Assembly: GCA_964342405.1 (NCBI GenBank) | Contig: CAYFGX010000013.1 | Coordinates: 87,098 to 151,097, forward strand | Direction: 5' to 3' | DNA from: an uncultured Verrucomicrobiota bacterium | Lineage (GTDB): Bacteria; Verrucomicrobiota; Verrucomicrobiia; Limisphaerales; AAA164-E04 | DNA length: 64,000 bases | Program-made: the position numbers and the translations under genes | Shown here: in pieces, positions 1 through 64,000 of the stretch | How the letters are laid out: each line of letters opens with the position of its first letter | How positions within the stretch are numbered: the first letter of the stretch is position 1 | The notes under the pieces: model-generated | What the model was told of the DNA's origin: nothing | The model's input: only the letters and a program-made list of their open reading frames with translations | The model's database searches: none

Positions 1-106
1 GCAACGAAGAAAAGGCTAGGCTGCCGAGAGAGGCCCCGAGGCCGTAGAGAAAATCTCGTCTCCGCAGTGCTGGGTGGTTGGAAAAATGGGCGCTTGGGAT
101 CGTCAT
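1..106 (-). CDS. DUF1501 family protein, N-terminal fragment running out of the window (Tat signal MTIPSAHFSNHPALRRRDFLYGLGASLGSLAF)
   Basis: Reverse-complement of 1..106 translates from an ATG at 106 into a twin-arginine signal (RRRDFLYGLGA), which is typical of DUF1501 proteins. It lies 21 bp downstream of the PSCyt/DUF1553 gene, the usual pairing. Not listed in the ORF track because it is incomplete. Confidence 0.55.
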   Translation of the reverse strand, partial: MTIPSAHFSNHPALRRRDFLYGLGASLGSLAFSSL

Positions 107-127
107 GTCAGATCGTCGCGTTTGGGG

Positions 128-2989
128 TTAGTAAATGTAGGCAAATTCGTTGCTGTTGAAGAGAACAAGACAGAGCTCGGCTAAGGCACGAGTGCTTGGT
201 GAAATGTCCGCCATTTTAGTGTCCGGCTTGAAGTCTTGGAACACTTCCAAGCGCTCAGTGAATGAGAACTTCTCGCCCGTGTTTTCTTCAACCGCTTCAC
301 GCACGACTTCAACGGGATACTCCGGTTTGGGAATGGAGATTCGATCGTGCCGTTGTTTCATATTGGAAAGATGTGCGAGGCACCGCTTTCTCTCGTCGGA
401 TCGAGGGCTTCGATTGAAAGCAAGCCTGAACGCTGTGTCAATGGCCTCGTCACGTGAATCTGAAAGAGACTCGACTTTAAGCGCGAACGCCACGGCTCGA
501 TCGTAGGCAATCTGGCTGTTGAATAAACTGAAAACCTGTGGCGTGACATTGGATGCATCTCGTGATTCGCAGGAAAGATCAGGGTCGGGCTCGTTGAAGA
601 CCTCCATGAAGGGATCTCGGAGTCCGCGAATTTTCTGCATATAGATGGAGCGACGATGCCGCTGTTCGGGAAGCGGGTTGGGTTGCCAAGCCGTCGCGAA
701 GGTGCCCATGACCATGCGGGGTTGGAGTGCAACCTCGAGGTTGATTTCAGGGCGATTGGGAATGCCTCCCATGCTGCGATTGAGCTCTCCGCTGACAGCT
801 AGCATGCTATCCCGCAATTCTTCTGCTCGCAGTCGCCGAGGAGTGAAGGCAGCGTAACTTTGATTCTCAGGATCAAGCCGTCTGAGCGTTTCGGGGTGAG
901 GATGTTGGGATGAACGACGATAGGTTTCCGAGTTCATGATCAGGCGATGCATACTCTTGAAAGAGCCTCCTGAATCACGAAAAGCGACCGCTAACCAGTC
1001 GAGGAGTTTTGGGTGAGTGGGCTTCTTACCGCTTGCTCCAAGATTGTTGGGATTGCCGGCAATCGCTTGTCCGAAATGCCACTGCCAAATGCGGTTTGCG
1101 ATGGCGCGGTAGGTCAGAGGGTTCTCTGGATGGGTGATCCACTTCGCCAATGCAGTTCGACGCTTTGAGATCGTATCGGGAAACTCGATGTCGGCGAGCG
1201 CGGGAACGAGTTCGTTAAGCACACTCAAAGCTGCCGGCGTGACCCTCTCGCCTTGAGAGAACGCATCGCCTCCTGTGAGAATGTGTCCAGCTTCAAGCTC
1301 ACCTTTCTCCCTCGGTTTGGCTGGCATGCGTTGGGGGGCCGTGTAGCCGTTTCTCTTGGGGGAACGTCCAGAGTAGACTGAGAAGGCGACCGGTTCGTAT
1401 CGATCGAGCTTCCATTTGATGCGACCGATCGTCTTGCGGGCGATTCGTTCGCGGCCGAAATCCTCGACGCTGAAGCCGTGTCGCCGTGGGGGCATTTCAT
1501 CCGGTGACAAACCGGCCTTCTGGGCTTCTCCTCGTGTCTGGTATGGGAGATTGCGCTCATGAAACCATTCTCTGATCGCTTTGGCTGATTTCTCATTCAG
1601 CTGCGTCAGCTCGTGCTCTTTGGCCTTCTTTTGGCGAATGAGGTATTTCCGTTCTTCAAAACCAGAAAGATTCTCGTGAGGGAGAAAGGGAGCCTCTCTC
1701 TCAGACAGTTGCGTTGTGTTGAAGCTTGAGTAGAGACTGTAGTAGTCCCTGGTGGGAATCGGATCGAACTTGTGGTCATGGCACTTGGCACATCGTAGCG
1801 TATGTCCGAGGAAGGATTGCCCGACCGCGTTCACCGCATCATCCAAGAATCGTTGTCGTGCGATTGCCGGTACCTCCATCGAGGTCAACTCCCAGGGGCC
1901 CATGCGCAGAAAACCAACCGCGACGAGATGTTCCGGATTGTCTGGGGCGATCTCATCTCCAGCGATTTGCTCGGAGACAAATTGATTGTAGGGCTTGTCG
2001 TCATTGAATGAGCGAATGACGTAATCACGATAACGCCATGCGTTTCCGCGATCGAAATCATTGGCGAAGCCTGATGTGTCTGCGTAGCGAACGACATCAA
2101 GCCAATGACGTCCCCATTGCTCTCCGTAGTGCGGGCTTGCGAGGAGGCGTTCAACGACGTCTGCGAAGGCTTCTGCCTCCGGGCGCGGATCGTTTAGGAA
2201 GCGATCAACATCCTCGGCTTGGGGCGGCAGTCCGGTGAGATCGTAGCTGGCTCTCTTGATCAAAGTCAGCCGGTCAGCCAAAGGGGCTGCGTCAAGTCCA
2301 CGTGTCGAAAGACGTTGATCGATAAAGGCGTCGATCGGCTGTCGGTTAGGCAAGGGCGCGTCAGGTTTCGTCAAAGCTTGGTAAGCCCACAAGTTTTCTG
2401 GGAGATACTTCCGTTGCGTCCACTCCGCCTTCAACCCGCCACTGGTGGCTACCGAGATTCCCTCCGCAGCGCTCCACCTGTCTTCGGTTGATTCCAGTAG
2501 TTCCTGAACTCGTTCCTCGCTAGGCCAAGGCGCTCCCGCTTCAATCCATTCTCGGAAGCGCGCGACCTTCTCGGGTGACAAGCGCTCACTTTTCTTCGGG
2601 GGCATTTGGAAATCCTCGTCGGTCCATTCAATCGCCGTCAGGAGCGGACTCTCGTCAGGTTTCCCTGGTACGATAGCGACCCCATAGTCTCCGCCCTTGA
2701 GAACTCCATCCAAACTTCGAAGATCGAGGCCTCCTTTCAACTTATCTGGGTCGTCCCCATGACACGCCAGGCATGAAGCCGTGATGGTTGGCCAGATTTG
2801 ATGGGCGAACAATGCATCGGCTTCGGAAGATTTCTCGTTCGTTGCTGCGAAGGAGACGAGTGGGGCAAGAAGATAGCCCAAATGGAAGGGCCTTAGGAAT
2901 CGAAAGATTTTGCCTTGTCGCCCGGATGGTAGACGCTTATTAGGTGAAGGCATAGCAGGGATCGTGACGGGAAGTTGCTTGGAATTCAA
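128..2989 (-). CDS. PSCyt1/PSCyt2/PSD1 protein (Planctomycete cytochrome-c domain + DUF1549 + DUF1553), secreted
   Basis: 953 aa. N-terminal signal, CxxCH heme motif (CLACHGDDPDKLKGGLDL), then DUF1549-like and DUF1553-like regions including the conserved CAKCHDHKFDP motif. Architecture is typical of Planctomycetes/Verrucomicrobia. Confidence 0.85.
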   Translation of the reverse strand: MNSKQLPVTIPAMPSPNKRLPSGRQGKIFRFLRPFHLGYLLAPLVSFAATNEKSSEADALFAHQIWPTITASCLACHGDDPDKLKGGLDLRSLDGVLKGGDYGVAIVPGKPDESPLLTAIEWTDEDFQMPPKKSERLSPEKVARFREWIEAGAPWPSEERVQELLESTEDRWSAAEGISVATSGGLKAEWTQRKYLPENLWAYQALTKPDAPLPNRQPIDAFIDQRLSTRGLDAAPLADRLTLIKRASYDLTGLPPQAEDVDRFLNDPRPEAEAFADVVERLLASPHYGEQWGRHWLDVVRYADTSGFANDFDRGNAWRYRDYVIRSFNDDKPYNQFVSEQIAGDEIAPDNPEHLVAVGFLRMGPWELTSMEVPAIARQRFLDDAVNAVGQSFLGHTLRCAKCHDHKFDPIPTRDYYSLYSSFNTTQLSEREAPFLPHENLSGFEERKYLIRQKKAKEHELTQLNEKSAKAIREWFHERNLPYQTRGEAQKAGLSPDEMPPRRHGFSVEDFGRERIARKTIGRIKWKLDRYEPVAFSVYSGRSPKRNGYTAPQRMPAKPREKGELEAGHILTGGDAFSQGERVTPAALSVLNELVPALADIEFPDTISKRRTALAKWITHPENPLTYRAIANRIWQWHFGQAIAGNPNNLGASGKKPTHPKLLDWLAVAFRDSGGSFKSMHRLIMNSETYRRSSQHPHPETLRRLDPENQSYAAFTPRRLRAEELRDSMLAVSGELNRSMGGIPNRPEINLEVALQPRMVMGTFATAWQPNPLPEQRHRRSIYMQKIRGLRDPFMEVFNEPDPDLSCESRDASNVTPQVFSLFNSQIAYDRAVAFALKVESLSDSRDEAIDTAFRLAFNRSPRSDERKRCLAHLSNMKQRHDRISIPKPEYPVEVVREAVEENTGEKFSFTERLEVFQDFKPDTKMADISPSTRALAELCLVLFNSNEFAYIY

Positions 2990-3073
2990 CGTTCGATTTC
3001 GAGGAGAAGGAACTCATTCGCTCTTTATTGTTTCTTTTGAGTAGAGAGCAAAGAATCGAGTCGGTTGGATATT

Positions 3074-3102
3074 TTGACAGAGAACTCTCCACGGCTTAGT
3101 TT
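3074..3102 (+). promoter_or_regulatory. candidate sigma70 promoter (TTGACA-N17-TAGTTT) immediately upstream of the DUF2071 gene; implies a very short leader
   Basis: TTGACA at 3074-3079, a 17 nt spacer, then TAGTTT at 3097-3102. The ATG at 3117 is about 8 nt beyond the predicted TSS. Confidence 0.25.
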
Positions 3103-3116
3103 CAGATAGTCATTTA

Positions 3117-3848
3117 ATGCACCCTTCACTCCATTTCGCTGCTCATCGACCGTGGCCCATTCCTGATGGACCTTGGGTGATGCGGCAAAATTGGTATGAC
3201 TTGGCCTTTATTCATTGGGAGATACCGATCCATGAATTGAGGTCTTTGATTCCATCTTCGTTGGAAGTCGATTCCTTTGATGGAACGGGGTGGATCGGTC
3301 TGGTCCCTTTTGGGATGCGGGGCGTGACGCCGCGTGGCTTGCCGGCGGTTCCGGCTCTCTCCGATTTTCCGGAGATGAATGTGCGGACGTATGTCGTGCA
3401 AAATGGCAAGCCTGGGGTTTGGTTCTTTAGCCTGGATGTGCCGAATCCTTTGGCGGTCTTGGTGGCTCGCGGCTTGTTTCATCTTCCCTACTTTCTCGCA
3501 CAGATGGATCTTCGTTCGAACGGAGACGAGGTTTGCTATCAGAGTCGATATGATCGGCGGGTGTTCCGAGCCAAGTATCGCCCGGAACCTGAACGACCGA
3601 TTCGGTCTCGGGCCTTTGCTCAGTGGGCAACGGAACGCTACTGTCTTTACGCGACGGACCGAAAAGAAACGCTGTATCGTGGTGAAATTCATCACCGCCC
3701 ATGGCCTCTAATGTCTGCTCGTCTCGAGGTGGATGAGAATTCTTATCTCGACCCGTTTCCAGTTGGCAATCGACAGGACGAAGTACTCTTCTCTCGGTCG
3801 ATTGACGTGGTGGTTTGGCCCTTGAGAAAAGTCGAGCTGTCCAAGTAG
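3117..3848 (+). CDS. DUF2071 domain-containing protein (COG3361-like)
   Basis: 243 aa. Motifs WYDLAFIHWEIP...GWIGLVPF...MNVRTYV...GVWFFSLD resemble the DUF2071 family. Confidence 0.55.
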   Translation: MHPSLHFAAHRPWPIPDGPWVMRQNWYDLAFIHWEIPIHELRSLIPSSLEVDSFDGTGWIGLVPFGMRGVTPRGLPAVPALSDFPEMNVRTYVVQNGKPGVWFFSLDVPNPLAVLVARGLFHLPYFLAQMDLRSNGDEVCYQSRYDRRVFRAKYRPEPERPIRSRAFAQWATERYCLYATDRKETLYRGEIHHRPWPLMSARLEVDENSYLDPFPVGNRQDEVLFSRSIDVVVWPLRKVELSK

Positions 3849-3879
3849 CGTTTTGTCCTGGGGGGCTTTTTGGCGCGCA

Positions 3880-5490
3880 CTAAGGTGCCTTGAAAAGGCC
3901 CAGTCGGGCTGACTCCTCGATGACTTTCATCGTCACGGGGAGGGCAGCCGCTGATCCGTAACCACCGTTTTCGACCACAACGCAGATCACCAGCTGAGGG
4001 AGTTCGAATGGGAAATACCCGGTAAACCATGAATGTGAGGCGCCGTGACGGTTTTCGGCTGTGCCCGTTTTTCCAGCCAAGGCCCAGGGAAGTTTGCTCG
4101 CCTTCTTTGCTGTCCCGTCGGTGACAACTCGACGAAGGATCACTCCAAGCTTGTGGGCGGTTGCTTCGGACATGAAGCGGCCGAGGGTGCGGGGTTCTTG
4201 ATTGTTGAGGAGTCGGGGGAGCGGGGCTGTGCCGTCGTTGGCGACGGCTGCCGTCAGAAGGGCCATCTGGAGAGGAGTGACCGCGAGCTGACCTTGACCA
4301 ATTCCCATCTGGGCCAAGCCATATTGATCGTTCGTCTTCAGTTCGGGAAGTCGGCTGGCGGCCGATTGGATCTGTCCATCTGCACTGTCCACCACGGAAA
4401 TGGATCGATTGAAGGCCATTCGCTTGGCGATCCAACGAAACCCTTGATGTTTGGCTTGCACGCCGAGTTTGGCGAAATACACATTGGAAGATTCGGCAAT
4501 CGCGGTGCCTAGCCCGATCTTTCCGTAGCCCCCCCAAGTTCGACCCTGGCTTTCGCGGTCATAGTAGACGTGATCGCGAATGGGTTTGACGCTGCGAGAC
4601 GTTGCGAAGCCGCGACCGCATTCGATCAAGTCTGGCAGTCCGTGTTCGAGAGCAAAGGCTCCCATCGCGATCTTAAAGGTGGAGCCCGGGGGGTAGAGGC
4701 CGTGGATGGCGCGATTGAGGAGGGGGGCGCGGCGTCCGGCTTCAAGGAAGGTTTGCGGCTTTAGGTCATTGGGATCGAAGGCTGGTCGGCTGCACAAGGT
4801 GTAGAGCGCCCCTGACCGAACACCCATCACCACGACGGCCCCTTTTCGATCGCCCAGAATCTTGTAGGCGGAAGTCTGTAGGCCGGCGTGGAGCGTGAGC
4901 TGGATGTCTTTCCCCGCTGGTGCTTGCTCTTTGGTGAGAATGTTTCGGCCTAGCTGTTCCCAGTCCTCGATGGATTCGGCTCGCGTGCCGGCAAGGGCTC
5001 CATCAAGCGCTTTTTCAATCCCATTGAGGCCATAGACGGGGTGGAAGTAGCCAACGACGTGGGCCGCTTTTTCTGCGAGTGGGTAAACTCTTCGCAGTCC
5101 CTCCGCGCTTTGATCGTTCTCGGCCAAGACGACGTTGTTTCGGTCGAGGATTTTGCCGCGATCCAGTTGCCTAGCGGGGTTAAAGTGGCGTCGATCGTAG
5201 CGTTGCATGAAGCTCACGAATTTGGGGCGGAAAAGCCCCATCAATTGCCAAGTGGCCTGGTAGGCCAGGGCGGCTAGGAAGAGGCTACACAGTCCCCAAT
5301 AGATGAATCCGACGTAGCGGACGGGTGCTTTGGCTTTCTTCTTGGCGGTAAACTCAATTCGCCCCGTCTTGAACACCAGCCAGAGGACGCGAAAGGCAGC
5401 TACGAAAAAGAGCACCTGGAGGCCGAGCAGCAGATTAGACTGTGTTGCGGAGTCCAGGCCCTCGAGCCCGTTTCCTACCAGGTTTTCCAT
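3880..5490 (-). CDS. penicillin-binding protein 2-type peptidoglycan D,D-transpeptidase (class B PBP)
   Basis: 536 aa. N-terminal TM helix. Catalytic motifs STFK (YPPGSTFKIAMGA), SSN (AIAESSNVYFA) and KTGT (AGKTGTAENRHG). Confidence 0.85.
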   Translation of the reverse strand: MENLVGNGLEGLDSATQSNLLLGLQVLFFVAAFRVLWLVFKTGRIEFTAKKKAKAPVRYVGFIYWGLCSLFLAALAYQATWQLMGLFRPKFVSFMQRYDRRHFNPARQLDRGKILDRNNVVLAENDQSAEGLRRVYPLAEKAAHVVGYFHPVYGLNGIEKALDGALAGTRAESIEDWEQLGRNILTKEQAPAGKDIQLTLHAGLQTSAYKILGDRKGAVVVMGVRSGALYTLCSRPAFDPNDLKPQTFLEAGRRAPLLNRAIHGLYPPGSTFKIAMGAFALEHGLPDLIECGRGFATSRSVKPIRDHVYYDRESQGRTWGGYGKIGLGTAIAESSNVYFAKLGVQAKHQGFRWIAKRMAFNRSISVVDSADGQIQSAASRLPELKTNDQYGLAQMGIGQGQLAVTPLQMALLTAAVANDGTAPLPRLLNNQEPRTLGRFMSEATAHKLGVILRRVVTDGTAKKASKLPWALAGKTGTAENRHGASHSWFTGYFPFELPQLVICVVVENGGYGSAAALPVTMKVIEESARLGLFKAP

Positions 5491-5656
5491 TGCTCAAGGC
5501 TTAACAAATCTTCCTGTCGACGGGGAGGAAAAAGCGTGCTGGGAAGGGGCAGTGTGGGGCTGCTCGGCGAGTTGCGAGGGCGTCGGACTGACGGCTTGGT
5601 TCGTGAAATTCGAGTTTGCTTTCAAGCGGTGCTCGCCTGAAAATCGTCCTTTCGCC

Positions 5657-8515
5657 ATGCCTCATCGGTTTCCAATAGGTCGACATGTGCTCTGCTTTCT
5701 TTGGGGAGGCTTGCTTGCTTGGGGTGGGGGCGCTGTGACGGCAAGCGACAATCGCTCAGTTTCTGAATCTTTTTTTGAATCACAGGTGAGACCGTTGCTC
5801 CTGGATCGATGCGTCGACTGTCACAACGGAGAGAAGCGTAAAGGGGGGCTTAGGCTCGATACCAAGGCTGGCTTTTTGGCTGGTGGAGGGAGGGGAGCGC
5901 TCGTCGACCACGAAACTCCGGAAGCGAGTCTGTTGATCCGTGCGGTGAGCAGGACGGAGCAGGATCTGGCCATGCCGCCAGACGACCCGCTCAAGGAACC
6001 AGAGTTTGAGATCCTGAGACGCTGGATCGAAGGTGGAGCTTCTTGGCCAGATGAACCGGACGCTGAACCTGAGCTCAGCCTGGAACAACGAAGAAGGCGG
6101 CATTGGGCGTATCAACCAGTAGAGCGGGGGGAGCTTCCGGCTACAATCCATGACAACTGGGTGCAGGTCCCGGTGGATGCCTTTGTCCTGGAGCGATTGC
6201 AGGATGCTGGCCTGAGTCCATCAAAGCCAGCATCTCGATCGATTCTCTTGCGTCGCGCTTTTATGGCTTTGATCGGTTTACCTCCGACTTTGGCGGAGGT
6301 GCGCGCGTTCGAGACGGACCCGCGTCCGGATGCTTTTGAACGTGTGGTTGAGGGATTATTGTCGCGCCCGGAGTATGGAGAAAAATGGGGGCGGCACTGG
6401 CTTGATCTTGCCCGGTATTCGGATGCAAAAGGCTATGTCGATGCGGGAGAGGTGAAATACCCTTTCGCCTACACCTATCGGGACTATGTTGTCCGCGCTT
6501 TCAATGAAGACCTTCCTTATGATCAGTTCATTCGTGAACAACTCGCTGCGGATCGCCTACCCAATAGGGAGAATTCGGAGAATAGGGACAACGAGGCCCT
6601 GGCGGCCATGGGATTCTTAACCGTTGGCTCGCGTTTCAACTTTTTCCCTCACGAAATTATCGATGACCGAATCGATGTGACGACTCGTGGGTTTCTAGGT
6701 CTCTCGGTGGCTTGCGCCCGGTGTCACGATCACAAGTATGATCCGATCACGGCGAAGGACTATTACACGCTCTATGGCATCTTCGCTGGCTCACGGGAGC
6801 CGACGCTGGAACAAGTTCCGGTGCTGGAGAGCGGGCATCGAGAAGAAGCGGCGGAGCTCACCACGGCGCTCGAGCAAGAAGCGGCTAAATACCACCAACA
6901 TCGGGCCGAACTGCATCAGCGAGTGATGTTCGAGCTCCGGGCTTGGGCCGGGGATTACCTCCACTACATCGTTCAATCAACACCGGAACATCGGACCAAA
7001 CCGCAACCCGAATTGCAGACGGAGCGGGGGCTCGTTCGGGAAGTCTCGGCCTATGCGTCCGGCGGCGTTCGACGGTGGCGAGAGTATTTGGCTTCACGCT
7101 CGGCCGACGATCCTGTCTTCGGTCTGTGGGTGCGCTTGGGACGCTTATCAAGGGAGCAGTTTGCTTCTGAGGCTTCTCGGTTAGTGGAGGCGTTTGCTGC
7201 GGAACCTTTTGCCAACCCTCTTCTAGGTACGGCGTTTAGGGGGCAGACCATTCGTTCGATGGAAGATGTGGCGACCCATTACGCAAGACTACTTGAGGGA
7301 GTGGATTCCGAGTGGCGAAAGTGGCTAGAGCAGAATCCCGGAGACTCGGGGTTTCCGGACCCTGGTCGAGAGGAGCTTCGTGATGCCCTCTACGGTCCAG
7401 AAGCCCCGGGTACGCTAGAAATTGATGAGGCGTTTGACTATTGTACGTTGGATGAGAGCGTGGAACTGAGGAAGCACTTTGCGAACGTAGAAAGGGTTTT
7501 TTTGAAGACCTGGGACGCTTCGCTACCTCGTCCGATGATGATGGTAGATAAGACCAATCAGGTGCCCCAACACGTGTTTTTAAGAGGAGATCCCAAGCGT
7601 CGAGGCCCTGAAGCCCCGATGGAGATTCCCGCCGCGCTCGGTGTGGAAAAAGGCGGTGCTTGGGAGGAAGGCAGCGGACGGCTCGAGCTGGCGGAAGCGA
7701 TTGCGAGTCCCTTGAACCCATTGACGGCTCGCGTCATGGTGAATCGTGTTTGGGCTTGGCATTTTGGCCAGGGATTAGTCGCGTCCTTAAGTGATTTTGG
7801 TGCGCGGAGCGATGGTCCGAGTCACCCAGAGTTGCTCGATTACTTGGCACATGAATGGATGAAGCACGGATGGTCCATTAAGTGGCTCCAACGTCAGATC
7901 GTCCTCTCGGCAACTTGGCAACAGGCAAGCTTGGATCGAGAAGATCAGCGGAGGCGAGATCCGGAGAATCGTCTCTATTGGAAGCAGAATCGACGGAGGC
8001 TTTCCTTTGAGGAAATGCGGGACTCGATGCTGTATGTTTCTGGTGAGCTTGTTCCACGTTTAGGTGGGACACCGGTTCGGCTTTCTCCTGATAGCCCGGA
8101 CAATCGAAATCGAACGCTCTATTCCTTTGTGGATCGTGAGAAGCTTGAGGAAGTGTTTCGGGTGTTTGATTTTCCTAGTCCTGATATTACCGCAGCGCGT
8201 CGTACGTCCACGACGGTGCCCCAACAATCTCTTTTTCTTCTCAATAACCCCTTTGTTATTGAGCAAGCGAAAGCTGTGCTGCGCGAAGCTTTGGGAGGGG
8301 AGGTTCTGTCCGAAGCGGATTCTCAAGAGCTGTTCCGTAGTCTTTTTCAGCTTGTGTATGCACGGAGGCCATCGATCGAGGAGCTGGGTGAGCTGGCTGT
8401 GTTCCTGTCATCTTATGGTGCTGACGAGAAATTGGCGGCCTTGGACGACAAACATCCGATGGTTGTCTTGGCGCAAACATTATTGCTTTCCAACGAGTTT
8501 CTTTTCGTTGATTAA
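5657..8515 (+). CDS. PSCyt1/DUF1549/DUF1553 protein (second copy)
   Basis: The track ORF starts at 5330, but that N-terminus overlaps the PBP gene. The ATG at 5657 (MPHRFPIGRHVLCFLWGGLLAWGGGAVTA) gives a signal peptide followed by CVDCHNGEKRKGGLRLD (CxxCH), DUF1549-like and DUF1553-like regions with CARCHDHKYDP. Confidence 0.85.
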   Translation: MPHRFPIGRHVLCFLWGGLLAWGGGAVTASDNRSVSESFFESQVRPLLLDRCVDCHNGEKRKGGLRLDTKAGFLAGGGRGALVDHETPEASLLIRAVSRTEQDLAMPPDDPLKEPEFEILRRWIEGGASWPDEPDAEPELSLEQRRRRHWAYQPVERGELPATIHDNWVQVPVDAFVLERLQDAGLSPSKPASRSILLRRAFMALIGLPPTLAEVRAFETDPRPDAFERVVEGLLSRPEYGEKWGRHWLDLARYSDAKGYVDAGEVKYPFAYTYRDYVVRAFNEDLPYDQFIREQLAADRLPNRENSENRDNEALAAMGFLTVGSRFNFFPHEIIDDRIDVTTRGFLGLSVACARCHDHKYDPITAKDYYTLYGIFAGSREPTLEQVPVLESGHREEAAELTTALEQEAAKYHQHRAELHQRVMFELRAWAGDYLHYIVQSTPEHRTKPQPELQTERGLVREVSAYASGGVRRWREYLASRSADDPVFGLWVRLGRLSREQFASEASRLVEAFAAEPFANPLLGTAFRGQTIRSMEDVATHYARLLEGVDSEWRKWLEQNPGDSGFPDPGREELRDALYGPEAPGTLEIDEAFDYCTLDESVELRKHFANVERVFLKTWDASLPRPMMMVDKTNQVPQHVFLRGDPKRRGPEAPMEIPAALGVEKGGAWEEGSGRLELAEAIASPLNPLTARVMVNRVWAWHFGQGLVASLSDFGARSDGPSHPELLDYLAHEWMKHGWSIKWLQRQIVLSATWQQASLDREDQRRRDPENRLYWKQNRRRLSFEEMRDSMLYVSGELVPRLGGTPVRLSPDSPDNRNRTLYSFVDREKLEEVFRVFDFPSPDITAARRTSTTVPQQSLFLLNNPFVIEQAKAVLREALGGEVLSEADSQELFRSLFQLVYARRPSIEELGELAVFLSSYGADEKLAALDDKHPMVVLAQTLLLSNEFLFVD

Positions 8516-8525
8516 TTGAACTCTC

Positions 8526-9953
8526 ATGAATGCCAACGAACTGTCGAAGCCCGGCATCTCTCGTCGCGAATGGTTGCAGCGATCGGGCTTAGGCTTGGGG
8601 TGCCTAGGGCTGGGAGGTCTGTTGGCGCGCGAGCTTGAGGCAGGGAGTGCGCGCGCATCCGGGGCGCTGCAAGTGCGGGCTCCGCATTTCACGCCCCGGG
8701 CGAAACGGATCATTCACGTGTTTCTGAATGGGGGCTTGTCTCATGTGGACTCGTTTGATCCGAAGCCTCTGCTGACGCGGTATGACGGGAAACCTCTGCC
8801 TTCCCCCAATCTGATTACCGAACGACCCACGGGGGCCGCATTCGGCTCGCCTTTTGCCTTTAAACAGTATGGCCAGAGTGGATTGCCTATCAGCGAGATC
8901 TTTTCTGAATTGGGCGAACATGCGGACGATCTTTGTGTGATCCGCTCGATGTTTTCCGATGTGCCGAATCACGAGCCTGCGCTGATGTTGATGAACTGCG
9001 GAGACAACACGCTCTCTCGCCCAAGCGTGGGTTCATGGCTCACTTACGGGCTGGGATCTGAGAATCAAAATCTCCCTGGCTTCATCGCGATGTGTCCGGA
9101 AGGGCATCCGGTCAAAGGTCCCGACAATTGGCGATCCTCTTTTCTGCCAGGGATCTACGAAGGGGCTTACGTCGACACGAAACATGAGTCGGTAGAAGAA
9201 CTCATTAAAAACATTCGGCATCCTTCAATGGACGTCGAGACTCAGCGCCGTCAGATGAATTTGTTGCAGGCTCTGAATCGCCGGCACCTGTCAGCTCGTG
9301 GTTATGATCCTGCCCTCGAATCTCGAATTCAAAGTTTCGAACAGGGCTATCGAATGCAAATGGAGGCATCGGACGCATTTGACCTTGAGCAAGAATCTGA
9401 AGGGACTCGGGAGCGATATGGAAAAACCATGCAAGCGCGCCAATTGCTGATTGCGCGGCGACTTGTTGAGCGTGGTGTTCGGTTTGTTCAGGTGTGGCAC
9501 GGGAAATGGCAGCCGTGGGATAATCACGACGAAATCGAGAAGAATCATCGAAAGCTCGCCGGGGAATGTTCGCAGGGGATTGCAGCCCTGCTAGCAGATC
9601 TGAAAGAGCGCGGACTTTGGGAGGATACGTTGGTGGTTTTTGGTGGTGAATTTGGACGCACGCCTACGGTAGAAACCCGCAACGGCGATGCTTCCAAGAT
9701 GGGGCGTGACCATAATCACTACGGCTTCTCCATGTGCCTGGCCGGGGGAGGAATTAAGGGGGGGACTGTCTACGGATCGACAGATGAATTTGGGTTCAAG
9801 GCTACCGAGAATCCGGTGCATATTCACGATCTCCATGCGACCTTACTTCATCTCATGGGCTTAGATCATGAGCGCTTGACCTATCGATACGCGAGCCGGG
9901 ATTTCCGCCTTACGGATGTTCACGGCAAAGTCATCCACTCGATCCTGAGCTAA
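8526..9953 (+). CDS. DUF1501 domain-containing protein (sulfatase-like fold) with Tat signal
   Basis: 475 aa. Begins 10 bp after the DUF1553 gene stop. Tat motif SRREWLQRSGLGLG. Conserved DUF1501 C-terminal region (GGEFGRTP...GRDHN). Confidence 0.85.
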   Translation: MNANELSKPGISRREWLQRSGLGLGCLGLGGLLARELEAGSARASGALQVRAPHFTPRAKRIIHVFLNGGLSHVDSFDPKPLLTRYDGKPLPSPNLITERPTGAAFGSPFAFKQYGQSGLPISEIFSELGEHADDLCVIRSMFSDVPNHEPALMLMNCGDNTLSRPSVGSWLTYGLGSENQNLPGFIAMCPEGHPVKGPDNWRSSFLPGIYEGAYVDTKHESVEELIKNIRHPSMDVETQRRQMNLLQALNRRHLSARGYDPALESRIQSFEQGYRMQMEASDAFDLEQESEGTRERYGKTMQARQLLIARRLVERGVRFVQVWHGKWQPWDNHDEIEKNHRKLAGECSQGIAALLADLKERGLWEDTLVVFGGEFGRTPTVETRNGDASKMGRDHNHYGFSMCLAGGGIKGGTVYGSTDEFGFKATENPVHIHDLHATLLHLMGLDHERLTYRYASRDFRLTDVHGKVIHSILS

Positions 9954-10055
9954 CGAATCGGTTGCTTGAAGATTGCTGCCTTCCGCCGGTGAGTAACTTT
10001 CTGGGTTGAATCGCCAAAGGGTTGAACTTTCGACCGTAGTTGCGATAGTGCCTGA

Positions 10056-11129
10056 ATGAAGCATTCGATTAGGCGCTTACTGGTGTGTGGGGCATTGGCC
10101 GTCATCATGGGAGTAGGGAACGCGGCTGAGAGTGCCAAACTTTACGACCCGGAGAAGCACGATCGATTTGACTGGTGGGGTGATGTTGACGGCTTTCTCG
10201 AAGCGCAGTCGCGGCGCACGCTCGATCTCGCTAATCAGGCCTTTGCCAAGTATCCCCCTCAAGTTCCGGAACCGATGGAACGGAAGATGGCCCTCTACAT
10301 GATGGATGGCGTTCTGCATGAATTGAATGCGCCGAAGAGTGAAGCCGTACAGGCGTTTTTGCGTGGGCGAATTGAGCGCTCACTTGAGGAGATTGCTTCG
10401 ATGCAGCCAAGAGACGGGGCAATCATCTGGAAGCTTTACAACGAGACATTCATCATTCGAACCGCTTCCGTAACGCTCGCGTTTGACCTGGTGCGAGGAC
10501 GGCTCCGAGGGGTTGAAGGTTTCGGTCTGCCTGACGACCTTGTTTCACAGATAGCCAAGCATTGCGATGTGCTCTTTATCAGTCACCGCCATCGTGATCA
10601 TGCCGATGAAACGGTGGCAAAATGGTTTTTGGATGCAGGCAAGCCGGTGGTCGCGCCACCAGAGATCTGGAAGGGAAGACCGATTCACTCCGAGATTTCC
10701 CACATGGCCCGAATCCCTCACAAGCAGCAGAGTTTGCCCCTACTTGGGGGCGACGTTGAGTTGTTCGTGACTGTGTATCCGGGGCACCAGGGATCGGATA
10801 TCGAGAACAATGTCCCGGTTGTGATCACTCCTGAAGGTCTTTCCTTTGTGCAAACCGGGGATCAATCAAATCGGGACGACTTTGTTTGGATTGATGAGAT
10901 TCACAAATACTACGAGATCGATGTTCTCATGCCGAACTGTTGGTCTACCGATATTCACCGTTTGGCCGATGGCTTCCGTCCCAAATTGATCATTCCTGGG
11001 CATGAGAACGAGATGGGGCACACCATCGATCATCGCGAACCCTTCTGGCTTACCTACAATCGCCTCTATGATTCTCCTTACCCCGTCTTGGTGATGGCTT
11101 GGGGGGAACGCTACCACTACCGCCGCTAG
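10056..11129 (+). CDS. MBL-fold metallo-hydrolase, secreted
   Basis: 357 aa. Signal peptide. HxHxDH motif (ISHRHRDHADE) and downstream His/Asp ligands typical of the metallo-beta-lactamase fold. Confidence 0.7.
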   Translation: MKHSIRRLLVCGALAVIMGVGNAAESAKLYDPEKHDRFDWWGDVDGFLEAQSRRTLDLANQAFAKYPPQVPEPMERKMALYMMDGVLHELNAPKSEAVQAFLRGRIERSLEEIASMQPRDGAIIWKLYNETFIIRTASVTLAFDLVRGRLRGVEGFGLPDDLVSQIAKHCDVLFISHRHRDHADETVAKWFLDAGKPVVAPPEIWKGRPIHSEISHMARIPHKQQSLPLLGGDVELFVTVYPGHQGSDIENNVPVVITPEGLSFVQTGDQSNRDDFVWIDEIHKYYEIDVLMPNCWSTDIHRLADGFRPKLIIPGHENEMGHTIDHREPFWLTYNRLYDSPYPVLVMAWGERYHYRR

Positions 11130-11409
11130 ACGCCAGATTTGGTGGGCAGAGGTTGCTGGTTCTGCAGCCAAAACGAAGACCGGGGACGGCTCTGCACTGA
11201 ACTCGGCGTCCTCTCGTAGTCGGTGCATTGAGTTCGACTTCGGAGAATTACTCATCCGGGCTGATCGATACTCTGAGGGAAGAAGGGGGCATTCCCGCTG
11301 TTTCAATCAGGGATTCTCCCAATTGTTTCGCCTATCGGCGGTAGTAGTGTGCGGGCGACGGACTCACTGCGATCGAACCGTGGCGAGCCCTACCGTAAAT
11401 AGAAGCGTG

Positions 11410-11715
11410 ATGAACAAGAATAAGCCGATTCCTGCCCGAGAAGTTTCCAACGAAACACTCCGTCAATTGAGGGAGCAGATTGATGTTCAACCGGATGCTG
11501 TTGCCTTGATCGCCTATGAAATCTGGGAAGCTGCCGGTAGACCTGATGGGTATCACATGGAGCATTGGATTGCGGCTGAGACCCAATTCTTGGTCACGGA
11601 AGCCAAGGTGCGTGGTCTCTTAAAGGAATCGGCAGGAGAAGAGCGATCCAACAGAAAATCCCTGGCGACCAAGGTGAAGGGCAAAAGGAAGCAATCTCCG
11701 AAAGCGGTCGCTTAG
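11410..11715 (+). CDS. DUF2934 domain-containing small protein
   Basis: Motif YEIWEAAGRPDGYHMEHWIAAE matches the DUF2934 signature (W..AG.P.G....W..AE). The start is more likely the internal ATG at 11410 (MNKNKPIP) than 11323. Confidence 0.5.
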   Translation: MNKNKPIPAREVSNETLRQLREQIDVQPDAVALIAYEIWEAAGRPDGYHMEHWIAAETQFLVTEAKVRGLLKESAGEERSNRKSLATKVKGKRKQSPKAVA

Positions 11716-11820
11716 CTGCGGCCACTGTCTTGCTTGGAGTCGACTTTGAAAGCACCAACGTTTTTGAGCTGAAATGCTGCTGAGCCGGACTATGGAGCAC
11801 TGGGGCTGTACAAGAAGATC

Positions 11821-11851
11821 CGGCGGTTTGATGGATCGTCAAACCGCCGGA
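11821..11851. terminator. perfect 12-bp stem-loop (CCGGCGGTTTGA-TGGATCG-TCAAACCGCCGG) in a 585-bp gene-free region; possible bidirectional terminator
   Basis: Inverted repeat read directly. T-rich flank on + (ACGATATTTCTTATCTC) and U-rich flank on the - side (GAUCUUCUUGU). Confidence 0.35.
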
Positions 11852-12300
11852 CGATATTTCTTATCTCAAGCAGGACACTGAACCTCAGGTCCAGTGCGAA
11901 GTGGGACATAGATAGGCCTTTGTATTCAGCGCGCTGAGGGCGCCGAAGGCTGGCATGCTCTGATCAACACTCGCGATTGAGTTCTGTCCTAGCATGTTGT
12001 CCATGGTTGAGATGTAGCAATACCGGTGCCAACTCTAATTCGTGATTTCTTTTTTGTGTCGGTAATTTTGATTTTCGGGGTTGATTGTGTCATTTCAGGT
12101 AGTTCTCAGTCAGAAACTGGGCACGATGCAGTCCAAACCCTGCTTCTTGACTCTTTGGAGCTTGCCAATTTTGCAACACCCACTCGACGGCACGGTCGAG
12201 AGATGGGAGAAGATTACCGCTAGGTGGTAAAAAAGAACCAGTCGTGAAACCAGGTGAGACTAATTGACTCGCTTTGTGAGGAGCGTTGTCTCACTTGGCA

Positions 12301-12891
12301 CTAACTGGGCGTCAGTTCGAACGTTTTTTCGTTGATCGTATCGCGCCAGCGCTGGAGATAGGAAAGCGTGCCGTATTCGGATCCCATCGCGTTGAGGAGT
12401 TGGGTTCGGTCTGGGGCTTTACTCGATATCCAGTTCTCGTGGAGTGACTTAAGCCTTCCATGAGAGGCTTGCAGAGTCTGATTGATCTGTTCCTGGATTT
12501 CGTTGAGCGACTGAAGAACCGGGCCTGCCGCTACGAATTGGCGGGCTTTGAGAATGTTGGAGTCTGCTTCCTTAATATTGCGGATTAGCTGGTCGCATTG
12601 CTGAAACAAGGGGCCGAGCCGCATGAAGAGTTCGACAAGGGGTTCGGGAACCTGCCGGCTTTTTGTAATGTCCTGTTCGGTCTCGAGTTGAACGAAGTGG
12701 GCCAGGCGATTGGCTGGGTTCGCTAGGACTTGATGCGCTTCGTTGATTTGCGCTGCGTCGTCGGAACTGGTGCTTTCCGACTGGTTTTGATCGGGGTGCG
12801 CGTCCTTAACGGCTTTTAGATAATGCTCTTGAAGCTTGTCGGGTTCGATCCAGGGACCTCTATCGAGTCCGAGAATGGCAAATGCATCCAT
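12301..12891 (-). CDS. hscB: Fe-S cluster assembly co-chaperone HscB (J-domain protein)
   Basis: 196 aa. N-terminal J domain with HPD motif (AVKDAHPDQN) and a C-terminal helical HscB-like domain. Confidence 0.7.
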   Translation of the reverse strand: MDAFAILGLDRGPWIEPDKLQEHYLKAVKDAHPDQNQSESTSSDDAAQINEAHQVLANPANRLAHFVQLETEQDITKSRQVPEPLVELFMRLGPLFQQCDQLIRNIKEADSNILKARQFVAAGPVLQSLNEIQEQINQTLQASHGRLKSLHENWISSKAPDRTQLLNAMGSEYGTLSYLQRWRDTINEKTFELTPS

Positions 12892-12947
12892 GATGTATTG
12901 CGTCTAGGTTGCGAATGCGTTGCCGTGTTTTGGGGCAAAGATGGATA

Positions 12948-13337
12948 CTAGGCGCTGAAACTCTCTCCGCACGAGCAGCTAGTCGCGGCGTTTGGATTAT
13001 TCACTTTGAAGCCGCCGTCTTGCAGGGCGTCGACGAAATCAAGTTCAGATCCGGTGACATAGAGGGCGCTTTTGGGATCGACCACGACTCGGATCCCAGA
13101 GGACTCCACCATAATGTCTCGGTTGGCCGGGGCATCTTGGAGGTCCATTTTGTATTGGAGTCCCGAGCAGCCTCCGCCGATCACGGCGACCCTTAGCACT
13201 CCCTCTGGGCGCCCTTGTTTGGTGAGGAGGGAATTGACTTTATTGCCGGCGCTTTCGGTGAGCTTGATCAATCGCTCATCTCCGACGCGATAGCCTGGGG
13301 TGGTCTGGGAGCTTTTTTTTCTTCGCGATGCGATCAT
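12948..13337 (-). CDS. iron-sulfur cluster insertion/assembly protein, IscA/ErpA/SufA (HesB) family
   Basis: Conserved GGGCSG motif and C-terminal CSCGESF. The likely start is the internal ATG at 13337 (MIASRR..) rather than 13370. Confidence 0.8.
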   Translation of the reverse strand: MIASRRKKSSQTTPGYRVGDERLIKLTESAGNKVNSLLTKQGRPEGVLRVAVIGGGCSGLQYKMDLQDAPANRDIMVESSGIRVVVDPKSALYVTGSELDFVDALQDGGFKVNNPNAATSCSCGESFSA

Positions 13338-13496
13338 GATTCTCGACTGGCGGCAAAATAGCTCTCCCAAGGTCGACCGTCAAACGGACTTTCACCGTTG
13401 CTGGCAAATTCGCGATGGAATCTGTCCCCATCACGGACCTTCCGCCTAGCTTGACCCTAGCTTGACAATTGGCAGGGGATTCGCGATGAAGGGGGC

Positions 13497-14246
13497 ATGT
13501 TCCAAACCTTAAGAGCACGGGTATTGTTTTCATTGCTTCTTGTGAGTCTCTCAGGAGCGCTCAGCGCCGCTGAACCGGGGCAACAGGTTGCGGGTTCCTT
13601 CCTAGCAGCGATTCAGAAGCCGATCAGTTACGATTACCTGATCTATTTGCCAAAGAACTATCGCGGGAGAGGTGAGGAATACCCCCTTCTGCTTTTCCTC
13701 CACGGTGCCGGTGAACGAGGGGATGATCTGAACAAGGTTAAGGTGCATGGGCCGCCCAAATTGATTGAGCAAGGCAAAGACTTTCCGTTCATCGTTGTAT
13801 CGCCTCAGTGCAAAAAGAATGAGCATTGGGATGCAGAGGTTCTTTTGCGGTTGATCACTTCGATTGAGAACCAGTATCGGGTCGACTCGAAGCGGATCTA
13901 TGTTTCAGGCCTAAGCATGGGGGGATTTGGCACTTGGAGTCTGATTGCTCGAGCGCCCGAACGGTTTGCCGCTGCGGCACCGATTTGTGGGGGAGGAAAT
14001 TTCATCGAGTTTGTGCTCGGTTCTGACGAGACGAAAGCAGCGATTCGATCGCTACCAATATGGGCCTTTCATGGGGGCGCAGATCGAGTCGTCAAACTTT
14101 CCGAGGCCTATCGAATGGTTCGATTGCTGGAACGTGGAGCCCGCGAGGTCAAGCTGACCGTATACCCGGGAGTGGGACACGATTCCTGGACAGAGACTTA
14201 CGATAATCCCGCGCTCTATGAGTGGATGTTGAGTTGGAGCCGATAG
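13497..14246 (+). CDS. secreted alpha/beta-hydrolase esterase (phospholipase/carboxylesterase or PHB-depolymerase-like)
   Basis: 249 aa. Signal peptide. LFLHGAGERGDD region and nucleophile elbow GLSMGG. Confidence 0.7.
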   Translation: MFQTLRARVLFSLLLVSLSGALSAAEPGQQVAGSFLAAIQKPISYDYLIYLPKNYRGRGEEYPLLLFLHGAGERGDDLNKVKVHGPPKLIEQGKDFPFIVVSPQCKKNEHWDAEVLLRLITSIENQYRVDSKRIYVSGLSMGGFGTWSLIARAPERFAAAAPICGGGNFIEFVLGSDETKAAIRSLPIWAFHGGADRVVKLSEAYRMVRLLERGAREVKLTVYPGVGHDSWTETYDNPALYEWMLSWSR

Positions 14247-14276
14247 AAAACGCGTAAATCAAACGAAGGGGAATCT

Positions 14277-15062
14277 ATGGGAGTTTCAACGAGCTATCTC
14301 GAGAAGGCACGGGGCATTGTCGACTGTGTCGCTACCCAAGAGGCTGCGATCGAGCAGGCGGCAGACTGGTTTGCGGCTTCGATCCTGGCAGGTCGTATGG
14401 TGCATCTATTCGGCTCAGGCCACAGTCGCATCATGGTCGAGGAAATGTGGCCTCGCTACGGCTCTTTTCCGGGCTTCAATCCGATCGTGGAGCTCTCTCT
14501 GACGTTTCACAACGGGGTGGTTGGGGCGAATGGGCAGCGACAGGCCATGTTCTTGGAGAACGCCCTCGGCTTGGCGGATCGAATCCTCCGAAACTACACT
14601 CTGAGCAGGGAAGACACCGCTCTCGTAGTTTCTTCGAGTGGATGCAACATTGTTCCGATTGAGATGGCCCAGGGGTTTCAAGCCCAGGGGATCAAGGTCG
14701 TGGCGCTTGTGAGCCGTCAGCATGCCGATGTTTCCACGAGCAAGCATCCCAGCGGTCAGAAACTCCAAGACTGTGCCGACCTCGTGCTGGACACTGGAGC
14801 CCCGGCAGGGGATGCCATGGTGCCGATTGAGAATTTGGATACGCCCGTCAGTCCAGGATCAACCGTGGGCGGATGTCTCATCATCAATTCGTTAAAGGCA
14901 GAGATTGCCGATCGCCTCGTCAAAGCTGGCCAAGCTCCGAAGGTGCTGACAGCGAGTGCACTGGTAGGGACGGAGCGAGCAACCGAGCTGTTTGAAGCTG
15001 CCTATGACGAGCATGCTGCTCGCTTGCGTGGCTTGTATCAGTTCGAGCTGGGAGCGAAGTGA
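14277..15062 (+). CDS. SIS-domain-like protein (UPF0309/SIS_2-type sugar-phosphate-binding fold)
   Basis: 261 aa. Phosphosugar-binding-like motif HLFGSGHS and Rossmann-like alternation. Family assignment is tentative. Confidence 0.45.
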   Translation: MGVSTSYLEKARGIVDCVATQEAAIEQAADWFAASILAGRMVHLFGSGHSRIMVEEMWPRYGSFPGFNPIVELSLTFHNGVVGANGQRQAMFLENALGLADRILRNYTLSREDTALVVSSSGCNIVPIEMAQGFQAQGIKVVALVSRQHADVSTSKHPSGQKLQDCADLVLDTGAPAGDAMVPIENLDTPVSPGSTVGGCLIINSLKAEIADRLVKAGQAPKVLTASALVGTERATELFEAAYDEHAARLRGLYQFELGAK

Positions 15063-17377
15063 TCTCCGACTGCCTCAATTCGGTGGTAGGTGTTGATTTG
15101 AGGGGCTTCAAGAACGCTTGTTTTCCCTGTAGTCCAACGAACGGTTAGCGATTCCACCCCTTCAGAATTCCCAATCCCGAAATGGACACTGTTGGATTTC
15201 TGGGAGCGGTATGAATCGCCGTTCACAATGTAGCGGTTTTGTTCTCCGGTTTTCGACTTCAAGGTGACGACGGCTCCCACGACCGTTGCTCCTGAAGTGC
15301 CATGGAGTTGGGCGCCGATCCAGTTACCAGCTTGTTCCGTGAAGTTTGGAAACAGGTGGAGCGCTTGCTTGGCCTGGGGGTAGGTTTCAAAGGTTGAGAG
15401 CAGCCATTCCAGTTTGCCATCCCCATCGAGGTCTTCGCTGACGAGGTTGCGACAGTCGATGCCGAGCGAAAGTCCGAAAAGGTAGCCCACTTCGATGAAG
15501 GAGGCATTGCCGAGGTTCAGAAAGAAGCGATTCATTTCGTGGCCTCCGAACGAGGCACCCGTTGCGCGAATTCGTTTCTGCTTCTCCTCGAAGTATTCAG
15601 CGAGGGCTTCATTTTCGTTCGAGTCTCCAAGATAAATATCGTAGAGCCAGAAGTCCTTCTCGTAGTCCGTGACGGACGCGGATGAGATGTGTCCGTTGAC
15701 AATATAGATATCTTCATCTCCGTCGTTGTCGAAGTCCCCAGGTGCGACACCCCAGGACCAACCCGTTTCCGCTAGGGCCTGACTTTCTTTTTTCTGTTGG
15801 AAACCGCTTGAGGTTTGGAACAAGAGGCGGTTGCCGGTGCTCATCTCCCGCCGCATGCGTGTGTAGTCTTGGGCGTGGGGGAGACCAAGATTGAGCTCCT
15901 CAAGGCGGTGGGCGGTAGGAGCGTTCATGCCGATCATGAAGACGTCCGGTCGTCCATTGGCGTCCCAGTCCCCAAAACAATGAGCCATACCAAAAGCGTG
16001 ATTTTCTGAAATGAGATCCTGGGTCACATCTTTGAAGCGGCCCTTGCCTTGATTCTGGTGAATATCGATTCCGGCGAAATCACTGATAACGATGAGATCT
16101 TGATCCTGATCTTGATCGTAGTCGAAGAAGGAGGCGCTGTAGGTGCGGCGGAAGCGTTTGGCGGTGAGTTCAGACTCCGCGGTCTGATCTTCGAATTGAC
16201 CCTGGCCGTTGTTGGTGAGGAGGTACGAAGCATGACCGTCATTGGCATCATAGAACGGCGTTGGCATTTGACCGTTCTGATAGGGACTGCGGTATTGAGC
16301 GAGCCAAAGATCTAAGTCGCCGTCTTTGTCGATGTCACCAGATGTGATCAGAAACGGATTCTTGAGTGCGTGACGTGGGAGAGAAGAGGAAATGGGAGGA
16401 GTAGGAAAGCGGCCGTTTGGATCCCCTGAGAAGAGGGCGATGCCCTCAGAATTGACGGCAAGGAAGTCGGTGTGGCCATCTCCGTTGAAGTCCTCGAAGA
16501 GACCTGTATCCAGGAAGGGCAGCGGGAAGTCGCAGAGGGGCGTTTGCCGAAACTGTCCCTGTCCTTGGTTCCAGTAGACACGGTTGATACGGGAAACGAT
16601 GATGTCTGCAAGGCCGTTGTGATCGAGATCGTGGACTTGCAGGTTGGGTTCAAAGACCACGGCATCGCGTGAAGGGGTGACATCGGCAGGAATGACATGA
16701 CCGAAAGGAGTGGGACCACTGCGGGAGAGGATCTCGGCTTCCGTCACCGATATAGAATCAATGGAGGCCAGGTCGGATTCGTCGAGGAGCCTCCAGCGGA
16801 GCTTGATTTGGCCCCGGACGATCCAGCGCTGCTCTGGATCGGGCTTGAGGAGATGGAGTGTGAACTTGTAAAGGGACTGAGGTGCCCCTCCTTGATTGGG
16901 CCAAAAAGCAACATGTCTCCACTCGGATTGTTCTAGGTTGAGATCTTGAGATAGATCGGTCGGAAGAAGCGCGATGAAGTCGGCCTTTGAAAGTCTTTGT
17001 CGAGATTTTCCGAGCTGTCGATGGCTGATGCCATGGGGCAAGGATTCTGATTCGCCGATTGATCCGATTGTGATGGAATCAAAGGAAACTTGGACGAGAT
17101 CACGCAGAGCATTCTCGGAGCCTCTGAGTTGATCCCAGAGCGATTCGATCGTAGCCGCATACGCTTGTCCGAGTCGTTCAGGAGCCCAAACATCACGGTT
17201 CCAGTTGGTGGCAATGCTTGCGAAATCTGGAGCCGTAGTTTCTATGCTTGGCTCGTTGCTCGTCTCTATTTGAGGGGGAAGGTCATCAAGGTTCAGCCTG
17301 AACGTCATCCAGGTAATCAGGATGAAACCGAAGATCAGTTTTATGGTTTGATCTGAAAACTGCTTGTTCTGCTTCAA
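15038..17377 (-). CDS. CRTAC1 family protein (FG-GAP/VCBS repeats + ASPIC/UnbV C-terminal domain)
   Basis: 779 aa. Repeated DxDxDGxxD loops (DLDHNGLADII, FNGDGHTDFL, DIDKDGDLDLWL, DFDNDGDEDIYIV). C-terminal UnbV_ASPIC-like region (RYIVNGDSYRSQKSNSVHFGIG...LTVRW). Confidence 0.8.
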   Translation of the reverse strand: MKQNKQFSDQTIKLIFGFILITWMTFRLNLDDLPPQIETSNEPSIETTAPDFASIATNWNRDVWAPERLGQAYAATIESLWDQLRGSENALRDLVQVSFDSITIGSIGESESLPHGISHRQLGKSRQRLSKADFIALLPTDLSQDLNLEQSEWRHVAFWPNQGGAPQSLYKFTLHLLKPDPEQRWIVRGQIKLRWRLLDESDLASIDSISVTEAEILSRSGPTPFGHVIPADVTPSRDAVVFEPNLQVHDLDHNGLADIIVSRINRVYWNQGQGQFRQTPLCDFPLPFLDTGLFEDFNGDGHTDFLAVNSEGIALFSGDPNGRFPTPPISSSLPRHALKNPFLITSGDIDKDGDLDLWLAQYRSPYQNGQMPTPFYDANDGHASYLLTNNGQGQFEDQTAESELTAKRFRRTYSASFFDYDQDQDQDLIVISDFAGIDIHQNQGKGRFKDVTQDLISENHAFGMAHCFGDWDANGRPDVFMIGMNAPTAHRLEELNLGLPHAQDYTRMRREMSTGNRLLFQTSSGFQQKKESQALAETGWSWGVAPGDFDNDGDEDIYIVNGHISSASVTDYEKDFWLYDIYLGDSNENEALAEYFEEKQKRIRATGASFGGHEMNRFFLNLGNASFIEVGYLFGLSLGIDCRNLVSEDLDGDGKLEWLLSTFETYPQAKQALHLFPNFTEQAGNWIGAQLHGTSGATVVGAVVTLKSKTGEQNRYIVNGDSYRSQKSNSVHFGIGNSEGVESLTVRWTTGKTSVLEAPQINTYHRIEAVGDHFAPSSN

Positions 17378-17433
17378 GATAGAGAGTGAAGCAAGAATTG
17401 GGGGCGATTACCAGTCTCCTCCCGGGCGTGCGG

Positions 17434-18342
17434 CTATTCTATGAGCGTGGCGCGGATCGCGAGGGGGCTTTTTGGTTTGGCTGGGTCCCAGGGGGGATCT
17501 GAAATGACGATGCCCTCAAGCGACGTTCTTTCCTCGGGACTGAATTCCTCTGCGGGCAAGTCTAGGATGTAGCCCTTTGAGCTAAGACGGATTGTTTGGA
17601 TCTTGTCGGAACTTACGAGGCGGTGGTATCCGAAGAATTGGAGCTTCCTGGAAGGTAGATTGTCGTTCGGAATCCTTGGTGTGATTTCAAGCCGGAAAGA
17701 CGAGGTGTCTTTGAAAGCTCGCACTTGCCATTGCTGTGAGACGTGCGCTTGTTCATTGAGTGTGGCTTGGAAACGTTGGTGTTCGGAAGGGATGATGACT
17801 GCTTTGTCGGTGGCCGGAAGCGTGATCTTTAGGGGCTCAAATCCAGGGTAGCATTGTTTGCCGCAGCACATCCAAGAGGCATCACCGATAAAGGTGTAGG
17901 GCCGACCCGTCGGAAGCTCTTCTGGTGGTGTGATCTTTGTGATCAAGAGAGCTTCCTTCTGATAGCCCCACACCCGGTAATCCACCATCTGACGGTGCGT
18001 TGGTGTGGGCCATAGAAGAGGTCCCGCGCTGAAGCCCTCCGGGAGCTTCCATTTGACGGCGGCCGGAAGGCCGACTGTTCCTGCATTCTTCCAGTAGGTG
18101 TGAAAGCCGGGTTTGATCACTTGTCGGATTCCCAACCAAAAGGGCCTGCCTGGAGCGATCGTGCGGTGATCTGAGATGAGCGTGACTTCAATGGGCGAGA
18201 ACGAAACAGGTTCGTTGGCCTGGACGGATGTGGCGTGTAACAGACTTCCAAGGGTGAGGAAGGTGAGGTGGAGGACGAGCGGTAAGGTGAACGAAGAAAC
18301 AAAAACCGGCCTACCTGAATCGAATCGAGTAGGCCGGTTCAT
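17434..18342 (-). CDS. secreted protein with DsbD N-terminal (DsbD_N/DsbC-fold) thiol:disulfide-interchange-like domain
   Basis: 302 aa. Signal peptide. FHTYWKNAGTVGLPAAVKWKLPEGFSAGPLLWPTP matches the conserved DsbD alpha-domain motif. No TM or thioredoxin domains follow. Confidence 0.5.
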   Translation of the reverse strand: MNRPTRFDSGRPVFVSSFTLPLVLHLTFLTLGSLLHATSVQANEPVSFSPIEVTLISDHRTIAPGRPFWLGIRQVIKPGFHTYWKNAGTVGLPAAVKWKLPEGFSAGPLLWPTPTHRQMVDYRVWGYQKEALLITKITPPEELPTGRPYTFIGDASWMCCGKQCYPGFEPLKITLPATDKAVIIPSEHQRFQATLNEQAHVSQQWQVRAFKDTSSFRLEITPRIPNDNLPSRKLQFFGYHRLVSSDKIQTIRLSSKGYILDLPAEEFSPEERTSLEGIVISDPPWDPAKPKSPLAIRATLIE

Positions 18343-18374
18343 AGAATTCTGAAGGGGTTCCCTTCGTTTGAGTC

Positions 18375-19466
18375 TTAGTTGATCTTGATCAACTCGACTT
18401 CGAAGATCAGGGTGGCGTTTGGAGGAATCGCTCCGCCGGCGCCTCGCGAGCCATATCCAAGTTCAGAAGGAATCACGAGTTCGGATTTACCGCCTTCTTT
18501 CATCAATTGCAGACCTTCTGTCCAGCCTGGAATCACGCCGTTGAGCGGGAAGGTGGCGGGTTGGTTGCGGCTGTAGGAGCTATCAAACTCGGTGCCGTCG
18601 ATCAATTTGCCGCGATAGTGCACGGTCACACTGTCGGTGGCCTTAGGGCTGTTGCCTGTGCCGGGTGTGATCACGCGGTGTTGGAGACCGGTGGCGGTTG
18701 TGTTGACATCAGGGCGTTTGGCGTTCTCAGTGAGATAATTCTTGCCAGCCGCTGCAGCATTCGCGATCGCGTTTTTTGCGTCTTCTTCCACTTTCTTTAC
18801 TTTGCTTTCGAGTTGAGCCACATCGTATTCCCCGACGAGTCGGACCGATTCGATAACGACGGGCGTTACGGGCACGACTTTACCTCCGGGATACTTGGAG
18901 TGGGTTTGGGTTTCTGTGTTGCGGATCTTATCGACGACGTCGAGTCCCTCTGCGACCTTGCCGAACACCGCGTAACCGGCACCATCGCGCGGTTGATCGA
19001 GTCCGCCATTGTCGACGACGTTAATAAAGAATTGAGCCGTCGCAGAATCGGGTTGCCGTCCGAGACGAGCCATGGCGATGGAGCCGCGGACGTTTTTTAG
19101 ACCGTTTTTCCACTCGTTCTTGATCGGAGCGCGAAGGCCAGCTGTTTTCTTGTCAATGGCCTTGTTGAATCCGCCGGCTTGAATCATGAAGTTCGGCATG
19201 ACGCGATGGAAAATGGTGCCATCATAGAATTCGCTCTCGGCATATTGGATGAAGTTCAGAGTCGAAATCGGAGCTTTTTCGGCATTCAACTCAAGGGTGA
19301 TATCTCCGAGAGTCGTCTTCATTAGAAGCTGGGGATTGTCGGCAGCCTGCATGCTAGAAACGCAACCGAGGGCGAGACCGGCAACGACGGCGCCCAAAAG
19401 TGATGGTTTAAATTGTGAAAAGAGTGTCATTGGCAAGAACTTGACGTTGAGTTTTGGCGATTTCAA
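18375..19466 (-). CDS. bifunctional peptidyl-prolyl cis-trans isomerase: N-terminal cyclophilin domain fused to C-terminal FKBP domain, periplasmic
   Basis: 363 aa. Signal peptide (AxA|ADNP). Cyclophilin block ([20 protein letters not shown]). FKBP block ([12 protein letters not shown]...[19 protein letters not shown]...[18 protein letters not shown]...[14 protein letters not shown]). Confidence 0.85.
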
Positions 19467-19513
19467 GGAAGAATCGTGACTAAGTCAGGGCATTTTTGGT
19501 ATTTCAGTAGCTC

Positions 19514-22012
19514 ATGGGAGCTGAATTTCTGGCGTTCGGGATCGGATCAGGGTCTAAGCTCGGTCTTGTGAACCGGGGGCGATCGATCTGCCCCCGTCTC
19601 TTGTGGCTCGTTCTTCTCTTGGTTTCCTGTCGACTCTGGGCTGCGGAGGATGCCAATTACCGCGTTGCCGTCATCCGGGACGACGATTCTTGGTATTTCG
19701 ACGCGATGGTGGAGCGCTTTATTCAAGAACTCGAGCCATTGGCCAAGGATCGCTACGAGGTCCTTTTCGATCACTCTCTCAATGCCAAAGGGGAGTTTGA
19801 GTTGCTCCCGGGATTCATTGATCAGGCGATGGCGGATTCTGAGGTCAACTTGATCTACACTGCCGGAGTGGTTGCCACTGAAATCGCCGCCGGGCTATCA
19901 GATCGCGATCGGATCAAGCCAGTGATCGGAGGGGCACTTCAAATGGTGGATGGATCGCTCATGGAACTGACTCGAGGGGGCGCGTCTCAGTTTCACAATT
20001 ACACCTTTATCACCAACCCGCGTCGGGTCCGTGCCGATCTGGAGTTTCTCTATAGTCTTGATCAGGCGAAGACGATCCACGTTTTAATCGATCGCGAGGT
20101 CATCCGGCATCTCAGTGTCTTGGAGGACGGTGTCGGGTTCTTTGAGAATGAGTTGCCGGTGGAGAAACTGGTCGTGGTCGGGGCTGCGAAGACGGCTCAG
20201 GAAACCCTGGACTCATTACCAGACGGGATTGAAGCAATGTACGTAGCGTTGCAGCCGCGGATGGATGATGCGGAGCGAGCTCGTCTGTTTGCGGGGTTGG
20301 CAGAGCGAGGAATTCGTACCGTATCCATGTGGGGGCGACTGGATGTGAACCTTGGGGCCTTGGCGGGGCTCGAGTCTGATACACGATCGGCAGTGGCTCG
20401 GCGAATCGCGTTGAATATCCATCAGCTCTTGCAAGGCGTTGAACCGGGATCACTCCCGACCTACTTGCCGGTGCAGGATCGTATCGTTGTGAATATGGGC
20501 ACTGCTCGAGTCACGGGGTGGTCTCCGAGCTATGATCTTTCAATCGTCGCCGAGTTCATCAACACCGAGGCAAACATTGATTCTCAACCTCTCAATCTGG
20601 TTGAGGCGATGAAGATGGCACGGGAGAACAACGCCGCTGTAAACATTGCTGAGGAGGAACCGCGAATCCAGCGCGAGGAGATCCAAATCACTCGGAGCAA
20701 TCTATTACCAACCTCAAATCTGATCTCCCGCTATGGTGGAACGCGATACACTGAGATCATTAATCCGCTCATGACGCCGCGATTTGCCAAGCAGGCGAGT
20801 CTTGGAGTGCAACTGCAACAATTGCTTTACAGTGACACGGTCATCAGTGCTTGGCGGGCGCAGAAGCGAGCGCTGGTTTCGGCGGAGTTGCAGCTGGAGT
20901 CGGCTCGCTTGGATGCCGCCTTCGAAGCGGTTGGGGCGTACTTGGATGTGCTGAGCGCAAGAGCCTTGAGAGAAATCGAGCGCCAGAATCTCACACTCAC
21001 TGAAAATAATCTGGCCTTGGCGAAGCTGCGACGTGATATCGGCGCTGCAGAGCCAGCTGAGGTTTTTCGGTGGGAGCGAGATCAAGCGCGGAATCGGGCT
21101 GCATTGATCCAGCGTGATTATCAAGTCAAGAACGCCATGGTCGTGTTGAACCAGGTCTTAGGCACTCCACGCGAGCGGGTCTGGGACTTGGAGGATATTT
21201 ATCTCGGGAACGAAGATTATTACTTTCTAGGCAATCAATTAAACACGCTCGTTCAGAATTATTCCGAGTTCGAGCGCTTTGGCTTCTTTCTCCAGCGCTT
21301 TGCGGTGTTGGCATCACCTGAGCTGGCGAGCTTCGACTACGGCTTAGTTGGGCAAGGTATCCTGTTGCGTCAGAAGAAACGTCGGTTTTACCTGCCGGAC
21401 CTGGCCTTGTCGGCGAGTGCGAGTCGGGTGGGGTCTCGTTCGTCTTTTCAAGGATATGATGAGCAGAATGAGATGACGGTCGGAATCGAACTCTCGTTTC
21501 CGCTGCTGACCGGGGGAGAGCGCCGGGCTGCAGTGCGCAAGCAGGAGGCGGAGATTCGGAAGTTGAATCGACAGCGCGAGCAGGCGGAGCAGCAGTTGGA
21601 GTTAGGCGCTCTCGTTGCTAAAAACAATATTGGTTCTGCACATCCGAATATCCGATTGAATCGCATCTCGCTCGCGAAAGCCGAGTCTCTCTATGAATCG
21701 ATTCTTCAGAAGTATTCATTGGGCGCTACGGACTACTTGAATTTGCTCGATGCTCAACAGGCGCTGATTATTCAACGTCAGCAAGAAGCCTTGGCCGTCT
21801 ACGATTATCTCCTGGAGATTCATCGTTTGCAGCGCGCGATTGCTTGGTTCGAATTTGATAAGACAGAAGCGGAGAAAGATGCCTTGGTAGGGCTCCTAAC
21901 GACGTATCTCGAATCCGGTCTGTTTCCGGAAGGTACGAAGGAGCCTTCTTGGTTGGGAAGAGAGGTCCGGGGGGCAGCGGCTGCAGTCCTTGAGTCGGTA
22001 ACGGGAGAATGA
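19514..22012 (+). CDS. TolC-family outer-membrane efflux protein with a ~350-aa N-terminal periplasmic-binding-protein-like domain
   Basis: 832 aa. Signal peptide. The N-terminal region (YRVAVIRDDD...IKPVIGG) resembles ABC_sub_bind/BMP-type PBP folds (inference). The C-terminal half has the two OEP repeats of outer membrane factors. First gene of an OMF-MFP-RND operon. Confidence 0.75.
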   Translation: MGAEFLAFGIGSGSKLGLVNRGRSICPRLLWLVLLLVSCRLWAAEDANYRVAVIRDDDSWYFDAMVERFIQELEPLAKDRYEVLFDHSLNAKGEFELLPGFIDQAMADSEVNLIYTAGVVATEIAAGLSDRDRIKPVIGGALQMVDGSLMELTRGGASQFHNYTFITNPRRVRADLEFLYSLDQAKTIHVLIDREVIRHLSVLEDGVGFFENELPVEKLVVVGAAKTAQETLDSLPDGIEAMYVALQPRMDDAERARLFAGLAERGIRTVSMWGRLDVNLGALAGLESDTRSAVARRIALNIHQLLQGVEPGSLPTYLPVQDRIVVNMGTARVTGWSPSYDLSIVAEFINTEANIDSQPLNLVEAMKMARENNAAVNIAEEEPRIQREEIQITRSNLLPTSNLISRYGGTRYTEIINPLMTPRFAKQASLGVQLQQLLYSDTVISAWRAQKRALVSAELQLESARLDAAFEAVGAYLDVLSARALREIERQNLTLTENNLALAKLRRDIGAAEPAEVFRWERDQARNRAALIQRDYQVKNAMVVLNQVLGTPRERVWDLEDIYLGNEDYYFLGNQLNTLVQNYSEFERFGFFLQRFAVLASPELASFDYGLVGQGILLRQKKRRFYLPDLALSASASRVGSRSSFQGYDEQNEMTVGIELSFPLLTGGERRAAVRKQEAEIRKLNRQREQAEQQLELGALVAKNNIGSAHPNIRLNRISLAKAESLYESILQKYSLGATDYLNLLDAQQALIIQRQQEALAVYDYLLEIHRLQRAIAWFEFDKTEAEKDALVGLLTTYLESGLFPEGTKEPSWLGREVRGAAAAVLESVTGE

Positions 22013-23076
22013 ACATGATGGTTTTAGAACACGTTCGTTGTTGTAGTGGCAAAATTGGAGTGCTTGGCCTCTCCGTAATGTTGCTTGTTTCTTGTGCGAA
22101 GGAAGAGCCTCCCGTGGTTAAACCACGACCCGTGAAAACCTTCACGGTTCCCGAGCCGGCTCAAGTCTACGAACGAGTTTTCTCGGGACAACTCAGCGCG
22201 ACTGAAGGCACCGGAATTGGTTTTCAAGTGGGGGGGCGTATTACTTCACTCGATGTGAAGGTTGGGCAGCGGGTTGAGGTGGGCGAGATTATCTCGCGGT
22301 TGGATGATTCGAACTACGTGAATCAGAAAGACGATGCTGCCGCTCAGTATGAACAGGCGCGACAGGAACGGCAGCGAACTACGCGTCTCTTCGAATCGGG
22401 CAACGCGAGCCGGAGTCAACTCGATGGCGCTATGGCCCGCAGTCAATCTACCAAGGCGGCCCTTGAACTTGCAAAGCGCCGGGTGAGTGATTGTGTGCTT
22501 CTAATGCCCTATTCTGGTCTCATCGGGCGCGTGTCTGCCGAGGTACAACAATTGGTGAATCCGGGACAAGAGATTGTCTCGATTCAGGGAGATGACGGAT
22601 TGGAATTTCAGGTCGGTGTGCCGGCTGAAGTGGTTGGGGAAATCACTGTGGGGCTGGTAGCCGAGCTGGTCATCAGCGGCCAAGAGGAACTGACGTATTC
22701 TGGCAAGGTGACGGAGATTTCGCCACAAGCGGCTTCCAATACGACCTATCCGGTCACGCTCACTTTGGATGATGAAGATGATCGAATTCGTGCGGGAATG
22801 GATGGGGTTGCGAAGATACTCTTGCCGGTCCAAGAACAGAGTGTTCACTCCGTGCCCGCCGAATGTGTGGTCGCGCAAGCGGGAACCAAACCGTTTGTCT
22901 GGATTGTCGACACTCAGTCTGCGGGCTTGGGAACGATCCGACGTCAAGAGGTTGCGCTCGGGGATTTGCGGCCAGAGGGTCAGGTGGCGGTCTTGTCTGG
23001 TGTCAAGGCGGGCGATCTTGTCGTTTCCCGCGGGGTGCATCGAGTTGAGGCTGGCTTGGAAGTTCGCCTGGACTGA
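22009..23076 (+). CDS. efflux RND transporter periplasmic adaptor subunit (MFP/HlyD family), lipoprotein
   Basis: 355 aa. Overlaps the upstream gene by 4 nt (ATGA). Lipobox LLVSC. Coiled-coil hairpin, then beta-barrel and MP domains. Confidence 0.85.
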   Translation: MNMMVLEHVRCCSGKIGVLGLSVMLLVSCAKEEPPVVKPRPVKTFTVPEPAQVYERVFSGQLSATEGTGIGFQVGGRITSLDVKVGQRVEVGEIISRLDDSNYVNQKDDAAAQYEQARQERQRTTRLFESGNASRSQLDGAMARSQSTKAALELAKRRVSDCVLLMPYSGLIGRVSAEVQQLVNPGQEIVSIQGDDGLEFQVGVPAEVVGEITVGLVAELVISGQEELTYSGKVTEISPQAASNTTYPVTLTLDDEDDRIRAGMDGVAKILLPVQEQSVHSVPAECVVAQAGTKPFVWIVDTQSAGLGTIRRQEVALGDLRPEGQVAVLSGVKAGDLVVSRGVHRVEAGLEVRLD

Positions 23077-23108
23077 TTTGGCGGAATCGTGATTTGTGAG
23101 GAGCGAGG

Positions 23109-26100
23109 ATGAACCCGGCTGAGTGGACTCTAAAAAATAATCGGACTGCGTGGACGATCTACGTCCTGGCGCTGCTCATTGGGGTGGCGACTTTCTTGAC
23201 GATCGGGCGACTGGAGTATCCTGAGTTCACCATCCGGAATGCTCAGATCATCACCGAATACCCAGGACGAACGAGTGAGCAGGTTGAGCAGGAAGTTACG
23301 GAGCCTCTCGAACAGTCGATTCGAAAGATGCCGGAGGTGGACAAGATCAAGTCGACTTCAAAACCGGGGATCTCGATTATTTCGGTTGAAGTGGAGGAGA
23401 AGTATTTCGATATGGAGGACATCTGGTCTGACCTTCGAAACCGAGTCTCCGCCACACGTTTGCCTGACGCCGCTCGTAAACCTCGCGTGGACGACAACGT
23501 AGGGGATGTGTCTCCGTACGTTTTCGCGTTGGCTGGTGATGGTTATCCGTATCGAGAATTGCTCCAATACGCTGAGGATGTGCGGGACGAAATTGTGGCG
23601 ATTGATGGCGTGGGCAAGGTCGAGATTCATGGCGATCAGGAGGAGCGCGTCTACCTGGAGTTTTCCAGCAATGAACTTGCGGCCTATGGCTTTTCGCCCA
23701 ATGACTTAGCGTCTCACGTTTCGTCCCAGAACGTGGCCGCTGCGAGTGGGCGCGTGCAGATTGGTCGCGAGCGGATTAATCTCGTGACTCAGGGTGAGTT
23801 CGAGTCGCTCGATGAGTTGCGTTCTTTTCGTCTCTCGAACGCGGGGGATGCTGCCAGTGTGCGTTTGGACGATGTGGTGGACATTCGTCGGGATTACATC
23901 GATCCGCCAAAGGCCATCTCCCACTTCAACGGTGAACGAGTCATTTGCCTCGCAGTGACGATGGTTAAGGGAGGGGTTGTCACTGAGATTGGCGAGCAGA
24001 TTCAACGAGAGATTGATCGCATCCAGGGTTCGCTTCCTCATGGCTTAGAGATCGAAACGATGTTCTTTCAACCGGTCTATGTAGCGAAGTCCGTGAGCGA
24101 CTTCCTGGTAAACCTGGGACAGGCGTTTTTCTTTGTCGTGCTGGTGATGTTCCTGTTTGCCGGTTGGCGGATCGCCGTTGTGGTTGGCGTGCTGGTTCCG
24201 TCGGCAACTCTGGTGTGTTTCGCCCTCATGCCAAAATTCGGAGTCCAACTAGAGATGATGTCGATCGCGGCCCTAATTATTGCGTTGGGGTTGTTGGTGG
24301 ATAATGCCGTGGTGGTGAGCGAACAGATTCTGGTTCGTTTGGGCAACGGGGAATCTCGGTTCGATGCTGTTAAGAATGCGGTCGGTGGTTTGACGATTCC
24401 TCTCTTGGCAGCGAGCGGAACGACGATTGCCGCCTTCTCGCCGATTGCTTTGTCCTCTGGGGGAACGAGCGAGTTTACCTACAGTTTGTTTGCGGTGGTA
24501 TCCTTGACGCTGCTCTCTAGCTGGGTCTTGTCACTCACGATCATTCCCATGCTGTGTTTCTATTTTTTGAAGCCCTTGAAGCGAGAAACATGGGTGGGAC
24601 GGATTCTGCAAGCGAGCTATCTGCCTTACGAGCGTTTGTTGCGTCTCACCCTAAAAGGGCGTTGGGCTTACCCGGTGATTATTTTGGTGTTAACCATGGT
24701 CGCCGGGATGGGCATGGGATTCGTTCCGAACATCTTCTTTCCCCCAAACGAGCGCGGGCAGTTCATCGTTGATTTTGAACTCGCGCTCGGGACGGACATC
24801 ACGGAAACCGAGCGGCAGGTGAAGAAACTAGAAGAATGGCTGGTTAATAAGCATCCCGACCAAGTGAAGAGTGTCTCGGCATGGATCGGAAATGGGGGGC
24901 CGCGCTGGTATCTTTCTTTGGCTCCGGAACCTGCGAATCCGAACTATTCGTTTTTATCGGTTTTGACCTTCATGGATGATCCCGCTGAAGTGGCTGCAAT
25001 GGTCGAAAAAGTTAATGTTCACGCGCGCGAAAACTTCCCAGATGCACGCGTGACGGCCAAGGTGCTTGAGAACGGTCCTCCGGTCGGTGACCCGATCCAG
25101 ATCCGCTTGTATGGCCGAGATATGTCCACGCTCTACGGGCTCCGCGATCAGATCGTAGAGCAAATTGGAGGTGTGAACGGTCTGTTCGATTTGAGAGACG
25201 ATTGGGGAGCTTGGATCAAGCAGGTCTCGGTTGAGCCCGATGCCGTTCGCTCGACGCGCTTAGGTCTGCGGACTGATAGTATATCAAGTGCCCTCAATCT
25301 GCAGTTCTCGGGACTAGAGATCACGCAGTTTAGGGATGGAGACAAGTCAATTCCGGTCGTGCTACGTTCTCAAAAAGACTTCCGAGAGCATCCGGAGCGG
25401 CTCGACGATCTCCCGGTTTTTTCTCCGATTTTCGGGGCCATTCCTCTGAGTCAAGTCGCCGAGCCGAATCTCGAGTTCTTGCCGGGTTCCATCTTGCGTG
25501 AGAACACGCTTCGGGTGATGACAATCAAAGGTCGCGTAAGGGGACGCTTTGCCAGTGAGGCTTTGGCTGAAATTCAGCCAATCGTGGCAGAGCTCACGGG
25601 GGCTTCAGAATGGCCTGAGGGGTATCGAATTGAATATGGCGGTGAGCAGGAAGAAAGCGCCAAGGCTCAAGGGGGGATTGCGGCTGCGATGCCGATCTCG
25701 CTCTCGATCCTGATGCTCATTTTGATTGCGCAGTTCAACAGCTTGCGTCGCCTGGCAATCATACTCCTGACGATTCCTCCAATGTTGATCGGGGTGGTGC
25801 CGGGACTGTTGATGACGGGATCATCGTTCGGCTTCATGACTCTGCTGGGACTGATCGCGTTGCTTGGGATCATCGTCAACAATGCTATCCTGCTGATTGA
25901 TGAGACCGACGCTCAACTGGCCAAGGGTCAAGTTCTCCTTGAAGGCATCGTCAGCGCAGCCAAATCAAGGTTGCGACCGATTGTGATGACGACAATCACA
26001 ACCATCATCGGTCTCCTGCCCTTGGCGCTCGGGGGAGGCGGAATGTGGAGTTCGATGGCTTACGCGATGATGTTCGGCTTGGGGTTCGCGACCCTCCTCA

Positions 26101-26171
26101 CGCTTCTGCTGTGCCCCGTCCTTTATCTGCTTTTCTTCGGTAGCCGCATTCGCGACGCGGCTGGAAAATGA
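23109..26171 (+). CDS. efflux RND transporter permease subunit (AcrB/HAE1 family)
   Basis: 1020 aa. 12-TM topology with two large periplasmic loops and conserved AcrB-family motifs. Confidence 0.95.
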   Translation: MNPAEWTLKNNRTAWTIYVLALLIGVATFLTIGRLEYPEFTIRNAQIITEYPGRTSEQVEQEVTEPLEQSIRKMPEVDKIKSTSKPGISIISVEVEEKYFDMEDIWSDLRNRVSATRLPDAARKPRVDDNVGDVSPYVFALAGDGYPYRELLQYAEDVRDEIVAIDGVGKVEIHGDQEERVYLEFSSNELAAYGFSPNDLASHVSSQNVAAASGRVQIGRERINLVTQGEFESLDELRSFRLSNAGDAASVRLDDVVDIRRDYIDPPKAISHFNGERVICLAVTMVKGGVVTEIGEQIQREIDRIQGSLPHGLEIETMFFQPVYVAKSVSDFLVNLGQAFFFVVLVMFLFAGWRIAVVVGVLVPSATLVCFALMPKFGVQLEMMSIAALIIALGLLVDNAVVVSEQILVRLGNGESRFDAVKNAVGGLTIPLLAASGTTIAAFSPIALSSGGTSEFTYSLFAVVSLTLLSSWVLSLTIIPMLCFYFLKPLKRETWVGRILQASYLPYERLLRLTLKGRWAYPVIILVLTMVAGMGMGFVPNIFFPPNERGQFIVDFELALGTDITETERQVKKLEEWLVNKHPDQVKSVSAWIGNGGPRWYLSLAPEPANPNYSFLSVLTFMDDPAEVAAMVEKVNVHARENFPDARVTAKVLENGPPVGDPIQIRLYGRDMSTLYGLRDQIVEQIGGVNGLFDLRDDWGAWIKQVSVEPDAVRSTRLGLRTDSISSALNLQFSGLEITQFRDGDKSIPVVLRSQKDFREHPERLDDLPVFSPIFGAIPLSQVAEPNLEFLPGSILRENTLRVMTIKGRVRGRFASEALAEIQPIVAELTGASEWPEGYRIEYGGEQEESAKAQGGIAAAMPISLSILMLILIAQFNSLRRLAIILLTIPPMLIGVVPGLLMTGSSFGFMTLLGLIALLGIIVNNAILLIDETDAQLAKGQVLLEGIVSAAKSRLRPIVMTTITTIIGLLPLALGGGGMWSSMAYAMMFGLGFATLLTLLLCPVLYLLFFGSRIRDAAGK

Positions 26172-26184
26172 CGAAGAAGACCGG

Positions 26185-26694
26185 CTAGTTCGCGTCCTCG
26201 TCGAGGAAGACGAGCTTGACGCCAGTTTCTTTGGGGGCGTCTGAATTGAGGCTGTCAATTAGACTGGCTGCCGGTGCCGTGTCAGCAGGTTTGCTGGCCG
26301 CTTCTACTTCCGGTTCCGCGGACTCCGGTGTGAGGGCCGAACGGAGCGCATCTTCCACGAGCTGGGTACAGTGGATCTTCGTTGGGGGCAGTGGTCCTAA
26401 ATCTGCAGCAAGCTCGGTGCCTGACATGCTGGCTGCTTCATCCACGGTTTTCCCCTTGATCAATTCCGTGGCCAAGCTGGCTGCGGCGATTGCAGTTTCG
26501 CAGCCAAACGATTGGAAGGTGGCTTTGTCGATAATCTTTTCCCCGTTCTCGACCTTGTACTTGAGCCACATGCGAACCATGTCCCCGCAACCTGGACTGC
26601 CGACGGTTCCGATGGCGTCGGCGTCGGTCATTTCCCCCATGTTCTTGGGGTTTCGTATCGAGTCCTCAACGCGTTTGTGAAAATCTTCGCTCAT
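26185..26694 (-). CDS. iscU: Fe-S cluster assembly scaffold IscU/NifU-like with acidic C-terminal extension
   Basis: 169 aa. Three conserved Cys (GSPGCGD, FGCETA, HCTQL) and LPPTK-type motif (LPPTKIHCTQLVEDAL). A ~45-aa acidic low-complexity tail follows. Confidence 0.85.
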   Translation of the reverse strand: MSEDFHKRVEDSIRNPKNMGEMTDADAIGTVGSPGCGDMVRMWLKYKVENGEKIIDKATFQSFGCETAIAAASLATELIKGKTVDEAASMSGTELAADLGPLPPTKIHCTQLVEDALRSALTPESAEPEVEAASKPADTAPAASLIDSLNSDAPKETGVKLVFLDEDAN

Positions 26695-26824
26695 AGTTGC
26701 TGTTACTAAGATTCAATCGGGGCACTGGGGAGTCAATGGCATTCTCGGGGATAATTTGATTTGGGCGACTGGCCGGCTTCAGGCATGGTCGGGTGGCGAT
26801 TAGCCCAAAAGTGCGAATGGGCGA

Positions 26825-28162
26825 ATGGGCGTGGACCGTGAGGGTTCGCTGCCTGGAGTCGAAAGCGAATTGAAGAACGAGCAACAAGAGGCCATTCCGG
26901 TAGGAGAGGCGCAACCGGATGGGCCGACGGTCAAGCCGGGCGCCAGCTTGCGGGGCGGTGCCTTGAGCGCTTTGGCGCACCGAAACTACCGTATCTTCTT
27001 CGGGGCTCAGATCCTGAGTTTGCCGGGAACGTGGCTTCAGTTGGTGGCTGAAGGATGGTTGGTTTATCAATTGACTGGATCGGCCATGGCTTTGGGGGTG
27101 ATTCGATTTCTTCACACCATTCCGGTCACGTTACTCAGTGTCTTCGCAGGTGGTTTAGCAGATCGCTATGACAAACGCCGCGTGTTGATGTTTACTCAGT
27201 CGATTGCCATGGTCATGGCCTTCGCTCTGTTTTATCTCGCTTTTTCAGGTCGGGTAACCGTTTGGCAAGTGGGGGCTCTCGCGCTCACTTTGGGAATTGT
27301 GAATGCGTTCGACATTCCTACGCGACAAAGCTTCATTGTCGACTTGGTCGGCAAGAGGGATCTAATGAATGCGATCGCACTAAACTCTTCCGTCTTCAAC
27401 GCAGCCAGGATTGTTGGGCCAGCCATTGCGGGCTTGGTGATCAGCAGCGTTGGCGTGGCCTGGTGCTTTCTGTTCAATGCGATTTCGTTTCTATTCGTTA
27501 TCGTGGGGTATGGGTTGCTTCGCTTGAAACCGGTCGAGAAGGCTTCTGATAGTGACCGGTCGAAGGCAGGCATTGGTGCTGCCTTGAGTGTTGTTTGGTC
27601 GAATCCCGTTCTGCGGGCATTATTGGGAATGTCGGCACTTAACAGCGTTTTTTGCATGTCCTACACAACTTTGATGCCCATTTTCGCCGAGGACATTTGG
27701 AAGGTCGGCCCCCGCGGACTGGGGGCGCTTCTCTCGGCGAACGGGGTTGGGGCGCTCTTAGGATCCGTGACCTTGGCGGTATTTAGTCATGCTGAAAGGC
27801 GAGATCGATTGGTGAAGATCGGTGGAAGTGGGTTTGCAGCCTCCATGATCGCTTTCTCGTTCTGCCCGAATGTGTATTTTGCCATGGGAGTGCTGGTTAT
27901 CTCTGGATGGTTCATGGTGTCCTTCTACGCCACCACGAATACGCTCGTTCAAGGGGAAGTAGAAGATCAGTTCCGCGGGCGAATCATGGGGCTCTACACT
28001 CTGAGTTTCATCGGCATCATTCCCATCGGGGCATTTCTGGCTGGTTGGGTTGCCGTTCGTCTGGGAGCGCCTATGACCACTTTCTTAGGCGCTGTGATTT
28101 GTTTGATCGGGAGTCTTTTCCTCTGGCGAGCGCGGTTGTCTGGAGAGGTGCGTTCGTCTTAG
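26825..28162 (+). CDS. MFS transporter (EntS/DHA3-like)
   Basis: 445 aa. 12 predicted TM helices. MFS motif A-like GGLADRYDKRRV between TM2 and TM3. Confidence 0.85.
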   Translation: MGVDREGSLPGVESELKNEQQEAIPVGEAQPDGPTVKPGASLRGGALSALAHRNYRIFFGAQILSLPGTWLQLVAEGWLVYQLTGSAMALGVIRFLHTIPVTLLSVFAGGLADRYDKRRVLMFTQSIAMVMAFALFYLAFSGRVTVWQVGALALTLGIVNAFDIPTRQSFIVDLVGKRDLMNAIALNSSVFNAARIVGPAIAGLVISSVGVAWCFLFNAISFLFVIVGYGLLRLKPVEKASDSDRSKAGIGAALSVVWSNPVLRALLGMSALNSVFCMSYTTLMPIFAEDIWKVGPRGLGALLSANGVGALLGSVTLAVFSHAERRDRLVKIGGSGFAASMIAFSFCPNVYFAMGVLVISGWFMVSFYATTNTLVQGEVEDQFRGRIMGLYTLSFIGIIPIGAFLAGWVAVRLGAPMTTFLGAVICLIGSLFLWRARLSGEVRSS

Positions 28163-28390
28163 CCTAGGGATCGCTGCAATACCGAAAGGGCGGCTCCTAA
28201 GTAGAGTTGGGCTGAGTTCGAATGCTTGCCTAAATCTCGTGGCGTTACGAAGTTCCAAGGCTGCGATACCCTCACATCGCCATGTTCAGGCAAGAATGGT
28301 GAGATTCGAACCGGCTCAAGGCAATCATGGTTGATACCTAGGTGTTCCATCCTATTGTTCTCTCTTATAGGCTGTGCTTGACTGATGTGA

Positions 28391-29095
28391 ATGCTCGATG
28401 ACTGCCGCCAGGCTGTTGGAACAACTGTGACTGATATTGCCGAGAAACGAATCTCGATCATCGTCGCTGATGATCATCCTCTATTCCGCAAAGGTCTTGC
28501 CGATTTGTTGCGCGAAGACGAAGGGCTTGAGCTGCTTGCTGAAGCGGAGGATGGTAAAACAGCGTTTCAAGTGATCAATGAGTTGCGGCCGCGAGTCGCC
28601 GTGCTGGACATCGAGATGCCTGGACTGTCCGGGATTGAAATCGCTCGAGAACTCCATCTTGCCGGGAACAAAGACACTTCTCTCATTCTCGTAACGGCCT
28701 ACAAAGAGCCAGAAATGTTTGATGAGGCCCTGGATAACGGGGTGAAAGGCTACGTTCTAAAGGAAAATGCCATCGTCGACATCCTGAATGGGATCCGTGC
28801 GGTTGCGAATGGCGAGGATTATATCAGTCCGAGTCTAGCAGGCTTGCTCCTGAAGCGGCGTCGTTCGAGTGAAGGGTTGCGTCAGGAGAATCCTGGCCTG
28901 GAACGGTTGAGTCCGTCAGAGCGCCGAATCTTGAAGTTGATTTCTCTGGATCGAACCACCAAGGAGATTGCAGACGACTTGGGGATCAGTCCCCGAACCG
29001 TCGAGAATCACCGAGCGAATATCGCCCGGAAAGTGGGTATTAGTGGGACGCATAGCCTGCTGAAATTTGCGTTCCAGAATCGTTCCCGCCTCTAG
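28391..29095 (+). CDS. two-component response regulator, NarL/FixJ (LuxR-HTH) family
   Basis: 234 aa. REC domain (IIVADDHPLFRKG..., phospho-acceptor Asp in VAVLDIEMPGLSG) and a C-terminal LuxR HTH (LSPSERRILKLISLDRTTKEIADDLGISPRTVENHRANIARKVGI). Confidence 0.9.
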   Translation: MLDDCRQAVGTTVTDIAEKRISIIVADDHPLFRKGLADLLREDEGLELLAEAEDGKTAFQVINELRPRVAVLDIEMPGLSGIEIARELHLAGNKDTSLILVTAYKEPEMFDEALDNGVKGYVLKENAIVDILNGIRAVANGEDYISPSLAGLLLKRRRSSEGLRQENPGLERLSPSERRILKLISLDRTTKEIADDLGISPRTVENHRANIARKVGISGTHSLLKFAFQNRSRL

Positions 29096-29119
29096 TTCTT
29101 CACTAATCTTCTGGATAAA

Positions 29120-29131
29120 GGACATTTGTCC
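29120..29131. promoter_or_regulatory. palindrome GGACA-TT-TGTCC in the 131-bp spacer between the response regulator gene and the giant gene; candidate operator
   Basis: Inverted repeat read directly. The position fits a regulator binding site, but no consensus is known. Confidence 0.2.
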
Positions 29132-29226
29132 TATTCTTGACCGAATAAGGTCTAGGTGTTCACCCCTATTCGCTACTGAGTAGAGCATCCCATAGGCAGT
29201 ATGTCGGTGTTTGATAATCTACTTGT

Positions 29227-32200
29227 GTGTTTGATTTCGATAGTATTCTCCGACGTGGGTTTAGAGCTCTGACGGGGGACGCAGACATTAATTTTAAACC
29301 TAAGCGGGAGCTGATCTGCCTGCGCTCCGCAGTCGTTGGTCTGGCCTTGTTGCTTTCGATCGGAGCGGAAGGGGCTGTCACTCGGGTTTATGTCGATCAG
29401 AGTGCTGCGGCAGGGGGTGATGGAACTTCATGGCAAGCTGCGTTTCGAGAGCTCAGATACGCATTGCTCGCTCTGGGACCGAACCCTGACGTTCTCACCG
29501 AACAGGAACCGGTTGAAATCCGAATTGCTTCCGGTACCTACCTTCCGGCTGCGACCTCCAGCAGTGAGGATCGCTACAAGAGTTTTGATTTCTCAGGTTG
29601 GTATGACATGACTGTGATTGGAGGCTTTCCGGTAGGAGGTGGGGGGCTCGCCACGGTGAATCCAAGAACCAATGTCACGGTTCTAAGCGGAGATCTCGAC
29701 GGCGATGGCACTCCAGAAAATAACTCCTACAACGTTGTTACGGCCAAGGACAATATCAATCTCACTTTTCAGGGGCTGGTCATCGAACACGGGAATACGG
29801 TTTATCGAAAGGACGACGTTGCCGGCGTTCAAAAAAATCAGATCGTCAATCTTCAGCGTGCGCGAACCGAGGCGGCCCTGAGGGGCTTTGATCTACGAGG
29901 GAATCTTCCCAGTATCGGTCCAGGCTGGATTAAGATTCAGGCTCCCAATCTTTCCAGTGTTTACAATAGTAGGACTCCTTTCGGCGGATGGAATGAAGGG
30001 GATCTTCCGTGGTTGAAAAAACTTTCGAGTGCCTCAGCTTCTCCCGCCACTTGGGCCTTCAATCAGGAACTTTTCATCAGTAGCAATCGCATCAGTGACG
30101 AGAATGGTCATGAGTTTCCGGATCCTTTCAACCCCCTGATGAAACTGGACGCCATTGAACGCTATGAAGGAGATTTTCAGATTGAAAGGCCCTTTTCAAG
30201 TGGGCGCCGCGTTTTCCCCTTTGACATCATTCCTTTCGAAGAGGATGGCATGCCAGGGCCTCGATTTGAGGAACGTAACAAGGATTATCTCTTTGCTGCT
30301 TCTTTGGATGATGTAAATCCGTTCTCCCATGTCGCCAAGCCAGGCTTCGACAGAGTTTCTGGTTTGAATCGAGCTTACCATGATGCGATTCACCGACGGG
30401 GAAACGGTGGTGGCGTACGGAGTTTTCGCTGCTGGAGGCTGTTGTTTCAGGACTGTGTGTTTCGGTTTAATTCTGCGGATGCCTATGGTGGGGCTGTCTT
30501 CAGTAAGCACTCATCCGTTACCTATCAGAATTGTGTCGCCCTTCGAAATAGATCCGGTGCGAGTGGGGGGGCATTCTGTCATTTGGAGGATTCATTCAAG
30601 TTCTTTGAGTGTGAGTTTTTGAAGAATGAAGCGGTGGAGGGGGGTGGACTCTATACTCTCTGGGAGGGGGACGATTACAAGTCCCCTTCATCGGACGACT
30701 TGGTTGGCGACGCGATTGCCCTTTCTCAGGATACTTCTAGGTTTGCGAGAAATGTAAAGAGAGGTCTAATCGCTGGTGCTATTCGGGCGGCCGCAAGGGA
30801 TACGGTTATTCAAGCGGTTAAGAATCAGTTTAAGAACGAGGCAAAGGAGGCATTGTTCGAGACTTTCAAGGACAAGTATAAGTCTGAACTGACAGGCAAG
30901 GAGATTGCGAAGAATCTTGCCAAAGCTGTTGCCTACCAGGGAACGAAATATTTTCATCAATGGTTGGAAGAGGAAGGCTGTGGGAATAATTCCGATTGTA
31001 TCGCCTATGCTCGATTCATGAACAACGTTTTCAAAATCGTTGACTTGGTTCTGTACTGGACGGACGTATTCAATTTGTTCAACGAGTTGAAAGATTTTGC
31101 AGAGGAAACGAATAAGTCTCCAGACGAGGTCGAGGAAGAGCGTCGCCGGGCTGAGGAAGCGAGACTCGCTGCTGTCTTGCTCGAACGGCGGCAAGATTTC
31201 AATTCTGAGGCCAGGTCGATTGTTCGAGACTGTCTTTTTGTCGAGAACGTATCTGCTTTGGGAGGTGTTGGCATTCGGTCGCTTCACACGAATATCCGAA
31301 TCGATCGAACTCAGTTTCTCAATAACCGCTCCACTGGCGCGAGTCTACTTGTTGGTGAGCGGCGTGATGATTACGAGTGGGGCGGTGCCATTCATGGATC
31401 TCATTACTGTGACTTCCTTGTAAGTAACTGCCTCTTCAGGGGGAATCGCACTCATTCGGGCTTGGCCTCTGCGATCATCCTTCGGGTCAATAGCAGTCTG
31501 TTTGCTGAGTATTGCACTCTTCATAACAATAAGGCAGACGAGGGATTCGGATCGGCTTTTTACGGTCTTACCGGCGTCTCTTCTTGGTTCGAGAATTCTA
31601 TTTTTTGGGGAAATCGAAACTCGGAGTTCGATGTGGTGGGCCCGGCCGATATTCAAAGTATTACTTATGACGCGTTACCTGGTGAGATAAAAACTCGGAT
31701 GGCTAACAATGGTCTTGATGCGTCAGACTTTGGCTCTTCGGTTGCCCATCTCGGGGATAGTTTTATTGAGTCCTATCCCGGCTCGTTGGGAGAAGGCGTT
31801 CAGGATAAAGGAGGAAATACTGGGGTCGACCCCGTTTTAACCGCGGACTCCCGACCACAGTGGAATTCACCTCTCCTCGGCTATATTCCGATCAGACCGG
31901 TCGAGCTCCGTGAGTATTCCGAGAAAATTGAATATATTGGTAACGGCTTCTACGGTGCTGTGACAAATCCAGGGGATGTAAAAGATGTTCTGGGTGTTCC
32001 CAGATTGCACGGATCCTATGCCGATATCGGCTGCTTCGAACGAGCGGTTGTTCCTGCGCGAATCTACGTTGGTGGAGCCGGTGTTGTTGGTGGACAAAGG
32101 GGAGACTCTTGGTCGAGTGGAATGGCCGATCTGGCAACAGCGCTGGATGTCATCGATCATATTGTGCCGGCGGAGACGGAGATTTGGGTAAGAGAGGGTG

Positions 32201-35200
32201 TCTACCAATCTCCTAAGGACGACGGCGATCCACAGGATATCGCCTTTCGAACGCATGGGCACCGGAACCTGCGATTGTACGGAGGCTTTGAAGGGGATGA
32301 GATGCTGGCCGATCCTTCAGCCTTTCACCTGGATGTGATGGAGGTGTGTTGTCGAGCGGAGTTACCGGTAGAGGGGCGAAACCTCATTGTATTCGCTTCG
32401 GTAGAGAATCAATCGGAGGATTGGATCAGAATCTTTGACTCGATAGGCGAGCGGGTTGCGGACTTTGCGGTGGGATCTGACGTTGCCTGGAACTTTGACA
32501 AAACACGCCTTTCACGATCAACGCCGAATCTCGATCAAATGCGGACCATTTTCGGAAAGCTCAAGAGCTTACTTGGTCTCAAGCAACCAGATATTTCACT
32601 TTGCCTCGATGGCGAAAGCGACTGGATCTTTGGTGCTGAGTTTGATGCAAGATTGGACTTAATGGAAGTGGAGCGCGTGTCCGAGATTCCGGACCGCGGG
32701 AGGAGTGGAATTGTCGTTTCCCGAATCATCGAATCTGGATTACTTCATTTTCGAGTATTCGATTGCGTTGGGAGAGTGGTTGTCGACGGATTGCAGACGG
32801 AACTGGACGATCCCTCTGATCTCGTCGATTCAATAAGTTTGGATCTTGCCGGATACTGGAGTTCCAATCCGAATACGAGCGAGAAGGCAGATGCGATTGA
32901 GGAGGTAATGGCATTTGCACAGAACGAAGTCGGACTGAAAGTGAGGGATTCGAGCAGTGGGACTCATCAGACCACGATCAGTGGTGAACACGGTGCGAGC
33001 GGTGATCCTAGCGACAATCGAAAGCGACTCTTCTCCATTGACCATGACGGTCGACGGCGCCTCAAGACTCTCGTCGTTGACGGCGTGACTTTCAAGGGGG
33101 CCCGGGAAGGGGCGTTTGGACTCAATCCCGATTCGACTCAAACCTTATTTCGAGATTGTCGATTCATCGAGAACTACAATTTGTCACCTACCGGACGTGG
33201 AGGCGCGATTGAGAACCAAGGAGATCTGACGGTTTTCGGATCGGAGTTTGTTGGGAACTATGCCCGAAAGGGAGGCGCGATTCACTCACTAGGCGGTAGG
33301 ACGACAGTTTTGAGTTCTCGGTTTATTGATAACGTTGCTGAGTATCGGCCGAATGACGCTGCTCTGATTTTTGAAGCAAGCGCAGCGGGCGGAGCCATCT
33401 ATTTGGATCATTCACCCGCGACTGTTCAAAGTTCAATCTTTCATGGGAATCAGGCGATTGGAATCAAGGCGGTTGGTGGAGCGATTGCGGTGAGTCCAGA
33501 TACGCAAGGCACCCATGCTGATACCTTCTTGACCCATTGCACGATCGTTGGGAATCAAGTTGTTTCAGGTGCTGGTAGAGTTGGGGCGAAACCTCTAGGG
33601 GGAGGGGCGGGTTTGTTTGTGAATGCCTTTGATTACACTCAGGGCGCCACATTTATCGACGGCTCCATATTCTGGGACAATGAGGTCCAGGGTTCGGAAC
33701 AGGTCTATCCGCTTCCCGAGCGTCAAATTGATACGCAAGGAAAAGGGTATGAAATCCTTAACTCTGTGGTTCAAGGAGCGGCAACTGATGCGCTTGCTAA
33801 TGTTCGTTCAGTCAATCCTTCGTTTGACGCGACGAGTGGCGATGAGTTTCGGCTCGAAGACTTTTCGCCCTTGTTAAACGAAATCAGTGATTCAAGTCCC
33901 TCATTCTCGGGCGATGCGTTTGATCTCTTGGGGCGGCCCACGGATGACGATTTTACGGTGACTCTCTCGCCCCTGGATAGTCTTCAGGAAAAGAGGCTCT
34001 TCGGTGCCAAGCGAGATTTGGGAGCCTTTGAATTGCAATCAGCTTCAGCTTCGATTGGAGTGCCGCAGTCGTTCTATGATGCGGGCTTGCAGCTCTTTGG
34101 ATTATCATCCGTTGGTTTCAACAATGGACCCGGTGAGAGGATTCGATGGCAGCAGTTCGATGGCAGTGGTGATCCTCTGTTGAATTCTGGTGATTGGATC
34201 GACCTACCTGACGGTGCTGATCTGGACTATGTTTCCTCGGATTCACGATCGCTGCTCTTTAGGCGAAATGTATCAAACTATGGGGATCGCTACTATCGGG
34301 CGGTGATCACTCGGGCGAACGGGCGAGAGATCTTTTCGCCGCCGGCTCTCTTTGATGCGCCGATCCTTTATGTCGATCACGATGCTGCAGGGAACAACAC
34401 AGGGAAGAGTTGGACGCATGCTTTTACGAGTCTTCAAGATGCCTTAGCTGCCGCGCGAGTGTCGGCAGGATGTCGAGAAATCTGGGTTGCTCAAGGAACC
34501 TATTACCCAACGGGAACCTTTGATCGAACGATCAGCTTCGAGATGGTGAATGGTGTGGGGATTTACGGTGGATTTGAAGGGGGAGAAGCGCTTCGTGTGG
34601 ATAGTCAACGAGACGCTAGTCGGACGATCTTGAGTGGCGATATCGGGGCTAGGAATATTAAAGCGGATAATAGCTATGTCGTCGTGAGGAATGCTGTTGC
34701 CCACGGGTCTCGCGCTACCCTTGGTCCTGCATCGATTCTAGATGGTTTTGTGATCGAGGAAGGAAATGCGAATGGGCAGGTGTTTGTTGCCGATAGCCAG
34801 GGGGGCGGAATGTTGAATGAACGAAGTAGCCCGACGCTAAGAAATCTGATCATTCAAAGTAATTATGCCAACGAAGGTGGGGGGGTAGCGAATTTGGATG
34901 CCGAGCCAACTTTCATCAACTGTACAATTTCAAACAACACAGCGGAATATGGTGCAGGGATGTTCAGCCGAGGAGGCAGAATCAATCTCGATCGTTGTTT
35001 CATCGCGAGCAATACGGCGCATGCACGTGGAGGGGGACTTCAGTCGATTGATGCCATTGTTGCACTAAGCTTTTGTGAAGTGCGCTCAAACGACGGAGGG
35101 GGTATACTGCATTCCCGAGGTCAGTTCGATATTCGTGATAGCCTCGTCGCCACGAATGTCGGTGTGCATGATGCCGCAGGGATTCTGGTTTCGGATGGGG

Positions 35201-38200
35201 GCACGGGAAGTGTGATAAACTGCACGGTGGTCTACAACCGGCTTGATGCCTCGGGTACGCCCGGACTATCTCGGTCGGGCGATGACGGTCAATTGTTCCG
35301 AGTCGCGAACTCGATTCTTTGGGGGAATCATTTTACCTCCTCTCGCATTTCCGAGGCGTCGGCGAATCATCAAATTTCTGGCGCGTTGAACCAAACGAAA
35401 TGCCTGGTCCAAAATGGGGGCTTCGGCTTTGACCCGCTATTCGTTGATGACGAGAATGGTAACTACCGATTGTCGGTGTTTTCGCCCGCCATTAACTCCG
35501 GTGACAATGCCGAGGTGACTGACACTCTCAACAGTCGTGATCTGGATGGTGGCGATAGTTTTCGCGTTCAAGAGACAACGGTCGATTTGGGTTGTTATGA
35601 GTTTCAGACCCAGACTGGAGGCCAACTCTATTTTTCAAGCTTACCACAGAGCGGGGCGATTGAGTCGGGGAAAGACCTCAGCATGAGGCTTGGAAACGGG
35701 CAATCGGCTGAGTCGTTTATAATAGAAAGAATTAAGGATGGAGTGGTTGCAACTGTTATCGACGATTCGTTCCATGTGATTCGTCGGAACTCTAACGGTC
35801 TCTCGCTAACTTTGGTGAGCTTGGATCCGTCTCTTGACGGGGCCCAATACCGTTTTCGAGATACTTCGTCAGAGTCTGGATTCGTCTCTGATGTGTACGA
35901 GTTGAACGTGCCTTCGCCTATTTTTGTAGATGGTCGTGTTGCTTCCAGCGGGAACGGCAGGTCTTGGGTAAGCGCAAAGAAAACGATTCGAGCGGCTCTG
36001 AGTGTGGCTGTTTCCGGTCAACAAATATGGATCGCTGAGGGAACCTATTATCCTGTCGATCAAGCCTCGACGGACAGAACTGCTTCCTTGAGCCTGCCCC
36101 AGGGCGTCTCATTGATAGGCGGTTTTGCCGGAGATGAAGTGAGTCTCAGTGAACGGGAATGGGAGCGGCATCCAACGCGTCTAAGCGGCGACATTGGTCA
36201 AGTCGGTGTGGCTGATGACAATAGCCGAGTGTTGCTTCAGGTGATCGGGGATGTGCATGGAACTCCAGTATCTTTGGAGACGGTGATTGACGGTTTGATC
36301 TTCAGTGATGGCAATCAGAATCTGACTCGGTGGGATGCTGCTCTGAATTTGAAAGGGGCGAGTCCTTTGGTGAGGAACTGTCGATTTGAGAATAATCGAG
36401 GCTATCTTGGCGGGGCCGTGACGCTCGATAATTCAGACGCGATTCTGTTTAATTGCCTATTTGCAGGGAACCTTGCCAGAAATGGAGGGGGAGGGATCTA
36501 TTTGAGATCTGGAGCAGGCCAGATCATAAACTGTACGGTCGTTGGGAATCAGGGAGGAACGATCAGTGGCGGCGGCGGAGTTCTAGCAGATGCTTCTTTC
36601 ACTGGCCAAATCGTGAACACGATTCTGTGGTCGAATACGGATCGACGAGAAACGAATACTGGCCCTTCTACCGTGGAACAAATGCAGGTTCGTGGAACGA
36701 CGATGGTCAGCCATTCAATCGTTCAAGGTTTGGATGCCTTGGCTGGCTCGAACAATCTGGGGATCGATCCACTTTTTCTAGATCTGTCGCTCGAAGACTA
36801 TCGGCTGAATCCCTTCAGTCCCGCAGTCGATGCGGGAGATCCCGCTGCCCGTCTCTGGGATGGGCTCGATGCGGCCGGTTCGAGTAGAGTGTTCAATCGT
36901 GGCGGTGGCGGCATTGTTGATATCGGTGCTTACGAAGCGCAATCCTCAGCCCGGGCGCCCATCGGTTTGGTTCAAAGTTACGATGTAGGCGTGATCACTG
37001 GGAGTGGACGCTTGGATGTGAAAACTCTGTCGGGGGAGGCCAACCGCTATTCGTGGCAAGTGGATCGCGGGGACGGAGCTGGTTTCGTTGCCTTGGCTGG
37101 GGATGGGTTTCATCGAATCACCCGCACGGATACGCAGCTTACGCTTGAAATCCTTGGTGCGATCCAGTCGATGCGTGGTTATCGATATCGGTATGTCGTT
37201 GCGAACACGACCCCGTCCTTTGTTGGGAGTCCCGTTCGTCTGGAAGTTGTGCCCCCGGTGCGAGTCGACAGCACCATTGTCTCGAAGTTGACCGCGGCTC
37301 AACTCGATACTCGGATCGAGGATGGCTCTTCCTGGCTCAATGCCTATGTCTCGCTGACGGATGCGCTCAATCAAGTTTCGCGTGGGGGAGAGATCTGGGT
37401 TGCTGAAGGAATTTATTATCCAAGTGACCCGACCGCGGGACGCCGGGATCAAGCCTTCGCGATGCGTCCAGACGTCGGCATCTATGGGGGCTTCAAAGGG
37501 TTTGGCGCGAACGCCGAATCGCTGCGAAGTGAGCGCGATCCGGTCCTTAACCGATCGATCCTCAGTGGGGATATCGGTGTCTTGAATGATCCGACGGACA
37601 ACTCATTCAACGTGATTCGGAACCAGGGGCTTACCGAGGCTTTGGATCGCGACTCGGTCCTTGATGGTTTCGTCATCGTGGGTGCCTACCGTGAGGCTTC
37701 GGCAAACTTTGACCTCAGCGATGGGGGGGCGATCCATAATCAAAGTAACCATCCCACCATTCGTAATTGTGTGATTGAAGGGAATCTCGGACAGCGAGGA
37801 GGGGGGATTGCGAACTACGATTCAGCGCCACTCATCAGTCGGGTTGAGGTTCGAAATAACCGCGCTGCGACCGGCGCGGGTCTTTACAACCATTACTCAT
37901 CGCCGCGGATCGAGAACTGTTTGATCGCAGGGAATACTGCAAGCGGTGATGCAAACCGATTCGGAGGCGGCGTTTTCAATGACGTGTCTAGTGCCCCGAC
38001 TTTTTTGTTTTGCACCGTGTCTGCCAATCAATCGCCCTTTGGAGGGGCCGGGATTGGGAACGACTCATCGGCCTCACCGATCATCGCTAATTCAATTCTC
38101 TGGGGAAATCTCAGCGGGGATATCGCAGGGACCTCGTTGTTTGGCGGAACGCCGACGGTTTCTTTTTCTACGGTTCAAGCCTCTCCGTCGCCTGCGGGAA

Positions 38201-41200
38201 CGGGAAATCAGAACTTCAATCCGCTGTTTCAGGCGTGGCGAACACAGGATTATTCGCTCTCACCGTTTTCGCCGGCGCTCGATTCGGCATCAACTTCTGT
38301 TGCGATGGAAGACACCGCCTTTCTTGATCTTTCGGGAGCCCCACGAGTGAGCGGGGCGCAGAGTGATTTAGGGTGCTATGAGCTGGATCTATCCTCCGGT
38401 CGTAAGAGCCCAATAATGCTTACTTCAGCGCCGGAGCAAGGTTTCAGTATGGGTTCAACCGAGTTTCCTGTCATTGGACATCCGGCAGCCTTGGTGCAGT
38501 GGGAGATGGATCTCACGAACGATAACGTGGTGAGCTTTGTGCCATTGATTGAGTCGCCAAACCGACAACTGAGAACGACTGCGAGCGCTTCTACGCTTGA
38601 GGTTATTGAACCTACGGCCGCTGCATCGTTTCGATTCAAGGCTGTCCAAAATGGGGAAGTATTTGTTTCTGAAGCTTTTTCGGTAGCGGTGATGGATCCG
38701 ATCCTGGTCAAGAGCGATGCTTCGGGCGTCGAGGATGGGAAAACCTGGGGGACTGCTTTCAGAACCCTGACTTCGGCATTGGCTCAGGCGTCGCTTGGTC
38801 AAGAGATTTGGGTGGCCGCTGGTGTGTATTTTCCGACATCGGGTAGGGATGCATCGGTGGCATTTGAAATGAAAGATCGAGTGGCGATCTACGGTGGCTT
38901 TGATGGCACTGAATCCAATCGAGATTCACGCGATTGGTTGAGCAACGTCACGGTCCTGTCAGGGAATATTGGCGAGCTGAGTGTGGAGTCCGACAACAGT
39001 TTGCACGTGCTATCCAACCGGGACTTAAGTCGTCGCGCGGTATTAGACGGTTTTGTGATTGAAGGCGCCTTTGGTGGGGCCGCGATGCTGAACAGAAATG
39101 CGAGTCCTACAGTGCGACACTGTGTCTTTCGTGATAACCAGAGTCTTGTCACCGGTGCGGGAATTGTGAATGTGCTCGGAGCTCCGCTGATCGAAGCTTC
39201 GTCGTTCTACCGGAATCGGGGGCTTCGTGGAGGGGCGCTGGAATCGCTTGGAGCCGGATCTTTTCCCGAAGTAGTGAATAGTCTCTTCTATGAGAACGAA
39301 GCTGTCAGTGACGGTGGGGCCATCTTCAATGAGGACGGGGGCCGTTTCGTCAACGTCACAGTTGCGTTCAATCGGACAGGAGAACTCGTCGGCGGCATGG
39401 ACAATGCAAAGGCGAACGCAGTCACCGTCTCAAATTCCATTCTTTGGGGGAACCAGCCAAGCTTCTCGAATCGAAGCCAAGTGCTGAGCGGGCAAATAAG
39501 GAAGGGAACAATCCTCCAGTCGATCGTTCAAGGAATGGCGATCCCCGGTGAGGATGGAAACTCTGGCTTGGATCCGCTCTTCGTGAACCCCGCATTTGGA
39601 ATGTTCCAATTGTCGGGCTTTTCGCCTGGGATCGACGCCGGAAATTCGAGCTATCTCGATGACCGCTTTTCTAAAGATCTCATGAATCGAGATCGGCGTT
39701 TTGCAGGGACAACAGTTGATCTGGGTGCCTATGAGTTCCAAGGGGCTCGAGTCGGTGATATCGGATTGTTTCAAGCCTTCACGGATACGACGCTTTTAGG
39801 AGGCGGGACCCTGCGGGTGAGGGTGCCATCAGGCCAGGGGGCAAAGGTGGAGTGGCTGCAAGATGTGGGGGCAGGTTTTGTTCCGGTTGTTATGGATTCA
39901 GTGCATTCCGTCCTGATTGATGACGAATCCTCTGCTCTGAGGATTCTGAATCCTGCCATCGATCTGAATGGAGCACGTTATGCCTTTCAGATCGTTGTTC
40001 CCAGTGCAGGGACGTTTCAGTCTGGATCTGCAACTCTCAAGGTCTTTGCTCCACTCCTCGTCGATGCCTCAGTCACACCGGTTGCGAGTGGCCGTGATAC
40101 GAACGGCGTGTATCAATCGCTTCAACAAGCGCTTGCTGAGGTTTCCGAAGGAGGAGCCATTTGGGTGGCAGCGGGAACTTACACGCCAACCGGAATAGAT
40201 TCGGGTGATCGGTCTGCAAGTTTTGGCCTGGTGCCAGGTGTCTCGGTCCTGGGCGGGTTCGAGAGTGGTCAGCTTCCTGCGCAGTGGTCGGCAGCTTCCC
40301 GCGATCCCGATCAGTTCGTGACCAGACTAAGTGGTGAGATCGGGGACCCGAATCTCCGAACCGACAATAGCTTCCGGGTGATTGATAACGACGGAAGGAC
40401 ACGGGACCTCGGGGAGCGCACGATTCTTGACGGTTTTGTAGTCGAGGGGGGCTACGGAACGAATGGCGTTGGAATGAGAAATGTGGATGCGAGTCCTGTG
40501 ATTCGTGATTGCGTCTTTCGAGACCACTATGCATCCGCATCAGGCGCTGCGGTCGAGAATCAAGGCACCTCCGCTCCTCTCATCGCTGCGTGCCGCTTTT
40601 ACGATAACGAGTCGGGAAGCACAGGTGGGGCGATCTCGAATTTCGGTTCGGGGAATCCACTGGTCGTCAATTCGGTGTTTCAAGGAAACAGAAGTGGTGG
40701 GGCGGGAGGCGCCATTTATTCCGAAGCTCTGGCGGCTGTGATCAACGGGACCTTTACGCTAAACCACTCGGGAGGTCTCGGAGGGGCTGTGTTTGGTCTA
40801 ACTCCCGACTCAGTGGAGGTGGTCAATTCCATTCTATGGGGAAATACTGCCACTGAAGAAGTGTCCGTGGAACAAGGCCAAGTTTTTGGGGCTGCCGTGA
40901 CGGATTCGATCGTTCACGGTTTGGAGAAACTTGCTGGGAATCGCAATATCGCTTTGGACCCTTTGTTCATTGATCCGTCGCAGTATGATCTTCGTCTATC
41001 GGTCTATTCGCCTGCCGTTGATCAGGGGGCAGCAGGAAAGGATCCAAGCGGTCAGACAACAGATGCCTGGAAGCAGCCGCGGGTCTTTGGTTCTCAAGTC
41101 GACCTCGGGGCCTTTGAGGTGCCTTCTGTTTCTCCGGGGGCTCTAGGAATCATTGAAGGCTATTCTGTCGTAGAATTGGCCGAGGGTGAGACCGTGCTTC

Positions 41201-44200
41201 GCCTTCGGGTGGCTGCTGGGAGTGTGGGTAGTATCGTTTGGCAAGTCGATCGCGGTGCCGGTTTTGAGGATCTCGTATCGGATGCTGTTCACGAGTTGTT
41301 GGTTAGTGGAGAGGTGGTCCAACTGAAGATTGTTTCGCCGTCCTTCTCGATGAACGGGTTCAGGTATCGATATCGAGTGAATGGAACGGCGCCGGAGTTT
41401 GTATCGTTCCCGGTCACCCTCAAGGTGGCCCCCGCCATTCGGGTCAGTCAAGCGACAGGGAGTGACGACAATGATGGATTGAGCTGGGGGCAAGCGGTGA
41501 AATCGATTCAAAAAGCTTTATCCCTGGTCACAACAAACGGTGAGATCTGGGTGGCAGCGGGAACCTACTATCCCACGGACGGAGGGAACACTGGGCGAGG
41601 GACTTCGTTCCAGTTCGGGCAACGGGTGAGTGTCTACGGTGGGTTTCGAGGTGATGAAGGAACGCGGGCAGCGCGTGATTGGAGACTCAATCCAACCATT
41701 CTGAGTGGTGACATCGGAAACATCGGCGACGATTCAGATAACTCCTATCACGTTCTCGAGCACCGTTCTTCGGAAGGATTGAATGGGACTCATCTCGATG
41801 GTGTGATTGTTCAAGATGGCCATGCGAGTGGATCTGGTTATCAGCAAGACTATGGTGGAGGGATCTTTGTTCATTCTGGAACCTTGACGCTTCGAAACAC
41901 GATGATTCGTGAGAACAAGGCCTCATGGCGTGGCGGAGCGGTTGCGATTGAACAAGGCAAACTTCAGCTTGAGGGCGCTCTGATCTACAATAATTCAGCG
42001 GTGAGTAGTGCGGGGGCTATCGTGTTGCTCTCAGGGGATGTTACTCTGACGAACACGACGGTCACGGAGAATACGTCGGGTTCACGGACAGCGGGAATTG
42101 ACGTCTTCCCGGGAGGGCGCCTCACCGTGTCGAATTCCATCCTGCACAACAATCGGACTTCCGGTGCGGCTTCGGATCTCGAGACACAGCAGCTCTCAGG
42201 AAATGCCAGTGTCTTCAACAGTATCGTTGAGGGGCTCAATCGCTATCGGAGCGCAAACAGTTTTGCAATCGATCCCTTGTTTGCCGATCCCGAGAACGAT
42301 GACTTCAGCTTGAGCGCCTTCTCGGGAGCGATTGGGCGGGGAAGTAATGCTAGCCTGCCAACCGGGTATACGACGGACCTGGACGGAGTGGCGCGTGTTT
42401 TGCCGGCGAACGACCGGACGGTCGACATGGGGGCCTACGAATATAGTGGAGCGGCTGCTGGAGGTCTGGAGGTGGTTCAGTTTCCAAGTTTCGATTCGTT
42501 GATAGGAGGAGGCGAACTGAAAGTCGTGGTGACGCCTAGTTTTCGAAATCGAATCATTTGGCAAATCGATCGTGGAGACGGAACCTTCGTAGATCTTGTG
42601 GCAGACTCCGTCCATTCGGTGGTGTTTGGTGCCGATAGTTCGACGCTGAAAGTGTCTTTCCCAGATGCTCATCTTGCCGGCGCGCGTTATCGGTTCAGAG
42701 TCTCTGGAACCTCCCCGGAGTATGTCTCTGAAAGTGCCAGCCTACGACTGTTGCCCGTCTTGAAAGTAGACGCTGACGCAGCGGCGGGAGGGGATGGCTT
42801 GAGCTGGACGACTGCCTTCAGGACGATTCAGGAGGCGTTTGCCGCTCTGCCAACGGTCGGGCTCCGTGAGATCTGGGTTGCCGAAGGGACATACTATCCG
42901 TCACTGACCAACGCTCGGGGAGACTCCTTTGAGTTGCAAAACAATCTACGAATCTACGGCGGATTCCAGGGTGGCGATGATAGTGAGGCTCTGAGTGATC
43001 GAGACTGGAAGTCGTATCCCACGATTCTCTCAGGAAACATCGGGAGTAGCAGTTCGAGTAGCGATAACTCAAAGCGGATTATTCATAACCGTGGGAGTTC
43101 CCAGATCAATGCGAGCGCCGTTCTGGACGGTTTTGTCATCGAGGCGGGCAATGGCGATAATGGCGCTGGGATTTATAACTACGCCGCGAGTCCGACTATC
43201 CGCAATTGCCATTTTAGGAACAACGTGGTGACGAGTCTTGGGGGTGCGATGTACTGCATCGACTCTTCTCCGATCGTCAGTGATTGTATTTTCGAGAACA
43301 ATGAAGCTCAAATGGGTGGTTCTGTAAGGCTCTCATCGGGCGCGGCAGAGTTTCGTCGCTGTCAGTTTCTTGGCGGTCGAGCATCGTTGGGCGGCGGGCT
43401 CTCCGTCGGCAACTCGCCTGCTCTCTTTGAGAATTGCCTCTTTGCGGGGAATCATGCAACCGGTTCTGGAGGAAACTACGGAGGTGCCATTGCAGTCTCC
43501 TACGTCGACGCCACCGGTAAGACCCGATTCCTGAACTGTACTGTGGTGGACAATACTTCAGCTGGGGGAGCAGCGGGCATTGAATTGTCCCCAACGCCGT
43601 TTGGTCCGGTAGAGGTCCATAATTCCATTCTGTGGAATAACTTGGCCCGGGGTGTTGCTAACTTCGATTCTCAACTTAAGGGGAACGGTATTACGATTCG
43701 CCATTCGATGGTCAATGGAATTTCGGATTTCGGAGGCAATATTGCTTCTCCGCCTGATTTTGTGGCCCCTTCTCAGAAAGACTATCGACTGACGGCATGT
43801 TCCTTTGGGATCAATCAGGGCAACAACGCGGCAATCCCATTGCCGTCTCTCGACTTAGCAGGTAATGCCCGACTGTTTGATGGCCAGGCTGAATCCGATG
43901 TCGTGGATATGGGAGCCTACGAATTGGCGGGCGAGGTGCCCGCGAATCGATTGGTATTGAATGCCTCGCCCGTTTCACGGGGCGTTCAAGAAGGGGGCAA
44001 CGCAAGCTTCTCGGTAACTGCCGTTGGTGATGCGGTTACCTATCAATGGCAGAGTGACGACAAGGGGAACGGGGTGTTCGCGAATCTGAGTGACACTGCG
44101 CCGTATTCCGGTGTCACGAGCTCCAGCCTCAGTGTTACCGCAATTCCCGCAACATTGAACGGAACTCAATACCGATGTGTTGTCACGGCTGCTTCCGGAT

Positions 44201-47200
44201 GCCAGGAGATCTCTGAGAGTGCGAGCCTAGGGGTTCGATTCTCAACCCTGTTCGTGGACGTGGATGTCACGGGGAACGGAGATGGGAGCTCTTGGGAGAA
44301 TGCATTTACGGATCTACAGGCATCCATTGCAACGGCGGCTGCTCTCAATACCGAGGTCGAAATCTGGGTTGCTGAGGGGACTTACTATCCGGCTGGAATC
44401 AATTCCGGTAACCGGGATGCAAGTTTCATGATGTATCCGAATGTCTCTCTACTCGGAGGTTTTTCTGGTGCTGAAGAAGCGGCCTCTGAACGAGATTGGG
44501 AGAGGAATCTGAGCATCCTCAGCGGAGACATCGGAGTGGCCAATGACAACACGGACAATAGCAAGCACGTGGTGTTTGCATCGGGGCCAGACATCCAAAA
44601 GACCCTAGGTCCCTCGGCAATTCTGGACGGTTTTATCGTTGAGAAGGGATATGGCCCGGGCGGAAGCGGATTACATGTCGATGGGGCTTCGCCGACGATC
44701 AGAAATGTCGTTTTCCGAGGGCATGTCTCAACGGCCAAAGGGGGGGCGATTTACATAGATCGAGAAGTAGAGGGATTTACTCAAGATTCGAGTCCGTCGT
44801 TCGAATCCTGTCGGTTCGAAAACAACACCGCTCAGTCGGGTGGGGGAGCGGTTTTTGGAATCCATATGGGAAATCAACGGTTTCAAGAATGTGTTTTTGA
44901 GAACAATCGAACCCTTTCAGGCCGAGGGGGAGCAGCTAGTTTTGAGACCAAACCCTTTGTGGCCGCTTCAAATCTGCAGTTTCTCTCTTGTTCCTTTGTT
45001 GGCAACCAATCAACAGGTCCGGGGGGAGCGATGGCAGTGGATCAGGAAGATGGGGAGTTGAATCTCCGGAATTGCTTCTTTGGAGGAAATCGAGCCACGA
45101 GTGGTGCCGGTGGTGCGCTTAGCTTGGGGTTGGAAGGGGGGAGCACTAACGAAAGCTTCGTAGTTGGCTGTACCTTTCTTGCGAATCGGGCGAGGTGGGG
45201 AGGAGGGGCAATCTCGAATAGGGTTCGCAATTTCGAGATGCACAATTCGATCATTTGGAATAACCGAGACACTTCCGGGACTGGTGGGAACCGTGCATTG
45301 GATGTTTCGAGTGATCAATCGATCATTCGGCAACAGGTGACCATCAAGTCTTCCTCGCTCGAGAACTATGCGGGGATCAAGGGCTTGATTGAGGAGCGCT
45401 TGGACCCCTATACGCCGACCTCGTTCACCAAGTTTGTTGCGATTGGCAATCTCTCGGTGGATCCACTTTTTGTTCAGATGGGTGATCCTGACGTGGCGCC
45501 GTCAGTTTCCGTGTCGCCAGAGATTAACTGGTGCTCTCCAGTGATTGATCGAGGCTTCACTACGGAGCTCGTCGGGAGTGATCGAGACGTGACTGGCAAT
45601 AGCCGAAGATTTAGACGGGGGGCTCCGGATATAGGTGCCTATGAGCTTCAGGAAGAGCGGATTCCATCAATCTCGATCGTGAGTCATCCTGAAGACGCCT
45701 ATTCATCGCCCAGTGGGACAGCTGTGTTCAGTGTTATTGCGAGAGGAAGCTTCGATTCGTACCTTTGGCAGCAGGATCTTGGTGACGGTGCGGGCTGGAT
45801 GGGTCTGCAGGAGTCAGCTACGTATCAGAATGTTGGCACGGATACTCTGACTATTGTAGGACCGGCCTTGCTACTGGATCAGAGCAGCTATCGGTGCGTG
45901 GTATCAAGTGCCGTTGGATGTGCTCCCATCTCGAGCAATGGGGCGGATCTCTTCGTCGATTCGACGCCCCCTTCGATCACGGGAATGCCGGATACCATTT
46001 ACCTCTATCCTGCCAGTGGTGATCGAAGTGCTGAAGCCACTTGGACAGAACCCGTTGCCAGCGACAACTATGCGGTTGCCACTCTGGTTCACGATGGTCC
46101 CCAGGATCGAGTCTTTGCGGAAGGAACGACCACCGTGACGTATACGGCAACTGACTTGGCCGGGAATGTCAGAACCGCAAAGTTTGATGTCATTGTGACG
46201 CCCCTGATCGCCGCCATTCTTCCTTCCCCAAAGCCAGGCGGAGCCGTCGATCAGAATTCGGAGTTCGTGTCGATTGAGTTCGATCAATCCATAGCCGGAA
46301 GCAGTCTCGGTGATCAATCGGTATTCGTCTATGGCTCCCAGTCCGGTCGGTCCAGCATCGGGAATGGCGGGTTGGACTCGCTGGAGGCGAATGGAGCTGC
46401 GATCAGGATTCAGGATCTCGAGTCCTTTTACCCGGGAGAGTCGGTTCAGGTCACCTTTACAGACAAGGTGATGTCAACTCGGACGCATGCCATGGAACCT
46501 TATATCTGGTCCTTCCAAATGGCCAATCGAAGCAGCGATGGCGGGTTCGATCTCGATCTTGAATCGATCATGCCAAACGCTGATCTGATCCCGAAACTTG
46601 GCGATCTCGACGAGGACGGGGATTTGGACCTGTGGCTGGCAGATCCGATGGGTGGGAGTCGTTGGATGAGGAATGATGGTTCTGGTGTTTTTGCTGATGC
46701 GGGACAGTCAATGGGGAGCGCAAAAGTGAATTCTGTTGAGCTCCTCGATTTAGATGGCGATGGCGATCTTGACGGGGTGGTTCTAACGGAGGTCGGTCTT
46801 GCGATTGAATGTTGGATGAATGATGGGAATGGCGTTTTCACCTCGCGAGTGAACTCGGTCGGGACCGGAGATGTCAGGGATCTTGCCGTAGGCGACTTCA
46901 ATGGAGACGGGGTTCTCGATCTCTTCGCTGCCCATCATGATGCTCCAAGCGAGTATTGGAAGAATGATGGGACAGGATTCTTCTCTGTTGAGTGGTCGAC
47001 ACCCGGTAGTGAACGAGCATCAGGGATTGAGGCGGGGGATCTTGATCTCGATGGTGACCTTGATGTGATATTAACCCGCGTTGACTCGCTAGGCGCCAGC
47101 CAGTCCGACCAGGTTTATCTAAATCGGATGCGGGGAAGTTTCCTCGGACCTTTCGATCTTACTGTCAGCGAAGCGGATATTACGCAGCTCGGGGCGACCA

Positions 47201-50200
47201 TTGATTCAATTGATTCGCCACGAGACGGAGATTTCTCTGTTTCGAGAATGATTGATGGGAATACGGGAACAGATACGTGGTATGAAGATTTCAATAACGA
47301 GCCTCAGAACGCACTGCTGAATATTTCGTTTGATTCGGCCTACTATCTCAGTCGCTACGCCATTACCTCGACGATCCATAGTTGGGCTCCTGCGAGCTGG
47401 CGGGTTTGGAATTTTCAAGATGGCGTTCGCACCGATATCGATGAGCGGTCCGGTCAGTCATTTCGCAATATGGCTACAATCGCGAATGGCGTTCCACCGC
47501 TGAACCCTGTGGACCACGTTTGGCTGTCTCTCTTTGGTCAGTCATTCGCTCGCTACCTGATGATTTCTGAAATTCAATTCTATGGACGTGCGTTGCCTGT
47601 GGCTGAATTGACGAGTCGCCGAATTCTCTTGGCTGATATTGATAACGATTCAGACCTTGATCTGATTAGTGGCAATCCAAGTAGTACCGAGACTCGAGTC
47701 TATCTCAATGACGGGAGTGTCGGGCGAGATCGAGTTCCTCAGTTCTCTCATGGACGGGTTCTCTTTAAGGGGGGGTTGGAGGCTGGATCCTATTTCGGTG
47801 ACTTCGACGGAAATCAATTGCGCGATGTGTTTGCCCTCACAACTGCCCCGAGTGGAGGTTTGGAGTCCCATGTGCTGCGAAATGAAGGTGGCGGAACCTT
47901 TTCGGTTCATCAGACAATTGTGGGTGGAAAGCGATTGGCTCTCGGGGACATCGAAGGCGATGGCGACCTTGATGCGGTGATGGTTGTCGAGCCGGGCTTA
48001 GACGGAGGCGCTTCTGCTGCCGAGTTGATCGCCAGTCGTTACTCCCAGCTTCCTATCGCTTCGGGAACGAAAATTGAAATACTGGAAGATCACAGTTTTT
48101 CGTTCACTCGGACCTTCTTTGAAGACCGTGTCAGCGATGACGGAGCGTTTTCAGGGATCAAGATTGTCGCTCTGCCGGCAAATGGCTCTCTCAAGCTTGG
48201 GAGCGCGACGATTGCTGTGGGACAACTTCTCGATCCAGACCAGCTATCCGAGTTCGTTTACGTTCCGCAACGGGGATTCAGCGGCAAGAACTGGTTCGAG
48301 TGGCAAGCCCGGGATCGATCGGACCAGCTATTTAGTGCCTCTGGCAGGGTTCAGATTAAAGTGATACCGGTCAATGATCGTCCAATCATGAGTTCGATCT
48401 CGGATAGAACCTTCGATATTGCGAAAGCGAATCCTTGGGTACGATATTTTGATCCTAGTCCCGGCGATTCAGACCAAGAATGGTTTATGGAGTTGAGCCA
48501 TGATAATCCTCAGTTGATCCGCTCTGTGACCCGGGATGTGAGTGCGAACGATCGAATCAATCGACGTGGAAAAATTCGATTTGATTTTGTCGAAGGGCAA
48601 ATTGGATCGGCCCTTGTGACGGTTGTTGTCACGGATGATGGAGGCACCGCCCATGGAGGCATCGATCGATTTGTGACCACGTTTACGGTGACCGTTCGAG
48701 ATACGGTGAATCCTGCGATTGCCAATATGCCTGCGGACATTTCCGTCGTCGTTGGTGCGGGATCACGTCTCGTCCCGGTCACTTGGGATCCGCCAACACT
48801 CAATGTAAATTCAGGTCTCACGAACCTGAGCTCTAGTCATTCATCGGGAGATCTGTTCCCCATCGGTGCTACTCCTGTTGTCTATACCGCCAGCGATGGT
48901 TCAGGTAATGAAGAGACGGCAACCTTTACCGTGACCGTGCTGGATCAAGAGTCGCCGATGGTGGTTAACCCGATCTCTTCTTTTGACGTGCCTCTTCCAA
49001 TCGGAGACGTGACGGCGCAGGTCTACTGGGCGCCTCCTGTGTTCGCTGATAATGATCGAATCAAATTGCAAGGAAGCACGCACGTGCCCGGTGACGTTTT
49101 TCCGGCTGGTGATACGGCCGTTCAATACTGGGCAGAGGATCCTTCGGGGAATCGGTTAAGTTCTGAGTTTGTTGTGTCGGTGGTCGACCGAGAGCTTCCC
49201 GTCCTCAGTGGGGTCCCTTCGGATAGGACTCAGGAGACCGATCCGGGTCTTGCTTCTGCGACGGTGACTTGGTTGCCGCCTGTGGCCTCTGACAATTCGG
49301 GGTCCGTTCAGCTCAGTGCAAGTCACTCGCCCGGAGAAATGTTCGCGGTGGGGGAAACGGTTGTGACTTATGCTGCGGTTGATGGAGCGGGAAACCGGAC
49401 GGACGGGGACTTTACGGTTCGGGTTGTGGATCGTGAAGCGCCGAGTTATGCAACGTTTCCCGCAGATATTGATGTCGCAACGGATGCTGGGCTTGCAACA
49501 GCGACGGTGACCTGGGTGGCTCCTGTTGCTTCGGACAATGTTGGGGTTGTCACATCGACCGCGACCCAGCAGCCTGGTGCCAAATTTCCTCTTGGACGAA
49601 ACGTCGTGGTCTATTCCGCAAGGGATGCGGCCGACAATGTCGTCACTCGTTCGCTCGTCATTTCGGTGTTGGATCAGGAACGACCAAGTATCTCCGGTCT
49701 CCCTGCGGATATCTCGATCCCGGTCTCGGCCGGGGCCGAAGGGATGAGTATCGATTGGGTAGAACCTACTGCGAGCGACAATGTTGCGGTAGCGTCCTTC
49801 ACCAGTTCTCATCAGCCTGGGGCGCTCTTTCCGATTGGGTTGACAACAGTGACCTATACGGCCAAGGACTCCGCGGGAAACGAACTGAGTCGTTCCTTCA
49901 AGGTGCAAGTGACGGATGACGAGGCGCCATCTTTTGTAGGGAGCCTCGAGACCGTTGAAGTACCGACGGATCCCGGGCTTGCGAGCGCTCGTGTCACTTG
50001 GGATGCGCCCCTCGTCCACGATAATGGGGAGAGAGTCGCTTTGAGTTATAGCCGAGCCCCGGGATCGATCTTCCCGTTGGGAACGACGACGGTCAATGTG
50101 ACCGCGACTGATATTTCGGGCAATCAAGCGTCCGACAGTTTTGATGTTGTGGTTGTCGACGAGGAAAGTCCTGTGTTCGAGAGTGTTCCCGCTGATATCA

Positions 50201-53124
50201 CGTTGATCCTCGCCTCAGGTGAGGAAAGTGCCGTGGTTACCTGGGAGAACCCGGTCGTGTCTGACAATGTGGCTGTCACAAGCAGTGTTGCCAGCCCGAG
50301 TTCCGGAAGTTCATTCGAGATTGGTGTTCACACCATTACCTTGACGGCCAGCGATCTCGCGGGAAATGAGACCGTGGAGAGCTTCGTTGTTTTTGTCCTT
50401 CCAACCGGAAACATTATCAACGTTTCGCCCTCTGAGAGTGGGGCGATGATTGCTGCGGATTCGAGTCTCTCTCTAACCGGTGACCTGGATCTGGCTTCCC
50501 ATACCGTCGATGAGGACAGCATTCGTGTTCACTTGTCTCAGAGCGGTGGGTTTCGGTCCGGGGATCGGGGTTTCGAGTCTGTTACGGGCGTTAGAGAGCG
50601 GGTGGAGATTCAGCCCAAAAAAGCATTCAAAGCGGGTGAGCGCGTTTCAATCACGTCGACCCGATCACTGAAAAACCGTCTAGGCGGACCGATGAACGCG
50701 CGGACCTGGCAGTTCCTCGCGGGAGTTGATAGTTCGGAGGGAGCCCTGATTCCGCCCCTCGGCCCAGTAGCGGATGCCGACGGAGAAATGGTCGCCTTGG
50801 GTGACTTTGATGGGGACGGAGATCTCGATTGTTTCTTGGCGAGTACTGCTGCTGACCGAGTGCTTCTTAATGACGGCCTGGGAAGTTTTAGTGACACAGG
50901 GCAACGATTGGGACAATCGCCAAGTCAGCCCAAAGACGTGGATCTTGGAGATCTTGATGGGGATGGGGATGTCGATGTTGTGGTGACAGGGCTCGGTAGC
51001 CACGGGACGCAAGTGTATCTGAATGATGGTCAGGGAGGCTTTCAAGATCAGGGCCAAGTGTTTCTCGATGGCGTCTTCTACGCAGCCGAACTGGGTGATC
51101 TTGATTCCGATGGAGATCTCGATCTGTTCCTTGCGAATTACGACGGAGCGGATCGAGTTTACCTTAATGACGGATTCGCCACATTCAATGACGGAGGGCA
51201 AATGCTAGGGAACATCGACCGGGGTGGTGTCACCGGTTGGAGCGTGTCTGTCGATGCGAGCATTGGAGATGTAGACCGAGATGGGGATCTCGACATCGTG
51301 GTTAGTGAGTTCGATGGCTATTGGTATCAATTGACCAATGATGGGACCGGGAATTTCAGTGCGATGCGATTGCCGACAATGCCCTTTGGGCAGCAGAGAA
51401 AGATTGAATTGGCTGATCTGGATGGAGATGGCGATCTGGATGCGATGAGCCTTTACGGGACGGGTTATGCCGTTTGGGGTCGAGATTCTGAAGGAGCCTT
51501 GAGTGTCGTCGATCAGTTTGATCCAGAGGTGATGGATGCCATGGCACTGGGGGACATCGACGGCGATGGCGATCTCGACATGGTGATCAGCGGGCAGGAT
51601 CGAGGCTACAAGTTCTGGATGAATGACGGAACAGGAGCCTTTGAAGTCGGACCTCGAGTAGATGGAAGTTTGAACCTGGGGCTTGCCCTTGGGGATATTG
51701 ATGGTGATGGGGATTTGGATCTGATAGGGAATCAGTCTTGGTGCTACAACCAGCATGCAGTGCTTGCGGATAAGGCTTACACCATTTCCGAAGAGGAGAA
51801 CATCTCGCTGGAAGCAGCTGATTTTGCTGCGCTGCGTGAGGACGGGGACGGTCCGAGTTTCGCTGGGATTCAAATCAGTAAGGTGCCAACAAAAGGGACC
51901 CTTGTGACCGGTGGCGTCACGCTGAAAGACGGTGACGTACTTGTCCCGAGCACAATGCAGAGCCTGGAGTACGTGCCAAACGAAGGAAGTGTTGGGGAAG
52001 ACTCGTTTGAGTGGGATGCCACCGATGGGTTGGCATACTCGGAGAATCCAGCAACCATTTCGATCACCATTACGCCCTCAAGCATTCCCGCAATTGTAGG
52101 GCGGAATATCTTCTACAATAATTCTTCCTTTGATCAGAACGATAGCGCGATCAACGAGCACGATGACTCTGCTGTCGCAACGAACAAGAGTGCTCTTCGG
52201 AACGGCCAAATGGGGACGCTCTCGCATGTGAGCAACTATAGCAAGGGGCTCAACGGGGTCATGATCGACGTGGAAAATATTCCCGACACGATCAGCCTTG
52301 CTGATTTTAGTTTCAAGGTGGGGAACGACAATGATCCCGCCAATTGGGTTGCTGGCCCAACACCCGCTCAGCTTCTCTTTCGTGCCGGGGCAGGGACTGG
52401 CGGTTCTGACCGTATTACTCTGGTATGGATCGATAATAACAGAGACGGCGTTGACGATGTCAATGAGGCTCCTCATGGGAAGTGGATGCAAATCACTGTC
52501 CTCGCAAATGCTTCCACGGGCCTTGCTGCTGATGACGTGTTCTACTTTGGGAATGCCATAGGGGAAACAGGGAATGCCCCTGGAAGTGCCCGGGTGACGA
52601 CTGCTGATGTGCTCTTGGTTCGAAACAATCCAAAGTCGTTCCTATCACCGGCCTTGATCACAGATCCTCATGACATAGACCGAGATGCGCGAGTGAACGG
52701 GGTCGACGTGCTGTTGGCCAGGAATCACATGACAAGTTTTCTCAATGAGCTTCAACTTATTGATCTCACCGGTTTGATCGCAGCCGATTCAGCGATAGGT
52801 GGTGGAGTAGAAGTGGACGCATCGCTCCCAGCTCAAGCTGAGATTGCCAAGGCGTTAGATGCTTTGACTGCCCGAGAATCCATCTCCGAGGTGAGGCCTC
52901 CAAGCCTTTCTTTGGATCCGTCGGGACAGATTAAGATTACCTTCCCGGGCGTCTCTGGAGGAAGTTATTCGGTTTTCTATAAGGACGGCATGGATCGGCC
53001 TGACTGGCGTGAGTTAAGCGCAGATGTTGTCGAAGTGTCCCCGGGGTGGTTTGTCGTCATGGACTCCACCGAGTCTCCAAGTCGCTTTTACCAATTTAAG
53101 TTGAATCATTCAGAACATGAATAG
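29227..53124 (+). CDS. giant secreted multidomain surface/adhesin-like protein (7,965 aa): signal peptide, 10x [right-handed beta-helix (Pmp-like) + Ig-like], HYR x8, FG-GAP/VCBS propellers, discoidin, cadherin-like domains, C-terminal dockerin-like module
   Basis: Single uninterrupted 23.9 kb ORF. GTG start at 29227 is the only in-frame start upstream of the signal peptide (LICLRSAVVGLALLLSIGAEGA). Domain evidence is given in the separate domain features. Confidence 0.9.
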   Translation: MFDFDSILRRGFRALTGDADINFKPKRELICLRSAVVGLALLLSIGAEGAVTRVYVDQSAAAGGDGTSWQAAFRELRYALLALGPNPDVLTEQEPVEIRIASGTYLPAATSSSEDRYKSFDFSGWYDMTVIGGFPVGGGGLATVNPRTNVTVLSGDLDGDGTPENNSYNVVTAKDNINLTFQGLVIEHGNTVYRKDDVAGVQKNQIVNLQRARTEAALRGFDLRGNLPSIGPGWIKIQAPNLSSVYNSRTPFGGWNEGDLPWLKKLSSASASPATWAFNQELFISSNRISDENGHEFPDPFNPLMKLDAIERYEGDFQIERPFSSGRRVFPFDIIPFEEDGMPGPRFEERNKDYLFAASLDDVNPFSHVAKPGFDRVSGLNRAYHDAIHRRGNGGGVRSFRCWRLLFQDCVFRFNSADAYGGAVFSKHSSVTYQNCVALRNRSGASGGAFCHLEDSFKFFECEFLKNEAVEGGGLYTLWEGDDYKSPSSDDLVGDAIALSQDTSRFARNVKRGLIAGAIRAAARDTVIQAVKNQFKNEAKEALFETFKDKYKSELTGKEIAKNLAKAVAYQGTKYFHQWLEEEGCGNNSDCIAYARFMNNVFKIVDLVLYWTDVFNLFNELKDFAEETNKSPDEVEEERRRAEEARLAAVLLERRQDFNSEARSIVRDCLFVENVSALGGVGIRSLHTNIRIDRTQFLNNRSTGASLLVGERRDDYEWGGAIHGSHYCDFLVSNCLFRGNRTHSGLASAIILRVNSSLFAEYCTLHNNKADEGFGSAFYGLTGVSSWFENSIFWGNRNSEFDVVGPADIQSITYDALPGEIKTRMANNGLDASDFGSSVAHLGDSFIESYPGSLGEGVQDKGGNTGVDPVLTADSRPQWNSPLLGYIPIRPVELREYSEKIEYIGNGFYGAVTNPGDVKDVLGVPRLHGSYADIGCFERAVVPARIYVGGAGVVGGQRGDSWSSGMADLATALDVIDHIVPAETEIWVREGVYQSPKDDGDPQDIAFRTHGHRNLRLYGGFEGDEMLADPSAFHLDVMEVCCRAELPVEGRNLIVFASVENQSEDWIRIFDSIGERVADFAVGSDVAWNFDKTRLSRSTPNLDQMRTIFGKLKSLLGLKQPDISLCLDGESDWIFGAEFDARLDLMEVERVSEIPDRGRSGIVVSRIIESGLLHFRVFDCVGRVVVDGLQTELDDPSDLVDSISLDLAGYWSSNPNTSEKADAIEEVMAFAQNEVGLKVRDSSSGTHQTTISGEHGASGDPSDNRKRLFSIDHDGRRRLKTLVVDGVTFKGAREGAFGLNPDSTQTLFRDCRFIENYNLSPTGRGGAIENQGDLTVFGSEFVGNYARKGGAIHSLGGRTTVLSSRFIDNVAEYRPNDAALIFEASAAGGAIYLDHSPATVQSSIFHGNQAIGIKAVGGAIAVSPDTQGTHADTFLTHCTIVGNQVVSGAGRVGAKPLGGGAGLFVNAFDYTQGATFIDGSIFWDNEVQGSEQVYPLPERQIDTQGKGYEILNSVVQGAATDALANVRSVNPSFDATSGDEFRLEDFSPLLNEISDSSPSFSGDAFDLLGRPTDDDFTVTLSPLDSLQEKRLFGAKRDLGAFELQSASASIGVPQSFYDAGLQLFGLSSVGFNNGPGERIRWQQFDGSGDPLLNSGDWIDLPDGADLDYVSSDSRSLLFRRNVSNYGDRYYRAVITRANGREIFSPPALFDAPILYVDHDAAGNNTGKSWTHAFTSLQDALAAARVSAGCREIWVAQGTYYPTGTFDRTISFEMVNGVGIYGGFEGGEALRVDSQRDASRTILSGDIGARNIKADNSYVVVRNAVAHGSRATLGPASILDGFVIEEGNANGQVFVADSQGGGMLNERSSPTLRNLIIQSNYANEGGGVANLDAEPTFINCTISNNTAEYGAGMFSRGGRINLDRCFIASNTAHARGGGLQSIDAIVALSFCEVRSNDGGGILHSRGQFDIRDSLVATNVGVHDAAGILVSDGGTGSVINCTVVYNRLDASGTPGLSRSGDDGQLFRVANSILWGNHFTSSRISEASANHQISGALNQTKCLVQNGGFGFDPLFVDDENGNYRLSVFSPAINSGDNAEVTDTLNSRDLDGGDSFRVQETTVDLGCYEFQTQTGGQLYFSSLPQSGAIESGKDLSMRLGNGQSAESFIIERIKDGVVATVIDDSFHVIRRNSNGLSLTLVSLDPSLDGAQYRFRDTSSESGFVSDVYELNVPSPIFVDGRVASSGNGRSWVSAKKTIRAALSVAVSGQQIWIAEGTYYPVDQASTDRTASLSLPQGVSLIGGFAGDEVSLSEREWERHPTRLSGDIGQVGVADDNSRVLLQVIGDVHGTPVSLETVIDGLIFSDGNQNLTRWDAALNLKGASPLVRNCRFENNRGYLGGAVTLDNSDAILFNCLFAGNLARNGGGGIYLRSGAGQIINCTVVGNQGGTISGGGGVLADASFTGQIVNTILWSNTDRRETNTGPSTVEQMQVRGTTMVSHSIVQGLDALAGSNNLGIDPLFLDLSLEDYRLNPFSPAVDAGDPAARLWDGLDAAGSSRVFNRGGGGIVDIGAYEAQSSARAPIGLVQSYDVGVITGSGRLDVKTLSGEANRYSWQVDRGDGAGFVALAGDGFHRITRTDTQLTLEILGAIQSMRGYRYRYVVANTTPSFVGSPVRLEVVPPVRVDSTIVSKLTAAQLDTRIEDGSSWLNAYVSLTDALNQVSRGGEIWVAEGIYYPSDPTAGRRDQAFAMRPDVGIYGGFKGFGANAESLRSERDPVLNRSILSGDIGVLNDPTDNSFNVIRNQGLTEALDRDSVLDGFVIVGAYREASANFDLSDGGAIHNQSNHPTIRNCVIEGNLGQRGGGIANYDSAPLISRVEVRNNRAATGAGLYNHYSSPRIENCLIAGNTASGDANRFGGGVFNDVSSAPTFLFCTVSANQSPFGGAGIGNDSSASPIIANSILWGNLSGDIAGTSLFGGTPTVSFSTVQASPSPAGTGNQNFNPLFQAWRTQDYSLSPFSPALDSASTSVAMEDTAFLDLSGAPRVSGAQSDLGCYELDLSSGRKSPIMLTSAPEQGFSMGSTEFPVIGHPAALVQWEMDLTNDNVVSFVPLIESPNRQLRTTASASTLEVIEPTAAASFRFKAVQNGEVFVSEAFSVAVMDPILVKSDASGVEDGKTWGTAFRTLTSALAQASLGQEIWVAAGVYFPTSGRDASVAFEMKDRVAIYGGFDGTESNRDSRDWLSNVTVLSGNIGELSVESDNSLHVLSNRDLSRRAVLDGFVIEGAFGGAAMLNRNASPTVRHCVFRDNQSLVTGAGIVNVLGAPLIEASSFYRNRGLRGGALESLGAGSFPEVVNSLFYENEAVSDGGAIFNEDGGRFVNVTVAFNRTGELVGGMDNAKANAVTVSNSILWGNQPSFSNRSQVLSGQIRKGTILQSIVQGMAIPGEDGNSGLDPLFVNPAFGMFQLSGFSPGIDAGNSSYLDDRFSKDLMNRDRRFAGTTVDLGAYEFQGARVGDIGLFQAFTDTTLLGGGTLRVRVPSGQGAKVEWLQDVGAGFVPVVMDSVHSVLIDDESSALRILNPAIDLNGARYAFQIVVPSAGTFQSGSATLKVFAPLLVDASVTPVASGRDTNGVYQSLQQALAEVSEGGAIWVAAGTYTPTGIDSGDRSASFGLVPGVSVLGGFESGQLPAQWSAASRDPDQFVTRLSGEIGDPNLRTDNSFRVIDNDGRTRDLGERTILDGFVVEGGYGTNGVGMRNVDASPVIRDCVFRDHYASASGAAVENQGTSAPLIAACRFYDNESGSTGGAISNFGSGNPLVVNSVFQGNRSGGAGGAIYSEALAAVINGTFTLNHSGGLGGAVFGLTPDSVEVVNSILWGNTATEEVSVEQGQVFGAAVTDSIVHGLEKLAGNRNIALDPLFIDPSQYDLRLSVYSPAVDQGAAGKDPSGQTTDAWKQPRVFGSQVDLGAFEVPSVSPGALGIIEGYSVVELAEGETVLRLRVAAGSVGSIVWQVDRGAGFEDLVSDAVHELLVSGEVVQLKIVSPSFSMNGFRYRYRVNGTAPEFVSFPVTLKVAPAIRVSQATGSDDNDGLSWGQAVKSIQKALSLVTTNGEIWVAAGTYYPTDGGNTGRGTSFQFGQRVSVYGGFRGDEGTRAARDWRLNPTILSGDIGNIGDDSDNSYHVLEHRSSEGLNGTHLDGVIVQDGHASGSGYQQDYGGGIFVHSGTLTLRNTMIRENKASWRGGAVAIEQGKLQLEGALIYNNSAVSSAGAIVLLSGDVTLTNTTVTENTSGSRTAGIDVFPGGRLTVSNSILHNNRTSGAASDLETQQLSGNASVFNSIVEGLNRYRSANSFAIDPLFADPENDDFSLSAFSGAIGRGSNASLPTGYTTDLDGVARVLPANDRTVDMGAYEYSGAAAGGLEVVQFPSFDSLIGGGELKVVVTPSFRNRIIWQIDRGDGTFVDLVADSVHSVVFGADSSTLKVSFPDAHLAGARYRFRVSGTSPEYVSESASLRLLPVLKVDADAAAGGDGLSWTTAFRTIQEAFAALPTVGLREIWVAEGTYYPSLTNARGDSFELQNNLRIYGGFQGGDDSEALSDRDWKSYPTILSGNIGSSSSSSDNSKRIIHNRGSSQINASAVLDGFVIEAGNGDNGAGIYNYAASPTIRNCHFRNNVVTSLGGAMYCIDSSPIVSDCIFENNEAQMGGSVRLSSGAAEFRRCQFLGGRASLGGGLSVGNSPALFENCLFAGNHATGSGGNYGGAIAVSYVDATGKTRFLNCTVVDNTSAGGAAGIELSPTPFGPVEVHNSILWNNLARGVANFDSQLKGNGITIRHSMVNGISDFGGNIASPPDFVAPSQKDYRLTACSFGINQGNNAAIPLPSLDLAGNARLFDGQAESDVVDMGAYELAGEVPANRLVLNASPVSRGVQEGGNASFSVTAVGDAVTYQWQSDDKGNGVFANLSDTAPYSGVTSSSLSVTAIPATLNGTQYRCVVTAASGCQEISESASLGVRFSTLFVDVDVTGNGDGSSWENAFTDLQASIATAAALNTEVEIWVAEGTYYPAGINSGNRDASFMMYPNVSLLGGFSGAEEAASERDWERNLSILSGDIGVANDNTDNSKHVVFASGPDIQKTLGPSAILDGFIVEKGYGPGGSGLHVDGASPTIRNVVFRGHVSTAKGGAIYIDREVEGFTQDSSPSFESCRFENNTAQSGGGAVFGIHMGNQRFQECVFENNRTLSGRGGAASFETKPFVAASNLQFLSCSFVGNQSTGPGGAMAVDQEDGELNLRNCFFGGNRATSGAGGALSLGLEGGSTNESFVVGCTFLANRARWGGGAISNRVRNFEMHNSIIWNNRDTSGTGGNRALDVSSDQSIIRQQVTIKSSSLENYAGIKGLIEERLDPYTPTSFTKFVAIGNLSVDPLFVQMGDPDVAPSVSVSPEINWCSPVIDRGFTTELVGSDRDVTGNSRRFRRGAPDIGAYELQEERIPSISIVSHPEDAYSSPSGTAVFSVIARGSFDSYLWQQDLGDGAGWMGLQESATYQNVGTDTLTIVGPALLLDQSSYRCVVSSAVGCAPISSNGADLFVDSTPPSITGMPDTIYLYPASGDRSAEATWTEPVASDNYAVATLVHDGPQDRVFAEGTTTVTYTATDLAGNVRTAKFDVIVTPLIAAILPSPKPGGAVDQNSEFVSIEFDQSIAGSSLGDQSVFVYGSQSGRSSIGNGGLDSLEANGAAIRIQDLESFYPGESVQVTFTDKVMSTRTHAMEPYIWSFQMANRSSDGGFDLDLESIMPNADLIPKLGDLDEDGDLDLWLADPMGGSRWMRNDGSGVFADAGQSMGSAKVNSVELLDLDGDGDLDGVVLTEVGLAIECWMNDGNGVFTSRVNSVGTGDVRDLAVGDFNGDGVLDLFAAHHDAPSEYWKNDGTGFFSVEWSTPGSERASGIEAGDLDLDGDLDVILTRVDSLGASQSDQVYLNRMRGSFLGPFDLTVSEADITQLGATIDSIDSPRDGDFSVSRMIDGNTGTDTWYEDFNNEPQNALLNISFDSAYYLSRYAITSTIHSWAPASWRVWNFQDGVRTDIDERSGQSFRNMATIANGVPPLNPVDHVWLSLFGQSFARYLMISEIQFYGRALPVAELTSRRILLADIDNDSDLDLISGNPSSTETRVYLNDGSVGRDRVPQFSHGRVLFKGGLEAGSYFGDFDGNQLRDVFALTTAPSGGLESHVLRNEGGGTFSVHQTIVGGKRLALGDIEGDGDLDAVMVVEPGLDGGASAAELIASRYSQLPIASGTKIEILEDHSFSFTRTFFEDRVSDDGAFSGIKIVALPANGSLKLGSATIAVGQLLDPDQLSEFVYVPQRGFSGKNWFEWQARDRSDQLFSASGRVQIKVIPVNDRPIMSSISDRTFDIAKANPWVRYFDPSPGDSDQEWFMELSHDNPQLIRSVTRDVSANDRINRRGKIRFDFVEGQIGSALVTVVVTDDGGTAHGGIDRFVTTFTVTVRDTVNPAIANMPADISVVVGAGSRLVPVTWDPPTLNVNSGLTNLSSSHSSGDLFPIGATPVVYTASDGSGNEETATFTVTVLDQESPMVVNPISSFDVPLPIGDVTAQVYWAPPVFADNDRIKLQGSTHVPGDVFPAGDTAVQYWAEDPSGNRLSSEFVVSVVDRELPVLSGVPSDRTQETDPGLASATVTWLPPVASDNSGSVQLSASHSPGEMFAVGETVVTYAAVDGAGNRTDGDFTVRVVDREAPSYATFPADIDVATDAGLATATVTWVAPVASDNVGVVTSTATQQPGAKFPLGRNVVVYSARDAADNVVTRSLVISVLDQERPSISGLPADISIPVSAGAEGMSIDWVEPTASDNVAVASFTSSHQPGALFPIGLTTVTYTAKDSAGNELSRSFKVQVTDDEAPSFVGSLETVEVPTDPGLASARVTWDAPLVHDNGERVALSYSRAPGSIFPLGTTTVNVTATDISGNQASDSFDVVVVDEESPVFESVPADITLILASGEESAVVTWENPVVSDNVAVTSSVASPSSGSSFEIGVHTITLTASDLAGNETVESFVVFVLPTGNIINVSPSESGAMIAADSSLSLTGDLDLASHTVDEDSIRVHLSQSGGFRSGDRGFESVTGVRERVEIQPKKAFKAGERVSITSTRSLKNRLGGPMNARTWQFLAGVDSSEGALIPPLGPVADADGEMVALGDFDGDGDLDCFLASTAADRVLLNDGLGSFSDTGQRLGQSPSQPKDVDLGDLDGDGDVDVVVTGLGSHGTQVYLNDGQGGFQDQGQVFLDGVFYAAELGDLDSDGDLDLFLANYDGADRVYLNDGFATFNDGGQMLGNIDRGGVTGWSVSVDASIGDVDRDGDLDIVVSEFDGYWYQLTNDGTGNFSAMRLPTMPFGQQRKIELADLDGDGDLDAMSLYGTGYAVWGRDSEGALSVVDQFDPEVMDAMALGDIDGDGDLDMVISGQDRGYKFWMNDGTGAFEVGPRVDGSLNLGLALGDIDGDGDLDLIGNQSWCYNQHAVLADKAYTISEEENISLEAADFAALREDGDGPSFAGIQISKVPTKGTLVTGGVTLKDGDVLVPSTMQSLEYVPNEGSVGEDSFEWDATDGLAYSENPATISITITPSSIPAIVGRNIFYNNSSFDQNDSAINEHDDSAVATNKSALRNGQMGTLSHVSNYSKGLNGVMIDVENIPDTISLADFSFKVGNDNDPANWVAGPTPAQLLFRAGAGTGGSDRITLVWIDNNRDGVDDVNEAPHGKWMQITVLANASTGLAADDVFYFGNAIGETGNAPGSARVTTADVLLVRNNPKSFLSPALITDPHDIDRDARVNGVDVLLARNHMTSFLNELQLIDLTGLIAADSAIGGGVEVDASLPAQAEIAKALDALTARESISEVRPPSLSLDPSGQIKITFPGVSGGSYSVFYKDGMDRPDWRELSADVVEVSPGWFVVMDSTESPSRFYQFKLNHSEHE
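29387..45955 (+). repeat. ten diverged tandem units, each a ~380-aa parallel beta-helix followed by a ~95-aa Ig-like domain
   Basis: Each unit starts with a [IL]xVD..(G)DG.SW..A...L..AL......EIWVA.GTY.P block and a GGF.G box. It carries GGAI/FxxN (chlamydial Pmp-type) repeats and NxxxxGN turns. It ends with VDLGAYE[FL]Q, followed by an Ig-like segment with W[QE]xDxGxGF...RYR. Units start near 29387, 32060, 34360, 35920, 37260, 38700, 40050, 41430, 42760 and 44250. Confidence 0.8.
30750..31230 (+). other. AT-rich, Lys/Glu-rich predicted alpha-helical insertion inside beta-helix unit 1
   Basis: Local drop in GC. The encoded peptide NVKRGLIAGAIRAAARDTVIQAVKNQFKNEAKEALFETFKDKYKSELTGKEIAKNLAKA...EEERRRAEEARLAAVLLERR is unlike the surrounding Gly/Asn/Ser-rich beta-helix. 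Confidence 0.5.
45960..46210 (+). other. HYR (hyalin repeat) domain 1 of the giant protein
   Basis: PSITGMPDTIYLYPASGDRSAEATWTEPVASDNYAVATLVHDGPQDRVFAEGTTTVTYTATDLAGNVRTAKFDVIVT matches the HYR pattern (W..P.A.DN.........G..F..G.T.V.Y.A.D..GN). Confidence 0.7.
46560..47995 (+). repeat. FG-GAP/VCBS calcium-binding repeats (46560-47110 and 47620-47995) flanking a discoidin (F5/8 type C) domain (47160-47600)
   Basis: DxDxDGDLD loops (LGDLDEDGDLDLWLA, LLDLDGDGDLDGVVL, VGDFNGDGVLDLFAA, AGDLDLDGDLDVIL, LADIDNDSDLDLISG, LGDIEGDGDLDAVMVV). Discoidin-like RMIDGNTGTDTWYEDFNNEPQNALLNISFD...ARYLMISEIQFYGR. Confidence 0.65.
48700..50405 (+). repeat. array of seven tandem ~81-aa HYR domains
   Basis: Seven consecutive units share [VI]TWxxPxxSDN...hxxG..FPxGxTxVxYxAxDxxGNxxxxxFxVxVxDxExP (for example ATVTWLPPVASDNSGSVQLSASHSPGEMFAVGETVVTYAAVDGAGNRTDGDFTVRVVDREAP). 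Confidence 0.75.
50760..51760 (+). repeat. seven consecutive FG-GAP repeats (predicted 7-bladed integrin-alpha-like beta-propeller)
   Basis: LGDFDGDGDLDCFLA, LGDLDGDGDVDVVVTG, LGDLDSDGDLDLFLAN, IGDVDRDGDLDIVVSE, LADLDGDGDLDAMSL, LGDIDGDGDLDMVISG and LGDIDGDGDLDLIGN recur at roughly 50-60-aa intervals. Confidence 0.75.
52420..52750 (+). other. dockerin-like module (two Ca-binding-loop + helix segments) near the C-terminus of the giant protein
   Basis: WIDNNRDGVDDVNEAP and DIDRDARVNGVDVLLARNHM resemble dockerin type-I 12-residue EF-hand-like loops followed by a helix. Similarity is inferred by eye only. Confidence 0.4.
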
Positions 53125-53821
53125 AACACAGACCGCTTCACTAGGAGTTCCTTTGAGTATGAGGCTAGCACCAGATTTCCTTCGCTGGATCGGCTTGCTG
53201 TTGCTGCTGCTTGTCAGTTCCGGCAAGGCTCAAGCTGCTTTCATTATTGTTGTGGGCGATCATGAGCTAGCGCCAGGGCTGCCCGACCAAAAAGTAGAAC
53301 TCTATTTCAGCAATACCGCAGCACCGCAGGAGATTGCTGGATTCGACTTCAACATTCAAATGGGGGATGGAGGACCAGAGGCGCCGGGTGGTGCTGTTGA
53401 TGGCCCATCAATTACGAATGTGGATCTAAAAACAAATACGATCTTTGGGGGAGTGGCTGCGACTCAAGTCATGGCTCCAAGTTTGGATCAAGTGCGAGTG
53501 GAGTCGATCACCTTGGATGCAGGGACGGTCTCCGTTCCCGTGGCGACGGATTCGAGTCTGCTGATGGCTACGGTGACCGTTGACACAACCGGCTTCAATA
53601 CACTAGGTGCGAGTTGGTCCTTGAAGATCAACAACACGCTGAACGGGAACTCACAATTCCTAGATGGGGGTGTTAGTGCCGTCGCGATCTCGGAAACTGC
53701 TGGTTCGATCACGATTGCAGCCGTACCAGAGCCTAAGGCTTTTGCTTTGGTTGCGGGGGGCTTTGTCGTTCTCTTCAGATTGTGGGGGCGGAGGCGCGAA
53801 GGGCTCGGCTCGTCTGCCTGA
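53117..53821 (+). CDS. PEP-CTERM sorting-domain protein (exosortase substrate), overlapping the giant gene stop
   Basis: 234 aa. ATG at 53117 overlaps the giant TAG stop (ATGAATAG). N-terminal signal (LLLLLLVSSGKAQA). C-terminus VPEPKAFALVAGGFVVLFRLWGRRREG is a PEP motif, TM helix and Arg cluster. Confidence 0.7.
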   Translation: MNRTQTASLGVPLSMRLAPDFLRWIGLLLLLLVSSGKAQAAFIIVVGDHELAPGLPDQKVELYFSNTAAPQEIAGFDFNIQMGDGGPEAPGGAVDGPSITNVDLKTNTIFGGVAATQVMAPSLDQVRVESITLDAGTVSVPVATDSSLLMATVTVDTTGFNTLGASWSLKINNTLNGNSQFLDGGVSAVAISETAGSITIAAVPEPKAFALVAGGFVVLFRLWGRRREGLGSSA

Positions 53822-53856
53822 TTATTGATGCGGTGAGTGCTGATTGATGGAGCTTG

Positions 53857-56800
53857 CTAGGCTTGGTGGGGGAGTGGAAACCGAATCACCCATTCTGTGC
53901 CATTGCCCACGGAGGAAATGAGTTCGCAAGAGCCTTTGAACATTGTCGCTCGCTCTCGAATCCCACTGAGGCCAAAGCCGTGCTGCTCCCTAGTTTTTTC
54001 GAGATCTGGATCGAATCCTCGCCCATTGTCCTTGATTCGCAAGGTGATCATTTGATCTGTAATCAGGAGGGTGACGATCACTCGAGTGGCCTCTGCATGT
54101 TTGAGGCAATTGTTCATCGCTTCTTGGATGATTCTAAAGAGGTTGATTTGCTTTTCCGCCGAAAGATTCTTTGGGATAGGTTCGATCTCATGTTCGATCT
54201 CAATCTCACTCGCATCGCCGATCTGATTGAGCATGCCTTGAATGGCTTTCGTCAGGCCGAGTCGATCGATCTGGTAGGGGCGGAGATTGTTGGCAATACT
54301 TCGGACTTCCTGGATTGAGTCCAAGCTGATGTCCGATATCTCCTGAAGTGCTGTCCCCATCGCATCCGGCCCTGTGGGTGTGCGGAGTGTGAGAGCGGCT
54401 CGGTTCTTGATGACGAGGAGGTTCTGTTCGAGGCTATCATGCAGTTCTCTGGCAATCCGTTTTCGATCAGCTTCCTGTCGCGAGAGCATATCTCGGGCGA
54501 AGCGCTCTTGCTCAGTTTTTCGACGCTTGTCGCGACTGATACGAGTAAGGAATCCCAGTGAAACGAGCCCCATGAAACCAAGTGCGCCTAGGGCCTGGAA
54601 TCCCGCTGACCTCCAAATGGCGCCTTCTACCTTGAGGGTTAATGTCGTGTCGTCTTCGTTCCAAAGTCCGCTATTGTTGGCTGCCGAGGCTTGAAACTGA
54701 TAGTTGCCAGGAGCGAGATCTTGCAACACGACTGACTGTTGAGGGCCGATATCGGTCCAATCTGAGCTGATCTCTTTCACGCGATAGCGAAATCGAATCT
54801 CGTCTGGTGCCGAAAAGTTGAGGCCGGAGAATTGAATTTCTATTCTTTCTACGTGGGAAGGAACTCTAAAGGTCGGATTGTTTCGGTGCTGGGATATTGG
54901 GTTTGGACGGCCGTCGAGGGAGAGATTTTCGAGGAGAACTGTGGGCGGAGTCTTGTTCAGTGGGAGAGTTTTCGGGTTTACATAGCATGGTCCCCCGCTC
55001 GTAGCGAACCAGAGATTGCCATCGTCCGTGCGAAGGCTGGAGGGGTGTCCGGCGTTGCATTGGAGTGAGGGAAGGCCATCATCTGTCGAGTAGGAGTTGG
55101 CGAACAAATATGAGATCTCTCCGTTGGCGACGCGATCGAAATTATCGAACGAGACTCGATGGATCCCATTGTAGGAACCGAACCATAGACTCCCTAGATG
55201 GTCATCGATGAGTGTGCTGATCTCATTGGAAGGAAGACCATGCTCGGTGGAGTAGTGCTGAAAGGTGCCGTGGCGGAATCGATAAATACCTTGTCCTCCG
55301 GTTCCAAACCAGATGTCGCCTGATTGTCCGATGGCGATTGCTCTGACTCGGATGGGGGCGACCTGTGAGGCCTTGGAAACGTGTTCGAAGCGATCGGCTT
55401 TGTAGCGGTAAATGCCGTTATCGCCGGTTCCAATCCAGACTGTGCCATCGGGCCCGCAAGCGAGACTCAACACCTCTTTTGTTGGCCGGTTTTCGTAGGC
55501 TGTGAGATCCATTGGCTGATTGTCCTCAATTACAGCGAGTCCCCCATCACTGCTGCCAACCCAAAGCCTGTTTTCCAGATCGTAGCAGGTCGCGACAATT
55601 CGTCTTCCCAATCCGATGTCGAATGCATCAATCGGTATGAAGGCTCCATCCTTGAGTGAAAATGTCGATGCCGATCGGCGGCGTTGATTTGATTTGCTTA
55701 GGCCGGTTGCATATTTTCCACCGAATACGTCTCCCATTTGGTTGGCCGTTAGCGTCCAAATGTCTCCTCTGCCCTGATGGATCGCATTATCAAGAGTGGT
55801 GCCATAGAGCTGATTTTTTGGAATTTCCAAAATTCCTCTAATTGTGCCGAGAAGGAGGTTTCCGGATTTTTTTTGAAGAAACGAACGGGCTTTGGTGCCC
55901 TCTGGAGGAAGGCCGCTGATTAAGCGGAATTTGCGTTTGCGAATCCTGCTGAGTCCCTTGTCAGCTAATGTAGCATTGGCCGTCCAGAGCGTGCCCTCGG
56001 CATCGGTGACTAAAGGTCCGCCAATGTCCAGCGGCGTACTCTGGATGTGGTATTGGCCCTGGTCGTCTGGAACGTAGTGTTCTTGGGCCGTAGATTTGGT
56101 TCTTTTCACCCAAAGTGAACCGTCACTGACTTCAAGGATGCTAGTGGCCTTTTTCAGTTCCTGGTCTTCTTGAATGATCTCACCTGAGATAATTCTTTCC
56201 CCATTATACCTCAAGATTCTTCCATCGACCGCAAGCCAGATGCCGCCCGATCTCGCGGGTGTAGGTCCCGCCGTGATCAGTTCACTTTCGTTAAAGACAT
56301 GTTGGGTGGACATGTTGTCCTCTGTCAGAGTTCCCAACTTATTTCCACGACTCCACCATGTCGTTCCTTGATGGTCCGTTACCGCGGTGAAAGGTGGGTT
56401 CTGTTCCCCGGGCAAAGGTGTGAGAACTGCGTGCTCGGTTGGACGGGCACCCTTCATAGACATGAGGCGGCGCTGTCGTGTGTCACGGTTCAGACTCGAA
56501 TACACCAAGGTGCCGTCGGGACGGATTGTATGAAGTGAAAGGCGTGTCTCTGGATTCGTCCGCAGGCCCGTTGTGCGGTGGAAAGTCCCTTTGCTGTATT
56601 GAATGATCTCGTCTCGCACATTGAGCCACAGCGATCCATTTGCTGCGGGAATGATACCGCTCACTCTTCCATGGGGGAAACCCGGTGTGTTCGCGTCAAA
56701 AACCGTGAACTCTTGCCCATCGAACCGGGCGAGTCCGTAGAAAGTGCCAAGCCAGATGTAGCCATCTGTGGATCTAGCAATACTGAGAATTGGGCTGCCA

Positions 56801-56982
56801 GGGATACCGTCGTTAACGTTCCAAGTGTCTGCGATGTAGCCGCCCTCTAACTCAAAATACGATTTTCCCCTGAGAACTTCTTCGGGGATCATAGCGAGCA
56901 GGAATCCAATGAGGAGTAACTTCAGAATCCTTAGGGCGAGATGACCGGAGTTTGATTGAGGCATCGGTGATGTCGAGACCAT
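53857..56982 (-). CDS. sensor histidine kinase, NarL-type (HisKA_3 + HATPase_c), with large periplasmic two-component-regulator-propeller (Reg_prop) and Y_Y_Y domains
   Basis: 1041 aa. Signal/TM, then repeated WxGTxxGLxxY propeller blades, a Y_Y_Y-like region and a TM helix (LGALGFMGLVSLGFL). HisKA_3 H-box (RIARELHDSLEQNL) and N/G-box ATPase (DNGRGFDP, GFGLSGIRER). Confidence 0.9.
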   Translation of the reverse strand: MVSTSPMPQSNSGHLALRILKLLLIGFLLAMIPEEVLRGKSYFELEGGYIADTWNVNDGIPGSPILSIARSTDGYIWLGTFYGLARFDGQEFTVFDANTPGFPHGRVSGIIPAANGSLWLNVRDEIIQYSKGTFHRTTGLRTNPETRLSLHTIRPDGTLVYSSLNRDTRQRRLMSMKGARPTEHAVLTPLPGEQNPPFTAVTDHQGTTWWSRGNKLGTLTEDNMSTQHVFNESELITAGPTPARSGGIWLAVDGRILRYNGERIISGEIIQEDQELKKATSILEVSDGSLWVKRTKSTAQEHYVPDDQGQYHIQSTPLDIGGPLVTDAEGTLWTANATLADKGLSRIRKRKFRLISGLPPEGTKARSFLQKKSGNLLLGTIRGILEIPKNQLYGTTLDNAIHQGRGDIWTLTANQMGDVFGGKYATGLSKSNQRRRSASTFSLKDGAFIPIDAFDIGLGRRIVATCYDLENRLWVGSSDGGLAVIEDNQPMDLTAYENRPTKEVLSLACGPDGTVWIGTGDNGIYRYKADRFEHVSKASQVAPIRVRAIAIGQSGDIWFGTGGQGIYRFRHGTFQHYSTEHGLPSNEISTLIDDHLGSLWFGSYNGIHRVSFDNFDRVANGEISYLFANSYSTDDGLPSLQCNAGHPSSLRTDDGNLWFATSGGPCYVNPKTLPLNKTPPTVLLENLSLDGRPNPISQHRNNPTFRVPSHVERIEIQFSGLNFSAPDEIRFRYRVKEISSDWTDIGPQQSVVLQDLAPGNYQFQASAANNSGLWNEDDTTLTLKVEGAIWRSAGFQALGALGFMGLVSLGFLTRISRDKRRKTEQERFARDMLSRQEADRKRIARELHDSLEQNLLVIKNRAALTLRTPTGPDAMGTALQEISDISLDSIQEVRSIANNLRPYQIDRLGLTKAIQGMLNQIGDASEIEIEHEIEPIPKNLSAEKQINLFRIIQEAMNNCLKHAEATRVIVTLLITDQMITLRIKDNGRGFDPDLEKTREQHGFGLSGIRERATMFKGSCELISSVGNGTEWVIRFPLPHQA

Positions 56983-57224
56983 GATAGCATTCTATGGCAG
57001 CGTCTAGATGGCCCTGTTTGAATTGAAAATACGATCGGCCCGGGAAGAGGCTATTCGAGAATCCGAGTCTTGCCTATAGGGATGAATACCTAGTCCTTTG
57101 TTGCAATTGGGCCACTGAGGCTTGCTCGTATTCTAGATTGGTAGGGGGCGAGGTGCCGATACAGCGCGGATGAACGATCGAGAGCGGGGAGGTGAAATTC
57201 TGACGAGGTACTCGACAGGAAATT

Positions 57225-57253
57225 CAAGGGCACCAGGCTGGCTGGTGCCCTTG
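57225..57253 (-). terminator. GC-rich 12-bp stem-loop (CAAGGGCACCAG-GCTGG-CTGGTGCCCTTG) just downstream of the SPFH gene stop
   Basis: Perfect inverted repeat 7 bp after the stop codon at 57260 on the minus strand. Followed on the minus strand by GAAUUUCC, a weak U tract. Confidence 0.45.
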
Positions 57254-57259
57254 TGCTTT

Positions 57260-58354
57260 CTACAATAGGTTTGTTACGCGGTCGGTGAGTCCTTTTTCAC
57301 CGAGCACGATGTTCATTTTGGACGAACTTGCGATCCGTTCGAGAACTTCGAGTTCTCGCATACGCATCAGCGCAGGGTTGCCCTCCATGAGCCGTGCCGT
57401 GTTCATCTGGCTCCGCATCGCTGCGGTTTCTTCGCGTCGCGCGATGACATTGGCTTCCGAGGCTTTCTTGGCTTCGATGACTTTGTTTAGCAACATCTTC
57501 ATGTCTCCGGGCAGGATCACGTCTTTGATCCCAAGCGAGATGATCTCGACTCCGAAGGCCTGAGCTCGCTTTCGCATAGCGGACAAGAGTTCGTCAGCCA
57601 CTGCCGTCTTGTCTGACAGCAATGCGTCCAGGTCGCGTGTTCCTACTGTGCTGCGGAGAGCAAGTTGGGCGTCTCGATACAAAGCCTGATCAAGGTCCTT
57701 CACTTTCTCCGCGCAGAGCTGGGGATCGCTCACGCGGAAGGTCACCATCGAGTTCAAGCGAAGCGATACTTTGTCCGCTGTCATGATCTCCTGTCCACTG
57801 ATGTCGATCACCCGTTCTCGGATATCGATGTACGTGCACGTGAAGTTGCCGACTTGTTTCCAGGCTGCGTAGCGCCCGGGGGCCAAGACCTTCTGGAAGC
57901 GTCCGTCCTCGTAGCAGATGGCTACGGAACCTTCGCTCACGGTGAAGATGTCAAACACATTGGGTGCTTGCGGGCATCCGAGTACGGGTGCGAGTTCTTG
58001 GTGCTCGAATAGACCGCCAGTCACGGTGACTGTTTCAATCCGGACCTTCCGAAAGCGGGTCCAAACCACGTAGAGTCCTTGGTCCAGAATGCCATCGAAG
58101 CGGCCATCAATCCACACCAGCGCACGTTCGTTCTCTTTTAGATCGATGACTTGCGCCGAGTCTCCGAGTGCTCCCGATTTGACGATGAGGTCGAGATCAG
58201 GGTGCCTGAGCCAAGGATCGCGTTGGGATACGACTTCGATACTGCGCTTGGTGAAGCGAGGAAAATTCCAGTAGGTTCCTTGCCCGACGATCTTCTTGAA
58301 CTCTTTGTCCACGAAGACCAATCCCTTTTCGAATGATCGGATTTTCTTTCTCAT
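57260..58354 (-). CDS. SPFH/band-7 (slipin/stomatin-like) domain protein with N-terminal extension
   Basis: 364 aa. C-terminal SPFH core (LALRSTVGTRDLDALLSDKTAVADELL..., AQAFGVEIISLGIKDVILPGDM...) plus a coiled-coil tail. No obvious N-terminal TM helix. Confidence 0.8.
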   Translation of the reverse strand: MRKKIRSFEKGLVFVDKEFKKIVGQGTYWNFPRFTKRSIEVVSQRDPWLRHPDLDLIVKSGALGDSAQVIDLKENERALVWIDGRFDGILDQGLYVVWTRFRKVRIETVTVTGGLFEHQELAPVLGCPQAPNVFDIFTVSEGSVAICYEDGRFQKVLAPGRYAAWKQVGNFTCTYIDIRERVIDISGQEIMTADKVSLRLNSMVTFRVSDPQLCAEKVKDLDQALYRDAQLALRSTVGTRDLDALLSDKTAVADELLSAMRKRAQAFGVEIISLGIKDVILPGDMKMLLNKVIEAKKASEANVIARREETAAMRSQMNTARLMEGNPALMRMRELEVLERIASSSKMNIVLGEKGLTDRVTNLL

Positions 58355-58737
58355 TTCTCTCTCTTTCTTTCTCTTCGTGAGTGCGAAGCAAATTCTCGTT
58401 TGTGCCCCTTGCCTTCAAGAGAACCCGAATGCCGGCCACACTCATGTCGCGGAGCGCTCCTGGTTCTGCGGAGGCTGACTGTGGGGGCTTTGAGGCATGG
58501 GCTTGAACCATTGGCCCAAGCCGTATGCCGTGCTGCCCCCGAGTGCCAGTTCTTCACTGAATCCGTGGCTCGCTTCAAGGCGATCGCTTTGTGCTGCTTG
58601 ATGAGAACGCGAGCTTCGGTAGATCGAACAACGGATTGTTCAGATCCGACCTTGTCTCTTATTCCCGTCAAGCGGGCTCGACACGCGGGTGTCTCTATCC
58701 GGCGCTTGGCTACCATGAGAGGGAATGCACCCTCGGG

Positions 58738-58810
58738 TATCAGGTAAGGGACTCGAACCCTTTACATCTTCGGTGATAACGAAGTGCTCTACCAATTGAG
58801 CTAACCAGAT
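58738..58810 (-). tRNA. tRNA-like gene (73 nt) with non-canonical anticodon loop UUAUCAC (nominal anticodon AUC); possible variant tRNA, pseudo-tRNA or tRNA-like regulatory RNA
   Basis: Minus-strand sequence AUCUGGU-UA-GCUC-AAUUGGUA-GAGC-A-CUUCG-UUAUCAC-CGAAG-AUGUA-AAGGG-UUCGAGU-CCCUU-ACCUGAU-A folds as a cloverleaf. It has a canonical D-arm and T-arm (GGTTCGAGTCC). The acceptor stem has one U-U mismatch, no CCA is encoded, and A34 is unusual for bacteria. Confidence 0.5.
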
Positions 58811-58941
58811 CTGCCAGAACGGCTTCGTCAGAATCCATTCACGGAACACTCAATCTGAAACCTCCACGCACGATCTCGGGAGAACGAACGCTTGTTGGTC
58901 AGTTGTGCGCCGCTGGCCCACCGTCGTGACGTTGAATCGAG

Positions 58942-58959
58942 TTGCAATCCGGATGCCAA
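58942..58959 (-). promoter_or_regulatory. sigma54 (RpoN) -24/-12 promoter, TTGGCAT-CCGGA-TTGCA, reading leftward toward the tRNA-like gene and the SPFH gene and divergent from rtcR
   Basis: Minus-strand sequence CAAGGTTGGCATCCGGATTGCAACTCG matches the consensus YTGGCACG-N4-TTGCW, with GG and GC at the correct spacing. Predicted TSS is near 58932. It is about 170 bp upstream of the divergent rtcR start. Confidence 0.55.
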
Positions 58960-59129
58960 CCTTGAATGGGTTTTTAATGGTGGGCTCTCAAGGTGTTGAC
59001 TGTGAATTATTTGCGTTGATTGGGTTTGCTCCATGGGCCGTTTTTCTAGAAATCGTTGTGTGAGTTAAAGTAGCTGAAAAGATAGAAAAATAGACTGGGA
59101 GATAAGTAGGATAATGTTAGGTTTGATGC

Positions 59130-60710
59130 GTGAAAACGGTTGTGATCAGTCTACTTGGGAGCATGCTCGATCGGGGGTCTAAGGAAGATCGATGGCAACG
59201 TTGGCGGCCGAGTGTGAGTCTGGTTCAGCATGAGGATCTCGCGGTCGATCGATTTGAGCTGTTGTATGAGGCCCGCTTTGAACGCTTGGCCAAGACGGTC
59301 TGCGAGGACATTGCTGAGGCTTCGCCCAAGACGAAAGTCGTCAAACGCTTGATCGCCTATGACGATGCTTGGGATTTTGAACAGGTCTACGCAGCGCTGC
59401 ATGACTACGCACGTGCGGGCGCCTTTAAGCCTGACAAGGAGAACTACCTCATTCATATCACGACCGGAACACATGTCGCTCAGATCTGCCTTTTTCTGCT
59501 CACGGAATCGAGATACTTGCCAGGGAAGTTGATTCAAACGAGTCCACCGAAACGGAAGGGGAAGATTCCTCGGGGGCAATATGACATCATCGACCTAGAT
59601 CTTTCGCGATATGACCGGATCGCTTCCCGCTTTCGCCAGGAGGCGCAGGATGATATCGCCTTCCTCAAGTCTGGAATCCAAACGCGAAACAAGGCCTTCA
59701 ACCGTCTGATCTCAGAGATCGAAAACGTTGGCGTACGGTCGTCCGAACCGATCCTCCTGATCGGTCCCACCGGGGCGGGTAAGTCTCTTCTCGCGAGACG
59801 GATCCAAGAGTTAAAGCGCCATCGCGGTCAACTGGAGGGCAGTTTTGTGGAAGTAAACTGCGCGACGCTCCGTGGCGATGCGGCCTTGTCGGCGCTGTTT
59901 GGACATAAGAAGGGCGCCTTCACCGGAGCGGTCAGTGATCGCCCGGGACTGTTGCGAGAAGCTCACAAGGGAATGCTGTTCCTAGATGAGATTGGTGAGT
60001 TGGGCTTAGATGAGCAGGCGATGCTGTTGCGAGCCATCGAGGAAAAGAGATTTCTGCCCATGGGGGCAGACGTCGAGGTGAAGAGCGATTTCCAACTGAT
60101 CTGCGGAACAAACCGGGATCTGTCTGAGGAGGTTCGGGAGGGAGGCTTTCGTGAGGACCTCTACGAGCGGATCAATCTCTGGACCTTCTATTATCCAGGA
60201 TTGCGGGAGCGAGTGGAGGATATTGAGCCGAACTTGGATTATGAGATCGATCGTTTCGCTGAGAAACACAAGCGTCAGGTTCGGTTTAGTCGAGAGGCGA
60301 GGGAAGCATTTGTGTCCTTTGCGCGCTCGGGAGAGGCGCTCTGGAGAGGGAATTTTCGAGATTTAAACAGTGCCGTTATTCGGATGGCGACCTTGGCGCA
60401 GGGAGGCAGGATCACGGTGAAAGAGGTGAAGGATGAGATCGCCCGGCTCCGAAAGAAGTGGCAAACCTTGCGGCAAGAAGCGACGGCAGAACTCGTCGTG
60501 GAGGTTCTTGGTTCCGATGCGGCGGAGTCTCTAGACCGCTTTGATCGGGTTCAGTTAGCGGACGTGCTGAAGGTCTGCCGAGAATCTCGCAGTGCGGCGG
60601 AGGCGGGGCGAACGCTGTTTGCTGCTTCAAGGGCAAAGCGATCCTCAAGCAATGATTCGGATCGGCTGCGAAAGTACCTCGCCCGGTTCAACCTTAAATG
60701 GCCCGTGTAG
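59130..60710 (+). CDS. rtcR: sigma54-dependent transcriptional activator RtcR (N-terminal CARF domain + AAA+ sigma54-interaction domain + C-terminal HTH)
   Basis: 526 aa with GTG start. Colinear with E. coli RtcR across the whole length (KWRPxxxLxxQ, YLIHITTGTHVAQICLFLL, Walker A GPTGAGKS, GAFTGA, ESELFGH-like LSALFGHKKGAFTGA, NLWTFYYPGLRER, RGNFRDL, DRLRKYLARF). Confidence 0.9.
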   Translation: MKTVVISLLGSMLDRGSKEDRWQRWRPSVSLVQHEDLAVDRFELLYEARFERLAKTVCEDIAEASPKTKVVKRLIAYDDAWDFEQVYAALHDYARAGAFKPDKENYLIHITTGTHVAQICLFLLTESRYLPGKLIQTSPPKRKGKIPRGQYDIIDLDLSRYDRIASRFRQEAQDDIAFLKSGIQTRNKAFNRLISEIENVGVRSSEPILLIGPTGAGKSLLARRIQELKRHRGQLEGSFVEVNCATLRGDAALSALFGHKKGAFTGAVSDRPGLLREAHKGMLFLDEIGELGLDEQAMLLRAIEEKRFLPMGADVEVKSDFQLICGTNRDLSEEVREGGFREDLYERINLWTFYYPGLRERVEDIEPNLDYEIDRFAEKHKRQVRFSREAREAFVSFARSGEALWRGNFRDLNSAVIRMATLAQGGRITVKEVKDEIARLRKKWQTLRQEATAELVVEVLGSDAAESLDRFDRVQLADVLKVCRESRSAAEAGRTLFAASRAKRSSSNDSDRLRKYLARFNLKWPV

Positions 60711-60727
60711 CAGGCTTACTTCAGAGC

Positions 60728-61039
60728 CTAGTCGATGGGGGCTCCGCATTTTGGGCACTCGCTATGCACACTGAAGGATCTCATTGGGATACGATGGCCA
60801 CAGTGAGCGCAGGGGCGGCCTCCACCTCGAGTAATCCAGATGAGCTCTTCAATGATGTAGGCGGACCCAATGACGACGGCGATTGCAAGTCCCGTGTACC
60901 AGGCTGGCGTTAACTCGTCGCGCCCCTTTAAGAGCCAGTAGGCGATTGCGACAAGAGGAACGCTCAAGGTGTGTTTCCACTTTCGGTACTTGGTCCAATT
61001 GGATTCGTTCATGTCGGGTGGTTTGCGTTCGTGCCGCAC
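60728..61039 (-). CDS. hypothetical small membrane protein with C-terminal CxxC...CxxC zinc-ribbon
   Basis: 103 aa. One predicted TM helix (LVAIAYWLL...LAIAVVIGSAYII) and CAHCGH...CPKCGAP. Convergent with rtcR. No homology recognised. Confidence 0.25.
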   Translation of the reverse strand: MRHERKPPDMNESNWTKYRKWKHTLSVPLVAIAYWLLKGRDELTPAWYTGLAIAVVIGSAYIIEELIWITRGGGRPCAHCGHRIPMRSFSVHSECPKCGAPID

Positions 61040-61317
61040 GATTTCATCGGAAGGACTGCAGTTCAGTGGTTCGACGAAAGCGTTTGACTACCTTCAATTC
61101 AGATTGCGGTCCTTGTCAATTCTCGGATCGTTCGCGGAAGGTTGGGGGAAGTTGGAGTCCCGTCGACTTCTCATTCTCGGATTTTGTTCTCTGACCCAAC
61201 GGTGAGAGAAGCCGCCCATTCGGGTGCTTGTGCCAACAATTACCATTGTGTCATGCTGATTTAACATTATGGTGTGGGGATTGATGAATATAGGGATCTA
61301 AAATCGGACTCTATAGC

Positions 61318-62658
61318 ATGAAATCTCGAAGGGCATTTTTTATGAGTGAGCAAGGAGAATCAAAGCCGAAGTCGAAAAAGAATCCGAACTGGGGAGCTCG
61401 AGTCCTTATTGTTATCTTGTTTGGGGTGGGAGGAGTCTTTGTCGAATACCAGAAACAGATTGAGCCCATGTATCGTGCGACGGCAACGATCATGGTTGAA
61501 TCGAATCTCGGAATGATTGACAGCATTTTTCCGGCAATGGATGTCGGGAACGACGGGGATGAATCGTCCAATGGTCTCAACACGCTAGTTGAGATCATTC
61601 CGAGCACGAAACTCATGCGACAGGTGATCATGGATCATGATCTCTTAAATAGAGAGAGTTTCGCGGGTAAGAATCCGAGTTCGGGTTCGCTTGATTCGTG
61701 GGCTCGCAGGCTTGCTGCGCGAACCTACGCAAAAACTCGAGAAGGAACTCATCTGATCGATATTTCGGTGATAGACAATGACCGCGATTTGGCTCGGGAT
61801 TTGGTAAATTGGATTGCTGCAGGCTATATCAAGCAGCACTCGAATCGCAATCTCGCGGCGAGCCAGGTCGCCAAGTCGGTTCTGACGGAGGAGGCCGAGC
61901 GCCTGAAGAAGAAACTGAGGATGGCGGAGGTGGCATTGATTACCTTCCGGAAGACGGCCAAGCTCGTGGTGCCTATTGAACGGCGACAAGCTATGCTGGA
62001 GGATTCACTTTCAGACCTTGACCGAGAACATACTCGCTTGAAGGTGGGAATCTCTCAACTTAAGGGTGATCTTGAAAAAATTATTGGGTTCGGTGCGAAG
62101 CCTAATTTTGATCAACTTCGAACGGTGCCCAGTGTTACTGAGTTAGACTCAGTTGATCGAATCTGGAAGCTTTTCACGGCACACGAGGATGCTGCGATGA
62201 TGCTTGGGGATGATGAGAATAAGCTGGAGCACCACCAGGAAGTTGAGGGCAAGTTGAGGGCGAGATTAAACAGTGTATTGGCTGACGCTCCTTTTCAGCT
62301 TGAGGTGAAAATTGATCAACTGCAGAGCGAATCTACGAATCTCCAGCACCTCATTCAGTCTCAGGAAGAAGAGTTGTTAAATCTCGCGACTCATGCAGTC
62401 GAGTATGGCGTATTGCAACGGGAGGTAGACGCGACCAAAGCGCTCTACGAATCCGTGCTTCAGCGCATCAAAGAAGTCGATCTCACCAAAGGCTTTTCGG
62501 ACGAGGTGATCTCAATCGTTGAAGAGGCGGAACGTGCAACGAATATTTCACCCCGTCGAATGGCGGCCAGGAGTGTGCTTCTGGGGTGTCTGTTGGGAAT
62601 TGCCTGCATCTTTGTTTACGACGGCCTAAAGCCAGTTCTTGCAAACCGTCCGGCCTGA
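61318..62658 (+). CDS. polysaccharide chain-length determinant (PCP/Wzz/GumC-like) protein, PEP-CTERM-locus subfamily-like, no kinase domain
   Basis: 446 aa. N-terminal TM (VLIVILFGVGGVFVEY), Wzz-like segment (YRATATIMVESNL), long coiled-coil region and C-terminal TM (VLLGCLLGIACIFVY). Confidence 0.65.
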   Translation: MKSRRAFFMSEQGESKPKSKKNPNWGARVLIVILFGVGGVFVEYQKQIEPMYRATATIMVESNLGMIDSIFPAMDVGNDGDESSNGLNTLVEIIPSTKLMRQVIMDHDLLNRESFAGKNPSSGSLDSWARRLAARTYAKTREGTHLIDISVIDNDRDLARDLVNWIAAGYIKQHSNRNLAASQVAKSVLTEEAERLKKKLRMAEVALITFRKTAKLVVPIERRQAMLEDSLSDLDREHTRLKVGISQLKGDLEKIIGFGAKPNFDQLRTVPSVTELDSVDRIWKLFTAHEDAAMMLGDDENKLEHHQEVEGKLRARLNSVLADAPFQLEVKIDQLQSESTNLQHLIQSQEEELLNLATHAVEYGVLQREVDATKALYESVLQRIKEVDLTKGFSDEVISIVEEAERATNISPRRMAARSVLLGCLLGIACIFVYDGLKPVLANRPA

Positions 62659-62836
62659 GCTGACCTCGTTTGTGGATCCATATAGTATGAGAGGTCAGCG
62701 GAAGACGGAGCGCCGGAAAGTCCCTTGCTCGCATCGAGTCGTTTCGACCAAAGAGGTTTATGATCCGACTGCTTTTTCTTGAACCTGACTTTTGGGAGAA
62801 AAGGTACATTTCAGGATGTAGCAAAAATGGCGCATT

Positions 62837-64000
62837 ATGAGTGATTCGACAGGCCTTTTCCCTGCTTCAAGACGTGTGGTCTACTACCGTCGTCTTGCGT
62901 TGGCTGTCGTCCTGATTGCGCTCCTTGGCCTGCTCCATGAATACAATCCGACCCGTCCGCCCGTGTATCGAGCGACGGCAACCCTTCAAATGGACGTGAC
63001 GCCGATCTCGGAGGCCAGCATTGTGTCCGCGGAGGCGCTCGATCGGAAAGACTTGGAAACCGCCCGGCGACTCAACACGCTGGCTGCTACAATGCCCAAC
63101 ACCGCTCTGATGCGGAACGTGATTGAGGAGCATGGTCTCCTGAACCGTCTTGATTCTACTGACGGAGGTCTTGATGCCAGGGAAATGGATTCTTTGGTTC
63201 TCGAGTTGATGTCAACGGTTCGCAGCTCTGTGCGGAAGGGGACTCACCTCGTCGATATTTCAGTGACTCACGGCGATCAGAAATTTGCCGAGAATTTGGC
63301 CAACTGGGTCTCTGTTGGCATGATCCAGCAAGATGTGGATCGCAAATTTGCCGGAAGGCGCTCGGCGTTCGATGTGCTGGCCAGGGAAGTGGAGAAACTG
63401 AAGACACAGCGGAATGAGGCAGAGTCTGCATTGATGGATTTTCGAGAACGTCTCAATCTAGCCATTCCCATGGAAGAGCAGGAGCTTGTGCTCAAGCGCG
63501 GGCTAGAGAGTTTGAGGCAGCAAGCGACAGATTTGAGTATCCTGAGAGACCGGCTGGAGAGTGATCTTGAAATGGTGGCTCAGTTCGGCGAGAAGCCAAC
63601 GCTTGATCGGCTTGAAAGTGTCGTGAGCGTCTACGACGCCGAAGAGGTTAGGCGGATACGGGATCTGATTGCGGAGCACAGAGAAGCCTTGTTGCTCATT
63701 GAGAATGACCAAGAGGACTGGCTCACCGCTCACAACCTGGCTGCCGATACCCTTCAGGAGCAGTACGTTCGTGAAGTTCGAAAGGCGGCTTCAGGACTGA
63801 AAATGGAGCTGGAGCGGTTGGGAGCGAAAGACGAGGGATTGAAGCGACAGACCGTCAAAGCGGAAGCCGAGATGTTGGCTTTTGCAGACCGGCGAGTGGA
63901 GTATGACATCCTCGCTCGAGACGTTGCTGCGAGCGCACTCCTCTTTGAATCTGTGGCGGATCGGGTCGAAGAATTCGACCTTTCCGAAGGACTCGGGGAC
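62837..64000 (+). CDS. second, paralogous PCP/Wzz-like chain-length determinant protein (3' partial, runs off window)
   Basis: ATG at 62837 opens a frame with no stop to the window end. N-terminal TM (LALAVVLIALLGLL), YRATATLQMDV and LMRNVIEEHGLLNRL parallel the upstream paralog. Not in the ORF track because it lacks a stop codon. Confidence 0.6.
   Translation, partial: MSDSTGLFPASRRVVYYRRLALAVVLIALLGLLHEYNPTRPPVYRATATLQMDVTPISEASIVSAEALDRKDLETARRLNTLAATMPNTALMRNVIEEHGLLNRLDSTDGGLDAREMDSLVLELMSTVRSSVRKGTHLVDISVTHGDQKFAENLANWVSVGMIQQDVDRKFAGRRSAFDVLAREVEKLKTQRNEAESALMDFRERLNLAIPMEEQELVLKRGLESLRQQATDLSILRDRLESDLEMVAQFGEKPTLDRLESVVSVYDAEEVRRIRDLIAEHREALLLIENDQEDWLTAHNLAADTLQEQYVREVRKAASGLKMELERLGAKDEGLKRQTVKAEAEMLAFADRRVEYDILARDVAASALLFESVADRVEEFDLSEGLGD

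Follow-up and report, generated by a model that had tools for sequence, protein, structure and literature searches.

In a marine Verrucomicrobiota genome, two-component genes flank a 24-kb surface-protein gene, and our comparisons of the 64-kb window (the whole stretch of DNA that was analyzed) with related loci support the prediction that the kinase and the regulator are a cognate pair controlling the giant gene. We hold with moderate confidence that the region acts as one regulatory module, in which the kinase would signal to the regulator and the regulator would control three transcription units via a conserved box. Since this upstream DNA box is common to the regulator, giant and kinase genes, the locus probably represents an ordinary kind of switch, one that regulates itself and serves a very large cargo gene. 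The type of system is already known, namely a standard autoregulated two-component system adjoining its target gene; our literature search found no description of such a system as the one here. Transcribing and translating a giant surface-protein gene is costly; how bacteria control such genes is largely unexplored, and the lineages with this giant gene are uncultured. The locus offers a concrete, testable regulatory model in which sensor and regulator are both defined, together with a candidate operator occurring three times and a 43-nt cargo module.

Genes of the locus

The genes run in the order regulator (28391–29095, + strand), giant gene (29227–53124, + strand), small gene (+ strand), and kinase (53857–56982, − strand). 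The regulator's stop codon lies 131 bp before the giant gene's GTG (29227), and the kinase gene is convergent to the small gene, 35 bp apart. Coordinates given by an earlier, sequence-only reading of this DNA all held on recheck, as did its domain calls on the regulator and kinase, which Pfam matched.

The regulator (234 aa) has both features of the NarL/FixJ class, a receiver pocket (Response_reg, E=9.8e-23) and a C-terminal GerE/LuxR helix-turn-helix (GerE, E=3.7e-16, residues 172–221); its output domain is thus GerE, and Pfam found no Sigma54_activat domain in it. Clustering at 90% identity places it in a group of 13 sequence variants. When we aligned the orthologs, the phospho-acceptor set (D27/D28, D73, T102, and K105) was invariant, and the helix-turn-helix region was nearly so, which fits a conserved operator.

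The sensor histidine kinase (1,041 aa) consists, in order, of a strongly hydrophobic N-terminal segment, Reg_prop repeats (E=8.9e-24), Y_Y_Y (E=6e-14), a hydrophobic stretch, HisKA_3 (E=2.8e-14), and HATPase_c (E=1.4e-15), with the H-box RELHDSLEQ. The protein stops directly after HATPase_c and has no Response_reg or HTH_18 match. Its nearest solved kinase domains were the DesK and VraS cores, and its nearest solved sensor domains were those of the Bacteroides hybrid two-component systems 4A2L/4A2M (E=1e-35) and 3V9F (E=4e-34). The best NCBIfam matches of the kinase (MctS, UhpB, LiaS, NarQ, and NarX) were all far under cut-off, and no equivalog model reached its own. A 12-bp GC-rich hairpin (57225–57253) closes the upstream Band_7 gene, making the kinase a separate transcription unit. 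The HisKA_3 kinase and GerE-type regulator belong to matching classes, and neither has a second partner within 64 kb: we found no further histidine kinase or receiver genes among the window's larger ORFs, and the receiver and kinase sequences of relatives, used as queries, gave no additional match in the 64-kb window.

The giant gene encodes a protein of 7,965 aa, which begins with a signal-peptide-like segment, continues through repeated beta-helix modules and FG-GAP/VCBS repeats, and ends in a conserved module with a dockerin-like duplicated motif (Pfam: Beta_helix x5, HYR x8, FG-GAP_3 x10, and Big_9). The small conserved secreted protein that follows (53159–53821, 220 aa in the public annotation) has an alternative start at 53117 that overlaps the giant gene's stop codon. 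It ends in VPEP, a hydrophobic stretch, and RRR (reading ...AAVPEPKAFALVAGGFVVLFRLWGRRREGLGSSA), a PEP-CTERM-like tail that is kept in three orthologs and that scores below threshold against Pfam PF07589 (E=0.068; 13.7 bits versus a cut-off of 20.7) and below cut-off against the NCBIfam PEP-CTERM models. No exosortase gene was found in the 64-kb window. We considered whether the small protein and the giant C-terminus act as a cohesin-dockerin pair and found no support (Dockerin_1 E=1.2; no match in a PDB profile search); the single-sequence AlphaFold model made for this check had a pLDDT of 35, too low for use.

Linkage of kinase, regulator, and giant gene in relatives

When the first 2,000 aa of the giant protein were used as a query, the matches were all distant beta-helix proteins; giant orthologs were missing, as was even the protein itself. 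The giant-gene ends in relatives were therefore reached via the kinase, the regulator, and the DNA pattern. Among the retrieved stretches of relatives, none shows both ends of the module, with some contigs ending.

At the regulator end, orthologs (67–79% identity) always have a same-clade kinase as a neighbor, and this holds across five different contexts. These include a convergent pair 172 bp apart with no gene between (L005, regulator 79% identical), a regulator followed by one gene and then a convergent kinase (L006/L012, 79%), and tandem kinase-then-regulator arrangements (L007/L008, 71%; L010, 69%; L011, 67%). More distant regulator homologs (45–52%) mostly form kinase-then-regulator operons. 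The adjacency of regulator and giant gene recurs in two other organisms. In L094, a regulator of 77% identity is followed by a homologous giant N-terminus, and in L095, a regulator of 91% identity, whose upstream neighbors are different ones, precedes a giant protein that is 43% identical across 1,280 aa. Large secreted proteins also lie downstream of regulator orthologs despite an upstream tandem kinase (L011, L007, L021, L035, and L073). A point against the module is a close regulator, P0121 (88% identical), on a 1.8-kb contig where the next gene is called on the opposite strand by annotation only.

At the kinase end, three to four relatives have an ortholog (58–65%) that converges on a pair of small-protein and giant genes. 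The loci concerned (L001, L003 with a JGI contig, and L004) have a 215–234-aa gene and a 6,774–7,725-aa gene there, and no regulator beside the kinase; a regulator of 93% identity (P0360) lies on the same 9.77-Mb contig as the L001 kinase and giant gene. The sequence-only reading had predicted a cognate pair, a prediction against which other adjacent partners in relatives would have counted; no such partners turned up in the relatives compared.

We also compared the first helix of the DHp domain, the region that governs partner specificity. This helix is identical at 22–24 of 24 positions within the kinase clade, at 17–20 in kinases adjoining the more distant regulator homologs, and at 9–13 in most other Reg_prop kinases scored. 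Such a clade-specific helix fits the predicted pairing of kinase with regulator. Some relatives have paralogous kinases in tandem that share this DHp helix, so the regulator may take input from several kinases, and it may have additional partners elsewhere in the genome.

A conserved box at three promoters

A 17-nt box, TAGGTRTT-N5-CTAT, occurs exactly three times in the 64-kb window versus 0.00 expected; each of the three genes (regulator, giant, and kinase) has one copy upstream, always in sense orientation. The first copy (TAGGTGTTCCATCCTAT, 28339–28355, + strand) precedes the regulator's ATG by 35 nt and falls within the spacer of the region's only sigma-70-like match (28331–28358). The second, TAGGTGT-TC-ACCCCTA (29153–29168), is a 7-2-7 inverted repeat that ends 57 nt before the GTG of the giant gene, and it is the best and most palindromic copy. 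The third (TAGGTATTCATCCCTAT, 57076–57092, − strand) lies 93 nt upstream of the kinase's ATG. The right half of the box is degenerate at the regulator and kinase promoters, and the left half is much better conserved. At the giant gene, the box opens a cargo-type promoter module (29153–29195, + strand) in which it is followed at fixed spacing by GAGTAG (29178–29183) and TCCCATAG (29188–29195). This 43-nt module is conserved before secreted or surface cargo genes of four other organisms (L094, L095/L096, L006, and L010).

The box recurs in relatives at comparable places. Among regulator orthologs, it is 35 nt upstream in L005 and L095 and 69 nt upstream in L006 and L094; an equivalent box precedes the kinase orthologs in L001, L004, and L006, and in L005 and L003 it does so with mismatches. 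All eight strict matches found in related loci lie upstream of two-component genes, within 134 nt (148 kb of non-redundant sequence scanned, in which about 1% of positions qualify as such). By comparison, 1.2 Mb of loci around more distant homologs held no strict match. The genome scan with the regulator alignment relied on generic peptide patterns, and the loci among the matches listed are mostly those of distant homologs and serve as a negative control only.

From these patterns, we propose the box as a 16–18-bp candidate operator at three promoters, with the 7-2-7 inverted repeat at 29153–29168 as the candidate site for a predicted phosphorylation-dependent regulator dimer. Copies before the system's own genes suggest autoregulation. 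Given its single orientation and its nearness to start codons, the box could also be a promoter element or a site for a different factor. Its 17-nt span is too short for a −35/−10 pair. We rejected a sigma-54 promoter as its identity, since the GG-to-GC spacing is 10 rather than 12 and many copies lack the GC.

A different operator had been proposed in the sequence-only reading, the palindrome GGACA-TT-TGTCC (GGACATTTGTCC, 29120–29131). It is present in the sequence and we found no functional support for it: the pattern occurs at chance frequency (2.26 expected with up to one mismatch), neither L094 nor L095 conserves it, and its predicted RNA fold is no better than that of shuffled sequences. 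In three organisms, hairpins after the regulator gene likewise gained nothing over shuffled sequences (z = −0.67, −1.18, and 0.05). We found no known RNA family in the intergenic region, and a sigma-70 promoter scan and a terminator scan were both at chance level.

Proposed mechanism, alternatives, and known systems

Under the model that we favor, the membrane kinase would sense an extracytoplasmic signal with its double beta-propeller/Y_Y_Y domain, autophosphorylate at the HisKA_3 histidine, and transfer the phosphate to Asp73 of the regulator, whose gene lies 24 kb away. The phosphorylated regulator dimer would then bind the box, in the form TAGGTGT-N2-ACCCCTA at the cargo promoter and with a degenerate right half at the regulator's and kinase's own promoters. 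Binding would control three units, two of them by autoregulation (the genes of the regulator and the kinase) and the third being the giant gene together with the small gene for a PEP-CTERM-like tail, and it might either activate or repress them. Of the original proposal, our comparisons support that kinase and regulator are paired and that they are linked to the giant gene; they do not support its operator or its glycan cue. Glycan is only an analogy, drawn from the sensor domain's homology with Bacteroides hybrid sensors; the kinase is not a hybrid, and its sensor diverges quickly between relatives.

The box might be read by something other than the local regulator. A third factor, an alternative sigma or another transcription factor acting on TAGGTGTT...CTAT, could co-regulate the three units, with the regulator having other or additional targets. 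The box looks promoter-like in its constant orientation relative to the downstream gene and its position 24–134 nt from most start codons, its left half is far better conserved than its right at the regulator and kinase promoters, and the extra fixed-spacing blocks of the cargo module could be core promoter elements. We nonetheless consider such a factor unlikely, as the inverted repeat at the cargo promoter suits a dimeric helix-turn-helix protein, neither the length nor the GG-to-GC spacing of the box agrees with the promoter types considered above, and the box tracks strictly with the regulator clade, being absent around distant homologs.

It is also conceivable that kinase and regulator are partners and that the giant gene is a passenger inserted between them, outside their control. 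The convergent pairs with nothing (L005) or one small gene (L006) between them demonstrate that the pair exists without a giant gene, and the giant gene evolves fast, at 43% identity where the regulator has 91%. However, the most palindromic copy of the box is directly upstream of the giant gene, the 43-nt module before it is kept in L094 and L095, and large secreted proteins recur after regulator orthologs even where a tandem kinase lies upstream; we therefore judge a passenger to be quite improbable. Still less credible, and in our estimate very improbable, is that the two are unrelated orphans, close by coincidence, each signaling with other partners in the genome. A distance of 24 kb, opposite strands, and separate transcription units would fit this, and our partner search covered the 64-kb window. 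Against it, both ends show conserved linkage in several organisms, regulator orthologs always adjoin kinases of one clade, that clade has its own DHp helix, and the regulator and kinase promoters have the box in common.

The module favored here resembles NarX/NarL-type systems in its kinase core class (HisKA_3 and HATPase_c) and regulator architecture. Those systems bind 7-2-7 inverted heptamers and are often autoregulated, and here there are a candidate 7-2-7 operator and a box before the system's own genes. The NarL heptamer is TACYYMT, whereas the half-site here is TAGGKGT; the nitrate sensor is a four-helix bundle, whereas this sensor is a double beta-propeller/Y_Y_Y domain of ~750 aa; and here the genes are convergent and split around a 24.6-kb cargo. 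The Bacteroides hybrid systems have a homologous periplasmic Reg_prop and Y_Y_Y sensor, and both they and the present system are linked to a neighboring target locus. In the hybrids, however, a HisKA-type kinase, a receiver, and an AraC-type DNA-binding domain form one polypeptide, unlike the stand-alone HisKA_3 kinase and separate NarL-type regulator found here. The PrsK/PrsR two-component system is reportedly associated with PEP-CTERM/exosortase loci, and it is genetically linked to the gene of a PEP-CTERM-tailed protein, much as the present system is linked to that of a protein with a PEP-CTERM-like tail. PrsR is a sigma-54-dependent NtrC-type regulator, whereas ours is NarL-type, and PrsK/PrsR models are absent from the NCBIfam matches listed (for the regulator, the best 25 of 92).

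The box could be used to find the remaining regulon in Verrucomicrobiota genomes, and it lends itself to tests in vitro or in a heterologous host, for which the organism need not be cultured. A more speculative idea, to which we give little credence, is that the four genes (for the regulator, the giant protein, the small protein with the PEP-CTERM-like tail, and the kinase) make up a self-contained "sense-and-display" cassette, whose sensor would diversify with the giant protein and whose kinase would sense the ligand of that protein or its state of display or engagement. If true, this would amount to feedback control of a 24-kb gene. Hints of this kind come from three observations: in a close relative, conservation falls from the regulator (93%) through the giant C-terminus (82%) and small protein (76%) to the kinase (65%); the sensor domain diverges faster between relatives than the kinase core; and on either side of the cassette, the neighboring genes change from one relative to another.

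Layout of the giant gene and its flanking regulators

The regulator gene (28391-29095, + strand), which encodes a receiver and a GerE domain, lies 131 bp upstream of a giant ORF (29227-53124) whose 7,965-aa product has a signal-peptide-like N-terminus and repeated Beta_helix, HYR, FG-GAP_3, and Big_9 domains. Directly after the giant gene comes a small gene, starting at 53117, or at 53159 (220 aa) in the public annotation, and ending at 53821, whose product finishes with VPEP, a hydrophobic helix, and RRR. Convergent to this gene, at a distance of 35 bp, is a 1,041-aa sensor kinase (53857-56982, - strand) with Reg_prop, Y_Y_Y, HisKA_3, and HATPase_c domains, in which we found neither a receiver nor an HTH. 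The sequence-only reading had described the same order of regulator, giant gene, small PEP-CTERM-tailed gene, and convergent kinase, and re-checking of coordinates and domains confirmed it. The 64 kb of the window yielded no further gene for a kinase or receiver.

The kinase carries a strongly hydrophobic N-terminal segment and a second hydrophobic stretch right ahead of HisKA_3. Since these two stretches flank the sensor, the predicted location of this part of the protein, about 750 aa at roughly residues 40-790, should be outside the cytoplasm, with the cytoplasmic part at about residues 820-1041. In the public annotation, the kinase start is placed 30 codons downstream (1,011 aa), and the N-terminal hydrophobic anchor would then be lost. 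The gene has a 5' region of its own of 277 bp, bounded by a strong hairpin that ends the neighboring Band_7 gene. The exact kinase protein comes from a Tara Oceans marine metagenome assembly. Verrucomicrobia/Verrucomicrobiota and Limisphaerales MAGs are the nearest relatives that carry a name.

Probable pairing of the kinase and regulator

The synteny check proposed in the sequence-only reading came out in favor of pairing: a Reg_prop/Y_Y_Y/HisKA_3 kinase of the same lineage neighbors the regulator ortholog in five of the five genomic contexts we followed. At L005, a locus from a Limisphaerales MAG, the regulator (79% identity to that of the window) and kinase are convergent and 172 bp apart, while at L006/L012 (79%) a single AAL_decarboxy-family gene precedes the convergent kinase. 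The genes are in tandem, kinase then regulator, at L007/L008 (71%), L010 (69%), and L011 (67%), and the same operon order is usual around more distant regulator homologs (45-52%). The convergent orientation of the window is already found in the closest relatives, those with no cargo or a small one.

To the kinases that neighbor these regulators, the window's kinase shows 39-47% identity over the whole protein and 54-63% within the kinase core, compared with about 22-29% for most members of the wider kinase family. Helix 1 of the phosphotransfer (DHp) domain contributes to partner specificity in two-component systems. Its identity was 22-24 of 24 positions within the close kinase clade, 17-20 in kinases beside more distant regulator homologs, and 9-13 in most other Reg_prop kinases scored. 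These identities and the helix 1 match argue that the window's kinase is a member of the lineage that physically neighbors this regulator lineage.

Several relatives contain additional genes at the kinase. An AAL_decarboxy-family gene adjoins it at L001 (16930-17883), L004 (818-1753), and L006 (10686-11654, where it is the sole gene separating regulator and kinase), with 56-60% identity between loci; this gene is absent from the window. At the 3' end of the giant gene, L001 (10001-16365) and L003 (608-6713) each have two paralogous sensor kinases in tandem, which share 45-48% identity. Their DHp helix 1 sequences are nearly identical and their sensor domains differ, which suggests that several kinase inputs may feed one regulator there. 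In the tandem-operon relatives, a gene for a 113-aa single-domain receiver precedes the kinase (L010, 6458-6799; L011, 4320-4661), and L011 also has a 145-aa receiver-like gene after the regulator (8648-9085); we found no equivalent of these small receiver genes in the window. A further regulator, P0121, 88% identical to the window's, comes from a 1,770-bp contig (JGI sample 3300072015) with an opposite-strand gene call (203 aa, partial) 355 bp on. This call could represent the C-terminus of a convergent kinase in the manner of L005; alternatively, it could be a false antisense call within a giant gene.

Linkage of the giant gene to the two-component system

Kinase orthologs with 58-65% identity at L001, L003 (with a 30.7-kb JGI contig), and L004 are each convergent to a gene for a 215-234-aa protein, followed by a gene for one of 6,774-7,725 aa. 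No regulator was found adjoining the kinase at these loci; a regulator 93% identical to the window's (P0360) is encoded on the 9.77-Mb contig that also holds L001. At the other end of the system, L094 has a 77% identical regulator with a homologous giant N-terminus downstream (RVYVDQNAGVGGDGSSWNRAFRELRDAL in the alignment versus RVYVDQSAAAGGDGTSWQAAFRELRYAL). L095/L096, found independently via a DNA pattern, has a 91% identical regulator followed by a giant N-terminus that is 43% identical and colinear across 1,280 aa, with upstream neighbors unlike those of the window. Large secreted proteins are also encoded downstream of regulator orthologs that have a kinase upstream (L011, L007) and after the regulator in the more distant loci L021, L035, and L073. 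No stretch retrieved from a relative contained both ends of the module, the kinase-end and regulator-end linkages having been seen separately, and this is the main weakness of the proposal of a cognate pair controlling the giant gene. The proposal is well supported by these comparisons, from which we infer both phosphotransfer and control.

The giant C-terminus (the last ~350 aa, 52100-53124) and the small protein (53159-53821) are strongly conserved. Identity to L001 is 82% over the last 1,386 aa of the giant protein and 76% for the small protein, and the figures for L004 are 51% (last 343 aa) and 65%; in contrast, the giant N-terminus is only 43% identical in another relative, L095. The giant C-terminus contains a duplicated dockerin-like motif (RVTTADVLLVRNN ... 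RVNGVDVLLARNH), raising the idea, which we offer as speculation, of a cohesin-dockerin-like anchoring to the small PEP-CTERM protein. The searches for it gave E=1.2 for Dockerin_1 and no PDB hit, and an AlphaFold model had a pLDDT of 35.

A candidate operator at the promoters of the system

The palindrome suggested earlier as an operator, GGACATTTGTCC, did not hold up: its frequency is at chance level, L094 and L095 have unrelated short inverted repeats in its place, and its RNA form shows no better folding than shuffled sequences. What is conserved in the regulator-to-giant spacer between the window and L094 is CTAGGTGTTCACCCCTAT, which at the cargo promoter forms a 7-2-7 inverted repeat, TAGGTGT-TC-ACCCCTA. 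Searching the window with this palindromic form returned the giant-gene site and a 2-mismatch site in the kinase upstream region, with an expected total of 0.13; the latter site had played no part in defining the pattern. A directional form, TAGGTRTT-N5-CTAT, had exactly three matches in 64 kb, with 0.00 expected. They lie 35 nt from the start codon of the regulator (28339-28355, +), 57 nt from that of the giant gene (29153-29169, +), and 93 nt from that of the kinase (57076-57092, -), all three in sense orientation to the following gene.

Since this pattern was refined after the window sites had been seen, the independent test lies in the relatives. Across 148 kb of non-redundant related loci, each of the 8 strict matches was in sense orientation to a kinase, regulator, or receiver gene and 35-134 nt ahead of it, a placement for which about 1% of positions qualify; the 1.2 Mb surrounding distant regulator homologs had none. 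Cargo promoters carry a longer module with fixed spacing, TAGGTGTK-N5-YTA-N9-GRGTRG-N4-YCCCATAG, located upstream of the giant gene in the window (29153-29195) and upstream of the giant N-termini in L094 and L095/L096. The gene that this module precedes in L006 encodes a Big_9/cadherin-like protein of at least 950 aa, and that in L010 a 237-aa protein with a PEP-CTERM tail.

The HTH region of the regulator is nearly invariant across orthologs, which fits a conserved operator. In addition, the palindrome is complete at cargo promoters, while at the system's own promoters only the left half-site is well kept, the pattern expected if a dimeric NarL-type regulator binds its sites with different affinities. 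We infer that the window's regulator is the protein that binds this box. The box of the regulator gene falls in the spacer of the sole sigma-70-like match there, in a scan that was itself at chance level. A fourth perfect copy of the octamer TAGGTGTT, lacking the remainder of the box, lies at 15087-15094, near the junction of a SIS-domain gene (14277-15062) and an FG-GAP/ASPIC gene (15038-17377, -), and is probably a chance match.

Relation to known systems and neighboring genes

The arrangement itself is confirmed, and comparative evidence supports its core interpretation well, now adding a specific candidate operator. The two-component parts belong to the NarX/NarL class, and the system appears to be, in kind, an ordinary autoregulated one adjoining its target; it stands out by the size of that target and by the split, convergent layout. 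Among solved structures, the kinase sensor is closest to the periplasmic parts of the Bacteroides hybrid sensors 4A2L and 3V9F, but the fused receiver and AraC domain that define those systems are absent, so that the window's kinase is not a hybrid. The glycan cue proposed earlier is only an analogy with these sensors. The sensor also diverges faster than the core (33% versus 62% identity for L005, 64% versus 71% for L001), and the ligand may thus differ between lineages. PrsK/PrsR, reportedly known from PEP-CTERM loci (PMC1569441), is a different system: the window's regulator is NarL-type, and among the NCBIfam matches listed for its two proteins, the best 25 of 92 in the case of the regulator, there is no PrsK or PrsR model. 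Full-text literature searches turned up no account of the window's system, nor of what regulates giant genes like this one.

Past the kinase, the window continues with a Band_7/SPFH gene and a small ORF downstream of it (57260-58716), an RtcR-type sigma-54 activator (59130-60710), and a weak Wzz/GNVR chain-length-determinant-like gene (61318-62658). The last of these may connect the region with the biology of exopolysaccharides and PEP-CTERM proteins; we saw no exosortase in the window. On the other side (128-9953, 19514-26171) are two PSCyt1/PSCyt2/PSD1 genes, one followed by DUF1501, and an outer-membrane factor/HlyD/AcrB efflux operon. These genes are typical Planctomycetota-Verrucomicrobiota content, unrelated to the two-component finding, and with its PSCyt1/PSCyt2/PSD1 and DUF1501 genes the window looks like part of a Verrucomicrobiota genome.

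What the first reader, a model, noticed from the sequence alone, without database searches (positions are those of the whole stretch)
29227..53124. 23.9-kb single ORF encoding a 7,965-aa secreted giant protein
One uninterrupted reading frame covers 37% of the window, about 860 kDa. The architecture is a signal peptide, then 10 tandem [parallel beta-helix with chlamydial-Pmp-like GGAI/FxxN repeats + Ig-like] units. These are followed by an HYR domain, FG-GAP repeats, a discoidin domain and more FG-GAP repeats, two cadherin-like domains, a 7x HYR array and a 7-blade FG-GAP propeller. A cadherin-like domain, a dockerin-like module and an unassigned ~120-aa C-terminus complete it. The units are diverged at the DNA level, so this is an old, maintained architecture rather than a recent assembly artefact. 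The combination HYR + Pmp-like beta-helix + integrin-like propeller + discoidin suggests a cell-surface adhesin or matrix-binding fibre.
Basis: partly seen in the sequence, partly recalled or inferred. Interest (0 to 1): 0.8.

Follow-up and report, generated by a model that had tools for sequence, protein, structure and literature searches.

The report
Giant surface protein with cohesin-dockerin tether
The 7,965-residue gene is real, conserved and under purifying selection in marine Verrucomicrobia; it most likely encodes a giant cell-surface fibre that plugs, through a dockerin at its tail, into a cohesin-shaped membrane anchor encoded by the overlapping next gene.

Summary
An uninterrupted ORF runs from 29227 to 53124 (+), 7,965 aa, with a chance probability of about 1e-159. 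A second assembly gives the same length. Two related lineages carry colinear genes at about 70% amino-acid identity with dN/dS about 0.12. The gene has no internal nucleotide repeats, so repeat collapse is very unlikely.

Most of the proposed architecture holds: ten beta-helix + Ig units, 1+7 HYR domains, two 7-blade FG-GAP propellers and a dockerin. The 'discoidin' is only sub-threshold and sits inside the first propeller. The 'cadherin-like' domains are weak Big_9-type Ig hits. The 'unassigned' C-terminus is a small FN3/Ig-like sandwich.

The parts
28391..29095 (+). NarL/LuxR-type response regulator, directly upstream on the same strand
   Evidence: Pfam Response_reg 9.8e-23 and GerE 3.7e-16
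29227..53124 (+). Giant ORF, 7965 aa, GTG start
   Evidence: same product in a second assembly; dN/dS about 0.12 against orthologs
29227..29373 (+). Putative Sec signal peptide with a long n-region (aa 1-49; basic residues K24/K26/R27/R32, hydrophobic 33-45, AEGA|V)
   Evidence: read from the sequence; no predictor was run
29353..32046 (+). Unit 1 (aa 43-940), expanded beta-helix unit
   Evidence: unit HMM; Chlam_PMP and Beta_helix hits
32062..34326 (+). Unit 2 (aa 946-1700), expanded beta-helix unit
34360..35874 (+). Unit 3 (aa 1712-2216)
35887..44205 (+). Units 4-9 (aa 2221-4993). Six regular units of about 450 aa, each an N-cap, a right-handed beta-helix with GGA[ILV] repeats, a choice-of-anchor-Q motif and an Ig-like tail
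   Evidence: unit HMM scores 573-637 bits; choice_anch_Q up to 1.3e-14; unit profile hits the PDB chain 9cdu_A, Rhombotarget A, at 1.3e-9; tail profile hits the Ig protein 9ncf_S at 2.9e-12
44212..45918 (+). Unit 10 (aa 4996-5564)
45955..46197 (+). HYR domain (aa 5577-5657)
   Evidence: Pfam HYR 1.2e-11
46534..48036 (+). FG-GAP propeller 1 (aa ~5770-6270). Seven Ca-motif repeats: 4, then an insert, then 3. It is preceded by a weak Big_5-like Ig domain (aa 5675-5764)
   Evidence: FG-GAP_3 5.4e-22; motif positions
47074..47616 (+). ~180-aa domain inserted between blades 4 and 5; possibly galactose-binding/discoidin-like, unproven
   Evidence: F5_F8_type_C_2 E=0.13 in the window, F5_F8_type_C E=0.14 in the L004 ortholog; no PDB sequence hit
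48046..48696 (+). Two Ig-like (Big_9 / bacterial cadherin-like) domains (aa 6274-6490)
   Evidence: Big_9 7e-4, Cadherin_4 0.016; tandem-95 1.4e-8, below its cut-off
48697..50394 (+). Array of 7 HYR domains (aa 6491-7056, period 81 aa)
   Evidence: Pfam HYR 5.3e-92, 7 stretches
50749..51741 (+). FG-GAP propeller 2 (aa ~7175-7505), 7 contiguous Ca-motif repeats
   Evidence: FG-GAP_3 1.2e-41; motifs at aa 7193, 7242, 7291, 7348, 7397, 7443 and 7490
51748..52068 (+). Big_9-type Ig domain (aa 7508-7614)
   Evidence: Big_9 2.3e-4
52018..52110 (+). Junction where colinearity with the L004 large ORF ends and homology to the separate 558-aa L004 protein begins. About 2.4 kb of L004 is absent here
   Evidence: L007 reads straight through the same junction
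52087..52551 (+). Conserved, unannotated beta-sandwich ('X-like' module, aa 7621-7775) ending in the invariant motif DVFYFGNA
52552..52776 (+). Diverged type-I-like dockerin (aa 7776-7850). Two F-hand segments lie 33 residues apart; D7794, D7816 and D7827 are invariant in 61/61 sequences
   Evidence: column counts; all 22 PDB hits of the sub-profile are dockerins, best 4fl4_A at 9.2e-6; Dockerin_1 in 7/61 family members
52897..53121 (+). Terminal small beta-sandwich (aa ~7891-7965) ending ...RFYQFKLNHSEHE; FN3/Ig-like
53117..53821 (+). Downstream gene, 234 aa: signal peptide, cohesin-fold domain (aa ~42-200, nt 53240-53716) and PEP-CTERM tail (VPEP at aa 203, TM helix, RRR). Its ATG overlaps the giant's stop by 8 nt
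53857..56982 (-). Sensor histidine kinase (Reg_prop propeller, Y_Y_Y, HisKA_3, HATPase_c), convergent with the giant operon and syntenic in L004 and L086
   Evidence: synteny

Best explanation
The gene encodes a Sec-exported giant modular fibre of about 860 kDa in an uncultured marine Verrucomicrobia bacterium.

Proposed layout. The distal 5,500 residues are a chain of ten Pmp-like right-handed beta-helices, each followed by an Ig domain. The proximal 2,400 residues carry HYR arrays and two Ca-binding 7-blade FG-GAP propellers, one of which has an inserted domain.

Proposed mechanism. The protein is not covalently anchored. Its C-terminal 'X-like beta-sandwich + dockerin' dyad docks, in a Ca2+-dependent way, onto the cohesin-fold domain of a small protein made from the overlapping downstream gene. 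That small protein is fixed at the cell surface by a PEP-CTERM/exosortase signal. The result would be a long, non-covalently tethered surface fibre that most probably mediates adhesion to particles, glycans or other cells. Its expression is probably controlled by the flanking NarL-type regulator and Reg_prop/Y_Y_Y sensor kinase.

Shown here: the gene is real and under selection; the domain identities; the dockerin homology; the cohesin fold; the PEP-CTERM tail; the conserved gene pairing and overlap.

Inferred: physical cohesin-dockerin binding, surface display by an exosortase, the adhesive function, and regulation by the two-component system.
For: Real, selected gene:
- (ORF and its chance probability)
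- (second assembly)
- (no internal nucleotide repeats)
- (orthologs; dN/dS 0.12-0.13)

Dockerin:
- Two F-hand segments with invariant Asp residues at loop positions 1 and 12, spaced 33 residues apart.
- The sub-profile hits only dockerins among 177,635 PDB sequences: 22 of 22 hits, best E=9.2e-6, with alignments covering both segments.
- Pfam Dockerin_1 is found in 7/61 family members and in the L004 ortholog at 4.6e-5.
- The AF2 model places helices directly after each loop.

Cohesin:
- AF2 model with pLDDT 92.7.
- The same domain occurs 2-4 times in some 1.7-3 kaa proteins, as in scaffoldins.

Anchor: VPEP + TM helix + RRR; the PEP residues are invariant or nearly so; PF07589 is found in 24/72 members.

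Linkage:
- The 8-nt overlap ATGAATAG/ATGAATAA is conserved in three lineages.
- A cohesin-like gene lies directly downstream of the dockerin-bearing gene in 6/6 other Verrucomicrobia loci versus 2/57 loci from other phyla, Fisher p=4e-7.
- From the cohesin side, 22/53 metagenome loci have the dockerin module within 2.5 kb upstream on the same strand.
- Both domains sit in one ORF in L030 and L077.
- The cargo on such dockerins is diverse, as expected of a general anchoring device.

Precedent: a non-cellulosomal cohesin-dockerin 'planctosome' was hypothesised for Planctomycetes (PMC6461901).
Against: - No binding was modelled or measured.
- Pfam's Cohesin model does not hit the partner at any threshold, and Pfam's Dockerin_1 reaches only E=0.12 on this sequence.
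- In the window's dockerin, the first Ca loop is partly degenerate: Pro and Ser at loop positions 3 and 5.
- In Planctomycetota the module occurs dozens of times per genome, mostly without an adjacent cohesin gene. Adjacency is therefore not universal.
- In lineage L004 the giant ORF lacks the dockerin, which sits on a separate 558-aa protein. Tethering of the giant through this route is therefore not obligatory.
- No exosortase and no outer-membrane export route for the giant was seen in the window.
- The adhesive function rests only on domain families.
Confidence: 0.55

Rival explanations
1. The giant protein is released into the exopolymer matrix rather than tethered to its own cell. Its dockerin binds other partners, such as multi-cohesin proteins or glycans. 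The adjacent cohesin-PEP-CTERM gene is only co-regulated matrix material, comparable to flocculation-type PEP-CTERM proteins.
For: - The cohesin-like ORF gives sub-threshold matches to flocculation-associated PEP-CTERM PepA (E=1.4e-3) and other small PEP-CTERM families.
- Multi-cohesin proteins exist in this family.
- In L004 the giant has no dockerin at all.
Against: The conserved 8-nt overlap and the reciprocal adjacency point to a one-to-one partnership. The PEP-CTERM tail includes a predicted TM helix, which argues for a cell-associated partner.
Confidence: 0.2
2. It is a surface-docked enzyme array. The ten beta-helix units would be active polysaccharide lyases or hydrolases, and the cohesin-dockerin pair would play its classical role of assembling a degradative complex (cellulosome- or 'planctosome'-like) for marine glycans.
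For: - The right-handed beta-helix is the fold of pectate lyases; there are faint or weak hits to Pel9A-like_beta_helix and DUF5123.
- The Reg_prop/Y_Y_Y sensor next door is of the type that senses glycans in Bacteroides hybrid two-component systems (function from general knowledge).
- A planctosome precedent exists.
Against: No CAZyme or lyase family reaches threshold in any tile. The best family matches are the adhesin-type Chlam_PMP and choice-of-anchor Q. The units are only 24-39% identical, with few invariant polar residues. The rest of the protein (HYR, FG-GAP, Ig) is adhesion-type.
Confidence: 0.13
3. The cohesin-fold protein is a secretion or folding partner (chaperone- or usher-like) for proteins carrying the C-terminal module. 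On this view the module, together with the terminal FYR-type sandwich, is a sorting signal and not a docking device.
For: - The module usually sits at the extreme C-terminus and is massively multicopy, as sorting domains are.
- The terminal '...FYR..' sandwich recurs at C-termini and alternates with PEP-CTERM on cohesin paralogs.
- No outer-membrane export route is otherwise evident.
Against: The dockerin homology is specific and the partner has the cohesin fold. That combination has a well-established binding function. Most module-bearing genes in Planctomycetota have no adjacent partner.
Confidence: 0.1
4. The ORF is an assembly chimera or a decaying pseudogene.
For: It comes from short-read metagenome assemblies. 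Relative to L004, the 3' end looks like a fusion of two genes.
Against: - Probability of an open frame by chance is about 1e-159.
- Two assemblies give an identical length.
- There are no internal nucleotide repeats.
- An independent MAG from another sample reads straight through the 'fusion' junction.
- dN/dS is about 0.12 along the whole compared length.
Confidence: 0.02

Closest known systems
Cellulosomal cohesin-dockerin anchoring (e.g. Clostridium thermocellum type I/II pairs; X-module-dockerin dyads binding anchoring scaffoldins)
   Same: - Duplicated F-hand dockerin.
- Cohesin jelly-roll fold.
- A beta-sandwich module packed directly N-terminal to the dockerin, as in X-Doc dyads. X-Doc chains 2b59_B, 3kcp_A and 4wi0_B appear among the weaker profile hits.
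- The partner is a cell-surface anchor.
   Different: - The host is a Gram-negative PVC bacterium.
- The anchor is PEP-CTERM, not SLH or sortase.
- The cargo is an adhesin-like giant, not a CAZyme.
- The cohesin is not detected by Pfam PF00963.
- Binding is untested.
'Planctosome' hypothesis for freshwater Planctomycetes (Andrei et al., ISME J 2019, PMC6461901)
   Same: Non-cellulosomal cohesin/dockerin in the PVC superphylum, combined with HYR, proprotein-convertase P-domains and LTD. The same domain vocabulary appears here on module-bearing proteins.
   Different: That model is a peptidase-organising complex anchored through an LTD protein, built from Pfam-detectable cohesins. Here the system is a two-gene cassette with a PEP-CTERM cohesin and a giant fibre as cargo.
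Chlamydial polymorphic membrane proteins (Pmp) and choice-of-anchor Q beta-helix proteins; Rhombotarget A (PDB 9cdu)
   Same: - GGA[ILV]/FxxN repeat beta-helix: Chlam_PMP above its cut-off in several tiles.
- choice_anch_Q once per unit.
- The unit profile hits Rhombotarget A at 1.3e-9.
   Different: There is no autotransporter beta-barrel. Ten helices are chained in one polypeptide, whereas the relatives found carry a single unit (420-790 aa).
Giant modular adhesins of Gram-negative bacteria (RTX adhesins such as MpIBP or LapA) and Omnitrophota 'dockerin-type' giant proteins (bioRxiv 10.1101/2023.11.21.568195)
   Same: Multi-thousand-residue, Ca-binding, repeat-built extracellular fibres. The Omnitrophota set also combines dockerin-like folds and discoidin domains.
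   Different: - No RTX repeats or T1SS genes. The nearby TolC-like, HlyD-like and AcrB genes form an RND efflux set.
- It has an N-terminal Sec-type signal.
- At 7,965 aa it is far below the >30,000 aa discussed in that preprint.
Integrin alpha-subunit beta-propeller with inserted I-domain; echinoderm hyalin
   Same: A seven-blade FG-GAP propeller with Ca-binding loops and a domain inserted between blades. HYR arrays are 30-40% identical to those of hyalin-like proteins.
   Different: The insert lies between blades 4 and 5 and is not a vWA domain. The similarity is at domain level only: no hit covers more than 31% of the C-terminal 2,566 aa.

Membership tests
Dockerin type I (PF00404) | Two tandem F-hand segments (Ca loop D-x-[ND]-x-D-x-x-[VI]-x-x-x-D followed by a helix), about 30-35 residues apart | tested here: met
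   Segment 2 is D7816-I-D-R-D-A-R-V-N-G-V-D7827 followed by a helix. Segment 1 keeps positions 1, 8 and 12. The spacing is 33 residues. The Asp at position 12 of both loops and the Asp at position 1 of loop 2 are invariant in 61/61 sequences; helices follow each loop in the model.
Dockerin type I (PF00404) | Significant sequence match to the family | tested here: inconclusive
   The window sequence reaches only E=0.12 against Pfam. However, 7/61 family members and the L004 ortholog pass (best 3.4e-6), and a sub-region profile hits only PDB dockerins (best 9.2e-6).
Dockerin type I (PF00404) | Ca2+-dependent binding to a cohesin | not testable with these tools
   No complex prediction was available. 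Support is genomic linkage only.
Cohesin (PF00963) | Nine-stranded beta-sandwich (jelly-roll) cohesin fold | tested here: met
Cohesin (PF00963) | Sequence match to the Pfam family or to solved cohesins | tested here: not met
   No Pfam hit at E<=10 for three orthologs or for 72 family members at E<=0.01. The family profile finds no cohesin in PDB sequences.
PEP-CTERM sorting signal (PF07589 / TIGR02595) | C-terminal PEP motif, hydrophobic helix and basic cluster | tested here: met
   VPEP at aa 203, a predicted TM helix, then RRR. PEP is invariant or nearly so across the family, and PF07589 is found in 24/72 members (best 8.2e-8). The window sequence itself has no Pfam hit; its orthologs give E=0.05-0.07.
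PEP-CTERM sorting signal (PF07589 / TIGR02595) | Cognate exosortase in the genome | not testable with these tools
   None was found among the annotated ORFs of the 64-kb window. The rest of the genome is not available.
Chlamydial Pmp / autotransporter adhesins | GGA[ILV] and FxxN repeats in a beta-helix passenger | tested here: met
   Chlam_PMP scores 35.7 and 35.4 bits against a cut-off of 20.6. GGA[ILV] occurs 20 times in aa 1-5564 and once in the rest.
Chlamydial Pmp / autotransporter adhesins | C-terminal autotransporter beta-barrel | tested here: not met
   No autotransporter family was found in any tile. The C-terminus is a dockerin dyad plus an FN3-like sandwich.
HYR domain (PF02494) | Pfam match above the gathering score | tested here: met
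   One domain at 5577-5657 (1.2e-11) and seven in tandem at 6491-7056 (5.3e-92, 7 stretches).
FG-GAP / integrin-alpha-type propeller | Seven FG-GAP repeats with D-x-[DN]-x-D-G-x-x-D Ca loops | tested here: met
   Propeller 2 has 7 canonical motifs at a period of 46-57 aa. Propeller 1 has 4 + 3, with 2 of the last 3 degenerate. FG-GAP_3 scores up to 1.2e-41. The fold itself was not modelled.
Discoidin / F5_F8_type_C | Match to PF00754 or PF22633, or the galactose-binding-like fold | tested here: inconclusive
   E=0.13 (window) and 0.14 (L004 ortholog), both far below cut-off. No PDB sequence hit.
RTX / T1SS giant adhesins | RTX nonapeptide repeats, a C-terminal T1SS signal and an adjacent ABC/MFP/TolC set | tested here: not met
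   No RTX family hit. The upstream OEP, HlyD-like and AcrB genes form an RND efflux set with no ABC transporter.
T9SS cargo (Por_Secre_tail, PF18962) | C-terminal T9SS sorting domain | tested here: not met
   No hit in the C-terminal tiles, although many Bacteroidota HYR/FG-GAP homologs carry PF18962.

The most novel reading that the evidence does not exclude
The 'X-like sandwich + dockerin' module and the Pfam-invisible cohesin-fold family (849 cluster representatives at 50% identity) together form a general, so far undescribed surface-display system of Verrucomicrobiota and Planctomycetota. Diverse cargo would be hung on PEP-CTERM-anchored or multi-cohesin scaffolds by non-cellulosomal cohesin-dockerin bonds. 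The cargo seen here includes giant fibres, RCC1 propellers, CAP domains and P-domain proteins, and some genomes carry dozens of module copies. The recurrent terminal '...FYR..' sandwich would be a second, alternative sorting or anchor domain. In this lineage a ~2.4-kb in-frame difference decides whether the giant itself carries the plug.
Probability: 0.4. Interest if true: 0.72.

Novelty: new variant of a known kind. Interest (0 to 1): 0.52.

Why it matters
How bacteria of the Planctomycetes-Verrucomicrobia group hold very large proteins at their surface is poorly understood. They lack the sortase, SLH and (mostly) autotransporter or T1SS retention devices known from other bacteria. This locus offers a concrete, testable answer: a two-gene cassette in which a dockerin on the cargo meets a cohesin carrying a PEP-CTERM anchor.

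It also does three other things:
- It gives PEP-CTERM proteins, whose roles are mostly unknown, a defined molecular job.
- It shows that a large cohesin-fold family escapes current sequence models.
- It supplies small, well-folding domains (about 225 and 160 aa) that can be expressed and tested directly, although the organism is uncultured.

For marine ecology, such fibres are candidates for particle or algal attachment by abundant Verrucomicrobia.

Tried and rejected
The C-terminal 2,566 aa found only domain-level hits, at most 31% coverage.
2. A scan of GTDB genomes with aa 5661-6460 found nothing, so the source genome and its close kin are not species representatives there. Taxonomy rests on L007 (a Verrucomicrobia MAG, 72% identity over 2,267 aa) and on PVC-typical neighbours (PSCyt/PSD/DUF1501).
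3. The two flanking 234-aa ORFs are not paralogs.
4. Promoter and terminator scans around both ends gave nothing above the shuffle expectation.
5. PDB sequence searches with the insert and with the C-terminal 365 aa gave nothing.
7. The cohesin idea failed every sequence-level test and was settled only by structure.
A 10-sequence alignment worked.
9. Peer et al. 2009 (non-cellulosomal cohesins and dockerins) is not held in the library.
10. No paper in the library holds dockerin, cohesin and PEP-CTERM together.
11. T1SS secretion through the upstream TolC-like and HlyD-like genes was considered and rejected, because they accompany an AcrB RND pump.
12. Both structure-prediction jobs went to the C-terminus and the downstream ORF, so no beta-helix unit, propeller or insert was modelled.


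Full report
OBSERVATION

An in-frame stop lies 12 nt upstream. No ATG is available, and the only other candidate starts nearby (TTG at codons 41 and 42) fall inside the hydrophobic stretch. From the gene's own base composition, a stop is expected every ~22 codons (P = 0.0448). The probability of 7,965 open codons is therefore about 10^-159. The other five frames of the same stretch contain 161-456 stops.

The window comes from a Tara Oceans marine metagenome (sample ERR868484). A separate ENA assembly of that sample calls a product of the same length that differs at 3 residues, and the exact protein is already in NCBI and ENA without a name.

Repeat collapse or expansion, the main assembly worry for repeat proteins, is very unlikely. 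Within the gene the longest exact direct repeat is 17 nt, and self-blastn finds only two weak HSPs. The ten units share 24-39% amino-acid identity.

CONSERVATION

Two other lineages carry the gene.

L004 is an ENA metagenome contig of 36 kb. It has an 8,142-aa ORF whose last part aligns colinearly with giant aa 4852-7624 at 70% identity. The unseen N-terminal part is about as long as in the window (4,821 vs 4,851 aa), which suggests the same number of units.

L007 is a contig of an 'uncultured Verrucomicrobia bacterium' MAG. It is one open frame over all 6,790 nt and is colinear with giant aa 5614-7880 at 72% identity. Contigs from the same sample (L086-L088) continue into the downstream genes.

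Nei-Gojobori dN/dS is 0.12-0.13 against both relatives, with synonymous sites near saturation. This is a protein-coding gene under purifying selection.

The organism is most likely a marine member of Verrucomicrobiota. The neighbours (PSCyt1/PSCyt2/PSD1 and DUF1501 pairs) are typical of the PVC group.

ARCHITECTURE

Units. A self-built unit HMM delimits ten units: U1 43-940, U2 946-1700, U3 1712-2216, six regular units of about 450 aa between 2221 and 4993, and U10 4996-5564. Each unit contains:
- an N-cap of the DUF1565 type;
- a right-handed beta-helix (Beta_helix up to 3e-16; Chlam_PMP above its cut-off in several tiles);
- a choice-of-anchor-Q motif once per unit;
- an Ig-like tail.

The unit profile hits the solved Rhombotarget A (9cdu_A) at 1.3e-9. 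The tail profile hits a solved multi-Ig protein (9ncf_S) at 2.9e-12. Database relatives of a unit are single-unit proteins of 420-790 aa, mostly from Planctomycetota and Bacteroidota. Chaining ten of them appears special to this lineage.

Downstream of the units:
- one HYR domain (5577-5657);
- a 7-blade FG-GAP propeller whose Ca motifs lie at 5793, 5841, 5890 and 5938, then a ~180-aa insert (5950-6130), then three more repeats from 6137;
- two weak Big_9/cadherin-like Ig domains (6274-6490);
- seven HYR domains (6491-7056; HYR 5e-92);
- a second propeller with seven canonical motifs (7193-7490);
- one more Big_9 domain (7508-7614).

The discoidin label is only hinted at: F5_F8_type_C_2 at E=0.13 in the window and F5_F8_type_C at E=0.14 in the L004 ortholog, with no PDB sequence hit.

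No protein in 5.8 billion covers more than 31% of the C-terminal 2,566 aa. The whole is a lineage-specific mosaic of common extracellular domains.

THE C-TERMINUS

The last 345 aa gave the most informative result. Residues 7621-7847 form a ~225-aa module that is 45-60% identical to the C-terminal ends of hundreds of otherwise unrelated proteins. Most of these have no Pfam annotation there.

They come mainly from Planctomycetota, with dozens in a single Pirellulales MAG, and from Verrucomicrobiota.

The helical part contains two F-hand-like segments 33 residues apart:
- N/D-x-x-x-D/N-A-x-V-x-x-x-D-x-x-x-x-R
- D-x-N/D-R-D-x-x-V-x-x-x-D-x-x-x-x-R

The position-12 Asp of both loops and the position-1 Asp of the second loop are invariant in 61 of 61 sequences. 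A profile of this sub-region, searched against all PDB sequences, returns 22 hits, all of them dockerins. The best is 4fl4_A at E = 9.2e-6, and the alignments span both segments. Pfam Dockerin_1 also hits 7 of 61 family members and the L004 ortholog.

This layout recalls the X-module-dockerin dyads of cellulosomal anchoring (the comparison is from general knowledge).

THE NEXT GENE

The ORF at 53117-53821 overlaps the giant's stop codon by 8 nt. The overlap sequence, ATGAATAG or ATGAATAA, is conserved in the window, L086 and L004, although these loci are only 70-77% identical at the DNA level. The alternative internal ATG of the window is not conserved. This fits translational coupling.

The product has a signal peptide, a ~160-aa all-beta core, and VPEP followed by a hydrophobic helix and RRR. 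It belongs to a family with 849 cluster representatives at 50% identity. Most members are 200-230 aa with the same layout, but the core also occurs 2-4 times in some proteins of 1.7-3 kaa.

PEP-CTERM (PF07589) is detected in 24 of 72 members. Nothing in Pfam, NCBIfam or PDB sequences recognises the core.

LINKAGE

Among the loci fetched through the dockerin module, a cohesin-family gene lies directly downstream on the same strand in 6 of 6 other Verrucomicrobia loci with enough flanking sequence. Four of these have two such genes in tandem. In other phyla the figure is 2 of 57 (Fisher p = 4e-7). In two Planctomycete loci both domains sit in one ORF.

From the other side, 80 metagenome loci were fetched through the cohesin family, and 53 of them have at least 700 nt of upstream sequence. 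In 22 of those 53 the dockerin module ends within 2.5 kb upstream on the same strand. In 29 of the 53 a module is present somewhere in the locus.

The cargo on these dockerins is diverse: cadherin/PATR/beta-helix giants of more than 2,300 aa, a CAP domain, an RCC1 propeller and a P-domain protein. This is what one expects of a general docking device.

MECHANISM PROPOSED

The giant is exported by Sec. The signal peptide is inferred by eye, and the route across the outer membrane is unknown.

It is then held at the cell surface because its C-terminal dockerin dyad binds the cohesin of the co-translated PEP-CTERM protein. That protein would be placed at the surface by an exosortase. The role of exosortase comes from the general PEP-CTERM/EpsH literature; no exosortase gene is in the window.

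The C-terminus would be cell-proximal and the ten-helix chain distal.

The flanking NarL-type regulator and the Reg_prop/Y_Y_Y/HisKA_3 kinase probably control expression. The kinase is syntenic in all three lineages.

The adhesive role follows only from the domain families: Pmp-like helices, HYR, FG-GAP, Ig. Binding, display and function are all inferred. I put the tether model at about 0.55.

AN EVOLUTIONARY TWIST

In L004 the large ORF does not end in the dockerin. After aa 7624 (window numbering) it continues for about 550 aa: a Gly-rich helix-like stretch, an Ig-like domain and a small terminal sandwich ending ...FFRSR.

The dockerin dyad plus FN3-like domain sits instead on a separate 558-aa secreted protein with a proprotein-convertase P-domain, 61% identical to the giant's last 345 aa.

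The window and L007 lack these ~2.4 kb and read through in frame. One in-frame indel therefore decides whether the giant itself carries the plug. Polarity is unresolved.

COMPARISON AND NOVELTY

Giant modular surface proteins are known in the PVC group and elsewhere. Proteins of 5,000-10,000 aa are charted for these phyla in the Banfield-lab preprint, so size alone is not remarkable.

Non-cellulosomal cohesin-dockerin pairs are also known. A 'planctosome' was hypothesised for Planctomycetes with overlapping domain vocabulary (PMC6461901).

What I did not find described is:
- a cohesin on a PEP-CTERM anchor (no paper in the library holds the three terms together);
- the conserved sandwich-dockerin dyad as a mass-produced C-terminal module;
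- their pairing as a two-gene cassette that tethers a giant fibre.

I therefore class it as a new variant of a known kind. The anchoring cassette lifts an otherwise ordinary giant adhesin-like gene to moderate interest (0.52).

LIMITS

- No complex was modelled.
- The signal peptide was not scored by a predictor.
- Taxonomy is by nearest MAG only.
- All assemblies are short-read.

Noticed in passing
window 52018-52110; L004 8231-10664: Relative to the L004 lineage, the window and L007 lack about 2.4 kb. That stretch holds the tail of the large ORF, the intergenic spacer, and the signal peptide and P-domain of a separate 558-aa protein. The result is an in-frame fusion of two genes that puts the dockerin on the giant itself. 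Polarity (fusion or split) is unknown.
   Followed up: partly
window 52897-53121; L004 ~9700-9963; L040 7947-9092; L054 7745-8695; L055 3372-4331; L076 7054-7848: A small beta-sandwich ending '...[FY][FY]R[VIL]..' recurs at the extreme C-terminus of the giant, of the L004 large ORF, and of second cohesin paralogs that lack PEP-CTERM. It could be an alternative sorting or anchor domain in Verrucomicrobia.
   Followed up: partly
L008-L085 (e.g. JAFGRD01 Pirellulales Zod_Metabat.813, CAYYNP01 Planctomycetaceae, DATLAN01 Thermoguttaceae): The ~225-aa sandwich+dockerin module is massively multicopy in some Planctomycetota MAGs, with dozens of loci per genome. It is mostly at C-termini and mostly has no adjacent cohesin gene. 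Pfam does not annotate the sandwich part.
   Followed up: partly
L024, L044, L073 (JABMRB01, 'Candidatus Nealsonbacteria' bin.20): Three module-bearing loci come from a MAG labelled as a CPR bacterium, on contigs of 10-39 kb. For a phylum with tiny genomes this looks more like mis-binning of Planctomycete contigs than a real occurrence.
   Followed up: no
window 19514-26171: An RND efflux set lies upstream: an unusually long 832-aa OEP/TolC-like protein, a HlyD-type membrane-fusion protein and an AcrB-type pump. It is not a T1SS for the giant, since there is no ABC transporter.
   Followed up: partly
window 128-2989 (-), 5330-8515 (+), 8526-9953 (+): Two PSCyt1/PSCyt2/PSD1 proteins and a DUF1501 protein, the classic Planctomycete-Verrucomicrobia gene pair of unknown function.
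   Followed up: no
window 15038-17377 (-): A second, ordinary-sized FG-GAP protein (779 aa) with an ASPIC/UnbV C-terminal domain. It is unrelated in context to the giant.
   Followed up: no
window 59130-60710 (+) and 61318-62658 (+): An RtcR-type sigma-54 activator is followed by a 446-aa ORF with no Pfam hit at 1e-5. It is therefore not the RtcB ligase one would expect next to RtcR.
   Followed up: no
L086 982-4109 (-), L087 1021-4148 (-): In the L007/L086 lineage the syntenic sensor kinase is called as two ORFs (756 + 286 aa) overlapping by 4 nt, instead of one 1,041-aa protein. It is either a frameshift or a split gene.
   Followed up: no
window 53117-53821: The cohesin-fold PEP-CTERM protein gives sub-threshold NCBIfam matches to flocculation-associated PepA and the FxDxF PEP-CTERM family. 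Some small PEP-CTERM families of unknown role may share this cohesin-like core.
   Followed up: no

Follow-up and report, generated by a model that had tools for sequence, protein, structure and literature searches.

How might a giant protein that lacks a recognizable membrane anchor of its own be held at the cell surface? This question is raised by two adjoining genes in the window, a 64,000-nucleotide stretch of DNA from an uncultured Verrucomicrobiota bacterium. An earlier note had proposed that the smaller gene encodes a PEP-CTERM receptor for a dockerin-like module in the giant protein. Of the note's computational checks that we ran, all but one favored this cohesin-dockerin-type anchoring, and we consider the interpretation as a whole supported.

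Arrangement of the two genes

We placed the following features on the window and on the two encoded proteins; both open reading frames (ORFs) lie where the earlier note had put them.

29227 to 53124, + strand: giant ORF, 7,965 aa
52558 to 52773 (giant residues 7778 to 7849): dockerin-like segment, within the range given previously
53117 to 53821, + strand: small ORF, 234 aa, ATG start
Small-protein residues 15 to 40: signal peptide, with cleavage between GKAQA and AF
Small-protein residues 41 to 200: beta-rich domain of 160 aa, rich in G/A/V/T/S
Small-protein C terminus: tail AAVPEP-KAFALVAGGFVVLFRLW-GRRRE, with the VPEP-TM-RRR layout of PEP-CTERM

The small ORF is a real gene, because it has homologues with E-values down to 1e-113 and its fold is predicted with confidence. 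Its start overlaps the giant stop codon, as described previously, and the two share 8 nt (ATGAATAG). Public gene calls also use an alternative ATG at position 53159, which would give a protein of 220 aa and a gap of 34 nt to the giant gene. Orthologous loci (L001/L003 and L004) keep the overlapping ATG and read TTG at the internal position. Seven other, distant loci again show a stop-start overlap, of -4 or -8 nt, and this recurrence in distant lineages favors the suggested translational coupling of the two genes.

Predicted fold and sorting tail of the small protein

We compared an AF2 model of the small protein with structures in the PDB. All 50 of the top 50 matches were cohesins (best E = 5e-7, TM 0.70), as expected if the protein has the cohesin-like fold that had been suggested for it. 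The protein beside the giant gene is thus, judging from its model, cohesin-shaped (hereafter COH) and carries a PEP-CTERM sorting tail. In profile searches, the tail of this individual protein had no match to Pfam PF07589 at E ≤ 1; NCBIfam PEP-CTERM families align to the C terminus, but under their cutoffs. Within the small-protein family, 12 of 22 members match PF07589, and a PEP-CTERM tail closes the majority of the small COH proteins. The window itself contains no exosortase gene.

C-terminal module of the giant protein

The giant protein ends in a conserved module of ~225 aa (MOD), in which two dockerin-like repeats come after a beta-sandwich. Against Pfam Dockerin_1, giant residues 7778 to 7849 scored E = 0.005 and 17.4 bits, with half of the model covered. 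The window's copy therefore falls short of the Pfam cutoff of 22.9 bits, formally an outcome that the earlier note had listed as counting against its reading. The wider family argues for dockerin identity: 8 of 41 members match Dockerin_1 at E ≤ 0.01 (judged by E-value rather than by the Pfam bit cutoff), and the family profile retrieves genuine C. thermocellum dockerins from the PDB (E = 1.6e-4) with both repeats aligned.

Also present in the giant protein is an uncharacterized beta-sandwich tail, strictly C-terminal, which could serve the giant as its own sorting signal. We found no C-terminal anchor in the protein, in agreement with the earlier description; the sole hydrophobic segment is N-terminal (residues 28 to 47).

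Pairing of COH and MOD across genomes

Attachment through a COH partner can also be weighed by how often the two domains occur together. COH is linked to MOD in 31 of 58 independent loci of Verrucomicrobiota and Planctomycetota: it is either encoded by the gene immediately downstream, where an ATGA overlap is frequent, or joined to MOD as a single-chain fusion. The chance rate for such a link is about 0.6% per locus (binomial P of about 4e-40 against the background rate within the same flanks). Conversely, a COH gene adjoins just about 18% of MOD genes. The expected conservation of the small gene's context thus holds in two phyla, but not as a tie to giant genes as such: COH is paired with MOD rather than with large gene size, and the partners encoded upstream range from about 400 to >7,900 aa.

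Proposed anchoring and known systems

Under the anchoring model, exosortase would process the PEP-CTERM tail of the cohesin-like protein, and this surface-held protein would bind the dockerin-like MOD, tethering the giant; binding, processing, and the final attachment site are inferred. The COH-MOD system is a variant of cohesin-dockerin anchoring, with ScaE/CttA and SdbA as its nearest analogues. A further close analogue is the "planctosome" hypothesis (PMC6461901), which predates our proposal and therefore weakens the claim of novelty made for such anchoring here, although the variant itself is new. The recurring COH-MOD pairing suggests a hitherto unrecognized means for Verrucomicrobia and Planctomycetes to retain large surface proteins.

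Arrangement of the giant and small genes

The last 8 nt of the giant gene are shared with the start of a small gene on the same strand. The genes and the features of their N-terminal regions are as follows.

29227–53124, forward strand: giant surface-protein gene, 7965 aa (ORF list, Pfam scan)
29308–29367, forward strand: hydrophobic segment of the giant protein, residues 28–47, ELICLRSAVVGLALLLSIGA (hydropathy scan, translation)
53117–53124, forward strand: 8-nt overlap ATGAATAG, comprising the small-gene start and the giant stop codon (sequence)
53117–53821, forward strand: small gene, 234 aa, encoding a signal peptide, a cohesin-fold domain and a PEP-CTERM tail (ORF list, sequence, homologues)
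53159–53236, forward strand: signal peptide of the small protein, residues 15–40, MRLAPDFLRWIGLLLLLLVSSGKAQA then AF (sequence, AF2 helix 19–33)

A Pfam scan of the giant protein identified beta-helix, HYR (eight copies), FG-GAP_3 (ten copies) and Big_9 domains, which are followed by two C-terminal parts, a module of about 225 aa that we call MOD and a terminal domain that we call TAIL. The single hydrophobic segment detected in a hydropathy scan, residues 28–47, is probably a Sec signal peptide or signal anchor, and the same scan found no C-terminal anchor.

The overlap of the small-gene start with the giant stop, described in the earlier note, holds for the shared sequence ATGAATAG and is conserved in orthologous loci. 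Close orthologues retain the 8-nt overlap, and in orthologous loci with 70 to 80% identity the overlapping ATG is kept while the internal position is TTG. That internal position is the alternative start used in public gene calls (ATG at 53159), which gives a protein of 220 aa beginning 34 nt past the giant stop. The N-terminal extension that distinguishes the two versions is 14 residues long and precedes the signal peptide, which has a predicted cleavage site after AQA; every member of the family has an equivalent N-terminus (alignment A1). Besides the window, L001, and L004, seven comparison loci outside the window clade (L008, L017, L023, L031, L036, L041, and L048) have stop-start overlaps of −4 nt (ATGA) or −8 nt. 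Promoter and terminator scans of the giant/small junction and of the region upstream of the giant gene returned nothing informative.

Fold, family and C-terminal signal of the small protein

Two further features make up the rest of the small protein.

53237–53716, forward strand: COH, the cohesin-fold beta-sandwich domain, small-protein residues 41–200 (AF2, Foldseek, alignment A1)
53717–53818, forward strand: PEP-CTERM-type signal, consisting of AAVPEP, a transmembrane helix KAFALVAGGFVVLFRLW and a basic cluster GRRRE (sequence, family alignment)

COH is a beta-rich domain of about 160 residues with the hallmark motifs QxGDGGP (also written QVGDGGP), GPxITxVDL, TIF, and AT(V)TxDTTGF (alignment A1). 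With the family alignment as input, AF2 modeled the small protein as a confident beta-sandwich with a core pLDDT of approximately 85 to 90, and the model, together with its Foldseek matches, has the nine-stranded flattened beta-sandwich (jelly roll) of the cohesin fold. All of the best 50 matches listed for COH in a Foldseek search of the PDB are cohesins, which bears out the proposal that the small protein is cohesin-like. The best match was 5nrm_A (E=5e-7, probability 1.00, target-normalized TM 0.70), and target-normalized TM values for the best single-module matches ranged from 0.62 to 0.74. The matches include the cell-anchoring cohesins ScaE (2zf9, 4iu2/4iu3) and SdbA (2bm3), and the top structural matches include non-cellulosomal cohesins of A. 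fulgidus (2xdh) and C. perfringens (2jh2, 2w1n).

Pfam gave no match to the small protein of the window at E<=1, and the Pfam cohesin model PF00963 matched 0 of 22 members of the COH family at E<=0.1. A profile built from alignment A1 retrieved no cohesin and nothing relevant among PDB sequences, and hhalign found no similarity between COH and the Pfam-positive cohesin segment of another protein, P0039 (probability 0.4%). Because the Pfam cohesin model and profile comparison are both blind to this family, we call COH cohesin-like by fold only; the modeled structure supports the name, and sequence gives no support for homology to cohesins.

A homologue search with the small protein returned 25 proteins from Verrucomicrobia and Pirellulales (best E=1e-113), all of which have a signal peptide and the shared COH domain of about 160 aa. 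In most of them, the C-terminus consists of VPEP, a transmembrane helix, and RRR. Several carry a Pfam-significant dockerin inserted between COH and the PEP-CTERM tail, and two (P0014 and P0016) have a small C-terminal domain ending in RFYRVVL in place of PEP-CTERM. An exhaustive COH profile search, with sequences clustered at 50% identity, retrieved 2,701 cluster representatives at a threshold of E<=1e-3, of which 630 also passed E<=1e-30. Of the 144 best-scoring new representatives, 103 were small proteins and 41 were large, the latter with as many as 4 to 5 COH copies each.

The tail of the small protein has the PEP-CTERM layout of PEP motif, transmembrane helix, and basic cluster. P204, E205, and P206 are invariant or nearly so across the COH family (alignment A1), and 89 of the 103 small representatives among the best 144 have a PEP-CTERM-like end. 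The Pfam model PF07589 matched 12 of 22 family members (best 4.6e-6) and did not match the window copy at E<=1; NCBIfam PEP-CTERM families matched the C-terminus of the small protein, all below cut-off. Searches of the 64-kb window found no exosortase gene, and no other PEP-CTERM ORF was found in the window.

The C-terminal end of the giant protein

Five features were mapped at the C-terminal end of the giant protein.

52090–52557, forward strand: beta-sandwich half of MOD, giant residues ~7622–7777
52558–52773, forward strand: dockerin-like half of MOD, giant residues 7778–7849 (Pfam, family profile, translation)
52573–52629, forward strand: dockerin-like repeat 1, NAPGSARVTTAD plus helix, with a degenerate Ca loop (translation)
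52672–52728, forward strand: dockerin-like repeat 2, DIDRDARVNGVD plus helix, with an intact D1-D3-D5-N9-D12 loop (translation)
52876–53118, forward strand: TAIL, a beta-sandwich of about 85 aa ending in SRFYQFKL (AF2, tail.hmm)

More than 300 homologues were retrieved with the last 348 residues of the giant protein. The part held in common, the ~225 residues of MOD, is 45 to 50% identical across proteins whose N-terminal parts are unrelated and include subtilisin P-domains, lamin-tail, FN3, PKD, Calx-beta, RHS, metallophosphatase, LamG, and beta-helix domains; HYR proteins are likewise among the carriers. From this pattern of sequence conservation, MOD appears to behave like a tag. Some MOD proteins (for example P0091, P0133, and P0107) have a PEP-CTERM signal of their own directly after MOD, and many others stop exactly after a conserved LxLIxxP.

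AF2 modeled the giant end with a pLDDT of approximately 97 over residues 1–230, and in this model MOD is a rigid unit; two helices in the piece, at 175–182 and 208–216, lie 33 residues apart. The beta-sandwich half belongs to no Pfam or NCBIfam family, and a structure search with it returned generic Ig-like folds only. Of the Ca-ligand positions 1, 3, 5, 9, and 12 in the dockerin-like half, repeat 2 has the complete set and repeat 1 retains just 1 and 12; in the family consensus, 1, 5, and 12 are conserved.

The earlier note had described a dockerin-like module in the giant protein, a description that stands for the family, but the window copy fails the Pfam threshold. It scored 17.4 bits against Dockerin_1 (PF00404), for which the cut-off is 22.9 (E=0.005, model positions 2–23 of 57), and this match involves the second repeat only; a Dockerin_1 scan over the whole 348-aa giant end gave no score. 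Dockerin_1 matched 8 of 41 MOD family members at E<=0.01, with a best value of 3.4e-6. A profile of the 72-residue dockerin-like segment of the family (A3) gave 11 matches among PDB sequences, 10 of them genuine dockerins from C. thermocellum and C. cellulolyticum. The best match was C. thermocellum Cel9D (4fl4_A, E=1.6e-4), with both repeats aligned at native spacing. At the level of the family, the duplicated segments of about 22 residues, each a Ca loop and helix, are thus homologous to genuine dockerins by the A3 profile.

A disordered linker of about 40 residues separates MOD from TAIL in the giant protein. TAIL has no family match in Pfam or NCBIfam and is restricted to a subset of MOD proteins plus some COH proteins without PEP-CTERM; with a single exception, matches to tail.hmm lie 1 to 11 aa from the ORF end. 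The consensus end, RFY(R/Q)(V/I/F), is also present in L004, L010, L027, L048, L051, L068, L073, L087, L088, L097, and L134. TAIL may be an uncharacterized C-terminal sorting domain of Verrucomicrobiota. For the giant protein, described in the earlier note as having no recognizable sorting signal or membrane anchor, no C-terminal anchor was found, but TAIL may be a sorting signal of its own.

Genomic linkage of COH and MOD

We assembled 58 loci of COH relatives from one-genome-per-species contigs of Verrucomicrobiota, Planctomycetia, and Phycisphaerae and searched their six-frame ORFs with COH and MOD HMMs. COH was linked to MOD, directly downstream of it or fused to it, in 31 of the 58 independent loci. 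In more than 20 loci, the MOD gene is followed immediately, on the same strand, by the COH gene, mostly with 75 to 230 nt between the upstream stop codon and the beginning of the COH domain. About 10 loci have COH and MOD as parts of a single ORF, in both orders, in some cases with a further separate COH gene after the fusion. Only 7 unlinked MOD matches were detected in 934 kb of flanks, which sets the chance expectation at approximately 0.6% per locus, and the binomial probability that at least 24 of 52 loci would be linked by chance is ~4e-40. No MOD was found nearby in about 20 COH loci.

Fusions recur among the large COH representatives, 19 of 41 of which have MOD in the same chain as COH-MOD and MOD-COH tandems. 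Single chains also contain COH-MOD-COH and COH-MOD-COH-COH-MOD arrays, with COH-MOD linkers as short as ~5 aa. In P0039, a Pfam-recognized cohesin directly precedes MOD, in the position taken by COH elsewhere. The gene for a distant homologue, P0016 (38% identity), lies 15 nt downstream of one for an FG-GAP protein that exceeds 4,210 aa, and two other COH homologues are not encoded beside large genes. Conservation of the small gene beside giant genes, which the earlier note had proposed to check, was recovered in altered form: in the linked loci, COH lies beside MOD or is fused to it, and its partner is MOD rather than a gene of giant size. A link specific to giant genes was rejected, as the MOD partners upstream vary in length between ~400 and more than 7,900 aa.

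The reverse test gave a different proportion. Among 67 metagenome MOD loci with enough downstream sequence, COH was fused or downstream in only 12 (~18%), and the idea that each MOD protein has its own COH was rejected on this count. Because so few MOD loci have COH, tagged proteins appear to be many and receptors fewer, a ratio that would parallel that of dockerins and cohesins in cellulosomes.

At L022, L024, L036, L040, and L052 and among the proteins P0146–P0149 and P0156, we observed scaffoldin-like proteins that have as many as 4 to 5 COH domains and alternating COH-MOD-COH arrays. A separate COH/PEP-CTERM gene comes after some of them, an arrangement suggestive of hierarchical assemblies. 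One exception to the co-directional arrangement was seen at L073/L074 (7136–7663, reverse strand), where a COH gene is convergent to a MOD and TAIL gene on the opposite strand.

Proposed function of the pair and alternative explanations

Our favored reading, which we hold with moderate confidence, is that the giant and small genes form a two-gene surface-display unit in which MOD docks on an envelope-held COH and the giant protein is thereby tethered. The small protein would be exported by Sec and fold into a single cohesin-type beta-sandwich, and an exosortase would process the PEP-CTERM signal, thereby keeping COH at the cell envelope, the presumed final site of attachment. The giant protein, adhesin-like with its beta-helix, HYR, FG-GAP, and Ig domains, would be exported by its N-terminal signal. 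Its MOD, an Ig-like beta-sandwich predicted to pack on a dockerin-like pair much as in the X-module-dockerin dyads of the cellulosomal type II and type III systems, would then bind COH non-covalently, probably in a Ca2+-dependent manner. The stop-start overlap would keep the two proteins co-expressed. The pair belongs to a much larger COH/MOD system of Planctomycetota and Verrucomicrobiota, in which many proteins with unrelated N-terminal domains carry MOD and fewer carry 1 to 5 COH domains.

The anchoring model is best supported because three independent lines agree, namely, the resemblance to a known pair, operonic adjacency with coupling-type overlaps, and repeated fusion. The same interpretation had been raised in the earlier note as a possible cohesin-type anchor, and all of the in silico sequence and structure tests that we ran are consistent with it except the Pfam dockerin threshold. 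Points against it are that the pairing is a prediction, that COH has no sequence match to cohesins, that Ca loop 1 is degenerate, that the window contains no exosortase, that PEP-CTERM proteins as a class are not known to have one established destination, that COH stands beside only ~18% of MOD loci, that ~20 COH loci have no MOD nearby, and that TAIL may be a sorting signal of the giant protein's own.

COH and MOD might instead interact for a purpose other than anchoring, with the small protein as an export or folding partner of the giant C-terminus (a chaperone or pilotin) or as one unit of a head-to-tail polymer of surface proteins that forms a matrix or fiber. We consider this unlikely. 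The arrays in single chains would allow daisy-chaining, and the shortest COH-MOD linkers suggest a packed supradomain. In general, PEP-CTERM proteins are associated with exopolysaccharide and with floc matrices; the NCBIfam PepA family is among the weak matches of the small protein, and two EPS chain-length-determinant genes begin 7.5 kb downstream of the small gene. However, the main architecture of the COH family, a signal peptide, one COH, and a PEP-CTERM tail (89 of 103 small representatives), is the known layout of an anchoring scaffoldin, and chaperones rarely carry sorting anchors. Less probable again is an arrangement without direct binding, in which the two proteins are co-transcribed, co-regulated components of the surface or matrix and the giant protein is sorted through TAIL or MOD by a secretion or sorting machine. 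TAIL is C-terminal and replaces PEP-CTERM on some COH proteins (P0014, P0016), as a sorting tag would, many unrelated proteins have MOD at the C-terminal end or close to it in the manner of T9SS-type CTDs, and most MOD genes have no COH neighbor. Yet co-regulation alone leaves unexplained both the repeated in-frame fusions of COH and MOD in either order and the resemblance of both partners to the halves of a known binding pair. That the adjacency is due to chance, or that the small ORF is not a gene, we regard as having a negligible probability: the ambiguity of the start codon is the only point in its favor, and it is refuted by homologues with E values down to 1e-113, 2,701 representatives, a confident fold, and the linkage P of ~4e-40.

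Beyond this locus, we tentatively propose, at somewhat less than even confidence, that COH and MOD are the receptor and tag of a general surface-display system of Planctomycetota and Verrucomicrobiota that follows the principles of cohesin-dockerin pairing. Single-cohesin anchors sorted by exosortase, together with scaffolds of several COH domains, would hold hundreds of MOD-tagged proteins, including adhesins, peptidases, RHS toxins, and phosphatases.

Comparison with known systems

The closest parallel in arrangement is the ScaE-CttA pair of Ruminococcus flavefaciens (type III cohesin/X-dockerin; 2zf9, 4iu2, 4iu3), in which ScaE, which combines one cohesin with a transpeptidase sorting signal at its C-terminus, holds the adhesin CttA by its C-terminal X-module-dockerin. 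In R. flavefaciens, cttA is directly upstream of scaE. The two cases differ in that ScaE is an LPXTG/sortase protein whereas the pair described here has a PEP-CTERM/exosortase signal in a diderm PVC bacterium, and in that COH has no detectable sequence similarity to Pfam cohesins. In addition, structure search did not identify the beta half of MOD as an X module, and the cargo is a 7,965-aa HYR/FG-GAP protein rather than a cellulose adhesin. The type II system of C. thermocellum (CipA X-DocII with the SdbA, OlpB, and Orf2p cohesins) is similar in that a beta-sandwich and dockerin end a very large protein and dock on a cell-bound cohesin; moreover, the SdbA cohesin 2bm3 matches COH, and the MOD profile aligns to C. 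thermocellum dockerins. There, anchoring to the Gram-positive wall is by SLH domains, in contrast to PEP-CTERM here, where the first Ca loop of the window copy is degenerate and the window offers no cellulolytic context.

The “planctosome” hypothesis posits that Planctomycetes carry a non-cellulosomal cohesin-dockerin complex with HYR and lamin-tail-domain proteins at their surface (Andrei et al. 2019, ISME J, PMC6461901). LTD, P-domain, and HYR proteins are likewise among the MOD carriers. However, the planctosome was proposed from Pfam-detectable cohesins and dockerins, with an LTD protein as anchor and with peptidases, in one family (PMC6461901), whereas the candidate receptor described here is a Pfam-invisible cohesin-fold family with PEP-CTERM, paired with its partner through adjacency and fusion in two phyla. 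The non-cellulosomal cohesins 2xdh, 2jh2, and 2w1n share with COH a cohesin fold outside cellulosomes and rank among its top structural matches but, unlike COH, are recognizable by sequence. Peer and colleagues reportedly found in 2009 that non-cellulosomal cohesin and dockerin modules are widespread; we know of none with PEP-CTERM anchoring or with a conserved operon that includes the partner.

PEP-CTERM/exosortase sorting is said to have been described by Haft and colleagues in 2006 and 2012. The small protein shares with that system the C-terminal PEP motif, transmembrane helix, and Arg cluster, and its family is concentrated in environmental diderms. To our knowledge, PEP-CTERM proteins have no established binding partners; the passenger here differs in having a modeled fold that predicts a specific protein ligand, which would be encoded next door. 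No paper in the literature that we searched links cohesin or dockerin to PEP-CTERM or to bacterial exosortase.

These data touch on how PVC bacteria keep many giant surface proteins attached and on what PEP-CTERM proteins bind. The locus and its recurrence in two phyla provide a concrete candidate receptor-tag pair: COH, with ~2,700 clusters at 50% identity that the Pfam cohesin model does not see, and MOD, a C-terminal module of ~225 aa on many kinds of proteins. The locus is one instance of a COH/MOD system across two phyla, wider than had been supposed. If COH and MOD do bind, the known range of cohesin-dockerin anchoring would grow to take in diderm bacteria, with an anchor of exosortase type, annotation would become possible for thousands of “hypothetical” proteins, and the two domains would provide a new orthogonal affinity pair for protein engineering. 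If, in addition, the general display system exists, it would be a diderm counterpart of cellulosome anchoring and provide the first defined protein ligand for PEP-CTERM proteins.

Surroundings of the pair

Two regulatory genes bracket the giant and small genes.

28391–29095, forward strand: NarL/LuxR-type response regulator, just upstream of the giant gene (Pfam, NCBIfam)
53857–56982, reverse strand: Reg_prop/Y_Y_Y HisKA_3 sensor kinase, convergent (Pfam)

The kinase neighbor is conserved in the orthologous loci L001, L002, and L004 and in a JGI contig. This conservation suggests dedicated two-component control, through which the pair may be regulated.

Farther downstream are two paralogous Wzz/EpsF-like polysaccharide chain-length-determinant genes (61318–62658, forward strand; 62837–64000, forward strand, running off the window end). 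In NCBIfam, they come closest to EpsF and to “XrtA system chain length determinant,” both far below cut-off. They hint weakly that an EPS locus, possibly exosortase-associated, may start at the window edge.

Upstream of the giant gene, a second FG-GAP_3/UnbV_ASPIC protein of 779 aa (15038–17377, reverse strand) has neither MOD nor COH. Two PSCyt1/PSCyt2/PSD1 proteins and a DUF1501 protein are encoded at 128–2989 (reverse strand), 5330–8515 (forward strand), and 8526–9953 (forward strand); these families are typical of the PVC superphylum and fit the assignment of the closest homologues to Verrucomicrobia.
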